Positions 1-64,000 of a DNA stretch of 64,000 bases are shown piece after piece (position 1 is the first letter of the stretch; the number at the start of each line of letters is the position of its first letter). Position numbers and translations under genes: made by a program. Location: NCBI RefSeq assembly GCF_037042905.1, contig NC_087250.1, positions 22,508,001 to 22,572,000 of the forward strand. Reading direction: 5' to 3'. The notes below the pieces were generated by a model. That model saw only the letters and a list, made by a program, of their open reading frames with translations, ran no database searches and was not told the origin of the DNA. The stretch comes from Lytechinus pictus (Eukaryota).

Positions 1-44
1 GTATGTTCAAGTGAGGTTTTCATTTATTCTATTTTTCCCTTTAG

Positions 45-3000
45 GTTCTACTAGAGGGTGTGGCAGGTGGTAGTGATGGTCATATGAGCCTTGATGATAT
101 ATCATTTACACCTGGATGTGTAGTCTCACCAGACCAGACCCTACCCATTAAGGTTACTCCTTCAAGTAAGTACTGCCATTAATTTTACAACACAATGTTG
201 CATTACTAGATACGCACATTTATGTTTTCCACTAATTTGTTTTTTAATGTTAAATGAAGATTTAGTTTACACAGGATGTGGTCACACCAAATGAGACCCT
301 ACTTTTCGAATAAATATATCCTTGTATTGTACAACATTACAACGTTGTATTACTAGATATGCACATTTATGCTCTGAATGTGGAACAGTGTGAAGTTTGC
401 ATCGGATGAGTAATCTCACCCGATCAGACCCTACACACTCCTGCCAATAAGTGTATCAATGAATTGTACAACCACACACGTTTCTGCTCTAAAAAAAATT
501 GTGAATGTTTAACAATGATAAAATTTGAAGGATGGAATAAAAATATTATTGATTGTTATCTGTTTATTTCAAGGTGCCCCTCACTGCAACACAGGTGAAC
601 GAGCTTGTGATGATGGATCCTGTCTTGATATTACTAAATTCTGTGACTTCAAGTTTGATTGCAACGATGGCAGTGATGAGAAAGAATGTCGTAAGTTGGC
701 AAAGCGTAATTTTAGGTTAATATGTATATTTTGTAATATTTGTAGCTTGTTTTATATACATGAAATCTGATATTCAGTTAGCGCCATAAGTGTCACTGGA
801 GAGGGTGTTCACTCTTTAAATCCGCACCACTATTATTAATAACAATAATATTTTTTTCTTTTGAAATTGAGTACTGTAAGCTATATTGTTCATAGCCTAA
901 AGATAAAGAAAAAATTAACCAAAATTCACTTTTGTTTTTATTTTTTACAGCCTCAGTATGTAGATTTTAATGTGATATGTACTCATATCTATTATTTATT
1001 TTTATCACCTTAATATTTGTATTCCAGTGTTGTTCATCGTCTAAGAGTAGAAGAAAAAATCAACCCAAATTCAATTTTGTTTTGCTCTTTTACAGCTTCG
1101 GTATGTACATTTGAAAATGATATGTGCTCCTGGGAGCAATCTCTAAACGATGATTTTGATTGGCTGAAACACAATGACTCTGATTCGTTGGAATACCTTG
1201 GACCAGATACAGATCACACAATGAATAGTCCAGATGGTGAGTTATTAAATCTCCTCTCACTCTCTATTTTTCCTTCTCTCCCTCCCTCCCTTCCTCCCCC
1301 CCCCCCCCCTCTCCCTCCAAAACAAAATTTGTATTCTGGAAAACAAAAAAAATTTGCTGTTGTCAAACCTATGTTCTCGCAACGCTGCTAGCACTGAATG
1401 ATGTCACAGACTTTGGGATGGTGATTTTTTTTTGCCTGTTTGCTGAGACATGAATGCATGTAAGCAAGCAAACACCCAAGATCCTCTCTGAGGGACCTGG
1501 TAATGAGGATATTAAAATGCCGTACTAGCACTAGCGCATTAAGGGGGAATCAAACCCGGGTCACCAGAATCCGAATCCCCCATTCTATCGACTGAGCTAG
1601 AAACCTCCATATAGGACAGTGAAAAGTGCAAGATAGCCCAATTTCGAAACCTGCTTCTTTGAGTTATTATCAAGTAAAAGGCTTGACTGTCAAGCAATGA
1701 GAGTATATAAGCCTAGCTGCCTTGAATTGTTATGTTTTGTAATAACTTATAAAATAGCTCATAAGCTGTTAATTGGTATATGATTTGTCATTTTCACATT
1801 ATATAGCTCATAAGAAGGACAGACCTTGATAGGTCATTGTCCTACTGTCTGCCCCTCACATCTGCCTTATGATAGTTTTAACCTTGCTTTGTTTTTTGTT
1901 TTTTGTTTTTTGCTTATTGTGCTGTATATATATTATTTTGATATGTTCTTTGTCATTTTTGAGAGATGTGAATTAAGTTGAATTTAATTGAATTCAATAA
2001 GCTTTTAATTGGAGATGATTGGATTATGATTCATTAATTTCACATTTAGCTTCAGTTATGATCTCATGTTCATGACACAGTTAATGAATATGTGTTCTGG
2101 TTACATTTTAATCTTTTAAAGGAATTTACTACTTTGTGGATGGGACTCAGCAGGCCAGCGCACAATCAGCCAACCTATTCGCAACCCTGGTTGGCCCACG
2201 GTTCAGCCAGGCTGGTCGTATGTGTACCGCATCGGTGTGGTATTACTCGTATGGTGTGGAGTATGGTTCGCTTGCTCTGAAGCGCAAGGTGCTTACAGAT
2301 GAGAGGACGCTGATGGTCGTGAATGCCGGGAATACTGTGGAGAGCATGTGGATGAAAGCAGAAATTCAGATTCCACAATGTCTAGTGGACTTCCAGGTAT
2401 GGTTTCTTCAAATTTTATAGAGGGTACTCCACATGTTGTCATGGTTATAATAGGGATTACTAATATGAATGATTGCATTAGGATATCTACTTGATGGTTG
2501 TGGATCCTGGGAATGCTGTGGAGAGCATGTGGATGAAAGCGGAAATTCAGATTCCACAATGTCTTGTGGATTTCCAGGTATGGTGTCCTCAAATAGAGGA
2601 TGACAGTATTAGCAATGATCAAATTACAATTTCTACTACTACTAAAAATGAAAATAGTCATAATAATGGTGATTACAGACAACAAAGAGGTTGAAGATTG
2701 CAAAGATAATGAATGAAAAAAAGTGATGAGGGAGGAAGAAAAGAAAGTAGAAGAGGGAGAAGGAAAATAAAAGGATGAATGAAATGAAAGATCAAAAGAA
2801 AAAAGATTAGGAGAAAAGGAAGAGCAAAAGAAGAAAAATGCTTTAAAAAAAAACAAAAATGAAGAAGAAGTAGTAGTAAGAAAAAGATGAGGAACCAGAA
2901 GAAAGAGTGAGATCTTGTAATTATTTCATCATTTTTTTTTTCCTTTTGAATTTAGTGGATAAATAATTTCTAAATGTGTTATGATAATTATACGTGCTTA

Positions 3001-4937
3001 TATACTATTGCTTAACATGAAAGTGTAATGTTGCCTGATGTCACTATCTTAACATCTTTCTTTCTCACTCATACTTTTTAATCATATCTCTCTTTTTTTT
3101 CTTCCTCTCTCTCTATCCTTCTTATCGTAGTTCCTTATCACTGCAGAGAACCGCCAAACCCAACCCTATGCTGGAGGCTTCGCTATCGATGATATACGAT
3201 TTGATAACTGCGCATACGACCCATATACTCCTGTAACATGCGAGGTCGGGGAAGCGAAGTGTGGTACCGGCCAGTGTTATCCAGCTAATAACAAGTGCGA
3301 TTTTACAAAGGACTGTTGTCTTGACAGTACAGATGAGTCAGACTGCTGTAAGTTGATTAATTAACTTAATTGATTAAGTTTACTGAAAATATATAATTAC
3401 TTCATCAAATTGAAAGTTGATGAAGCATATGAAAACCAAGTGGCAGTCTGCCCTTCTGAGCATGCTCAGATCAGCTCACATCTATTGTAAATCCAGAGCA
3501 TTGTGACATCATTACCTCTGTATGTATAGAGGGCACCCTACTGACCATGCTCAGTTCACATCTAATGTAGATCCAGAACATTGTGACATCATTATCTCTG
3601 TATTCGTGTGTGTCTGTCTATGTGTATGTCATCATTCTATTGAAGAACTTTCTCTGAATATTCTTTTTGAAATACATTTTTTTTTCCTTCAGCTCCAGAC
3701 AACAGTTAAGGTATCTAAGAGTTGAATAATAGTGAAAATAAATACATATCTATTTGTGTTTTCTTTAGCTGCCTACAATAGATGTGATTTTGAGAGTGGT
3801 CTGTGTGACTGGGATCAGATGACAGAAGATGATCTAGACTGGACCACAGTCCAGGCCTCTACATCATCCTACCTCTCTTTTGATCATACATTAGACAGCA
3901 ATAGTGGTAAGGAAACAGATGGAATACACAATGAGGACTATTGTATTTGCTGTTGTTGTTGTTTCTTTGTTAAGTTGTTTATTTGTAGTCATTGCTTGTA
4001 AATTTCCTTTTGTGCAGTACCCCAAGTAAAACAGTGTTTGATTTACTGACGGGGTCATTCTCAGTAAACAAAACATATAGATAAGTAAATAACAGTTTTG
4101 TTTACTCCAATTTTAAAGGTCTTAATTTTCTTCAAACTTACCCTTTGAAATTTTCTCTTCATTTTGTCACACTTATAAAACATCTCTCTTTCTTGTGTCT
4201 CTCTCATTTACTCACAATTATTATATTTTTCTTGCTCCCACTTTTTCCCTCAATCTCTCTCTTTATTCCTCTCGCATTCTCTCTCACTATCTACTTTTTT
4301 CTCTCCCCTCACGCATTATTTTCTCTCTCCCTTGCACATGTTTATCTCTCGCTCTCTCTCACTCTCTCTTTCTCTTTCCATCACTCTCATCCTCTCAGGT
4401 TATTTCTTGGTAGTCAGTCAGTACCAGCAATCATCACCGGGTTCATCTGCTCAACTTGGTGGTTTCATCATCAGTCCAGTGACAACTGGATGCTCGGTAA
4501 GTCTTCATCCTCTACCTAAGTAAAAAACAAACCTCCCCCTCCCTCCCTCCCTCCCTCCCTCCCTCCCTCCCACACATCCACATGCACACACAGTTACAAG
4601 TTGCTATGCTTAATGTTGCATATAGATAATTCTAAAATCATACTTTTGGGTTTGATCTGGATAATAGAGGAGGAAACGCCACACGATTAGAAGTTGTAAT
4701 GGTAGAGCTTGGAGCAAAATAAATCTTGTTGAGATAATATTACACGTTGTTGTAACAAGATCAATAATTGTTGAAGTGTTTGAAGCAGTACTCGGTGTAG
4801 CAGGAGTAGAGCTTGTAGTGATTGCAGCAGTATTAGTAGCAGTGCACATTGTAGACATAGTAACAGGAGCAGATTTAGAAATAGTAGTTTTGCTAGAAAA
4901 GGTATTAGTTGTATTATAAGTAGTAGTAGTTGTTGTT

Positions 4938-4989
<52 letters not shown>

Positions 4990-5031
4990 AAGTAGCAGTA
5001 GTAGCATTAGTAGAAGTAGCAGTAGTAGCAT

Positions 5032-5067
<36 letters not shown>

Positions 5068-5109
5068 AAGTAGCAGTAGTAGCATTAGTAGAAGTAGCAG
5101 TAGTAGCAT

Positions 5110-5165
<56 letters not shown>

Positions 5166-8100
5166 CTAGTAGTAGTACTAGTACTAGTACCTAGTAGTGA
5201 AGTAGTAGTCATTGTATTAATAATAGTATTAGTGAAGTAGTCAACATATTACTTATAGTATTAGTAATAGTAGTATTAATAGTAATAGAGGTCAATGTAG
5301 TCATACCAGAAGGAATTTATGGTCATATCCCAGATAATGATACATCTAAAATAACATCTTCACACACCCTATCATACAGATGAGGTTCTACTACTTCATG
5401 AGTGGAGATGATGCATCCATAGCCATTAAGACTAGGACTCTAATAGGAGGTCACATGACCGAGCAATGGGGAATGTCAGGTGACCAAGGATTGACATGGA
5501 ATCGAGGATCACTCCCTCTTGTCAGTGATGATGCATTCCAGGTAATGGTGTAAAAAGATGCTGCGGTGTCTTGAAAATTTGTGTCTTTTATGATATATGT
5601 GCCAATAACATTGATAACTTTATCCCAAGACATAGAAGATAGCATAGGCTGTAAGTAAATATTGCTTGAATCAAATCTTTGGTAGATGTGTACATATTGG
5701 AATTTTTTTATTTGTAATATGACATACTAATTTGTATAGTGCAGAAACTGTGTGCATATATTCTTTCACACCCAATAATACAATTAAATCTGTCTATTAA
5801 GTCTACCCAAATGAAACAGACGAGTGGCCATTCTAAAATATGTATTACTTCCAAATGGATGACAATTTTGGTGGCCACTAAAGAATGGTTTTAACTATGG
5901 ACAATTGGCCACTAAGACATGTTTGTCTGTACATATGCCACCAACATCTATCATCATGAGAGGCTTATGGGTCGAAAAGTTTCTCGTAAAACGTACAAGA
6001 TAGCACAGGCTGAAAGTGGGAATTGAAGTGTTAAATGGATACCCGGCTGGATGTAAAAGACTATGTAGTATGCCTACGAATTGAGTGTTGGAAATCTGGT
6101 TGGAATGCTCCCCAGGGAGTGGAGAAAGTGGATACATTGTATGCGGGCATGCAAGGATCCGATGATGACTAGGATGGTAATAATTGCACTGTAAAGTGCA
6201 TAGAAACAAAGTTTAATAAGCGCTATATAAATGAAACTATCATTTTGTTATTCTAACAATATAGTTGATTGAATGAATCCCTTTGGCAAGGAAGAATAAG
6301 GTTTAAGAAATACATGTATATGTGAGATTCCATTAAAACTTGGTGTTTAAGTGAGGATTGTAATCACTGGTGAACCTAGGATTTTCCAGATAGGGGGCAA
6401 ATTTTTTGGAGGATATTTCGTCCGCGAAAAAATTTGACAAGCAAAAAAAAAAAAAGGTCTTCAACCCAAAAAAAAGGATTTCTTACCAGAAAAAAATTGA
6501 CAAGCCAAAAAAAAAGTCTTCGAATAAAAAAAAAAAGATTTCTTACCAGAAAAAAAAATTTACAAGCAAAAAAAAAGGTCTTCGAACCTCAAAAAAAGGA
6601 TTTCTTACCAGAAAAAAAACTGACAAGCAAAAAAAAAAAAAAAAAAAGTGTTCAGGTTAAAAAGATGGGTCACACGTCTGTTTTCATTGCATTTTGTGAC
6701 TCGTCATTGGGGCAGGGATACGTCCCCTGCGTGAGTTGTGACTCGTCAGGGTGGCAGTCTGCCCCCCCCCCCCTCAGGTACGCTAGTGATTGTAATCACT
6801 CTAAAAGAGAGACTCTGTGATTGAAGCGTGGTGCTGAGTCCTCTGTGATGACCAGTTGTTCAGCAGTGGCATCACAATAAAGGCTCAACTTACTATTAGA
6901 AGCACGAAAGGAAGTTCTTTTGAATTAAGTTAAGTCATTTTTTAAAGACCACAGATGTCTTTCATTTTTTTTTAGACCACAGATGTCTTTTTTTTACTTT
7001 AGAGAAATTAATTAGATACAAAAAAATGCCTTGACCCGGGCAAATATTTGTTGAGGAATGCTAGTTTACCAGTACTTGAATGTATCAGTGTATTCTTCTT
7101 GGAGATCATTCCTCATTTCTCTTCTCTCTTACAGGTTATCTTTGAAGCAACTAAAGGATTAGATACCAATGCCTTCTTAGCTCTTGATGACATTTCATTC
7201 ACACCCGAGTGTGTCCAATCTAGCACCCCTCTACCAAGAAGTACTACCACCCCTCCATCAACCACACCCACTACCAGAGGTATTTTTATTACCCCTCAGT
7301 TTCATCTTTACAATCCTATATTACCTTTAAAATCGACCACATCCATTACCAAGGGTGTACTTTTACCCCTTAATTCCATTAGTGCTTTCTAATTACTCTT
7401 GATGATTATCATTCACACCTGAGTGTGTAAAATCTAGTACCCCTCTACTAAGAAGTACTACTACCCCTCCAACAAGCACACCCACTACCAGAGGTATTTT
7501 TATTACCCTCAGTTTCATATTTACAATCCTATATTACCTTTAAAACTGAACACATCTATTACCAAGGGTGTAGTTTTACCCCTTAATTCCATTAGTGCTT
7601 TCTAATTACTCTTGATGATTATCATTCACACCTGAGTGTGTAAAATCTAGTACCCCTCTACTAAGAAGTACTACTACCCCTCCAACAACCACACCCACTA
7701 CCAGAGGTATTTCTATTACCCCTCAGTTTCATATTTACAATCCTATATTACCTTTAAAACCGACCACATCCATTACCAAGGGTGTACTTTTACCCCTTAA
7801 TTCCATTAGTGCTTTCTAATTACTCTTGATGATTATCATTCACACCTGAGTGTGTAAAATCTAGTACCCCTCTACTACGAAGTACTACTACCCCTCCAAC
7901 AACCACATCCACTACCAGATTTAATATGATTTCATCGTTAAAATCCCCATTGGACACTTTTTTATGACGGGTTATAGTCTAGTACCCCTCTAACAAGAAG
8001 TACTACCACCCCTCTACCAACCACACCCACTATCAGAGGTATGGTATTACCCCTTAATCCCATCTTTAAAATCCCCATCGGACACTTTGTTATAGATAGA

Positions 8101-11100
8101 GGGTTGCAATCTAGTACCACTCTACCAAGAAGTACTACCACCCCTCCAACAACCACACCCACTACCAGAGGTATTTTTATTACCCCTCAATGTCATCTTT
8201 ACAATCCTATATTACCTTTAAAACCGACCACAGCCATTACCAAGGGTATGCTTTTACCCCTTAATTCCATTAGTGCTTTTTAATTACTCTTGGTGATTAT
8301 CATTTACACCTAAGTGTTTAAAATCTAGTACCCCTACGAAGAAGTACTACTACCCCTCCAACAACCACACCCACTACCAAAGGTAATATGATTGCATCGT
8401 TAAAATCCCCATTGGACACTTGCTTATGAAGGGTTATAGTCTAGTACCCCTCTAACAAGAAGTACTACCACCCTCTATCAACCACACCCACTACCAGAGG
8501 TATGGTATTACCCCTTCATCCCATCTTTAAAATCCCCATCGGACACTTTGTTAAAGAGGGTTGCAATCTAGTACCACTCTACCAAGAAGTACTACCATCC
8601 CTCTACCGACTACACCCACTGCCAGTGGCATGTTATTACCCCTTGATACCATCTTTACAATCCTTTTCTATTATATGATGCTGAATATTTTCATTCTTAC
8701 CATTTCAATCAATAATGGCATTTGAATGATCACCCAATGTAGAATATTTGAGCCCCTTCTGTTAATCAAAAAGTCCTGTTATTTTGAAAATTGCCAATTT
8801 AATGTTGTTTTTACAGTGACGTCTCCAAGCCAGATAGAGACAACAGTGACATCGACCACCCCTAGAGAAAAGCCTACACCAGATAGTCAGACGGGTGGAA
8901 ATTCAGGTTAGTTCTGCTTAACCCGTAGATTCGCCGTCTTTCCTTTAAAAAACATTTTGTTGCAATTTCTTTTTTTCCAGGATGATGATGAGAAAGACAA
9001 AGAATGTACTGAAAATGTTCATACCAATACCAGTGCATAGATGGTGCCTTTTAATAAAAAACAATAATTTTAGTTAATCATGAAATTAAAATTGGCAACA
9101 AAAAAACAACAGTAAAATCTTTGTTTCATACAATTTGACTGATTTTATATCAATATTTTTATGTTTTCTCAAGGCTTGAAAATTGATTAAAAATCCATGA
9201 TTGTTGCCAATTCAAAGAGCAAACTCAAATTAATTTTAATCTCATGTAAGCACTATACTTTTTTACGTCCTCTTGCAGAAACGGTTTACATTGCTGTTGG
9301 TGTTATCTCTGGGATCTTAATCCTTCTCATCTTCCTTGTTCTGGCCTACCTTCTGGTATCAAAGAAAAGAGGGTAAGTTAGTCAAATAACTTGCATGAAA
9401 TTGATCTCACCCAAATTTAGACATCTCTTAAAAGGCGAGAGTCGTGGATGTTAGCAGGAATCTTGCAAGTATCTTCTATTTATTTATTTATTTATTCATA
9501 AATCATTGTATTACATCTCAGATAAAAGTAAGGATTGAAGGAAAGTGATCTTGAAAGAAGCTTTGCAGGATTTCTGCTATAAGAGACATGGCATTGACTT
9601 ATATTACAGTGCTTTCCTTGGGCCCGTTGCGTAAAACTTTTGCCATAAAAAAACTGGCAAAAAAACAAACGCTGGCAAACAAATTTATGCTGTTGAAAAT
9701 TACACATTAAAAAACTCTGGCAAAAAATTCCCAATTTTTTTTATGGCAAAATTTTTATGCAACAGGCCCCGTAAGTTACACTTAACTCTTGGTGAAAATT
9801 TAATGAAACAAGTAATGATTTTCACTGACTACTGTAATTAAATAAGCTAATTAATAGAATCCTTGCATCCCTGATGTGACTTTTGGTGGCAGCGGTGGGA
9901 TATAAGCATACCTGGGTCCTGTGAACATAAAGATTAGCAACTGACCACGAGGCTAATTTCTAATTTATAGGGCCCTGATGGAGTTTTAGACCTTAGCTCC
10001 ACATTTCTTCTTCATGTTCAATTCTAGACTTTAAGATTTCAATCCCAACCCCACCTCCAAAAAACTGATTGATCAAGAGGGAGAAAAGGATTGAGAGAGG
10101 AGGTGGAGTAAGAGAGATATAGACTGAGAATGGCAGAGAGAGAAAAAAAGAGAGTAAGAGAGAGACAAAGAGGGCATTAGAAGAGTGTGAGAGAAAAAGA
10201 AAGATATAGAGAGTGAGAGAGAAAAAGAAAGAGACAGATAATCCTGATATAACTTCCGAATCCCGCGATACACAACATAACATCATGCCATCATACTGAT
10301 ACTGTTAGAACAAAACGGTAAGCACTTGCATTGATATTCCCTTCATTGTCTCTTTTTCAGAACTAAGCCACCGGTAAATGAAGTGAATATACCTGGTGCT
10401 ATGGAGAACCAAGGATATGATACTGATCTTAACATCACGACTGTAAGTATACTAATCGGTGCAGGAAAAACGTGAGGGTAACGGGGGCGCTTTCACCCTT
10501 GTGACAGCCGAAATTGCCCTTGAAATTCCTAAATTCTACAGTTAACCCAAGATCTGCTACATAAACAAACATTATTCAAGGACATTTAGAAAATGAATAT
10601 TTTACATACTGCAGAATAATAAGATATGCATTTGAAGTATAATGACTTGTTGAGCAAAAAATATAGACATTAAGGGAATAGACCCCGCAATTCAGTTCTT
10701 GACCCCATATGGCAAAAATAGCCCTTATTAATATGAATCTTTTCCTAGCCTGATACTAATCCAAGTAGGGGGTTGGGCAAGGGGAGGGGGCTCATCACAC
10801 TGAATTCATCTCAATTGGTAAATAGCATGCATCTTCCTGTTCAGAGGTGGATCTGTAAAGGTTTTTCATATTGTACGTCACTTCTAGAATATGGTCATGG
10901 AAGTGCTGAAATGCAAAAGAAAATGATGATATCATACTTAAATCATTTATCATAGAAATTGAAGAACAGTACATTATTTTGTAACAATCAATTACAAATT
11001 CATTGGCATCATTACAATTTCATTATTCCTTTATAAGTAAGATATTCATTATTACAATTTCATTATTCCTTTATAAGTAAGATATTCATTATTACAATTT

Positions 11101-12371
11101 CATTATTCCTTTATAAGTAATATATTAGTGATTTTTGCAAATATTTATGATTTTCCCTCCAGTTTGCAATGCATGATATTGATACCAATATGTTTGGAGC
11201 AAGTGGAACATACAACTCAAATGTAAGTATAGATGAACACGATAAGACTTAAATCGTGTATGTATAAAAAAAAATTATAAATACAGAATTCCCTAATTTC
11301 GTTTTACTACAGGGCCCCATTTAATAAAAAGTTGCTATGATAGCAAGCAACTCTTGCTCTAAAGTCTACTAACATGAAAACATTGAAAATGCTGCTTCCT
11401 GATCGGTCTTCCTATGAAAGTTGACATTCCAGCAAGGGTTGCTATTATGGCAACTTTTAATGAAAAAGGGCCCAAAAGTATAAACTGATAAAACTATATA
11501 TTTTTTCCCAGTCACATAACTACCACAAGACTAATCTCAAGGGTATATCATTGTGGGGTGTTTTTTTTTTCTTTTTTTTTGTAATGACTATGCGTGGTCA
11601 TAAAGTTCCTCAGTTATTGGGGACAAGTACATTTTCACATCTTTTATAGTAATTATAACAATATGCCACACATATATATCACTTAGGATAGTGTTTCTAA
11701 GCATTTCATGAAACAAGTCTCAATGACTCGTTATAAGCTACTGAAATCCTTGCATCTGATTGGCTTAGAGCAGACTAGTCAGTGAAAATCAATGAGAAGA
11801 TGCTTTATGAAACAATACCTAGGAGAGAGGGAACAGGGGAGTATTTCACAATCAGTGATTATAAATGACAACTGTTATAAGCTACTAAAATCCTTGCATC
11901 TGATTGGCTCAGAGCAGACTAGTCAGTGAAAATAAATGAGAAGATGCTTCATGAATCACTCTCCATTCTTTTCATTGACATCTATAGCTTTGGGGAGGTA
12001 GGAAGGGTATTTTGGTACTTACATCCAACTAAGGGGAGTTGGCCTCGATAGGTCTTTGGCCTTTGCCAATCCCCTACATCCACTGTATTTTGGTTTTACC
12101 ATTTTCTTTTGTCATTATATTTCTTCTTTTTTTATGCATTGATTGAATTTTGTCATTGTTTATGTAATTATTATATTTTGAATAAATGTGAATAAAGTGA
12201 ATTATGAATAAATCACCCTTCTAAGTCATGTATTTTTATTTCACTGCTGATTATTCCTAAATCTTTTTTTCTTCCTCAACTTTACAGATATCTGGAAAAG
12301 AAGGCTTCTCAAATCCTACTTATTCAAACCCATCAACGGATTATCCGATCAATAACGATTCAACGGCGTAA
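45..12371 (+). CDS. MAM and LDL-receptor class A domain-containing type I membrane protein (MALRD/MAMDC4-like), 3' portion; 5' end lies outside the window
   Basis: Exons join(45-165,574-690,1096-1236,2122-2396,3131-3347,3769-3906,4399-4496,5380-5541,7135-7279,8817-8906,9279-9372,10361-10442,11163-11222,12288-12371). All are AG/GT bounded and phase-consistent, giving 607 aa plus stop. Domain order: MAM end (SLDDISFTPGC), LDLa (CNTGERACDDGSCLDITKFCDFKFDCNDGSDEKEC), MAM (CTFENDMCSW..FAIDDIRFDNC), LDLa, MAM (CDFESGLCDW..LALDDISFTPEC), Thr/Pro/Ser stalk, TM (VYIAVGVISGILILLIFLVLAYLLV-SKKR), cytoplasmic tail with FSNPTY. Confidence 0.9.
1440..1608 (-). mobile_element. tRNA-derived SINE fragment
   Basis: The minus strand reads GGAGGTTTCTAGCTCAGTCGATAG..GACCCGGGTTTGATTCCC (Pol III A and B boxes), followed by a non-tRNA body. 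Confidence 0.55.
4790..5290. repeat. Compound (TAG)n microsatellite with a repeated 21-bp interruption unit
   Basis: Long GTA/TAG run, with AGAAGTAGCAGTAGTAGCATT repeated 4 times. Confidence 0.95.
6030..6250 (+). mobile_element. SINE/LINE 3' fragment
   Basis: TGCTCCCCAGGGAGTGGAGA body and AAGCGCTATATAAATG tail. A reverse-orientation homologue lies at ~31430-31570, and tail-only pieces at ~40205-40300 and ~43025-43090. Confidence 0.5.
6365..6788. mobile_element. hAT-like MITE with an internal ~62-bp A-rich tandem repeat
   Basis: Exact 8-bp TSD ATTGTAAT (6357-6364 and 6789-6796). Imperfect TIR CACTGGTGAACCT/AGGTACGCTAGTG. The unit TGACAAGCAAAA..GGTCTTC..GATTTCTTACCAG repeats 3-4 times inside. 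Confidence 0.75.
7181..8645 (+). repeat. Exon-derived tandem array (9 copies of the 3' end of exon 7135-7279 plus intron)
   Basis: The unit TCTAG(C/T)ACC(C/A)CTCTA..AGAAGTACTAC.ACCCCTC..ACCACACCCACTACCAGAG ends at 7279, 7493, 7706, ~7920, 8038, 8170, 8382, 8499 and 8627. Confidence 0.9.
11008..11125. repeat. 39-bp tandem repeat, 3 copies
   Basis: ATTACAATTTCATTATTCCTTTATAAGTAAGATATTCAT-like unit repeated three times just upstream of the acceptor at 11162. Confidence 0.85.
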
Positions 12372-14040
12372 CCTTTCAAAACCAGCGCATATCCTTTCTT
12401 ATGCATCAATTAAATTACCTATTAACAAGTTGCCTACTGAATTGTCCAATTTCCAAAGGTTTTGTACAGAGGCGATCTAGTTTTAGTACGCGAAGGGTTA
12501 AAAATGCAATTTTTTTATGACACAACAGTGTAACCCTTCAAAACCAGCGCATATCATTTTTTTGTGCATCAATTACATTACCTATTAACCTATTGACTAC
12601 GGAATTATCTGATTTGCATAGGTTTTGTATGGAGACAATCTTATGGTTGTAGGCAAAGGGGTAAAAATTCCTTTACTTTTTTCTTATATTTCAAGGTGTG
12701 CTTAAGCCATCAAAAACTTTTCTACCTTTTACATTGTTATTTTTTTATAGTACCCTTCTACGTTTAGTACAATAATAATATGACAGAGATTTCTTTCAGG
12801 AATCGAATCCTGGACAAATTTTTGATAATGATATTGCAGGTATTTGTACGAGGGAAACTTGTTTTACTCTGATGAATATCATAATTAAAATGTATTTGTC
12901 TATCTCGGTAAGCAGCCCTTAAAAACAATGTAAACAACCCTGAAATTTATCATTTTATATGTATTTAATTAATAATTTCAATTTGAATAGTATTTGATAG
13001 TATATGTTTGTACATTGTATTTTGTATATAATAAAGCTATCATTATCATACGCAAGGCTGTATATTTTGATGTAAGTTGTATGTACTTAAATGACAAAAG
13101 AATATGTGTGCTTTATATATTTCATTTTCATTAGAAATTGGGGGTTACACGTATTAAAATACCAATAATACGTTAGACAGTAACAATAAATAACTACTAA
13201 TAATCATGGGTATACATGCATGTGTGCTATTTTTCTATGTGATAGATATTGATATGATTTATATTTCTTAATTTATGAAAGAAAAATGTAAAGATTATAT
13301 TTATGCCTCAAATCTCTTATTGAGATCATAGGCCTGAGCCCCATCTTACAAAGAGTTACGATCGATCCGATCAACCTCAAGTTTATGGAAATCCATCAAT
13401 GTCATCATTTATTCTTAAGGAAATTTGCACGATGTCCTTTGTAGACGAAGCGAGGCACGCTGAATTGTCATGACAGCCATGAACATGTTTAGGTCATATC
13501 TTGAAAATATTTTGAACAAACATGTATTTTAGATGTTGATGTAGCTGGATTTCCATAGTTGCGATTGATCAGATTAATCCCAAATATAATGACGGGCCCC
13601 TGACATTTGACGTTGGGAGTTCTTGTTAAAAGTACTCCCCATGGAGGAGTAAGTGATCTTTTTTCGGGAGAGCCAGAACCTGATATCCAGAGTTAATACT
13701 TGATCTGTAAAGGGCTTATTAGAAAAAAATGTCCAATGTTTGAGCAGTGTGTGAAAGTGGGATTTTATTCAACATATTTATGTTGTTATTTTCGTCGGTC
13801 AAGTTTCAAGGCTTGTTCCATTCCGATGTGAATATTTACGTCTATATTGATATTCTGTAGTTTTTTATCAAGGAAATAATGATAGAATTTTACCACTAAT
13901 AATAACTTTATTTCAATTCTTTGATGGTTTTACAGCTGTGAAATGAGAGTTAATATCATTTGAACATGAATAAAGCTAAGTCAACCGAACTTAGTTTTGC
14001 ACTCGGGATATGCATCTTTGTGCTTCTTTTTAAAATCTAC

Positions 14041-14629
14041 TTAAAGGACAAGTCCACCCCAACACAAATCTCATTTGAATAAAAAGAGAAAAATCCAACG
14101 AGCATAACACTGAAAATTTCATTAAAATCGGATGTAAAATATTAAAGTTATGACATTTTAAATTTTTGCTTAATTTCACAAAAAAAGTTATATGCACATC
14201 CTGGTCGGTATATGCAAATGAGGGAACTGATGACGTCACCTACTCACTATTACCTTTGTATTGTATTTTATTATATGAAATATTTAGATTTTCTCCTCAT
14301 TTTCCCGTGAAGTAGAGTTTTATTCCTTACTGGAATTACCATTCTTTTGATATTTTATGGTGGTCCTAGTTGTCAAATCTGTAAAATTAGAAATATTGCA
14401 TAATTCAAACGATAAAAAACAAAAAGAAATAGTGAAGAAAGGAAGGACATTGAATCTCTCATATGCATGTCACTGAGTCGTGCATATAACTCTTTTGTGA
14501 AAATTAAGCAAAACTTTAGAATGTCATAACTTTCGTTTTTTTAATCCGAGTTTAATGAGATTTTCAGCGTTACACCTCTCTTTTGATTCAAATCAATGTT
14601 TGTCTGGGGACGGTGGACTTGACCTTCAA
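14041..14629. mobile_element. Kolobok/T2-type non-autonomous TIR element (MITE), family A
   Basis: TTAA|AGGACAAGTCCACCCC ... GGTGGACTTGACCT|TCAA with long imperfect inverted arms. TTAA TSD plus AGG termini is the Kolobok/T2 signature. Near-identical copies occur elsewhere in the window. Confidence 0.8.
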
Positions 14630-15361
14630 CATAATTGGCTAGATATTCGAACCTGTTCGGTCTAAAATTATTTTAATGTAACACCCCCCCCCCCCCTTGG
14701 CCATGGGGGCTGGGCTTCGATTGATTGATTCGTCAGTTGGTTAGAAGATTAATTGATTAGTTGATTGATTGAGTGAGTGAGTGAGAGGGTGGGTGGGTGA
14801 GTGAGTGAGTGAGTGATTGTTTGATGGATTGATAGTGAAAGATAGGTTTAGAAAAAAGATGAGAATAAGTTAGAATAAGAATAACTGGATGAAAATCTTA
14901 GAAATTAATTGATTTGCAATTCCTGTAATTTCAATTTCAAGGTAAAAATGTTTAGGGACACATTCTTTATTATCCTTTCAAATTTGTTTCAGTGTCGCTT
15001 TTATTTAAAAAATTAAAAAAATCATATTTTAGAATATCAGATGCTGACGTTTTGTAATTTATATACCGTCCATTACCAATCGACAACAAAAAAATGGGAA
15101 AATGGAGATGGTGTATGATTAGGTTTATAGCTCGTGTGTAGGCCTAGGTCATTTAAAAAAAAAGTATAGTGTTTCGGTTTTAAGCTCGCGCATAGGCCTA
15201 CTGTCGATCCCTGTTCTAGTCAATATTTCTTTCTTTTAGTTAATATCCAAAATACTGTGTGATTGGTGTGAAATTGCTGAAATTTATGTGAAATTAAAAT
15301 CAATATCCAAAATAATGTGTGATGTGAATGATGTGAAATTGCTGGAAATCTCAAGAAAAAT

Positions 15362-15629
15362 CAGTGGCATACAGATGGGGCGGGGGGCTTGGGCCGCTTG
15401 CCCCCAACAATTTTCACGACCAAACAAATAGAAAAGGAAAGACAGAAGAAAGAAATGTGATGACATTTTCTGAATATGATGTCAAAATCTATCACCAAAA
15501 AATCTTTTTCTTATGAAGATGTCGGAATTATTGCTTGCTAGCTCAGTAGCTCTCGACATTTTATAAATTTGGCCCGATCGATACGCCATATCTCACCCCC
15601 TGAAAAATATTTCGCTCATTACGCCACTG
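15362..15629. mobile_element. hAT-like MITE (CAGTGGC..GCCACTG)
   Basis: TIR CAGTGGCATA/TACGCCACTG with flanks AGAAAAAT/AGAACAAT. A related copy lies at ~23140-23372. Confidence 0.65.
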
Positions 15630-16680
15630 AGAACAATCAATGACTAGATGTAATGACCATTTTTTATATGTTACCGAAATATTTCACCATGATATTATTC
15701 GTATTTGAAATCGTTATAATCCCCCCCCAAAAAAAAAAAAAAAAAAAAAGTATATTTTCAAAATGAATATCATATCAATCATTTTAACTGGCCAACGTGA
15801 CTTTGGGGGTAATTTTCTTATATTATACAACAATCAAAACAACGTGTAATATACAATCTAGAATATCCTTTAAACGCGATTATCAGTGTGCACAATTTCA
15901 TTTTAAATGACCCAACCACGACGGTGCGCCCCCTCCCCCCCCCCCCCCAGTCTGCAAGCACAGACCCTGATTGAAACTTTGATCTACAAGTGTCAAGTGT
16001 GTATCCATGCAAAGACTATAGCACATACAAAACTTGCTGTTTCAATTCTGAGCGAGAGTAGAGGGCCTTCAGTACACAAGGCATGAGTAGGCTGCAATTC
16101 AAACCCTTTACTCGAGTGAAGGGTTTGCGCAGCAGACTCCGCCCCCCCCCTCCCCTTTCCCTTCAGCAAACTACATTTCTCTAAAATGGGCCAATTTATT
16201 ATCTTTAGTTGGTTATTTGATCCTAAAATAATTGAAAACGGATTATTGACGTTGCATTAGGCTACTTTATTTTACTTGAGTGTTTGATTTACAAAAAAAT
16301 GGCTTGATTGCCACTTTGAAGCAAATTCGCCCCCACATAGGCAGAATTTTTCGATTTAGCGAATATGATTTCTGGTTATATTACAATGGGCATATCCACA
16401 GTCATGCATAGACTGAAATTATCAGTTAACCCAAACTGACACTTATTCGGCTTTGTTTTAATTTGTCACTGGCCGCTCTATTAATTACAGTATATGTTTT
16501 AAAAAAATAATTACGTAGAAAAAGTCAAAATGCTCGAAGCAGAAGGCACAGAATATTCAAAGTGCGGCAATTAGCATTGAAAGAATGTGCCTATATTCCT
16601 CATTTTAATTGCACACTAATTTATTTATTTCTTCAAAGCCAAACAAATCGTAGATCCCATCTTATGGTTGTATGCAATCT

Positions 16681-17348
16681 CAGGGGCCGCGGAACGGTTT
16701 TGAAAGTAAGGGGGGCTGGGCCAAAAGAGGGGGGAGCTGACCATGCAAAAAATCACAATCAGATGGTCCTTTTTGTTCATTGTTGTACACGGATTTTGAA
16801 GAAAAAAAAAGAGAGTGGGGGCTGAAGCCCGCCCCTCCCCCCAGTTCCGCAGCCCCTGTGCATATAGCTCTGGCATTCAATTAAACAATGAAGGTGTTTC
16901 TTTAGCACTTTTCGTAAAACAAACAATAAATCTTAAGAATAAGAAGCATAAGATAAGAAACATAATTATGCAGATTGGTAGAAAAAGGTAGCAACTTTTT
17001 TTATTATATAACAGACAGTTGGAGAGATAAAAACATTTCTAGTACATAGACCTACACTTAATATAACATTTTTTTCTGATCAAACCAGAGAGGAGATTTG
17101 GAATTAACTAAATAGTATGTTAAGATCAATAATCAAGAGATCAGCCTATATACTTATGTCTTTTTTTTCTCGGGGAAAATCCATCAGAATAAATTTTTGA
17201 AATGCTATATCCCGGCCAAAAATACGCATTATCTTTTTTTTTTATTGCCCAATGATTTATAAATGCAGGGGCCGCGGAACCGAGCGGCTGCATGGGTGGG
17301 CTTCTGCCCCCCCCCCCCCTCACTTTCAAAACCGTTCTGCGGCCCCTG
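16681..17348. mobile_element. Two short CAGGGGCCGCGGAAC-terminated MITEs (16681-16858 and 17266-17348) in inverted orientation
   Basis: Each has TIR CAGGGGCCGCGGAAC / GTTC(C/T)GC(A/G)GCCCCTG. They share GGTTTTGAAAGT..GGGGGG in opposite orientation. Confidence 0.6.
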
Positions 17349-18499
17349 CAATGTTTGCCTGACTGAGCTGCTGCAGCTTCTCAGCTTCTTTGGTTACGAA
17401 GGGCTCGAACCACACCAGCTTTTCCTCATTTGTAGTATATATAGGCACTCTATCTTTAAAATATTTGCAAAAATGTGCCGTATTCATAACGTGTACCGAC
17501 TATGGTTACCTTGTCAACATGTCAAATTCCCTGGTAACATTGTTCTAACCTCACCAAACATTTGTGAATGAACAAATGTTAACTTTAAAAAAACAACGAA
17601 AGCAGAAGAAGAATGCAATATATAGTAATACAAAATGACGGATTTGCCCCCAAAATCATATTATCAACCAACCAAACATTTACTTTGTTCGTTTGTTTAT
17701 GTACAGTTTTGAATATTGTTATGATAAACTGTATTTTTCATCTTTGTGTATTGTTAAAGCCATTAGCCATTGGAAAAAATTATTTGTATGCATACATTGA
17801 CCAATAAAAGAATATTTGTTTCTTTTTTTAATGATGTGCAATTTTTAATTGTAGAGGGTACTTATTTAAGGCGTGATGATTAGTATAGTTCTCTATGCGC
17901 GTTACAATTATTAATAGGCAAAAAGTAACAATTCATCAACTTTTACAATAACATAAACTAAAATATAATAGGCCTATTACTAAAAATAACAAAGAAAGGG
18001 GAATTAACTGAAACAGGTCGACAGTGCCTCATTGATATGCATAATGTAAAATAATTAACATGGTAATAACCAGATACAAATACGAGAAATTAAGAACAAA
18101 ATGAGGTAGGCCTACAGGCCAAATGAAAAATATACTGACCTTGATAAAAGAATGTCATCTTCCTGCATTTGGTTGTGAAACATAAAATAATCACATTAAT
18201 ATCAACGCCCATCTCAAATTTGACGGCATGATTCGTTTCAGATTAGTAATCTAATACTTTGTTTATTGCATCATCATCTGTACGGGAGGGTAGGTATAGT
18301 CCTGTCGATCTCCCGGTCGTAAACACTTGATGCATAATTATAAGACTAACAAGTACAGTGCGGGCGTGGATGTCAGACAATTTCAAAATGTTTGCTTGAC
18401 CAAAAAGAATCTAATCCGTATTCAAATGAGTTGAAATGAGTATTGCACCTTGTATATTCATGTTACCCTATAATGGTAATAAACTAATTTTTATCATTT

Positions 18500-18780
18500 A
18501 TTTATGAGTTACCAATAAAACTTTTATTGGTTTTAGACCAATAAAACAATCTCGAATTTTGAATACCAACTAATATTGCTGGACATCACACAATAATAGC
18601 TACTGAAATCAAAGTGGATTAGCGCCAGCTCTTGTCGATGTGCGGCAAGGTTAATTGCGAAATCTCGTCCCGTCATATGAGATGATCGTCGCAATTAATT
18701 GTACGCTGCTTGTGTTTTGATTGAGATTAGATTTGGGTCTTGACGCTCTCGCAACGGACGTGTTATTACTTTGGTGAGTT
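18500..18780 (+). promoter_or_regulatory. Probable glutaredoxin promoter and non-coding first exon
   Basis: Clustered CCAAT/ATTGG boxes at 18512-18542, a CpG-richer segment, and a consensus donor TTG|gtgagt at 18774 upstream of the acceptor at 19713. Confidence 0.45.
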
Positions 18781-19755
18781 ACTACTTAATTCTAAAAGTA
18801 TGTCGTTTGTGTATAAAACAGAAGAATATGTGTTCATGTTCTGCGTTGTTATAAAGTAGATGGGTGGGAAATTTTGTCCTGGGACTCCTGCCCTGCAAAA
18901 GCCAAACGGGTCACTGTCCTCGCTCTGCCCGATGAAGTCCCGGGGATCGGGAGCGAACCGTCGTCTGCAGACTGACGTTAGTTCCTCTGTTTTTTCGAGT
19001 CGAGCGACGCGGGCCTTGGTTCTTGGCTTGAACAATTCACGTGAAGACCTAAGTTAGACAGGAATGACCGTCGTCTCAGGGGATTTAAATAACAATTTCT
19101 GACATTGTTGTCGTGGATGACTCTGTTTTCTGGTGGCAACATGAAAGGCACCTGCATCATTTTTCAAAAAAATGTCAACCATTTATATCTGCCATAATTC
19201 CACATTTTGCATGGCTATTACTATTTGGCATTAGGCATCAAAGTTAGTCAGTTGTTTAACGCTGGTTGTTAACTTTATGGACTCTAAACAGTTAATTCGA
19301 AGGAAAAATCGGAAGCATTACAGGATCACCCACTTCTTCCGTATGATGATGATGATGAAAGGAGAGGAAAGGCAAAGTGTGTTTAAAAAAAAAAAAAGCA
19401 AACCAAATCAATGTCACAGAAGTGAGTGAGAGAAGTGAGAAGAGCTAACATTATAGGAAACTGCTGGCTGCCCAAGATTCAAATTGTTTTTCTTTTGTTA
19501 GCCTTTTCTGCATTATACTTTTGTTTTAAACTTTCTTTTTACAAATCAATATTTCCATCAATGTTTAAATTTTCTATTTATATAATTGCAGTGTTTTATT
19601 TCAACCTTTATGTCAACAGATGGTCTTTCTTAATCATATAGAATTAAATTGTTATCACTTTTTTTGAACAGACAAAATATTTCATTCATTATTTGCTGTC
19701 CTCATTGTTACAGGAAACCTTTGTGAATCATTCAAATCCTTAAAATCTCGTCATC

Positions 19756-22700
19756 ATGGGTGGTTTATTCTCATCTGAAGAAGTCAACATGGACGGCAAA
19801 GAAGCTACGTTCATAAGAGGTAAGAAAACTAGAAATAGTACTAGTAGAAGATTTGGGAAGACATTTGAGGGCCTTGCATAGCCTAGGGCTAATGGATGAT
19901 ATAGGCCTACCCTTGAATAAGATTTTTTTTTTTAATGTAAAACCTTTCTCTGATCTTGGTACTCTCTTTATTTGTCTTTTAAATTACAAATTTAATAGGT
20001 GGATATTAGAAATCTACATTATCTTTAAATTCCAGCTTATTCCATACTTGAGAATACACAGATGTTTTAGGTGTTGATCAGGTTCTTGATAAAATAAATC
20101 TTCCTGTAAGATCTTTAAGAATGTTAACTGTCCACACATAATGGTTTCCGGACATACATTATATGTGTTCGGAAGTATGAACTGAAACAGTCGCAAACAG
20201 TTTTAACAGATTTAACTGAAAAATCTTAAAGTTTTTTGGTTGGTTTGTTTTGTTATTGGGTATTCGATTCGCAAGGTACAGGTTACAAGTCAGATTGAAA
20301 ATGCTGAGTAATCTTTAGTAAAAACATTAAGTTGGGGGGGGGTGGGAGGTTAACATCAGAATTAAAGAATGAGACAGTAATTATTTTTTTGTAATAGATC
20401 TATACTATGAATATATCTGTTTTGTGTTTTACTTTTTTTATGAACCAGGAATAACACATGACAAGTGTGTTGTAGTCTTCTCCAAGACTCACTGTCCATT
20501 TTGTCACAAGGTGAAGAAAATCTTTGAGGACTATGACGCTAATTATGAAGTTGTCGAGCTGGACAAACGTTCTGATACGAGTGCAATGCAAGCTGTCCTT
20601 GGCAAAATGACTGGTGCTTCTACGGTAAGAACATGCTGATCAAATATTAAGCCTTATGTCTATATGATCTTTTAATCTTCAAATTGGCCTTATTAGCTAT
20701 TCTCTTGTTTTCAATTTTCTTTTTTGAAATCACGTACTTGGGTAAGGGAGAGGTGCTTAAACGGTAACATATAGTGATTCTGATTTCTCAAATAAATTTA
20801 TTTTATTCATCTTTTATCCTTCTAATTGGTAACATAAATAAACAATTTGGCAAATTGAATTAAATACTTTAAAAAAATTAAAAGCCTTTTTTGTTCAGCT
20901 TTCGTCTACCAAATTTGCAACAAACATTTGGGACAATGAAGTATTAGAACCCTGATTTAATCAGCTTTGGCAACATTCTCTTTAAATATTTTGTATGTAT
21001 TTATATTTATCAGAAATGGAAAGAAAACCCTTTGTGAAATGCTCCCCTAATGAGATTGTGAGAATTTTAGAAACTAAATATTTGAAACTAATTTTTGAAT
21101 AAATGAATATGTTACAATGGCAATAGTATAAATTTACACATGTCGACTGTAGTCAAGAAGTCATCTCTAGATTATTGTGAGCAGCACTAATTTTTTTTAC
21201 TTTCCTCCACAGAGGTACTTAAAAAGCATCCACAGAAGTGTTGTTCAATTTGCTTTAAATTTACACTTAATAATATAGACATTGCATTTATGCTAATACG
21301 ATAAAATCAGCACAAATCAGGCCTGATATTTAAATAGTATGCACTTCGGTATTTTATAGAAAATCCTGCAACAATCAGTTCAAAGGTTCACTTGACATTC
21401 TTAAAGTCTATGCATACATTACTGTGTATATATGTTCTCTTAATGTGTGTGTCTCCACCAAAATCATTACCTGTTGGGTTTGAATGTGTATCATATGATT
21501 TCAATATGTTTTTATTTAATTTCTCTTGCATTTGTCTGTAGTGTGCTATTATAAAGCCCTGTGTCCTTTATCCCCTTGATGACATTTTCCTCTTGTGATG
21601 TCACAGGAGGCAGAATTGCTTTGCAACTTGCTATAACTATGTAGTCTGCAGGCACAGACCCTAAGTTTTCACAATTTGCATAATACACAATGCAGAGTCT
21701 GAAGAAGTGAGACTAGATTCACTATGTGGCTGACACAGAGAGTCTTTGGAGTCTAGTCTTCACCCCAGACCTGTTATTGGTTGAAGTGTCAAACATATGA
21801 GTCTATGCTTGCAGACTAATTATTTGCCATTATTGCATCACAAATTACAAGTCATACAATACCATCTCACAACCTTAATAACAACAAAAAAAACATTTTT
21901 GACAAAGAAGTAACTGCATTGTATGACACTTTTAACCCAATAGGTTATGATTTGTTGATGGAACACGTACGTGCATAGCGCCAACTTAATGTGTTCCGCC
22001 ATCTTGCTTGTTGGTTGCCGATAAAATGCGCATTTTCAGATTTGTTAACGCTCAGTTATTACCCATGACTGAAACATTGACCAATCAAAAACTAAGATTC
22101 TATAAGAAATATGAATATTCATATACGAAAGTATAAACATAGATAATTCAGTTTTATGTGAAATTTAAACCCAATACTTCAAAATATGGTTAGTTTTATG
22201 TCTCTAAAATGACCCTTAAAACCAGAATTTTATTACTAAAAAATAAAGGTTTTCCAAAGTTGCCATGGTAATGCGGTCTGAGATATAAAAGCTTAGCAAA
22301 CACTTCATTTCAGTGATCGAGGATGTATTTGTTTACGGTATACGTCTACATAAATTATAACATTTTTTTCCAGACCATGGATGAACTTTCAAAAAGAGAC
22401 ATTTTAGGCAATTTTTTACGATTTCCGGCAATTTTCTGACACAGGCACTTTGAAGAGGTAATTTTTACAGAATTAGAAGAAGACATCATGGATTTTCCTA
22501 ATTATCACGACGGATATGCAACTTACTCGTAAACAAATCAAACAAAGTCTATGATACATTTTCGATAATGCAAAAAGAGACATTCAAGTCTCTGATTGAG
22601 AGCCGCAGATTGAACATTCGCACGGCGCAATGGTAGCGTTTTCGCCGAATTCGTCGGGGCGAAAACTCCAAGCGAGCCGTACCACTCACCAGTCCCGAAC

Positions 22701-25700
22701 GCTGCGCTGTATGTTTGATGATTTATCTGGTGCCATTTTGTGCTTATAAATTTGTTTTTTCTACAATGCCACTATCTCATTAAAATTGTTTGTCATGATA
22801 ACATTGGAAATATTATCGTTTAATGGCCCAAAGGATCGACTGTAATACAATATACTTTGAAATATTGTCAGAGAGTGATTAGTTAGGTGATGTTTATGGT
22901 CAGAATTTAGTCATGGCTTCGGTCGAACTTACGCGAACGCGGTCACTTGCTCACGGGGCGAGTCGGCCTGGCCCTTTGGTGGAAGGCCGTTAGGCAACGT
23001 GCAGTGCAGCTAGAGCAGAGTTGGGGAGTTATAGGTATAAAAATACTTTGAAATAAGTAATCTGCAAATATTTTTGTCTTATCCCTTTGGATTACTTAGA
23101 TAAGAAATTCAAATTCTCAAAGTTTAAATCAAATTTTAGACAGTGACAACAAAGAGTGTATGGGGGGGGGGTGGGTCTTGCATGCCCCCAATTCACGAAC
23201 AAGAAAAAAAAAGGAAAAGGTAAGAGAATCTTGCGAAATTGTTCAATTGGATTTTTGTAACCAAAAGTCAAAATTATGCTTATGTCGCTTGCTTGCAACT
23301 ATATATTTTATAAATTTTGCCTGATACGCCATATCGTAGTACCCTCAATTATTTTCACTTGTTACGCCACTGACATGACTGATATAACATCTACTAGTTT
23401 ATGATAACATTATTTGGTTGCGGGATCAAAGCATCAGCTATAGCTAAACATTTATACTTTATGCCTGTTCAACTTCCAATACAGGTTTAGGCCTGTATTT
23501 ATGAGATGTTAAGATCTATGGGTGCCTTTATTATTTTCATTTTCAATTAAAACAATTATTAATTATGTACTAATTTAGTATTAACCTCGATGATACATTT
23601 TATTGTGTTAAATCGTACAATTTCTGTTGTATTAAGCCCCTTATTAAGCCCTTTTAAAATCATGCTCAGTAGCAGACCCCCCCCCCATATATAAAGACAA
23701 TAGAAGTGTATATAGAATTAATTGACCCCCCCTATTGAGGACAAAATGAAATAAAATACTCAAAATAATCGACCGCCCCCCCCCCCCCCCCTTTGACGAG
23801 GCAGCTGTCGGTGGCCTGATGTCTTCATTGACTTCTTTTTGCTTGTAAAAATAATATTAAAGAAATAGGGACTACCGGTACTCTAAGTGTCCCCTATGAA
23901 AATTGATTTGGATCTGCAAGTGCATGAGGCTGCGCCCCCTCCAACGTCATAGCTACCCCATATCTTTAGGTTCTAGCTCTCATATTTTTCAGCTCCCTGA
24001 TTTTTTGGAAAAAAAAAACGAGGCGAAAGAAAAGAGTGAAATAAATGAAATACGATTAATCAAAATTTGAGTTGTTTGAAAGAATTATACTTATCAGAGA
24101 AACTAAATTAAATTCTACAACCATGAAGAATAACAGCAATCTTGATAAATTCTTTTTTTTTTCAAAATCAGAACCAATCAACCTTTTTCTGATTATTCTG
24201 TCACTTTCCATATTTTGGAGAAAAAAATAAAAGTGTTCATCGACGCCCTGTACTGCATGATGAAACTGTATCCCCACTCGGCCCTCGTAACCCCCCCCCC
24301 CTCTCTCTCTCTCCCCCCCCCCCCCCACAATGCCCCTTGCTCATTTCTCTTATCTCACCTTGACCTTAATTAATTAATCTTAACTATTTGGCGGTACAGT
24401 CAAACGTGACTGGTCGCCATCATAGTTTCATCCCCAACAAACAAGGAACAAACAATAACAATTCTGTTTTTCGACACAACATCATTCCTTTCAATACGCG
24501 TAAGGCTATACGTGGGCATGCACAAACAACGTGGGTTAACAAAAACTGACCCGCGTTTGGACTGAAATTGTGATTAAAATAAAAATGTTATAAATATGAA
24601 AAAAATATGTGTATAATGAAGGAGATTTGATAAACGGAAAAACATCAATCGCTAATTCATAAAAATGCTGGAAAAGATTTGACAGAGGTTTTTAACAACG
24701 GTAATCAAGGGGAATTAGTGTATGGGTGAATGGCGTTCGAGTTTTAGCCGAGCGTTAGCCGGTGAGGGCGCGGGCCAAATCTGCCTGAATCTGGCAATAT
24801 GGCGTCGTCCATTAAGCTGACGTTAGCCAGCGGCGACTGCACGTACGTGGGAAAGACTCATCACATTAAGAGAAGATATTTTGCATAAATGTAAGGGGAC
24901 ATTTCAACTATTCCAACAACATGTAGAGATAGGTATATGTATTTACAAAAAAAGATGTAGCCAATATGATGTCAATTTAGACAGTTTGACTCATCTTAGC
25001 CAAAAGACCACTGAATAGATGTGTATTTAGAGCATAAAATTATTTCAGTCCATACGTTTATAGTAAAAAAAGAAAATGATCATTACTTCATGTCACTTTT
25101 GGGTAATGTTACAAAATATCAAGTACCACTGCTGCATAATTGAAGATCAATATATTTTTTCAAGTATCGTAACCGTATATGCGTAGGTATATCGTTTACA
25201 TACCAGTACATCTACATGTACAAATGGGACTGTGATGATTTAAAGTTTTGATATAAATTGTTTGAAGAAAGATTTTATTTCACCATCAGTGATGTGATTA
25301 ACTAGGGAAAGTTTAATTATCAAACTGTTGATTTAGATAAAAAAAATTACCGGGAAAAAGAAAGCAAAACAATGAAAAGTTTTATTAAATTTGGCTGTAA
25401 AATACAGAAGTTGAATGATATTTCATGGGAGTTTTACTTATTTCAGTCAAACAGTATGTAGTTGATATTCAGAGTGCTTGTACTTAAATTAAAAAAATAT
25501 ATTGAAAATGCCTGTGGAGTAGTCTGCAGGCATAGACCCATGTTTTTTGTTTTTTTACAATTTTGCATAGTGCATAATGAGTAGTGAGACTAGATTCACT
25601 TGTACAGTGGTTGGCTTGACAGAGAGAGAGACTTTGGAGTGTAGTCTTCACTCTAGACATGGTTTTAGTTACGTCCCTGGTTAAAGTATCAAATATGAGT

Positions 25701-28192
25701 CTGTGCTTGCAGACTACTTGAACTTGTGATGTTCTGGAATATCTCTTGTCCAATTCTATAAATTATGTAGATTTTTTTCCTCATTGTACATGTATGTAAT
25801 GTACTTGTGAATGTCAAACAAAGCTTGATTCCTCCCTGAACATGTGAAATTATTTTTTCTCAACCTTTTGCCATATTGTGATTATTTTGATTAAGACTGT
25901 GGTTTTTATTGTCATTTCTGAAGAAAAAAATGAATTATTCTTTAATTCAAAAATACAAAAGATAGAGTGCTAAGATGACATCATCCATATCTTGAATGTA
26001 ACTGTTTTGTGAAAATAAGTTAAACTTTTCAAATCAATGTCAATAACTTTTGTGAGAAGTCACACATACATTCCCTAATTGCAGAATTTTCAGTGCTGTG
26101 CCTATGGTATTTTTTTGTCTTCATAAATTATGCAAATAAACAGTTTGGGATTGGATTTCCATTTAATTGAAGAATAAACAAAAAGTTGACAATTTCATAA
26201 CTCTTTCTCTCTAGAGCTCTTATTTATGACAAGGCGCTTTTTCACTTTCTTGGAAAGGAATAATCATATCTTTATTTTAAAATGAGCACAGAATTAATAT
26301 TCAGACCTGCCAGCTGTCCTGATTTTATCACGATTGTCATGATTTTCAACTTTCAAAATGGCCCCAAAATCAGGATATCTTGATTTCTGATATTTCATGT
26401 GAGAAAAAAATGTAGGGAAAATCCCCCCCCCCAAGAATTAATAAATCTCAAATAGACGACAGTGCTATTTTTTTAGGGGGGGTTAAAGGCCCGGGGGGGG
26501 GGGGCACTCAGTACATAATGCATAGTGGGTATGTGCCGCGGAGGGGACCCCCGTTTTTACACTCAAATTTCCGTTCCAACATTTTTGTCTTATTGAGAAA
26601 AAGAACAAAGAAAGCCGCTCCAAAGCATAGCATTTTCTTCTTATCGAGAAAAAAGAAGAGAGAAATCCGCTCCAAAGCTTCGCAAATTTTCCGTTACGCC
26701 GTTCCAGCCGTATTGATCTGCTACAATGAGCCGCAATTTTGGTGAAAAGCGGCCGCAGAGCGCTGTCCGACCATCGCATCTGCGTTAGCGCGCCCGTGCC
26801 TCCGGGCTAGCTGCATGCACGTATGCCCGTTCCATAGGGATGAAAACGCACTCATTCACAGGCGACCCGTACCAAGGACCCCCGTTTTCACAAACATTTG
26901 TAGTGCCGAAGCCCGTTCTGAGGACCCTCCTTTTTACAACAAGCCCGCTCCAAGGCCCCCGTTTTTTGTCTCGCCCGCGGCACATACCCACTACTTTTTT
27001 GGTCGAGTGCCCCCCCCCCCCCCCCCCCCCCCCCGGGGTTAAAGGACCAGTCCACCCCAATAAAAAGTTGATTCGAATAAAAAGAGAAAAATCCAACAAG
27101 CATAACACTGAAAATTTCATCAAAATCGGATGTAAAATAAGAAAGTTATGACATTTTAAAGTTTCGCTTAATTTCACAAAATAGTTATATTCACATCCTT
27201 GTCGGTATGCAAATGAGGAGACTGATGACATCACTCACTCACTATTTCTTTGGTATTTTATTATATGAAATATTCAAATTTTCTCCCTGTTGTCGTGTGA
27301 AACAAAGATTAATTCCTCCCTGAACATGTGCAATTAGCATTGTTCAATTCTATATGGTCCAATCAAGTTGGTCCTTATTGCCAAATCTGTAAAAAATGAA
27401 ATATTGCTTAATTCAAACAATAAAAAACAAAAGAAATAGTGAGTGAGTGACATCATCGACTGTCTCATTTGAGTTGTGCATATCACTGTTTTGTGAAAAA
27501 TAAGCGGAATTTTAAAATTTCATAACTTTCTTATTTTATAACCGATTTTGATGAAATTTTCAGCATAATGCTTGTTTGATTTTTCTCTATTTATTCAAAA
27601 CAATACTTTTCTGGGGTGGACTTGACCTTTAAAGTTGAGAATCCAAGAGCTCTGCCCTTGGACCTTAGTCTGCAGGCACAGACCCTTTGATCAACAAGTG
27701 TGTCTCCACTCAAAGACTAGTACATACAAAACTTGCTGTTTCAATTCAGGGCCTTCAGTACAAGGCATGAGTCGGCTGCAATTCAGACCCTTTACTCGAG
27801 TGAAGGGTTTGCACAGCAGACTACTTGGAGCTTGCCAGGGGCCTATTCTGGTCCCTGGCCATTTTAATAAATAGTTGTCCAGATTCCGCACTTATTTATA
27901 TTGGCAGGTATGAATATCTGGGACTCACTTCATAAAACTTTATAATTTACAATGATAGTTAAAAGCTACTGAAATCATTCAATTTAATTGTAAAATTGTA
28001 TTGAAATTGTGCATTTTTTAAAAGTCTTTGTGAAACAGGGACCTGATATTTTTTCTTCTTACTTTTATGTACATGTAGGTTCCACGAGTATTCATCAAGG
28101 GGAATTGCGTCGGTGGCTACGACGACACGAAGAGACTTCAGGACTCCGGTCGTCTGGAGGAAATGCTCAGGGATTGTAATGCCATAGAATAG
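19756..28192 (+). CDS. GLRX2: Glutaredoxin (class I dithiol, Grx2-like), 117 aa
   Basis: join(19756-19819,20449-20624,28079-28192) gives MGGLFSSEEVNMDGKEATFIRGITHDKCVVVFSKTHCPFCHKVKKIF...KMTGASTVPRVFIKGNCVGGYDDTKRLQDSGRLEEMLRDCNAIE*. It has the CPFC active site, the TVP and GG-x-D glutathione-binding motifs, and flanking Cys at Grx2-like positions. An in-frame TAA upstream of the ATG in the same exon (acceptor at 19713) fixes the start. The symbol is inferred from similarity. Confidence 0.88.
21964..24849. mobile_element. Non-autonomous CAC..GTG DNA transposon with a 4-bp TSD (Chapaev-like), 2.9 kb, in a glutaredoxin intron
   Basis: GGAA|CACGTACGTGCATAGCGCC ... GGCGACTGCACGTACGTG|GGAA: 12-bp perfect TIR and an exact GGAA duplication. 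No long ORF inside. Contains a nested hAT-like MITE at ~23140-23372. Confidence 0.7.
26490..27037. mobile_element. CCCGGG-terminated non-autonomous DNA element with an 8-bp TSD (superfamily undetermined)
   Basis: GTTAAAGG|CCCGGG(G)nCACTC..GGGTATGTGCCGCGG ... CCGCGGCACATACCC..GAGTG(C)nCCCGGG|GTTAAAGG. A second copy lies at 53283-53765. Confidence 0.8.
27039..27632. mobile_element. Kolobok/T2-type MITE, family A
   Basis: TTAA|AGGACCAGTCCACCCC ... GGGGTGGACTTGACCT|TTAA with an intact TSD. Confidence 0.85.
27666..27823. mobile_element. TAGTCTGC..GCAGACTA short TIR element family
   Basis: TIR TAGTCTGC/GCAGACTA. Copies at ~15949-16138, 21642-21818, 25520-25715, 56836-57008 and 60091-60292 fall into two interior subtypes. 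No consistent TSD seen. Confidence 0.65.
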
Positions 28193-31100
28193 CCCTGCCT
28201 CCGCATCCCTCAAAATGATTGTACGGCACTGACAAAGGAAGATAAGAACTTTTGATGATTGTATTTATACATATTCATGGAAAAGATGTTGTTTTTTCCA
28301 GGGGAACTCCCTCAAAATTGTCGTCCAGGGCCCCGTTGCATAGAAATTACTATTACAGAGCTGCCAAGTAGTACAGATTTTCAGTTTTTAGTTAGCACTG
28401 AAAAATGAGAAGAATACTGATGGTTTCATGCAAAATACTAATTTCTCAAGTTCCAGTTTTATGTGTTGTCCTACGGTATTACTTCGAAAATACTGATTTC
28501 CTCACCAAAATACTTATTTTCAGCTTTTATCGTACTGAAATGTTCGTTTTCCGGTTGGCAGCTCTGCTGTTATACATGTAGTAACTTTGCCATCCAATAG
28601 TAATTACCATGGTAACAATGCTAATCAGCCAATCAGAATCAAGGATTTCAGGGAAGTTACCATTGGATGACAAAGTTATTATACATGTAATTAACTAGTA
28701 TGCAATGCTGCCCAGTAATGACAAACAAAGATAAGAAAATTGATGATGGTATTATTTAAATCAACCATGGAATATATTGATGGAATTTTTTTCTGGGGCT
28801 ATTTTGAAACTGACATGTACTTCACCAGTCACAATTCTTTGACTACCTGTTTATCTGTTTCAACCAGAGAACAGAAGATTCAGTGGACCGAATCTATTGT
28901 TCTCTGGTTGAAACAGGTAATAGTGAGTCAAAGAATTGTGACTGGTAGTGTAGTCAATCGCATTGTATTAGAGTTTACCTTGGACTCCATGGCCCGTATT
29001 CTGAAGCCGGGTTTAAAATCAAACTCTGGTCTAAAGTTGTGGTTTAACTATGGATAGCCAATTGCGACATAAATCTCTGACATTACATGTTCAATGTTAG
29101 CTCATTTGACTCTCAAATCATTCTTAACTGTCTGGGAGTGGGAAAGATGAATAAGATACTTGTCTTCACCGTTAAAAAAATTAGGGAAGTGCACAGTAAA
29201 CATAAGAAACATGCAATGTAAACACATTTTGACAAATCTGGCTTCCCATAATTTTAGCAAATAGTTAGATTGTGGTCTTTATTAAAGTTTAACCCAACTT
29301 CTGAATAATGGCCTATGGATGCATGAAAATCTAGAATACATGTACTGCATGAACAATGCATCCATGAGTGAAGCCAAATGAGTCAATGTCCCAGCAATAG
29401 CTCCTTTTTCATCTTTATTATCTTCAGCTACGCAATTAATAGAATAAATACTGCATTACATAACATTTGTTTGTACCCTGTACAGATGGTTCCATTGTCA
29501 ATTACTTCCCCACAATTACCGCCAAATATGTAATATTTTAAATTGTGTTTTCTCACTTACTGTGCATTTTAAGTGGTTAAGTAATGCAGGGTACTTTTCG
29601 TAGAACACGATACAATGCTAGTTTAAAGAAAAACAATTCATACTAATGCTATGCCTATTGTGAGGTTCTCTTTATTTTCATTTTGATTTGTATATTAATG
29701 CCTTGTGAATAATCTCTACATATATGCATCACAAGGCACATATATCAATTGATGAAATTATTATGTTCAATACAATCTGCACTTCTTCTCTGAAATATGA
29801 TTTATTTTTTTGTGTAGATCTATAAAGACAAATGTATTTTCTGATATTTTTTATCTTCATACTTTGTATTTCTTGCCTTATCTGCATTATCTGATTTCAG
29901 TTCTTTTATGTCTTTTCTATTGAAGTTGTGTTGATTTCACATCTTTATATGTATGTGGGGTGCCCTTGTATCATTGATCTAGGTAGATTTAGATGGTTCT
30001 GTTATTTGCGATATTAAAGGGGAGGGGGTCATTCTTTAAAAAAAAATTGTACAATCAAATTGTGCAAGCTAGTGTCACTGCAAATAAAAAGGGGGGCTCA
30101 TAGAGTACGAATGATTAGGTTTTGTGTTGGTGGAGGGCCCTTATTAAGTCTTATTGAGTGTTGCAAGAAACTTGCAATTGATCACTTGTAAGTAAATTTT
30201 GAGTCCCCAAATCAATCCTAATTCATGCAATTAATTGCAACTTTTCATTAAGCCAGTTCACGGTTAGCTCATGATCAACTTTTCTCACATGACCTTTGTG
30301 ATTTTTCATTAGGATTAGCACTACCATTTTCAAATGTAGATGTTGCGTAAGCTTTACCGGTAGAGTATTCAAATTCTAAGAACAAAAAACATTGTATAGA
30401 CCTGGGGGGCGTTTCATGAAAGGACTTGTCGGACGTTTTATCCGACAGTTACCATAGTAACAGTACCTCTCAGCCAATCAACATCAGAGAAAGATGTCAG
30501 ATCTGACAACTTGTCGGATGAAAATGTTGATGAAACACTCCCCAGGTGACTAGAATAGTACATCAGGGATAAAGTTTGGAAATCTGTTTTATTGTCTGCC
30601 TTTGGCACATTTGACTATTGTTTAGGCTACTGTCAAATACCATTGATTATGAAGGCTCTATTTATTACTCTTCAGCTTGGATGTGATAAATATTTTGAAA
30701 AGAATACATGAATAATCATCAAATCACAAATGCCTATGTCAGTGAATTTGAAAGCCACCTTCATGGTTGTCTCCAATGACCTTTTTCTGCTCGTGCGCAG
30801 TTTACAACCGTGAACAGGCTTATTGATGATCAATTGATCACCAGTCTGCTTCCAAACAATTTGCATTATAATTGATCCATAAATCTGTAAATTTGCAACT
30901 TAAATTTGTTTTGCAATTGATTGCAAGTATTTTTTGCAACTTCCCTATTAAGATGTTGACACTAACTAGGCTTCCCTAGCTTTAAAAAAAAGCTGTGAAT
31001 GTATCATATAGATAAAATATATTTATACAATGAGGTCATTTAAAATTAATACCCTGAAACGTATCCACACATGCCGGTTTGTTATTTTCTAAATCTGTAT

Positions 31101-32744
31101 CCAATATACTACAATTGTAAACTTATAGGTCAGTATATTTTTATGGGTTGCTCACGTACATGTATGCCTTTGTCAATTGTTTTTAGATAGTACACATCCT
31201 TGGCCTCATTGCCTGCTAATCTTTAATCGGCCTTGTCAGCCACCTGGCATTGGATTGTATTTGTAAATCTATTTTAAACCTCATTTTATTGGCCTGAAAT
31301 GTAAAAGATGGGTAGTATGGTGTGCATTAATATAAGGCTGAGGTTTAATTGTGTTACATTTATTGTGTATGCTCGACCCAGCTCAACGCAAGTGTTGGTT
31401 GATTTTTATGGTAGTGGTGTATGTTATTAATAATAATAGTTACATTTATATAGCGCATCATACTGTATGTTTCTAAAGCACTTTACATTGTAACTATTAT
31501 TACCCCAATCATAGGATCCATTACTGTTCCATACATAAAAGTTACCATCTCCACTCCCTGGGGAGTATCCTGACCATGCAAACGTTTATTCATGAACATG
31601 GTTTATTGGTGCACACGTGCCAATCTAATCACATTGACTTATAGTTAGGTTTACATACATGTAGTGTTTGTATGGAGGATGAGGATTTTTGAATGTGCTA
31701 AAATCATTGACAGTGGTTGATTTTTGTAAGAAACATCACCCCTCCCTTCTTGTCAGTGGCACATTGGGGGGGGGGGGTATTGATTCAATTCGACTCCTAC
31801 AAGTGAGAAAATTGGCCCTTAACTATTTTTCTACAAAGTAAAGTGACAAAGTAGTTCAAAGCTAATGAATTCACAAATTCTGCACAATGATCTAGTCATT
31901 TGACCTCATCATGTGACTTCATCATGTGACGACAATATTAATATCATGTGACAGGATGAATTATAAAACACCAATTCTGGCAGATATTCAATCTGAAGTT
32001 TCCCTCCTATTTTGAACACTAAAATACCACCTGGCAGACTCATTCAATATTTCCTGAATTAGTTGATCATATTGGCAAATGCAAGTTTTGATTGTTTTTC
32101 GCACAACTTATAATCAGATTTAAAAAATTGATAAAAAATGGTACATGTATGTTTAGTTTAATGATACCAAGTATCAAGCGCAGCAGAGTATTTGTATGTA
32201 CATGTACATACTAACTGTGTTACATAAATGGACTTTGGATTATATTATTATTATCTTAATTTGGGTATTGTGTCATTGCAACAGTAGTATTCATGGGCAT
32301 GTATAGGTAATTATTGTTTTGCTATTTGGATCCTTTGAAAAGCACTATATGAATCAAGCTATTCCTATTTTTAGGGTGTTCCATACACGTTTTCTAATGG
32401 TAAAGTCTGACAAGCTGTCTGTCTGTCACAGTTCATCAGAGCGTTTGTCTCTTTGTTTTATTCCAGTATTCATTTTTTTTTTGTAATGCTGAATATGTAT
32501 GATAAATCCAAAAGGATTGTTTTTTAAAGGATGAATAAATAAACAATTTATTTGAAATAAAGATCATTTCGGATATACGTTATGTGAAATATATTATTGG
32601 ATGTGTTCCTGAAAGTTAATAGAACAATGTGTGTTTTCAAATTTGGTGGTTGTGCTGGTGTTGGTGTTCGAAAATAAAAATAGGGTGCCTTACATAGCAA
32701 TAATACCTAATCATAGATTCAAATCTCATAATTTATAGATTATT

Positions 32745-33135
32745 TCATAAAAATTGTTATGATATCAAATTTGCAATGACAGTTGAAAGCTATTAAAATC
32801 TTTCAATCTGATTCGCTGATACTAAACTTGTTATAGAAATTGTGTATTTATTAGTATAACAAGTCTTTATGGAAATAGGGCCCTCACAAAACTTGTTACA
32901 ATAACAAATTTGCAATATAAGGTACTAAAATTCTTCAATCTGATAGGTTGATTTATAAATTGTTATAGAAATTGTTCATTCATTGTCTTTATATGAAACA
33001 GCCCCATCACAAACACTTGTTACAATAACAAATTTGCAATGACAGTTAAAAGCTACTGAAATTCTTCAATCTGATATGGTTGATTTAGAAATTGTGTATT
33101 TCTTATCATAAAAAGTCTTTATGAAACGGGACCCT
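32745..33135. mobile_element. Three tandem copies of a ~130-bp short TIR element (GCTACTGAAATCCTT..ATCTGATTGGCTG family)
   Basis: Head-to-tail units with ACTTGTTA..CAAATTTGCAAT..TCAATCTGAT..TTTATGAAAC.GG.CCC. Dispersed relatives occur at ~9780-9880, 11700-11960 (x2), 27920-28044, 28328-28715, 30404-30543, 40560-40685 and 41080-41165. Confidence 0.65.
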
Positions 33136-33289
33136 GGCCAGGTTTATTTTGAATTTTGTGCATTGGCCCAATGCCAACACCAAAAGGTCAACACCGAACT
33201 TGAAATCACCCAAATAGAATATCATTATGGCTTTGATATTTTAATAGTTTATTCATACTGATACTACGAGTATCACTTTTATAGCATGT

Positions 33290-33776
33290 TTAATGGGGAA
33301 GGTCACCTGAAGAAAAGTGAAATACCAGAAAAAAGTATTTAAAATAATAATGATGTTTTGAGAAAAATCCATCAAGGATTAAAGAAAGTTATTAGAATTT
33401 AAAGTTTTTGATTTGTGATGTATACGAGCATCTGTCCCATATGTTATGTAAAATGCATGAATTTCTTCTTTTTTTTTAATAGTCTATGAGGACTAAAAAA
33501 TTTTTTTTTTCTTTCTGGAGCAGGTGTGAAATGATTTGTCTGATGATTTACTGAATGTACAACAAAAAACTTTTTTTGAGAAAATAAAATTTCATTGTTT
33601 TTTTTTTTAATTCACGACACATGGAAAGCTGCTCACATATGACGTCACAAAAAAAAAAAAAAAATCTTCAAATAACTTTATCTGATGAAATTTCCTCAAA
33701 CCATCACCAATATTTTTTTTTCATTTTTGTGCTATTTTTACAATAAACTTGATGTCAGGGTGATCTTTCCCTTTAA
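33290..33776. mobile_element. Kolobok/T2-type MITE, family B
   Basis: TTAA-flanked, with TIR ..GGGGAAGGTCACCTGA / TCAGGGTGATCTTTCCCT. Homologous to 34623-35089. Confidence 0.7.
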
Positions 33777-34622
33777 TTTGATACTATATTTGCAATAAAT
33801 GGGGATGACTATTAGTTATTATGCTATAAATCTGACAAGTATGTACATGTATGTACTACTTGGTATGTATGTTCTAAAGGTATATTACTATTTATGTAAT
33901 CTGCATGTTATATTGGATATCCTCTATGTTATGATGTATTTGCAATAAATTTGGTACTAACAGTATAACACAATTTACATGTAGCAGACCTCATTTGTGG
34001 ACTTTTACATGTAAGTGAAGTAAAGGTGAACCCCGCCCCCCACCTCTTATGTCTTTAGGCAATAATATCCCTAAGAAAGGAAGTATTTTCCATCATTATT
34101 TCCTAAGTTTCACCTAATCATGTTTTGATTATACCTTTAATGTAACCCCCTCCTTGTACCATTCAATCAATATTATTCCTGAAATTAGAAATGGATGCCT
34201 ACTTAAACACATAGCCTACATAGATACATTATACCATTTTTTCTTGTTCAGATTAACAAAAAAAAACGACAAAATACATGGTATCAGAAATGGATGCATA
34301 CTTTAACACTATAGATACTAATACAATATTATACCATTTTCTCTTGTTCAGATTAACCAAAAAACACACAAAATACATGGTATTATGAATTGACTATGAA
34401 TGTGTAGTCTGTTTTCAAAAGGAACTGTCCCCAAAATGGTATCACTTAAGTATATCATCACGATCATGCGCACCAGCTGTGTAGTATTCAAATTATAATC
34501 CCATTGACCTTCAATTACTAGGCCTTGTGATTTTTTTAGCTCACTATTGTTAAAAGCTTGTGAAGGTTCTGATGATCTTTCTCTAGTGTTGTTTATTCAT
34601 TGTGTGATTAAACAGTTTTGTG

Positions 34623-35089
34623 TTAAAGGGAAAGTTCACCCTGAAGAAAAGATTGCTGTAAAACTACCAGAAAAAAAATCATATTTGGTTAAGGTTTGTG
34701 GAAAATTCATAAAAGATTGAGATAGTTATCACAGTTTCAATTTATTGATTTGTGTCGTCATAAACGAGCAGCTACCCTTATGTTATAAAATATAAAATGC
34801 ATAAATTTCATTTTTTCAAATAATAGTTCATAATTTTTTTCCGAAATAATTTGTTGATATAACTGAGGGTACAATAAACATTTTCGTTTTTTTGAGAAAA
34901 GGACATTTCATTGTTTTCAACTGCGTGATATGTGGGGGAGCTGATCACATATGATATCACAAATAAAAATTGAAATTCTTACTTTTTTAATCTGATGGAC
35001 TTTCCTCTTACCTTTATCAATGTTTTCTAATATTTTCTTCTGCTATATTTGGAATAAAGTACTTTGGTCAAGGTGAACTTCCCCTTTAA
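34623..35089. mobile_element. Kolobok/T2-type MITE, family B
   Basis: TTAA|AGGGAAAGTTCACCCTGA ... TCAAGGTGAACTTCCCCT|TTAA. Confidence 0.75.
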
Positions 35090-38000
35090 ATGCAGATCCG
35101 ATCAAGGTAGCCATGCTTAATCCAGGTTAATAACATTGTCATGTTAAGCAGGGCCAGCTGTTAGAACAGTTTTCAGAACTGAAGGGGCTAATTCCCTGGG
35201 TAAAATATGACATTATTATTACTGTTATTATTACCAAAACCTTTAACCTACACTATACCATTTTCTTTTTTTGGGGGGGGGGTGCATGGTTTGCACTGAC
35301 GTTACAAAGTGGCCACCATACTCTTACATAAACATCCATAATGAACCTCAATGTGCAATTATCCTTTGATCTCACACAGAGAACCATAAACAAGTATTTT
35401 ATCATGTTTTCCCCGACCCTACCCTTAACAATGCCGCAGTTCTTTTTTCATGATGGAGGGGGTAGGGGTGGTGATAGAGCCCACCCCATTATCCGCTCTA
35501 CTGACTATGAATAGTTCCAATCATTTCCATACATAATGTTGATGATGAAAAATGTCAGAAATTGATGTTTAAATCCCCATGCTAATCAGAGAGTTATTCT
35601 TTTCTATATGTATATTGGAACAGTCTTTGCTTTTGTTTACTTGGTATTTTCACGTCACGTTTGACCTTTAATCATGATTTAGTTTTAGAATTGTTAAGGG
35701 TCTGTGAATGTTGTCAATGCCCTATTGTTGTTTATTCATACATGTGTTGGTTCAGATATGTCATAGACTTTGCTATTTGCTTGTGTTTACTGGAATTGAA
35801 TGAAGTATTTCATTTGCTAACAACACCTGTTATGACCTTGCTCTGTCTCAATCTTTCTCTTTTTTTAATTTCTGCTACACTCTCTTTTTTTGTGTCTCCC
35901 TCAGTCTCTCTCTCTCTTTATTTCTATTTCTCTTCCTCCCTCTCTCTCTCTCTCTTTCTCTTCCATTTTTTCTGTCTGTAATCTAATATAAAACATTTAT
36001 TTGTATTTATTTGACCAATATAAAAAGTACAAATACATTACATCAGAAAAACTATTCAAATTTTACAAACCCTTTTTGGGGGATCTATTCCCCCCTCTCT
36101 CTCTTTCTATCCCCTTTTCTCTCTCTTTGAATATGAAAAAAAAAATCATCTTTCTATGTCTCTCCCTCCACTCCTCTCTCTATCTTTTATGTAAAAACAA
36201 CATTTTTGTCTGTATGTGTCTCTCCATATCATCATTCAATCACTCTGCATCCCTTCCCCTCAATCTTTCTATTGCCCCCCTTTTGTCACAACTGCATATT
36301 ACCTCAAGCACCCCCCCCCCCCCCCCATTCAATCGAACTCCAAGTTTTAGACTCATGGCACATTTTATTTTTTTACAAGTAATCATACAATTTATTGTCT
36401 GATGTTTACAGTCATTCATCTTTATCTCTTGTCATTTATACAGCTAAGCAATATACATTTACAAATATTAGGCTGTATAACAAGACTGATAATAATTAAT
36501 ACATTTTATACACTGTTTATATACGATACACTTTCTCCTGTATGCTTTTTCAACACATTTTTTTTGTATTTTCTTTAAAATTTGTCTCTTTTTGTAATAA
36601 AAACATACAGGCTATAAATTCATATACAATACATATTGATCCTCTATTTCCTACAGTTATGCTACTGAATGTTGCCTGGACCTGATCAACCGATTGCGCT
36701 TCTTGCAGCTCTGGAAATCACCTCACATGGCAGAGAGATGAAGATTTTTTTTGCTCGTGTCTGATACGCCATACATAAAATATAACATCGACCCTTTCAT
36801 AAAGCTGTTCATAAGTTGCATGGCTTAATGTACAACTGGTGACCCTTTCTGTTTTAACATAATGCCTAGGAGTACATTTGTCCCATCTTTGGAGTCTCGG
36901 GAGAGAATCTGATGAAGCATCCATGTACAAGAAGGGGTCACCTGTCACGTGTAACTTGCAAACAGCTTTAGGAAAACACCAACAAGAAATTGACGGAAAA
37001 GGTCAATGCGCACACTTTGGCAACTTCAGATTTAAAGAAAAGCAGCATCTGTTAGGACTTCATACCTAATGTACAGATTGGTTCATACAATTATTTCCAG
37101 TGGCTTTTTTTCTTGGACAGACACCATATCCAGGCAACTTTCACATGGAATGACGTTTAGACCAAATTATACACAAAGAAAAAAAATCATAAAAAAAGAA
37201 TAGATAATATGCATAAATCTATATTGTATGGTACAGTTTAGCCAGACCTTTTCTTCATATTCCTGGTTAATGTGATAATTGTGGTATTAGCTGGATTTTG
37301 ACAGTGAAGTTTGCTTTTTTTTTAAAGTTATGGAAAAGGGATACAATAAGTGGATAATAATATTAGAAATATTGATAAAACCATTTATAGGGTGCTTTCA
37401 ATGGGCATTTCAAAATACCAAACTCGGCTTCAATAGAAGTTTAGTAACCTAATACCCTTTCCTCACGACATTTTCTTAATCTGGACTACCGTTAACCCCA
37501 TACTATCCCTAACACGTATTATAATTTTTTTCTTTTTCTCATAGGCCAAATAACCCCAGCTAACAAACAAATATCAGTACTCATGGGAGTAGTAGTAGCC
37601 ATTTATTACCACTTATATGTATGTCTGATTGGACAACAGCACTGGCTCTGGTGTGAGCTTAATAACTTAATCCAACACTATAGGTGGGGCTAACTTGTCA
37701 TTTAGCCCCAACTATAGAACGGGGTTTAGGGAAATTTGGCCATGTTGCATGAGACAAAATGAAAAATAGACAAAGCGGGTGTATATACATTACACAATAA
37801 CCTAACACAAATGTGGAATTATGATCTAACCATGTTAAACCACCAAATCAGGAGCACAGAACTTGTATGAAAATGCAAAAACAACTTAATATTATCGAAG
37901 AAAAGATAGATTACATCTTTAAAACCACACAACGGAATTTTGATGGTATTCTTTTCAAATACAGATCTCCTTGTGTAAGAAAATGTGTTTACAATATACT

Positions 38001-38344
38001 GAACGTGAGTGGTCTTATTCCAATATGTACATGAATATCACATGATAACCTACATTGTAAGAATGAAGGTGAGCTTTCTTGCCCATAAAATACAAAAATT
38101 TTCCTTTGCTATATATACACTGTTTTATTGTCTGCTTTTAAGTATCGATGTTCTTTTAATTTGTAAGATTGTTGCTATGCCAGGCATTGGTAGTGTCAGT
38201 GTATTTTGGTAGGGAGGCAAGGTGAACTTTATCCTAAACATGACTTTATTTTTGAAAAAATGGGATGCATTGATTTACCTTCAACCCTCACTCTTAAAGA
38301 TACTAATCTTTCTCCTTTGAATTCTATTCCTCCCAAAACTTCAT

Positions 38345-38628
38345 GGCCCGTATTCTGAAGTCAGGTTTAACTTAGACCATGGTCTAACTCTGTGCTAAAA
38401 TTATGGCAAGCCAGAAGTGTCAAAATTTTTATTAAGTTGTATGTTTCTTATATTTACTGTGACAATCATCTACTTATACTTCCTAGACAATTAGGAATGA
38501 TTTGAGAGTCAAATGAGCTGAAATATGATATCTCTACCGTTAGTGATTTATTTAACAATTGGCTATCCATACTTAAACCACAACTTTAAACCTGAGTTTA
38601 AGTTAAACCCGACTTCAGAATATGGGCC
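38345..38628. mobile_element. PIF/Harbinger-like MITE (GGCCCGTATTCTGAAG family)
   Basis: CAT|GGCCCGTATTCTGAAGTC ... GACTTCAGAATATGGGCC|CAT, a 3-bp TSD. Another copy lies at ~28991-29313 and a partial one at ~47200-47340. Confidence 0.65.
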
Positions 38629-41195
38629 CATGTAACTGACATAAGAAGAATACAGGAAAGGCTTACGATGAACCACACTGTGTCTCATGGGTTACATACA
38701 TACAGAAAATCAGATTTCTTCTTTTCATAAAAATATTTATGCAGTTAGGATTAAATATTTCTCCTACTCAAAATGTGCTCATTAAACCAAACATAGACCC
38801 AAGCTTCTTACCTAAATCCTAATCCTGACAGCATTTTAAACCATAAACCCTCACTTTGTATGTTTTCAGACGAATCAGCAGAGGAGCATTTGTTATAAGA
38901 GCAAATGTCACATTTCCTAAAGATTAACTGATTTCAGTCAATATAAAACTATGCCTTGCCTAACACAGCATGGTCAGTATACCATAATTCGACCAACAAG
39001 AACGACACATTTGGTTAATCATAAATTTATCAGCAAATCAATGAACTGATTGATATATAGTTATGCTCTTTTTGCCTATGTAATGTAGAATACAAAAGGC
39101 ATTGAAAATAAATAGCATTCAGAACAGCGTCAGATAATTTGTAACATTTGGAAACATGTACAATACAATATACAGTAAATGTTGCAGACAGGCCCACGTT
39201 TCAGACATCGGGGCCCCGTCTTACATAGATTTGCAATTGATCCGATCAACCACAACTATGGAAAGCCAGCAATGTCCATATCTAAAATGCATGTCTGTTC
39301 AAAAAAGTTTTCTTGATAAAGTATGTTTATGCGTTTATTTATTGTCTTGACAATTCAGTGTGCTTCTCTTTATTTACAAAGGACATTTATGCAAATTTCC
39401 TGCAGAAAAAATTATGACATTGATGGATTTCCATCAAGCTAAGGTTGATTAGATCAATTGTAACTCTCTGTAAAACGGGGCCCAGATTCAAGACTATGTG
39501 TGGACACAGACTTTACTGAAGCCCCATAAATCATTTCATAATCTATGAGTATATTATTACCTATATGTAGTCACTTTATTTGTTTGGTACTATGCTTTAT
39601 CTGGATAAATCCTTCATCTTCATATTTTGCTGTTCATATAAATGAGCGGATAGTTCAATGAAAATGAAATCAAATAAAATCATGTCAAATATATTGCCTA
39701 ATTCTAATTACATTTCTCTCTGTAGTAAGACCTAAGAGCCGTAATACATTTATCATCACAAAGATCAATTTCATCTCGAAACACATTATTCACGTAGGTC
39801 TATCTAACACGGACCAAAAACACACATTTGATGTGGAGAAATTAGACAAATATAACAAAAAATATTATTTTCATTCACAGAATTACAAACTAATGCTAAT
39901 AGTACCCCACATGTGGCAATTAATAGTCAAACTAAGAAATATATTTCAAAATATTTCTTTCAAGAAACCATGTTTTTCACCCAATGAAAGGTCATTCCCT
40001 CTAGCCCTGTTTTTAGTCTTGAAATCAGGCTGCTTTACACAGCTTTAAAATTGCGATGAATGTGGATTTCCAAGGCTCCTTTTGGGGGATTTGAGGGACT
40101 ACATCCCCCCACCCCCTTGTAATTTTTTCCCTGCTTTAAATTGGAAGCCTAAAGAATGTTATATCTTTCATAATGTAGTCTAAAACTGTAAGTCCACGAT
40201 CATCATAATAATAATATTAGTAATAATAATAATAGTTACATTTATATAGCACTTCATTGTTTGTTTTTCTAAGCACTTTACATGTAATTATTATTACAGT
40301 CATAAATAATTTTCTGCTATTTTCATACATTATTTACTAAGAAACAGAATAGAATATAGAGAACTTTTCCAAGCTTCCTTTTTAATGATGAAGATCAAAT
40401 AGTCTTCATCATATCTTTTAAATCAAAACGTAAATAAATTTCCCATAGATTTATAAAAGGGTATAGGTATCAAGATGAGGCAACAAATATACATGACTCT
40501 ATGGCAAGAGATTACTGTGTATTGGAGTCTCCTTAGTCTTGGAATTCAGTCCCCATCTGGGGTCCAGTTTCACAAAACTTGTTATGATAACAAATTTGCC
40601 ACAACAGTTCTAAGCTACTGAAATCCTTCAATCTGATTAGCTGATGGTAAATTTATTATAACAAGTCTTTATGAAACAGGACCCTTATCTTCAGCTTCAT
40701 TGGGAAAAGATTTTAATTTGCTGACCCCATGCTGGTGGAAAGCACTAAACTAGAGGTAACAGTGTTAGGGTTACATTAATGGAGACAGCTAAAATTGCTG
40801 TCCAGGCGAAAGCGTTTCTTCAGCGTTCATGGGATGATAATCTTAATTTGCTGACCCCATAATGGTGAAAAGACCTGATCTAGAGCTAACAGTGTTAGGG
40901 TTACATTAGTGGAGCCAGCGAAAAATGAAGTCCTAGCAAAAGATATCATCAGTTTTCACTGAGAAATGATTAGAATTTGCTGACCATATACTAGTAATGG
41001 AAAGGAAAAAAAGGTTAAACAAGTGGAACCAGCTAATCTTGCTGCCTCATCTAAAGGCAGCTTTCACTGTAGTCCTGGCTATTTGTTACAAGCTACTAAA
41101 ATCCTTGCATCTGATTGGCTGAGAGCAAATTAGTCGTGAAGAACATTAGATGTGAATGCTCCCTTGACCTGCTCTCCTTGAGAGACGTCAATAAT

Positions 41196-41354
41196 ACCCG
41201 GTCACATTTGCTCTATGGCGGCTGTACAGTGAGTCGAAAACGGCTGTTTTATTCATCTTTATTCAAACCACCTATAAGTAGCTGGTACAAAAAATGTTAA
41301 AACAGCTGTTTTCGACTCGCTGTACGGCCGTCGTAGATCAAATGTGACCCAAGT
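41196..41354. mobile_element. Short palindromic MITE downstream of the VPS26 stop (probable 3'UTR)
   Basis: About 55-bp inverted arms GGTCACATTTG..GAGTCGAAAAC / GTTTTCGACTC..CAAATGTGACC. Confidence 0.6.
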
Positions 41355-41872
41355 ATAAGTATAAGGTGAAATACTTGGCCAATTTCTTGAAATTAATTCC
41401 AAAATTGGCCAAATATCTTATCAAAGCCCAAAATCAAAGTGAGATACCAATTTGCCTCATAAAGCAATGAATGGGATACCCGCCAAGAACAGTACTAAAT
41501 TCCCCATGAATGCTTTAATACAATAATATTGCTCTATATCTGGTCAAATAAATGTACTCTATAAGAAAGAATCTTGAATTTATGTACAAATTTCATAAGA
41601 GATATTCATCTCGACTTCAATCTTGATTATGGCTTGTCGTGAAAAAATAAAAACAATTTATGATTCCACGACAGTCCTTGTGCCTCACGCGGGATTCCGA
41701 ACAAAAAAACGAAAACATGAAAATAACTCTGTTACTCTGATTATTTTGTACACTGTTAGGCTCAACCACCTCTCCATTGCAAATATAAAATCTGTTAAAA
41801 GCGCATCATGGTACACGATTCTTTTGATACAAATAATTGCCTGGCTAGACAACAACAGTAGAGGGCACTATG

Positions 41873-44800
41873 CTACTCGTCTGAGTTGGCTTCTTGTTTG
41901 CTGTTTTGCGACGGCGAGACAAAGTGTTGCATCTGTTGTTTCTGCATTTGGAGGGGCTTCTTGACCTTGTCCGCTTTTCGCCATAGGGTCACTTCCTGTG
42001 AACAGAAGGGGACATAAAAAAATTGTAAACATTGTTAAAATTATTCAAGCCAAGAATAATTTTTTACATGGATAGCATTATAATTAATAAAAACCCTGAA
42101 ACCAGAAAAGAACGAGATGGAGCCACGTGGCCAAGATCTAGGGTTCAAATCCTGGTCTGAGGTAGTGTAATTTTCTCAAATTATTTATCTGTGATTATTT
42201 TCAATCCTACTATTCATATCAAGTTATTTTGAAGTACATGTATACTCTTTTATTACAAGCTATCTTTCTGCAGCCTGTCTGTCTGTCTACCTCTAACTGA
42301 TTCATAGATTTTCTTTCTTAAAGGTCAAGTCCACCCCAGAAAAATGTTGATTTGAATAAATAGAGAAAAATCAAACTAGCATTAACACTGAAAATTTCAT
42401 CAAAATCGGATGTAAAATAAGAAAGTTATGACATTTTAGAGTTTCGTTTATTTTTAACAAAACATTGATATGCCCAACTTGGTGACATGCAAATGAGACA
42501 GTTGATGATATCCCTCACTCACTATTTCTTTTGTTTTTTATTGTTTGAATAATATAATATTCCATTGTTTACAGATTTGACAATAAGGACCGACTTGACT
42601 GAACCATATAGTGTTGAACAATGCTTATTCCACATGTTCAGGGGGGAATAAATCGTTGTTTCACTTGACAATCAGGAGAAAATTAGAATATTTCATTCAA
42701 TAAAATACAAAAGAAATAGTGAGTGGATGACGTCATCAGTCTCCTCATTTGCATACCGATCAGGATGTGCATATAACTGTTTTATGAAATTAAGCAAAAT
42801 TTTAAAATGTCATAACTTTCTTATTTTACATCCGATTTTGATGAAATTTCAGTGTTATGTTTGTTGGATTTTTCTCTCTTTATTCAAATCAATATTTTGT
42901 TGGGGTGGACTTGTCCTTCAAGTTTAATTTACATTTGTTCACCAGCAAGTACTAGGTTTGAAGACAGACATTTTTCCTCATTTGTAATTTACCCTTTCTT
43001 GTACTTCTCTTTACTTTTGCTCTCTTTAAGCGCCTTGAGCATTTAATCAAAATGGAAAAGACGCTATATAAATCATATGTATTATTATTATTTCCTGCAT
43101 CTGAGCCATTCAACTAAAACAGCAAGGGAGTACATTTACATTGTAGGTTTAATGATCCTAGCTTGTGAAAGTGCAATTTTCTAACATTTTTTTATTGCTA
43201 TAAAAGATGGAAGAACCCTTCCCCCTCCCCAATATAAAGAGAGATATTAAAGACAAGCATTATAAAAGAACAAAAGGAAGAGTCAAAGAAAGAGAGAGAG
43301 AAAGATAGACTGACAGACAGAAAAATACAGACACAAAGACAGACGGACAGGGGGAAAAACAGAGAGACAGACAAGAGAGACAGACAGACAGACAGAGAGA
43401 CAGGGAGAGAAGGGAAGATTAGAAGACTAAATTTTTTCTGACCTGCTGTTTGAAGTACCGTCTTTCTTCCTCATCAACAAGTACAAGATTAAGGTAATAG
43501 CGAACAGAGAACTTCTTGTTGACGTCTCTCATCGTTGGCGTCAGCTCGTACCCCGAAAGGAACAGCCTGATGGGTATTGATTCACCTGGGGTCAAATGAT
43601 ATTCCACAGGCCAAAGGTTAAAAGGTTGATGACAACATAAACAAATTCATATTATGTAATACGGAATCGGAATATAGTGGCATGTACTTTTGGGGGGATC
43701 TACAAAAGATCAATAGATTTAATGCATGAAATTCATAGAAATATGTAATTTATACATGTAGATAACTAACAGAGTACTGCTTAAGTATCTTGGTTTAATT
43801 ATATCCTACATAAATTAAATCATGTATGCTGATTGGTTTAAATAGCATCATGTGATCAAACATATTCTCACTATTTTGTGATGATGTTGAAAATGAAACG
43901 CCCACTGAAGAAAAATTGCTATTCCATGACGTCAATGATGGAATAGTGCACTATTCCATCATTGACCTCACAGATCATGACGGCGCAATCACTTATACGC
44001 ATTCTGCATGCTGAGTGCGTGGCTTCAATCAGCGCAGCGGGTAATCTTGGTTCAGATTAAAAAAGGATAAACTACGAGTACAAGAACTAGATTATCAAGG
44101 ATAAAGTAGGATATAAAACAGGCCTGTATTTCGAAAGTATAGAGGGAATTATTCATCCTCCGTTGTACTGGCAAAATCACTATAATGTGAGATGAGAATG
44201 GTTAATCAAATAAGCCTCGTGGGTTTAACAGTTCCATAGTTACCTTATGCTCACAAAACCTACTGATGCACTCACATTTTGCTTGTGCATTTAAATAATA
44301 ACCCACACTTGTTACCTTGAATCAGCCTATAGAGTACCGAAGCGATGACGTCAGTTGCCATGGTGTCACGGCAGCCTGGTTCTAAACAAATGAACCCGGT
44401 GGGTGTTTCTCATTGGAAAAATGGCTGCTAACGAAATGTCATCACTTGCAACCTCAGAATGATGGTAATTTTTGCGAATACAAATGTGTAAAGGCAATCA
44501 TCCGCTGCGACTCTGTTTCGAACCAGCTGGTTCGTTGTCATGAGAGTGACGTCACACTTCGGTACTCTATACACCCTTGACTAATAAAGTCTCAGGCGTG
44601 TTAGAACTGTTCCAAAGGTACCTCATGACATGGGCATAATTATTACTAATGCCCTAAATGATGTGTATTATTTTTATACTATTACATATCAACACAAAGC
44701 AGACACATACCTCTGACTGGTGCACCATCCATGATTTCATATTTTGCTATGGTTTCATTTTCATTGAATGTGTTGGGACCTGAAAGATAAACAAAAGAAA

Positions 44801-47800
44801 ATATAATTACAATTGTATTTCTGTCTCTGATTCTGATTGAGACTTAGGACGAAGTTTGTTTTGGAAGTCATGCAAGTGATGCTCAATTCAATGTTCATGT
44901 TGCGTCTCTAAATTTCACAACATTGTAGGGTAGTGTTTATCCTCCATATTCATGACAGATGTAACGTAAGAAATAATTCGGTGAAAATTTTTATTCCATA
45001 ATAATAATAATATTCATGATTATTTCTTGTTTTGAGCGTTTCATGTACAGTTAAACCTCCCTATTTCTATGTGGGAGCCTGGTTTAGTTGGTCCAACTTT
45101 TCTTTAAATGAGAAGATCATGGGTTCCATTCCCAGCTATGGCATGTTTTCTTTTCGCAAGAATTTACCTACATTGTGTTGCATTCGACCCAGATATTGTA
45201 AATGAGTATTTGGCAGGATTAATTCCTTGAATGCACCAAGCACCGAAAACAGCATTTCAAGCTAAAGCCAGTGTAATAACGATACGATAATGCATCTCAG
45301 AAGAGATTATTTCTAGATAGATGGTGCTTTACAAAGGGACTTGGATATCATCATCCTGGCATTAGCTCAGCAAGCCTATTACACCACCCAAGAATTTTAA
45401 GGGATAAAGTCCTGTATTGTACCGATTTACCTCAACTGTACTGAGTGCAGCACAATCTATCATACCATCAGCTTCTTCTGATTTCATAATACATGTACAA
45501 TCATTTTTTGCTGCAGGATTAAAATAATTATGAGATAGCAACTAGCATTCCATAAAAAGTTAAAGAGAAATTCCAGTAGTTGCAGTAAACACTGATTTCA
45601 TGAGAAAGTCTGTAAAACCAGGCTTAATTGTCAGTATATCATCGAGGATCTAGATCTGGTACAGTTACATAAACTGAACTTTGTGAAATCTTGAAATCTA
45701 CGCTGAAAAATGTTCAGACTGAACTTCCCCAACACAGATAAGCGCACGTGGGACTGTGTATAATTATTGCTTTGAGCGTCGGGCCCCGACGCTCTACCCG
45801 AATCCTGTGCTTATTTGCTGATTTCTCAGCAATTACACAATTTCTTTCAGAATCCTTTGGCACATACGTTTTATTTATACAAACAGACACTTTGGTGGTC
45901 ATTTCATTGGATTCTGTACGAACTCATTTTGATATCGTTACCAAAACTAGCATTTACCTTTAACCTAGTTTTAATATGAGAATACCACTGAGTTTTCAAA
46001 GGAAATATCATTTTACCTGATCCAGTTGTTTCTCTTTTGATGATAGCTAGTTCCATGTGTTTGATCTTAATCCTTACCAGAAGGAAATAGATTTTACCAA
46101 CGATAACATCTTTGAGATGGTATCTGTAAATGAACAAACAGATGAACAAATTAATTAGTCAAATCAAAAATGAAAAAAAACCTTACGAGAAGAAATTCAA
46201 ATTTACCAACAGTTAGTATCTTTGAGAGATTATCTGTAAGCCAACAAACAAATGAGAAAAAAAGTCATATCAGATAGTAAATTGTATTTTATTTAATAAC
46301 TACATTAGCCGGCATGCTAAGAAAGCATTTACGCTTCTCATATTCAAAGAGATCAAATGGCTTTATCTATTATCATCACAGAGTATCACAATATAATACA
46401 TTCAAGGGCTGCACTCTATCACATGATAATCAATGAGATTATGCATCAAATATCACATGCACTTTGACAATTGAGCACAAGATTTGGTCAGACTTATATC
46501 TTTGTGAAATCCTCAAATTGTTCAGAGACATATTCAACTTTACAAACACCAATGGTTGTGAATTACTCTTAGAACCAGGTGAGTGTTTCATAAAGCTACT
46601 CACTTTGATTTGTTGTATTCAAATTCTATATGGAGGCAGTCTTCAATACCAACTTCCATCTTGATGGATGAGTTGACCTCGGGGTAGTGTGAAAGGGTGT
46701 GAACGACAAGATCCATCTCACGCACTGTGTCTGTCAATCTCTTGGTGATAGTTACCCGTAGAAAGTATCTGCAAAGGGTCAAATGTCACACGTAAAAGTA
46801 TAGTGTACCATCATTATCATTTTATCAAGGATTAACATGGAATATTATTTTTGAAGAACATAGACCATCTCAAGCACTGGGTCTGTCAATCTTTTGGTGA
46901 TATTTACTCGTAAAAAGTATCTGCAAAAGGTCACAGGTCAAGTTTCAAAGTTTAATCCTAAAACAATGAGAAAGGTTTAGTAGGAAGAATCTGCAGGTCA
47001 GTGTTCAGATACAAAAGTGTTACGTAGGAGTTTTACAGTGTCATCATTTTTAAACCTGTTAGACAATAGCTGGTTGAGTTATAGGAGGGAAGTGGATAAT
47101 ATTTAAACATTTTCCCGCCAATTTAATGATTGTCACTCTAAGAATGCATCTACACAGGGTTAACGGTCAAATATTAACAATCCAAAGCAAAGAAAGCTCC
47201 ATTGGCCCATATTCTAAACTCAGATTTAATTAAAATCCTGATCTAACATTGTGGTTAAACTATGGAAAGCAATTGTGATGCCAATCTCTCCTAGCAGAGG
47301 TTAACTTTATCAGCTCATTTAACACCTAATTCATAATAAATAAAAACTCTCTGAATAACCTGTTTCTTCACCATTAAAACATCAGTATACACGTCATTAG
47401 ATTTATGAGCATACAGGGTAACTACATATCGTGTATTTTTTTTAATCCAAGAAATGGTCTGTTGAGAGAAATGTGTGCCACAGCTAAAACCTGATCAAAA
47501 CAAGTGTATAATTTCAATGAATGTAAATAGATAATGAGATGATACTTTAAATTATATCGCGCACTTGTGAAGTGAAAAGACAGAAGTGAAACACAATGGT
47601 GTACCTACCTTAACCTGACATTAGCACCTGTGTATGACTCGTATGGTTTTTCTACGTTGAGGAATTCAAAGGGATAACTGGTTGATTGCGTGAGCTCTCC
47701 TGGTCTAGCAAGCTCTTTGACAAGCGATGTGAATTCATGATGGTTACCTCTGTCGTAATACAGCTCTACAAAAATAAAATGATTGTGAACCGCGAAAACA

Positions 47801-50800
47801 AATTAGAAAGTTAAAAACCTTAAAGTAGTAAATACCGGTAGGTGGATAGGTACATTTGACGAGAGATGTGAAACGATTGTTACCTCAGTCATAATACAGC
47901 TTGACAAAACTCAAAATATTGTGGAAAAAATTTGAAAGTTAATGAAACCAACAACAGCAAATAAGTGAACATTCACACACAATCTTGCTTATAATACCTT
48001 AATAATACATGAAAGCAGTTGCACTAAACACTTATCTCATGAGAAAGTCTGTAAAACCAAGGTTTATTGTCACTATATATCTGTGCCAGCCGCACAGAAA
48101 CGTTGTTAACCTAACAGAGCACTAACAGTAAGCCCAGACACATCTTTCGGATTGTAAAGTCAAAACAGTTATTTCAATGTATAAGTAATTCGTTGATTGA
48201 AGCACAGGGCCTTTGTTAGTGCTAACAACGTTTCTGTGCAATCGGTACTGGCTGGGATTCCACGTTTATTTAGCTTTCTTGCTGTAAATCCCCATTTTTA
48301 AAATCTATGGTGACTGTGATAACTTATAATGAAAAGCTTCTTGCAGGATTCTTGCGGGAAAGACATGGATCTGACTTTTTACATTAGACACCGTTCTCAT
48401 TATACATTCTAAAACTAGTTTACTGGAAATCGGTTCAGGAAACCAGTTTGGAAGATCGCTTTGCTAGCGTTCCCATTTTATCAGCCAAAAGTGGTTTGCA
48501 AAACCACTCTCAGTGGGGGCGACATATTTCGTGCGAAATTTGAAACCATAGCATAGACATTCTACACAGTGTGTGGAGTCGAGCGCTCAAATTGTGCAGA
48601 GAACGTTTCCGTAGAACGGTTGTGTCCTCACTTGCGCTAAAACCAGTTTTACAAGGCAAAGCGATCTTGAAAACTACATCACAAGGTGGTTTTCAAAACT
48701 GATTAGGAAGATTGCTTCCAAGACCGCTTAAGCCGTTCTCATTACATGTTAAACACGTTTCCAGTAAACTAGTTTAGGGCGGTAATGAGAACGGGGTCTT
48801 TGATGTTTTCACCTTCTTACCTATTTGACCAACAAACTCAATTCGGATGCCTTGATGTTCAAGTTTCTTGCCTTTAAGAGTGACATTAACCTTAAAAAAG
48901 AGAGAGAATGAACAAAAGTTCATCAATACAATTTAAAGGTCATATCAAGATAATAAAATGGTTCAATTCAAATTCAATTCAATTTACTATTATCTTTTTA
49001 ATTCATGCAATCATGACGTAAATATTTACAATCATACGTGTACCTGGAGTATTCTGGGGCCTCAGATCAATTTAAGAGTAGGTAGGCAGACAATGCAGTA
49101 CACACAATCAGATGGTAATTCATATGTTTCTATACATGCCCACTTTCCCACGGCCCATAAGCACATTGTACACATGTAGTAAGCAACATGTACAATGTAA
49201 GACTATCAATTATTTATAAATACTAAAACTTTTTAAGATAAAGGCTTGAACCGAACTCAATTCCATGTGAACATCTATGTAGCATGGAGCTGAAGTACAG
49301 ACCTTACCAAAGATAAGAAAATCAACGAGAGCCACATAAGCATATTGCTTTACGTCTCAACATCCAAGTAAATCCAAGTATAAAGCAAATGCGATTCAAC
49401 TCTTTTATTTTCTATATATTCTATAAACAATAAATATGCAAATTGATAATCTATTTTGTTAAAAATTGTTCTTTTATCATCAATATTGAGTTCCCTATCT
49501 TATTCAAGTTTGAATTTCATTTCCCTATGATCTAATTTTCATAAATTATGCAAATGAATCTAGAAAATTAATGGACATTGCCAATTTAAGAATCAAAATC
49601 AGATTAAATTAGATTCTATAAAAGTAACTATCTTACCCTTCCTGTTAAGCTCTCTCCGTCATAGAAGAGATAGAGTTTCTCTTTCCTGCCATCATCTGTC
49701 TTGATCTCTGCCTGCTTTCTTGTCGCGGCATCGTCGAGCGCGATGTCGATGTCGGCCCCTTGGCCAAGCCCAAAAAAGCTCTACACAATACAAAGAAAAA
49801 CACAAATAAAACAAATAATTCAAAACTCTTATGAAAAATGGGAAAAGTATTACTGCCATCATTTGTCGTGACCTGAGCTTGCTTTCTCGTAGCGGCATCG
49901 TCGAGCGCTGGCCCCTTGGCCAAGGCAAAAAAAGCTCTACACAATACAAAGAAAAACACAAATAAAATAATCCAAACTTTAGTGAAAAGTCGGGCAGAAC
50001 ACTATAAGTAGCAGAATTTGAATACATATATTAATCAAATTTTGACTGAAAGAATTATAAAAAGTTCAAAAAGATCTACACGATAAAAAGAAAAACACAA
50101 ATATAAAACAATCCAAACTCTAGCAAAAAGTCCAGCAGTATACTACAATTACCTTGACTAAAACGAATTAGAGGAAATTCACTCCCAATTCGTTTGGCTG
50201 AAGAAGGGGTAACATGCAATAATCAGAATTTTTTCCTGAAATTGATAATATCCGCTCTTAATCTGCTACATGTATATAGACCCCCTGTGTAAATAAAAGT
50301 GCTTCGCTTTGAACTTACCCGTCCAAATTTTACACGATTTTTAAATGGCATGATTATTCCTGAATAAACCAATTGCACACACTTTTCAGAAGAATTACTG
50401 AATGTAAGAATGATGTATATGCCAACAGTTATTAAAGCGAGAATGAAACAGTAGGAAATAAAATTGTTTCAGTATAAACCACTACCAGTAGAAGTTCCAC
50501 AAGTATGTCATAAATCATATCATAATAAATAAGCTCAAAATTATTTAATATTTAATATCTCAGATTACATGGCATTATTTAATTTGGGACAGTAATTTAT
50601 ACTATCATTTGTCTTTATCTTCATTGATGAAATTTTGTTTAATTTCAATGAGAACAAAGTTATATCTCAACTCTTGTCACATGTAGTTCAAGTTCAGTTT
50701 ATGGGAGGGAATTTATAAGCTATTTTAAGAGGAAAAGGTTAGCATTGACTATTTAAAAGCACTCATTGAAACTGGCAATACCACCCTACTGTAAGCTCGT

Positions 50801-53800
50801 GTGGAAAAAAAATCTTTATTTCTAATTCTAGTGCACTCTACTTACATGCAGTTTCAGCCCCATGGGCTAAGCTTCTCTTCTAAAGACTGATATATCCGCT
50901 CTTTCTTCAGAGTTTTTTTTAAACATTTTCTGATTTTTTTTTGTCCTCCTCCTACACAGACGGATGTTGTCTGCCATTGGGCTCGTAGTGGTGGAGGTTG
51001 GACCGACGCTTGCAAGTAAGATACAGTGTCTATGGAGAAAAGGGTGCGCTAGCGCAACCTCCTGGTGAACGCGCCAGCCAATCACATTCACGAATGTGAT
51101 TGGCTGGCGCGTTCGTACGTTCAGCTGTATTACAAACATGACGGCAAATGATCGAAAAATAACCTGGCTGATCCTGAATGTTTGTCATACAAATTTGGTA
51201 TTTTCCAGGATATATTTTGGAAAGATGGTAAGCTGATTGCATGTACCTCTTTATTATTGCGGCCCTTTTTGCCCATCAAAAGGAGGAATTACGCAGTAAT
51301 CAAGGAGGGTGCAGCAAATTTTCTCCATAGATGCTGTAGTTAAGCGTCAGTTGAACCTCCACCAAAACAAGCCGATATGGCCTAGCCGTCATCGGTCTAT
51401 TGACGGAGGGGATACCGCAGAGCCCGACGAAGTCTCAGCGGAGCATATCTATCCCTGAAAGAAATAGACTAATTTGTTGGTCTAAACTTGTGTGTGCTAC
51501 GACACCTACACACTCAAACCGATAAATAGGTCTATTTCTGTCAGGGATATGCTCCGCTGAGGCTTTATCTAGCTCCGCGGCATCCTCTCCGTCAATAGAC
51601 CCGATGACAGCCATTGGGCCCGTAATCGTGGAGCAAATAATTGCTGCTTAACTACAGCGTCTATGGAGAAAGGGTGCGCTTTTGCACCGTCCTCAATTAC
51701 TCCTAAATTTTGCTTTTTGACAGGGTAAAAGGGAAGAAATAATAAGATGAATTCATATTACATATATATTCAGCTTACCACCTTTCCGAAAAATATGCCG
51801 GAAAATAGTGAATTTTGATGACAAACAGATCAGGATCAGCTAGGTTTTTCTTTGATCGCCATCGTCAGCACAGCTACAGCTGAGCCTACCAGCCAATCCG
51901 CTGGCGCATCCATACGCTCAGCTGATCTCGATCTGTTTGTCATCAAAATTTGCTATTTTCCAGCATATTTTTTAGAAAGGTGGTGAGCTGTTTGTATTTG
52001 ATATAAATTTATCTTTATTGTTTCTTCCTATTTCACCCCGTCAAAAAGCAAATTTAGGAGTAATCGAGGAGGGCGCAAAAGCACACCCTTTCTCCATAGA
52101 CGCTGAAGTTAAGCGGCGATTGTGTGCTCCATTATTACGAGCCCAATGGCCGTCATCCGTCTGTGTAGGACTAGGAGGACAAAAAAATCAGAAAATGTTG
52201 AAAAACTCCTCGGAAACAGTGACTTATCAGTCTACTGCACACTGCATCGTTTTAGGCGAAAGCAACCATGATTGATTAATAATAATAATTAATAAAGATT
52301 AAGTTAGTAGATCGACAGAGTGAGAAATTACAGTCTAGTTTTTATCTAATTTTATTCAAATTTAAACAGAGACGGATTGTCCCTGAAAACAAGGATATCC
52401 TCATTAACCAAAACAAATCATGTCTGATAAATTGAGATTGTCCTTGTTTATGGGGACAGTTTTTCATTTTCTTCACTTACCCCTGCGAGACATGGACGGC
52501 AATCACGGGTACTGAGAGTGCTAATAGATCGATGAGCAATGTTAGAAAATACCATTTTGAAGAACAATTTATAGATCTAGATAAAAATTATTATTTAACA
52601 AATAATAACATTTGAATTTTACTTTTAAATAATTATTATAATAATTATTTATAATCAAACTTCAAATTTTATTATTTGTTAAATAATAATAATAATTTAT
52701 ATCTATAAATTGTTCTTCAAAACGGCATTTTGTAACATTGCTCATCAAAACTATGTCATAACGAAGCAGATCAAGGGTCAAGCTTATTGTATTTGTGGTG
52801 TTTACGAATGGATACATGAGATCGGTCTGGTAAGAAACCTCTCATTTTTCATATTTATCCTAAGAGATTTTTCACACCTTCATACGCATTAGGCATATGA
52901 AGGTTTATAGATAAATGAAATCAAGGAAAAGAAAGTGATTTCTACTTCTAAAGATAGATTTCCTAGGGAAATCATTCAGTGTTTACATATCTCGCTTAGG
53001 CATGTATGCGCATGTCAAGGCTCTGTGATGAAAAAGTAGACCAATGCGTAAAAATAATTTTTAAATATCATCACGGAGTCCTCAAGGCTAGACTTAGATA
53101 AGTTATTGCACTCGACTGATGTCAGCACTTGACAAGTGAATGAACTTTCCTAGATTTCCTGTGTGGATTATTCTTAAAAAACTGAGACAGTCAGTAAACT
53201 GGGACGATCCCAATTTGCTGACCGGCGTGGTGCCTCTAACGTTATTTCTAAACTTAATCATGTTAATAAAGTCAGACATGAGCCCGAGGGAAAGGGGGAC
53301 ACTCAGTATATAATGCGTGGTGGGTGAGTGCCGCGGAGGGGACCCCCATTTTTACACTCAAATTTCCGTTCCAAGGCAGAGCATTTTCATCTTATTGAGA
53401 AAAAAAGAAAGAAATCCGCTCCAAAGCTTTGCATATTTTTCGTTACGCCGTTCCGGCCGCATTGATCCGCTACAATCAGCTGCAATTTTGGTGAAAAGCG
53501 GCCGCAGAGCACTGTCCGACCATCTCCTTCGCGCGAGCGCACCCGGCGCCAGTTCCATAGGGATTCACACACAGGCGACCCGTTCCAAGGACCCCTGTCA
53601 TGCCTGTTTTCACACACATGATTTGTAGTTCCGAAGCCCGTTCCGAGGACCCTCCTTTTTTTACAATAAGCCCGCTCCAAAGCCCCTTTTTTTTGTCTCA
53701 CCCGCGGCACATACCTACCAGTACCACTTTTTTTGTCGAGTACCCCCCCCCCCCCCCCCCCCGGGGACATGAGACAATAATGAGTTGATAGACAGTCACA

Positions 53801-54213
53801 CTGCACCATGCACCTTCGACTTGGTCACACAAACAAAACAAAAACTTTGGCCAGTTGGCAAAAAACTTTGTCATGCCTCATGGCATGTTCAAGAAATCAA
53901 GACATTGCCAAGACATGACAATGTCAATATCTGTCACACTTTGATTCTTGGCTCCAGGCCTAACAGTTAGACTCTCAATCTCAGACACAGACAGTCTCAC
54001 AAACTCAACTTCAATTCCAATTTCCATCTGCAATTGCAATTGCACAACGGCACAAATCGAGAACTTGAGTCGCTCGTCGAGAAGACACAAGTTCAGTCTT
54101 CACAGTCACACTCATCACAATCATTCACAGATCACACTCACAGCTCACATCACATCCATTTCTCAAGCTAAAATTCTCACAATCAAATTTTAGTTGTCAG
54201 TGATACTTACCAT
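41873..54213 (-). CDS. VPS26: Vacuolar protein sorting-associated protein 26 (retromer subunit), 326 aa
   Basis: complement(join(41873-41995,43443-43585,44711-44779,46017-46123,46604-46768,47609-47765,48821-48890,49637-49780,54211-54213)), 981 nt and phase-consistent. Translation includes [122 protein letters not shown], which are VPS26A/B signature segments. The first coding exon contributes only ATG (ATG|gtaagt). Confidence 0.96.
42318..42921. mobile_element. Kolobok/T2-type MITE, family A (opposite orientation), in the last VPS26 intron
   Basis: TTAA|AGGTCAAGTCCACCCC ... GGGGTGGACTTGTCCT|TCAA. Confidence 0.85.
44328..44571. mobile_element. Palindromic MITE (TATAGAGTACCGAAG termini)
   Basis: TATAGAGTACCGAAG..TGACGTCA / TGACGTCA..CTTCGGTACTCTATA, with extended imperfect arms. 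Confidence 0.65.
45072..45335 (+). mobile_element. Degenerate tRNA-headed SINE
   Basis: Degenerate A/B boxes (TGGTTTAGTTGG; GGGTTCCATTCCC), then body CAAGAATTTACCTACATTGTGTTGCATTCGACCCAG..GTAAATGAGTA..GGCAGG and a tail CTAGATAGATGGTGCT. Confidence 0.5.
45560..45963. mobile_element. TTAA-flanked TIR element (Kolobok-like), family C
   Basis: TTAA|AGAGAAATTCCAGTAGTTG ... AAAACTAGCATTTACCT|TTAA, with imperfect TIRs. A fragment of the same left end occurs at ~48015-48080. Confidence 0.6.
48388..48798. mobile_element. TIR MITE (GACACCGTTCTCATTA / TAATGAGAACGGGGTC)
   Basis: Inverted ends include AAACTAGTTTACTGGAAA / TTTCCAGTAAACTAGTTT. A smaller TIR element lies nearby at ~48083-48250. Confidence 0.6.
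50880..52240. repeat. Foldback-type element of nested inverted repeats in VPS26 intron 1
   Basis: Outer arms ~50885-51060 and ~52070-52235, with further internal inverted pairs and a perfect 23-bp-arm hairpin at 51067-51114. Confidence 0.7.
53283..53765. mobile_element. Second copy of the CCCGGG-terminated 8-bp-TSD element, in VPS26 intron 1
   Basis: TSD GACATGAG on both sides (53275-53282 and 53766-53773). The interior aligns with 26490-27037. Confidence 0.8.
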
Positions 54214-54590
54214 TGTTCTATAACCAGAAAGTACGCCTCAGTAGTTGTTTGGTAGTGATTTTATTGTATTTACCCTCGTTTTTCCGCGAACAGTCTTGTA
54301 AAAATGGGTGGATATTTTTTGGTCACGCGAAGTCTATTGAGAGATTGTCATCACGTCTATAAGTAACTGTGATTCGTATTTCTCAAAATCCTCTCGCAAG
54401 ATCTCATACAAACCACCGAGAGAAGTGTCTACTTACCACTCTTTTTATTTTATCCAGTTGAATACGAGCGCCATCTACGTTAATCGTTATGTATGTGCTG
54501 CGGACGATTTTTTTGCGACTGAAAGCTATAGAAAATGCTTGAATCCGAGGAAACGATGTCCAAATCTAGTTATTTGTGATTTGTAAGTTA
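54214..54590. promoter_or_regulatory. VPS26 5'UTR/promoter, probably bidirectional with a + strand non-coding first exon (donor gtaagt at 54583)
   Basis: Lies directly upstream of the VPS26 ATG and is CpG-richer than the flanks. Contains TCTCGCAAGA (close to the TCTCGCGAGA motif, ~54392) and GCGCCATCT (~54468). A + strand consensus donor sits at 54583. Confidence 0.5.
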
Positions 54591-54904
54591 TTCTTTGTTA
54601 TGTACTCCACTATCTTCAGTTGATTTCAGGTGATTAGCTATTATTGATCTGTCATGTTTTAACGTGTTTGATGTTTATTAAATTTGGGGAAAACTCGCCA
54701 GCATTTTTTGTTACGTATGGGACTGAAGTGAAATGGGAATTGTGTTGCGTGAAGGAGCAGGTGATATGTGCGTTAATTCTGTGTGTGTGTGTGTCTAGGC
54801 CCTAGAGAAACTCCAGTCCAAGTCCATAATCAAGCTGACCAACATGCAAATAATTGCTGATCCTCGAATATCTGGGGGGGGGGGAACGAGAGGAGATGAG
54901 ATTG

Positions 54905-55941
54905 CAGAGATGCCAACCCTCCCGATTTCATCGGGAGGCTCCCGAAAATTCATCCCAACTCCCGCCCTTACGATTACCATCCTTATCCTCCCGAAATTAC
55001 GATTTTTTTTTTGCATTGATCAAATTGGATTGGAAGTACATGTATCGTCTGCTGACTTTAGCATGTAGTAACTCCATTACGTTCGCTGCTACTAAATTCT
55101 GTGTGAAAGGCAGACAAATAAGGAGCAGCGAAAAGCTGGTGCATGTGATATGCCCAACGGGAATCCACTGTGCACCAGGCCGGTAGGCCCGGCTAGCTTC
55201 GCGAGGCGTGTGCGCTCGCGGCCGCTGGATTTGTCGTGTCGTGCGATGGAATATCGGTGTGTGATTTCGGCGTATTGATGGGTTGATATTGACACGAAAT
55301 GGCGGAAAATCAACAAAAGAAGACCAAGAAATGGTCTCAGAAGTATAAGACTGAATACAGTCTCCAGTACCCGTGTAATCGGAAGTCGGAAAGAGGAATT
55401 TACCATGCATTTTGCACAATTTGCAGCGTGGACATTAAAGTTGAGCACGGAGGTCGTGATGATATTCGGAAGCACGTAGGGAGCAAACGGCATACGGACA
55501 TTGCGAAGACGAGATCTTCGAGCTCCACTAGTACCCTGTTGACTTATTTCACCAAGCAAGGGACCAGCGAGGAGGAAGACGTTACCCGCGCTTTAATAAT
55601 AATAAAAGAGGATAATTCCTCATTATTATTGTTGAACAGGTACTTCTCTTCTATTGTCCCCTCATTTTTTTTACATGTAAAACTAAAAATGCATATTTGA
55701 TATTTTTCTTTATTTTTTATGTTAAAAAAGTGGGAACAATGTTTTTTTAAAAACATGTGAAATGCTCCAAAATAAGGGTCAGATTGCACCAGAGAGCATC
55801 TAGAAACCCAGAGCTTCCAGCTTGCAGGACCCCGGCCGCAAGGGTCGAGCGCTCCGCGCTCGAGATGTGCGCTACGCGCACATAATTTGGTGTCGGTTGC
55901 AAATCCTCCCTAATTCTGATTTCCAAAAGTTGGCATCTCTG
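54905..55941 (+). mobile_element. Internally deleted hAT-like transposon retaining the transposase N-terminal zinc-finger ORF (55299-~55592)
   Basis: TIR CAGAGATGCCAAC/GTTGGCATCTCTG, flanked by a direct repeat (AGATTG, or GAGATTGC if the TIR starts at AGAG). The ORF MAENQQKK..AFCTICSVDIKVEHGGRDDIRKHVGSKRH..VTRA has the CxxC..HxxxxxH finger typical of hAT transposase N-termini, then runs into AT-rich sequence. Confidence 0.75.
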
Positions 55942-56385
55942 AGATTGCGGGATTCATAAATGGTGGCATGAAAATGTGGCCTTGAACTTGAAGGACAATT
56001 CCACCTCAACAAAATGTTGATTTGAATAAAAAGATAAAAATCCAACAAGAATAACACTGAAAATTTCATCAAAATCGATGTAAAATAAGAAAGTTATGAT
56101 ATTTTTAAATTTCGCTTAATTTCACAAAACAGTTATACTTATACTAGATCTATGCACATCCTGTTCGTTCTTTTGTAGAGCGGTTCTACAAAGACCATTT
56201 CATGAAACGGGCCCCTGCTTATCACAATTCCATTTGCCGCCAAGGTAATCGTTTTGCAGCAAATGTAAGCAAAGAAAATTTGTCTCCCAAACTGGAGACT
56301 GTCTCTGAAATTTGATACCCAAATTCTTCACAAAACATAATAAATCGCCCACATGGGAGACAGTTTCCCAAATTGGCCATGCGCC

Positions 56386-59300
56386 TAGGGTTGCAAAGTG
56401 CTGGAAACTTTCCGGAAATTTTGGAAAATGTCCATGGAAAGTTTCAGGAATTTTCAGCTGCCGGGAATTTCGGAAATTTTCATTTTTCACAAAAAGTGTT
56501 AAATTGTGTTTTTTAATACAAAATTATAAATTGATATCCTCAAATATTATATTTTCATTTGTATTTAAACTATTCTTCATTCTTTAAATTGCCCAGGGTA
56601 TAAAATATTCATCAAACTGTACATAAATACATTATACATGTATATGTTCAGTAACATGATGGAGCATAATGTACAAAATAAAGCTTTTCATTTCAACATG
56701 AAAAAAACAAAACTTTGCATTACACTATTTTTCATTTTTCTTTATTTTTGTCAAAGGTTTTTTATGTAAGAACCTGCCTTCCATTTACCATTACATAATA
56801 ACATGTTAATAGAACAGTGCCCCCTACATGTACCGTAGTCTGCACACACAGACCCTTATTGAAACTGATCCACAAATGGGTCTTCACACAAGACTAGCAT
56901 GAATACAACTTTCTGTTGAACAAAAGGACCTTCTGTACACAAGTTATTGGCAGAAACCTTAGGCTGCATATTCAGATCACTTTCCTCAAGTGAAGGCTTT
57001 GCACTAGCAGGGCTCGAAATTGGTGGCGGTCAATTGACCGCCTAAAGCTCCGTCGGACACCCTAAAAGTCGGGTAATAGTGCCCGGGCTGACCACCAGAG
57101 AAAATAAATGTAGAAAACCGAAAATGAGTAGGTCTAGAACGAATGAAACCTCTCTCATGTAGAGCGTTTAAACTTACATTTTGTTGCTTAAGTGCTTACA
57201 ACAATGATAACAATTGCATTAAAATACTTGATACAGGTTTGAAAATGATACAGAGGCAATTTGTCAAAAAAAATAAACAATGACTGTATTGTATTCACTG
57301 TTAAACACCAACTTCAAAGAGCTCCGAATAAATTTTAACCCATCCGGCCTTCCCCTCGGTACACAGTGTACATGTGCGTCTTAAAATAGAACACACACAG
57401 AACAGCTAATTGCTGATCTGTGATTGGCCAGCGCTCCACTGATGGGAGTTGCTTTCAAGCGCGCGTGTGACCATTATCAGAAAAGGTCATGACTTCAGAG
57501 AAAAAAATCAACCCCTCCCAATCTGTGTGCGTGTGTGAGAGAGAGAGAGAGAGGAAAGGAGAAAGATAGGGGGTTGAAATCATTGAAAGCGGGAACCCTT
57601 TCATGTTTCAAAACAAAGCAAAGCAATCTGTATATTACCCCCTCCCCCATACACAGGCACACCAATTTTCCCCAGAGGCCTAAAAATAACATTCCAACAT
57701 GTACCCTTCGCCTATTCATTCCATGTCTCGACTAGTCTCCAAATATAGACCCAGTTATAGGTTCAAATTATCAAAAAATTTAATTTGGAACTTAGGAATT
57801 TTGATTTTTTAATTGAATAATATTTTGCAATTACTTTTTTTTAAATACAGTGTGTAGCATCGTGGGCAGTGCAACAAGCTTGGGTATGGCACGTAGGCAA
57901 GGGATGTTTTTTTTTCCCCAAAAAAAGTGTCTCTGTCACAAGAATACGGCGTGAATGTATTGTTTACTGTGAATTGGAGACAAAAAAGACGTAATTGGAC
58001 TTTGGACTGAGCTGTGAACAATGATCTGGACTGATTCATTCATATGCGGGGGTGTATAAAAGCATTGATTCAGGAAATTTTTTCAATTGAAACAATAAAC
58101 TGAAAGTTATTTCATGTAATTTCTTTTGACATAGTCAAAGAAATCAAAGGGGGAATAAGTAGTCATACTTTCATTTGTGAGAAACAGACCCTTGATGTTC
58201 AATGCAGTGAGGTCCAGTTGTATAAGTGTGGCATTGAGAGTTGTAGATTTTCTGCATTTTTGGTCACTAATAACATAGGTCAACTTTTGCGATTTTAGAA
58301 GACGTGATTCCCAACGAACAATCGAATCATTCAATTGTTTTTTCAGGAAATAATCGAATGGTAAAAACGACATTCGTCCCAGGCCTAAACGACATGATCA
58401 CTTGTTTATGTTTTGCCTCATCCAAGCCACTTGTGGTTTTGTTCCCACTCTTTCTGTAATGTATACTTCTGGGGCCCATTTCATAAAAAGTTGCTATAAA
58501 TTCTTTCGCAGCCAGAGGCTGAAGTGTGGAATCTTTTACAAATAAAAAATATAAACATTACATAAACATCATAAATAATTACACAATTACACAATGCAAA
58601 ATTAAGATACTTATATGATATCCAAAAACAAACTATGAGTACAGGATTTCATGCATTAAAAGAAAACAAATTAAGCACAGAGACTCAGAGTTTACCTTAG
58701 AGAGAGTGACAGAGAGAAAGGGACAGGGACAGAGAGAGACAGTTACACAGAGAGAGAGAGAGAGAAACATGGACAGAGAGAGAGAGAGAAACATGGACAG
58801 AGGGGGAGAGGGGGGAAGGAGCGAGAAAAGGGGGGGGGGTTGAAAGTGAAGCCTTTATATCAAGTTAGTACATTTAGTATTGGGGGTAAAAAAAAGGAAA
58901 AAATAGTTTACACATGTGACAGACCAAATCATGACAACAAGTCTCGGTTTGATTCACTTTATGGAGTGAGTGCACTTCAACATTTCCACGGCAACGACTG
59001 TTAACTTGGTGTGATGTTTTGACAATAAATTTATCATAACCATGATCAAATGTGAATTGAATGATGTTCTTTCCAATTTCAGTTTGGTGAAGTTGTATTC
59101 ATTTTATTATGCATGGTTTCCCTCAGTGTTGGTGAGGGTGTTGTGCTTTTATTTCAGAAAAAATTTCATTGACCCTTGTTCATTTTAAAACGTACCTCTA
59201 ACTTTAAGTCTAAAAGTGAACAAGTCTCAAGTAAAACAAAGGTGTGAAAAGGATCATGAGTAATTTTTTTATCTCCTTTGAAACAAAGGCTTGAGTTTGT

Positions 59301-61220
59301 CCTTTTTAATCCACAGAAAGGTTCCACCAGTAATGTAGTGTTTCGCAGCAAACTTACACATACAGAGTTGATACTTTACAATTTGTCATGATACAATATT
59401 TTCAATATGCACGTAATGACCACCTAAAGTTCAGTCCAGGGTGCCCGGCTGACTTCCAAAAATTAAAGTTAAAGGACAAGTCCACCCCAACAAAAAGTTG
59501 ATTTGAAAAAAAAGAGAAAAATCCAACAAGCAAAGCACCGAAATTTTCATCAAAATCGGATGTAAAATAAGAAAGTTATGACATTTTAAAGTTTCGCTTA
59601 ATTTCACAAAACAGTTATATGCACATCCTGGTCGGTATGCAAATTGGCAGAATGATGACGTCACCCACTCACTATTTCTTTTATATTTTATTATATGAAA
59701 TATGAAATATTCTAATTTTCTCCTCCTTGTCAAGTGAAACAAAGTTGTATTTCTCCCTGAACATGTGGAATTACCATTATTTTAACAGTTTATGGTTAAG
59801 TTAAGTTGGTCCTTATTGTCAAATCTGTAAAAATTGAAACATTGTATTATTCAAACAATAAAAAACAAAAGAAATAGTGATGGACATCATCGACTCTCTC
59901 ATTTGCATATGGCTGAGTTGTGCATTTAACTGTTTTGTGAAAAATAAGTGAAACTTAAAAATGTCATAACTTTCTTATTTTACATCCGATTTCAATGAAA
60001 TTTGCAGCGTTATGTTTGTTTGAGTTTTCTCTATCGATTCAAATCAACAATTTTCTGGGGTGGACTTGACCTTTAATCGAGAGGCCTGACTAGTCTGCTG
60101 TGCAAAGCCTTCACTCGAGTTAAGGGTCTGAATGTGCAGCCTACTCTTGCCTTGTGTACTGAAGGCCCTCTCGCTCAAGAAACAGCAAGTTTTGTGTGTG
60201 CTAGTGCCTAGTCTTTGAGGAGACCCACGTACTTGTTGATCAAGGTGTCATTCAGTGTTTGTGCCTGCAGACTAGGTTTGCACAGCAGACTATTCCCATT
60301 AGTAGTTATGGCACTGACTTGAGTCTTTAAATGGGAAAAATCAGGTCCAGGAACGAACAATGTTAAATTATTAATTTATTTCTGAGATGCCCCCTCCACC
60401 CCCCTAAATTGGGGGGGGGGGAGCAAGAAATAACAATATGATGGCTGACTTTGAAAAAAAATCAAGATGAATAATTTTTCACAAAGGGGGAAAAAAAATT
60501 GCACTAAGTTTGTTGACCTCAAATGAACTTTGACCTTGATTGAGATTAGTTATTTCATATTTTTTGTGATATTAAATGACAATCTCATATCAGTTTCATT
60601 TAATTTGATCTAGTATTTTGAAAATAATGAACAAAGTGTTTATTTCTAAGAGGGTTAATTGAATTGAAATAAACTTTAAGCTTGAAGCAGCAATCTGTAT
60701 TTATACTCATCAAATTAATGCCGCTAACAGCACCAAGTTCCCCTTCTGCAATTCAGAAATAACTGACAAATAAAGTAATGATAATAAAATACTAATAATA
60801 ATGCTTATAACAACAATAATGTTATAATTATTATTATTGATAATGATTCTCATCATCTGCAAAAAGATCAGAATATCTAATAGGCATCATTCGATGAACA
60901 ATGTATATCCTCGTGTAAAGCATGCCGTGTACATATACATGTACTGCAATCACACGTACCATTTACTAATACACTAAATCAACTTTTACATGAAATTCAT
61001 TGAAATTCTGCTTTGTCTGACTGTCATAGCATAATATTTGGCTTGAAACTTGCTGACCAAGCACAATTAAGCATCATCTCCCAGGGTACTCCTTTCAATT
61101 CCTGGATATAAATATCAGAAAATTGCTACCTTTTGAAAATTCCCCAAATTCCCAATAAATTCCCGTTTATTCCCATTGAAAGTTTCCACCGCGAAAATTC
61201 CCGGGAATTTTGCAACCCTA
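56386..61220. mobile_element. Old hAT-like element (4.8 kb) carrying multiple nested insertions
   Basis: CATGCGCC|TAGGGTTGCAAA ... TTTGCAACCCTA|CGTGCGCC (8-bp TSD with 1 mismatch). GGAAATTT/GGGAATTT subterminal repeats are present at both ends. Confidence 0.65.
59469..60076. mobile_element. Kolobok/T2-type MITE, family A
   Basis: TTAA|AGGACAAGTCCACCCC ... GGGGTGGACTTGACCT|TTAA. A truncated copy lies at 55988-56165 and a degenerate relative at ~25300-26165. Confidence 0.85.
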
Positions 61221-61405
61221 CGTGCGCCTCTACTGGTGAAGATGTGTATCTTCTTCTTCTTCAAGCTACACTGACTGCCTCCTTCAATCCTGAAGATTCT
61301 TGCAGTATTGTAGTACCGGGGACCAGCAGGTGCAATACACCGGGTGAACACCCTACTCTTTGACGAATAGTGTATTGGTTTTAACGTGCATAGGTTGTGA
61401 CTTTC

Positions 61406-61573
61406 GTGTTCAGTGCGGGTGTGAATGCAGTTGGAAAACACTCTGTCCATCAGAAAGAAGCAAATGTTGGTCCCATGTATAGGAGAGTCACTCTCCTTTA
61501 CACGGGACCAACATTTGCGTCCTTTCTGATGGACAGAGTGTTTTCCAACTGCATTCACACCCGCACTGAACAC
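61406..61573. repeat. Near-perfect 168-bp palindrome
   Basis: GTGTTCAGTGCGGGTGTGAATGCAGTTGGAAAACACTCTGTCCATCAGAAAG.. followed by its reverse complement, with centre GGAGAG-TCA-CTCTCC. Confidence 0.9.
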
Positions 61574-63000
61574 AGCAGTGAGGCACGCTAACACACGATG
61601 CTAGCATCAGTTTTTTTTGTTAGACGTCTTCCGGCATGCTGCAGGACTCCAACGCACGCACATTGAGATCTATGATCTTATCCGCAACAGGCGCTCTAAC
61701 TGACTGAGCTACGCTGCCTCTCTGGGCCGCACAACAAAATATAGGCATTATAGCATACACAAATAACATAATGTTCGCTGCAGCAATCGGCATTATTACA
61801 TGACGTCATCCAGCTATGATCGCAAGCCAATATACTAAGCATGTGCATTGCAAGCCTCCCAGCTGTGCCCAGCACAACATGGCATCCAAACAAGTGTGCA
61901 ACTCTCTTTCACCTCGTACCAAAAGCGACATAGAATTTCTCTAATTATATATTTTATTTCAATAATGAAAGGCATTTTCAGACGATCTATTTACTTCTCA
62001 CATTTCTGTCAAAATCATACACAATAGCTCCATAGTCACATCATGTTCGTCAGAGTGTACAGAATCTATCGCAACGTGTACAAAGTTAGTGGAGTGCTGG
62101 GTTTCTGAGCGCCACATGAATATGCATGAAATTGCCAAATATCGATAATTTTCGATCGATACTTGAGCGATCCGATCACGAGCCAAGACAATTTCAAGTA
62201 CTGTATGGAAAACGTGGCTGAATATCGTTATCGCTATCGAAACTTTTGCATACTTTTCGGCCGAATTATTTTTGTGACCACGTGATCATGACATGATCTG
62301 CGCAGTGAACCAATCAGCGGTCTCTGAATCGCTGCCGTGAGCTGTGCGGAGCTTGGCTGGTTGTGTCGCACAGTCAATGGGCAACATTTCATAGTGGGCC
62401 GATTGTATGAAAGGGTCTTTCATGTCGCCCATCTTTTATGATGGGATATGCAGGATATTTCTGAAATTTAAGATAAACAAATAAAATTTGTCAGCTAGCT
62501 TTTAAATCAATTTTTATACAATTTCATGAGATATCACATGTTATAAACAATAATTTTGTTAACTTTAACGTACAAATAAAATATATTTGCAGGTAATTTA
62601 TTGTAGATGCGTTTCACATGGCGCATCATAATAAATGGGCGACGCAAAAGACGGTTCTTGCAGAGACCCTTTCGTGCAATCAGCCCTTGGTGAATTCTTT
62701 CAAGATAATGCAAAAAAATTAGTTTTAAAACAACAACAAAATAACAGTGCCTATTGACTTTCATGCAGCCATAAAATAAAAATACCATTTTAGCAACCTA
62801 ATTTTTAACCTTTTTTCAATTCTTGCCCAGATTTACTTTCCAGGCCAAGAGCCAGATTCTGGAAACCAACCTTCAGACAAGCCTGTTCACCACGGAGTTA
62901 GCTCCAATCTCCCTTCCATCACTCCCTGCTGACCTTTGACCTGACCCCCCGGTGAACTCCGTCCTCTTGTGAAGTAACGTACCACATCTGAAGAGCCAGC

Positions 63001-63082
63001 ATGTCTAGTCGAGGGAGCAAAGGGGTGGAGAGAGTTCCCATCCAGAGCACTGCGGGTGCTATACCCGTCAAAAATGACAAAG
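63001..63082 (+). CDS. MFAP1: Microfibrillar-associated protein 1 (spliceosomal B-complex factor), first coding exon; gene continues beyond the window
   Basis: MSSRGSKGVERVPIQSTAGAIPVKNDKG|gtaagt matches the conserved MFAP1 N-terminal motif PIQSTAGA(V/I)PV(R/K)N(E/D)KG. The exon probably begins at the acceptor tttactttccag|62844 and includes 5'UTR. Confidence 0.85.
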
Positions 63083-63091
63083 GTAAGTTCT

Positions 63092-63364
63092 GGGCCCCGT
63101 CTTACAAAGTATTGCATTCGATCCAAGCAACCACAACTATGGAAAGCCAGCGACGTCAACATCTAGCTTGTTTGTTTTTTTAATGATATTTTCTAGATAT
63201 GATGTATGTTCATGCATTCACTGTTCTCTTGACGATTCAGTGTGCTTCTCTTTGTTTTCAAAGGACATTGTGCAAATTTCCATAAGAAAAAATTATGGCA
63301 TTGATGGATTTTGATATACTTGAGGTTGATCGGATCAATTGTAACTCTTTGTAAGACAGGACCC
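63092..63364. mobile_element. Harbinger-like MITE (GGGCCCCGTCTTACAAAG family)
   Basis: TIR GGGCCCCGTCTTACAAAG / CTTTGTAAGACAGGACCC. Homologous copies lie at ~13336-13600 and ~39210-39483. Confidence 0.65.
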
Positions 63365-64000
63365 TTGGCAGGTTGCATGAAGCTTAGTGATTGATCGTGG
63401 TGTTGATTTTTACAATTGATCATACACAATAATCAATGCAATTAATTGTAGAATCAGCCCTAAGATCAATTGCTATGCTTTATGTAACAGGGCCTAATTT
63501 TTTCTCTCTAAATTCAACCATATCAGAATCGGACAAAGGCACTAAAAGATTTTCAGACATATTTTGTACATGTAACACTATTTTCATTTATGGGTTGCTG
63601 TTTTTTAAATCATTAGGGTTTTTTTCATAATTTTTACCATTTAATGCAAACAAAGATCACCTGTATTCCAATGCTAATCGACTTCCAATCATAATATTGT
63701 AGGAGTGACACCATACATGTACTGTAGTGACAGAATTACCAGAAAATTGAGCCATTTTCATTGAACAAAAGGTTCAACAAACATGGATTATACCAATATT
63801 GTTATCATTTTAGGATTCAAAGATTTATTTTGGTAATCTGGCTGGGTCTCCTGATGGAAATCAAAACCCAAGAAGAGAAGCAATCTTAATGGAAAGAGTG
63901 AAATGAGAGGAACAATATAGAGCAAGTTTCATCAAAATTGGTTATAAAATAAGAAAGTCTTGTTGTACTTTCTATGGGGATCCTCAAATTGGCAAACATG

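Follow-up and report, generated by a model that had tools for sequence, protein, structure and literature searches.

Why are the edges of exons in two unrelated genes accompanied by partial, diverged copies of themselves? The question is raised by a 64,000-nucleotide stretch of Lytechinus pictus DNA (the window), in which a first-pass annotation had noticed such echoes and attributed them to a mutational process acting at exon edges. Tandem copies are over-represented at exon edges in this window, and to that extent the observation stands; the attribution is less secure, as the excess could also come from the longer survival of copies that are anchored to an exon.

Gene models and their exon-edge copies

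The 3′ part of a gene for a membrane protein with MAM and LDL-receptor class A (LDLa) domains occupies positions 45-12355 of the forward strand. Its 14 exons in the window form one continuous reading frame, and each junction has AG/GT; they are collinear with residues 810-1411 of the L. pictus protein P0005 and align to it without insertions and with no junction that is new relative to it. The VPS26 gene (41872-54213, reverse strand) has nine coding exons, the first consisting of the ATG only, which likewise join in one open frame and have AG/GT at all junctions. A glutaredoxin gene (19756-28191, forward strand, three coding exons) serves as an internal control and showed no echo at any of the four splice sites tested. 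The Pfam matches for these models were MAM, Ldl_recept_a, Vps26 and Glutaredoxin.

Eight exon-edge echoes are present, at offsets of 109-215 bp and with 79-92% identity to the true junction, and all eight align across that junction as tandem duplications do. In the MAM/LDLa gene, the donor end of the first exon in the window (45-165; 39/40 amino acids identical to P0005) is followed by two decayed copies at 255-472, one with the junction deleted (255-371) and one with the GT lost (396-472); a blind scan of the window returned this case as an exonic and an intronic piece that were joined by hand, and a single alignment crosses the junction with a score of 68 versus a null maximum of 35. Exon 1096-1236 has its acceptor (true copy 1030-1129) echoed at 886-984 with an offset of 144 bp and 82% identity; the decoy AG, ending at 950, scores 9.2, the real site 10.0. 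A head-to-tail echo of the exon 2122-2396 donor (true copy 2311-2472) lies at 2492-2651, offset by 181 bp; its decoy donor is identical to the real one, and the echo encodes Asp, as in L. pictus, at a position where the window exon encodes Asn. Exon 7135-7279 has its donor repeated in a minisatellite of eight copies (7396-8664) with units of 214, 118 and 132 bp, spacings of 214, 213, 214, 118, 132, 212, 118 and 127 bp and a 464-bp higher-order repeat; the GT is kept in six of the eight. All of these echoes lie on the forward strand.

The echoes in VPS26 are on the reverse strand and copy acceptors. That of exon 2 (49780-49637) lies at 49850-49993 (offset 167 bp, 87%), with the 20 nt preceding its AG identical to the real site, and a second, fragmentary copy with an intact AG lies at 50068-50129. 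Exon 4 (47765-47609) is echoed at 47855-47963 (139 bp, 83%) with the homologous AG lost, and the AG is intact in the echoes of exon 5 (46768-46604; echo 46852-46954, 152 bp, 83%) and exon 6 (46123-46017; echo 46178-46272, 109 bp, 79%). The finding that four of the seven internal VPS26 exons are affected had been called surprising, which it is when set against chance (P 7e-4) but not when set against the window's own rate of 8/26 exons (P 0.14). The rule that acceptor copies lie upstream and donor copies downstream also holds, and it was rejected as evidence: whichever copy is joined to the remaining exon is called the real one, and the rule is therefore true by definition.

Excess over background duplication

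The annotation-blind scan yielded 25 hits in the window and none in either of two block shuffles. These were condensed to 18 events: six hits were merged into the 7181-8664 array and two into the exon 45-165 case, an AGT microsatellite (4702-5198) was dropped together with a match of 35.6 bits (offset 361), and one duplication (26580) from TRF was added. Eight of the 18 local tandem duplications straddle a splice site, compared with 1.81 expected window-wide and 2.6-3.3 within genes (P 1e-4 to 4e-3 over the nulls, and 0.004 or less under all six), in statistics that, like all those given here, come from a single window picked post hoc for showing the pattern. With repeats masked, 8/14 events remain at splice sites versus 1.93 expected (P 7.5e-5). 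Tandem duplications are not equally frequent in deep intronic or intergenic DNA: echoes accompany 8/46 splice sites versus 11/390 control anchors (Fisher P 3e-4), where anchors exclude 450 nt around exons and four of the 11 anchor hits belong to the exon-derived array. The odds ratio is 5-11, with lower 95% limits of 1.4-3.1.

As the annotation had also pointed out, tandem duplications occur off exons, and ten of the 18 events straddle no annotated splice site (3451-3603, 6415-6637, 11007-11126, 11730-11958, 12361-12668, 15242-15347, 26580-26678, 32745-33135, 34184-34383 and 40688-40985). The units measure 85-162 bp in six of these ten, and one duplication begins 6 nt past the MAM stop codon. 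Unannotated or non-coding exons may adjoin some of these background duplications; a single non-exon ORF, from 96 ORFs of at least 75 aa in the window, was scanned against Pfam.

That the echoes reflect an assembly artefact or pure chance clustering is very unlikely. The post hoc choice of window, the total of only 18 events and a read comparison confined to VPS26 (45900-50300, with the MAM echoes outside it, in four of 24 listed runs) would favour such an explanation, but the copies differ by 8-21% and contain indels, as doubled reads would not, the excess is significant under every null, and independent contigs cover three VPS26 echoes. X1 records 4 and 5 include the exon 4 echo; X3 record 10, which runs from 46884 to 47930, takes in the same echo as far as 47930 and the exon 5 echo from 46884 onwards. 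For exon 6, X1 record 1 extends across the echo, which X3 does not cover. Since independent DNA contigs carry them, these three are not assembly artefacts. In X3 the depth is zero over 46194-46340, which suggests that the exon 6 echo is missing there, although a filter makes such holes weak evidence.

The VPS26 exon 2 echo is absent from X3 record 14, which has 46 nt in place of the window's 196 nt, and the fragment at 50068-50129 lies inside a piece of the same record (50008-50284). Copies therefore come and go, and copy number at this echo varies between haplotypes, with the qualification that organism A, the source of the contigs compared, may be another species. Relative to these contigs introns differ by ~5-10% with many gaps and exon pieces by ~1-3.5%; X3 record 9 departs from the window at 46145, and intron DNA is strongly different between haplotypes.

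Decay and splicing of the copies

GT or AG is intact in 12/17 copies, many as had been claimed, and the 12/16 that could be scored compare with a neutral expectation of 0.77 (P 0.77), so that retention is about what neutral decay predicts. Mismatches between echo and exon fall on codon positions 1, 2 and 3 in 26/175, 12/176 and 35/179 cases; this distribution is not uniform (P 0.005), but it fits a model in which the echo drifts freely and the real exon accumulates silent substitutions (P 0.10-0.13). Indels are present in the exon parts of the echoes, one of which has a stop. Pooled divergence is about equal in exon parts (73/530) and intron parts (61/421), and anchoring to an exon therefore gives little protection against substitutions. 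In the array, the true unit differs from the copies at 7396, 7609 and 8099 by 3-6% in its intron half and by 7-10% in its exon half.

The proposal that echoes supply raw material for new exons finds no support in the window: splicing to any of the five intact decoy acceptors would bring in a stop, and in the shallow RNA run X22, which comes from another individual or sister species, five echo bins (46194-46340, 46782-46928, 46929-47075, 47811-47957 and 49869-50015) had zero depth versus ~5-18 reads in exon bins. No listed run is on record as RNA; run X7, with almost no depth on VPS26 exons, was left out, and no VPS26 splice joint was among the joints listed, where transposon joints crowd. Selection might instead keep the copies as regulatory decoys for unproductive splicing or splice enhancement, given that several decoys score equal to or above the real site and that independent samples also have the echoes of VPS26 exons 4 and 5. 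We consider this highly improbable in view of the neutral retention of GT/AG, the echo missing from another haplotype, the empty (shallow) RNA bins and the unaffected splicing reported for amphioxus in the available part of PMC3087553.

Survival or birth at exon edges

The echoes are most likely harmless duplication debris. In the account that we favour, with roughly even confidence, they are repeats of the kind known as mirages, neutral products of a background duplication process whose excess at exon edges comes mainly from survival. A background process would make head-to-tail duplications of 40-215 bp across the region, as is seen off exons too. Duplications inside or covering an exon would break the protein and be removed, whereas one over a single edge would leave the exon whole and push a partial copy into the intron. 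The spliceosome would take the site beside the complete exon and ignore the copy, a step that is partly visible here and partly taken from the human F7 case, so that the allele should be close to neutral whether or not its GT or AG is intact. The copy then decays by substitutions and indels, as observed, at times expanding into an array by unequal exchange (exon 7135-7279) and at times missing from other haplotypes (VPS26 exon 2). Selection would fix one copy and limit deletions that reach the exon, and edge pairs would thus remain identifiable for longer than pairs in intron DNA with its rapid turnover; the protection would presumably be against deletions, not substitutions. The excess is inflated further because the window was chosen for showing the pattern.

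Of five nulls, three reject a two-fold survival advantage (P 0.003-0.016), whereas the two most conservative do not (P 0.06 and 0.10). Edge pairs tend to be older than background pairs, as survival would have it (median identity 82.5% versus 88.5%), but not significantly so (P 0.31). Against survival stand the three rejections, point estimates of 5-11-fold, an excess that persists after repeats are masked, and the lack of significance in the age difference.

It is possible, if somewhat unlikely, that short tandem duplications arise several-fold more often across exon edges than in the background, through homology islands or through chromatin and fork direction. If so, the bias at edges would be a mutation bias made by purifying selection itself, and would explain the recurrence of mirages in highly polymorphic marine invertebrates. 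The first route, which we regard as unlikely, treats exons as matching stretches between divergent homologues: strand invasion during repair or meiosis would start or end in an exon and enter unalignable intron, and out-of-register re-annealing could leave a 100-200 bp duplication over the edge. The size of the odds ratio, introns far more divergent than exons, the background duplication just past the MAM stop codon (another conservation edge) and the Asp in the exon 2122-2396 echo, which a copy from another allele might have, are consistent with it, as is the first description of mirages in amphioxus, which is also very polymorphic. However, a subsequent substitution in the real exon accounts for the Asp/Asn difference just as well, an allelic donor is not required for the codon-position pattern, and no young edge duplication is seen except secondary array growth. 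Neither breakpoints nor junction microhomology are readable at 10-20% divergence, and a literature search found no paper on the mechanism.

By the second route, which appears quite unlikely, positioned exon nucleosomes, Okazaki-fragment ends or co-transcriptional R-loops would focus breaks or slippage at edges. The edge units of 109-215 bp are near nucleosome and Okazaki-fragment lengths, but background units overlap them in size, and shorter edge units would easily escape detection and could lack the branch point. Seven of the eight echoes lie on the higher-coordinate side of the exon whatever the gene strand, a bias that is not significant (P 0.07) and was noticed post hoc; acceptor and donor echoes number 5:3 (P 0.73).

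Mirages and other duplicated splice sites

The closest counterpart is the amphioxus mirage. In the part of PMC3087553 available, tandem units span one exon edge, at 5′ and 3′ boundaries alike; globin units of 150-160 bp share 81-100% identity, AG/GT is retained in many copies though not in all, haplotypes differ in copy number and arrays undergo concerted evolution, with splicing reportedly unaffected, somatic length instability at Adh3 and the mechanism called unclear. All eight cases here have a unit that spans the exon-intron boundary, AG/GT retention is likewise partial (12/17), copy number likewise varies between haplotypes at VPS26 exon 2 (if organism A is the same species), and the unequal divergence of exon and intron halves in the array resembles the concerted evolution described there. 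In contrast to the long arrays of amphioxus, a cephalochordate, although one extra copy is described for BflGb9, six of the eight echoes in this echinoderm are single or single plus a fragment: there is one array of eight copies, two weak cases of two copies and five with one extra copy. An excess over background, counted here, is absent from that part of PMC3087553, and a literature search, mostly open-access and without supplements, found no echinoderm mirage and no genome-wide mirage count.

A tested reason for tolerating donor echoes comes from the 37-bp VNTR in intron 7 of human F7, the first unit of which spans the exon 7 donor: according to the part of PMC1557585 consulted, identical pseudo-donors after the real donor are silent, as the most upstream site is chosen. 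The F7 unit is much shorter, at one locus and on the donor side only, and that part of the source is silent on acceptor echoes and on frequency. The Rogers model (PMC3265369, in part) likewise starts from a short duplication in tandem within a gene, which leaves splice signals present twice; there an AGGT site inside coding sequence is duplicated and a new intron results. The echoes copy existing junctions, and with decoy acceptors that would add stops and no new MAM junctions relative to P0005, duplicated sites have given rise to no new intron or exon that could be seen here.

Since some decoys match or outscore the real site and seem unused, echoes are natural tests of splice-site choice; they can also mislead gene predictors and read mapping, and if survival explains the excess they are ordinary debris. 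The structure itself is known already from amphioxus. To it the window adds a count against background (8/18 versus 1.8-3.3 expected) and, within a genus used as a laboratory model, a housekeeping gene in which an echo is present in one sequence and absent from another, and the distinction between birth and survival thereby becomes a simple genome-wide computation.

Genes and echoes in the window

The window holds three genes, each with exons that join into a single open frame with canonical splice sites and with a gene family confirmed by Pfam: the 3′ portion of a gene for a MAM/LDLa membrane protein (14 exons, 45..12355, + strand), a glutaredoxin gene (19756..28191, + strand) and a VPS26 gene (9 exons, 54213..41872, − strand). 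The sole match of one MAM exon among 45 candidates is a Lytechinus pictus protein (P0005; 96% identity), to which all 14 MAM exons align in order, and the source is accordingly a Lytechinus-like sea urchin. At 3693-3710 (+), 18 nt comprising a pyrimidine tract, an AG and a GT resemble a micro-exon, but they would bring a stop into the MAM frame (by eye) and are absent from P0005. Three near-perfect 40-bp copies at 11007-11126 (+) end ~37 nt upstream of the acceptor at 11163, which they exclude.

The first-pass annotation had claimed echoes, i.e. diverged partial tandem copies of an exon end plus adjacent intron, at eight exon edges. All eight are found, at offsets of 109-215 bp and with 79-92% identity to the true junction, and they are a real feature of the window. 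There are 17 extra copies: 2, 1, 1 and 8 at MAM exons 45-165, 1096-1236, 2122-2396 and 7135-7279, and 2, 1, 1 and 1 at VPS26 exons 2, 4, 5 and 6; none of the eight cases includes a whole-exon copy. The eight-copy MAM array (7396-8664) has spacings of 214, 213, 214, 118, 132, 212, 118 and 127, and a higher-order repeat of 464 bp.

The possibility of an assembly artefact was addressed by comparing VPS26 (45900-50300) with four sequencing runs. Relative to the window, organism A's DNA contigs show ~5-10% divergence in intron-rich pieces and therefore represent different individuals or a sister species. These independent contigs contain the exon 4 echo (two contigs of set X1, and most of it in one of set X3), the exon 6 echo (one X1 contig) and part of the exon 5 echo, its AG included (X3). 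At the exon 2 echo, X3 record 14 has 46 nt vs 196 nt in the window, and therefore lacks about one unit, while retaining the fragmentary copy upstream of it. The exon part of this echo is diverged at 12/87 positions, more than the haplotype distance of 6-8% (P 0.006-0.044), which would favour loss or an old polymorphism over recent gain. Such presence and absence is directly observed: the echoes, as read in VPS26, change over time and are not artefacts. Intron haplotypes may be deeply divergent: in VPS26 intron 5 (46146-46597), one X1 contig matches whereas X3 contigs depart from the window on either side.

Excess of duplications at splice sites

A duplication scan blind to annotation yields 25 local matches in the window and none in two shuffles of it; merging and filtering leave 18 events, eight of which cross a splice site (the exon 45-165 echo came as two pieces and was joined by hand, a join backed by a separate per-site alignment). 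Random placement predicts 1.81 such events in the whole window (P 1e-4) and 1.63 of 14 when only units of 80-300 bp are considered (P 3e-5), all enrichment P values coming from one window picked for showing the pattern. Shuffling in-gene events inside their own gene predicts 2.6-3.3, compared with 8/10 or 8/13 observed (P 4e-4 to 4e-3), and repeat masking (~13.7 kb) leaves 8 of 14 events at splice sites vs 1.93 expected. Similar-sized duplications do occur away from exon edges, as had been noted, forming a background of ~0.2 per kb; equal frequency, which would have made the exon association a bias of ascertainment, is not what is found, with echoes at 8/46 splice sites vs 11/390 control anchors. 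The enrichment has odds ratios of 5-11 and lower limits of 1.4-3.1. Artefact or chance is a very unlikely explanation.

In one 100-bp background duplication, at 34184-34383 (+), each copy carries a very strong acceptor-like site (12.7 and 12.4 bits, a level of 12 being reached by only 20 of the window's 6960 AGs) with a GT 28-29 nt after it; the duplication may echo a non-coding exon that is missing from the annotation, or the site may be there by chance. A 162-bp tandem duplication at 12361-12668 (+) starts 6 nt past the MAM stop codon and sits on the coding/3′UTR edge, not on a splice site. Recurrent elements include a MITE-like family of ~600 bp with long terminal inverted repeats (14041-14629, 27039-27632, 42317-42922, 59469-60076 and 55988-56137) and several smaller families. 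Other structures, at 50916-52205, 52531-52746, 61406-61573 and 28824-28946, are a large, nested fold-back within the first intron of VPS26 and a number of long palindromes. The element at 54908-55941, possibly a DNA-transposon remnant, has short terminal inverted repeats (by eye) and encloses a 135-aa frame whose zinc-finger match is weak and falls below the cut-off (E 0.02).

Decay of the copies and origin of the excess

Mismatches between echo and exon number 26/175, 12/176 and 35/179 at codon positions 1, 2 and 3. The counts are not those of uniform change (P 0.005) and are compatible with drift of the echo combined with silent substitutions in the real exon (P 0.10-0.13). Within the eight-copy array, the true unit is close to the copies in its intron half (3-6% difference) and more distant from them in its exon half (7-10%), the pattern of unequal exchange with the exon left out.

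The first-pass annotation had invoked a mutational process acting at exon edges. The excess stands, while its cause is a matter of interpretation, and with middling confidence we favour tolerance plus anchoring over a bias at birth. Selection would hold one copy of an edge pair and deletions near exons would be limited, so that edge pairs would outlast deep-intron pairs. Three nulls reject a two-fold survival advantage (P 0.003-0.016) and two do not (P 0.06, 0.10); the advantage from constraint on long deletions might be larger than two-fold. Edge pairs seem a little older, with a median identity of 82.5% vs 88.5%, but the difference is not significant; the near-equal divergence of exon and intron parts (13.8% and 14.5%) counts against anchoring. 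A serious rival, if a doubtful one, is a birth bias in which exons would serve as islands of homology where haplotypes otherwise diverge. Birth bias from chromatin and replication, also serious and a shade more doubtful, draws on the position of 7/8 echoes on the higher-coordinate side of the exon, whichever the gene strand (P 0.07).

Decoy splice sites and known counterparts

Many copies had been said to keep an intact AG or GT, and the dinucleotide indeed survives in 5/6 acceptor and 7/11 donor copies, the level expected from neutral decay. Several of these decoys score equal to or above the real site, on a matrix derived from the window's own sites, and use of the five intact acceptor decoys would introduce a stop codon. 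A function of the echoes is highly improbable. There is a tested precedent in the human F7 VNTR, where downstream pseudo-donors are silent (PMC1557585).

Tandem repeats with a unit spanning an exon-intron boundary were named mirages in amphioxus (PMC3087553), with PGBD5 as another example (PMC3902484); no echinoderm case was found in the openly accessible literature searched. Splicing is reportedly undisturbed by mirages in amphioxus. Weak evidence on decoy use in the window comes from RNA run X22, with zero depth in the five echo bins vs ~5-18 reads per exon bin, in a quarter of a shallow run from another animal and with splice joints outside the rows listed. Array length where a junction has a single extra copy aside, and splicing likewise, the testable features of mirages are found, and the echoes of the window behave like this already known type of repeat.
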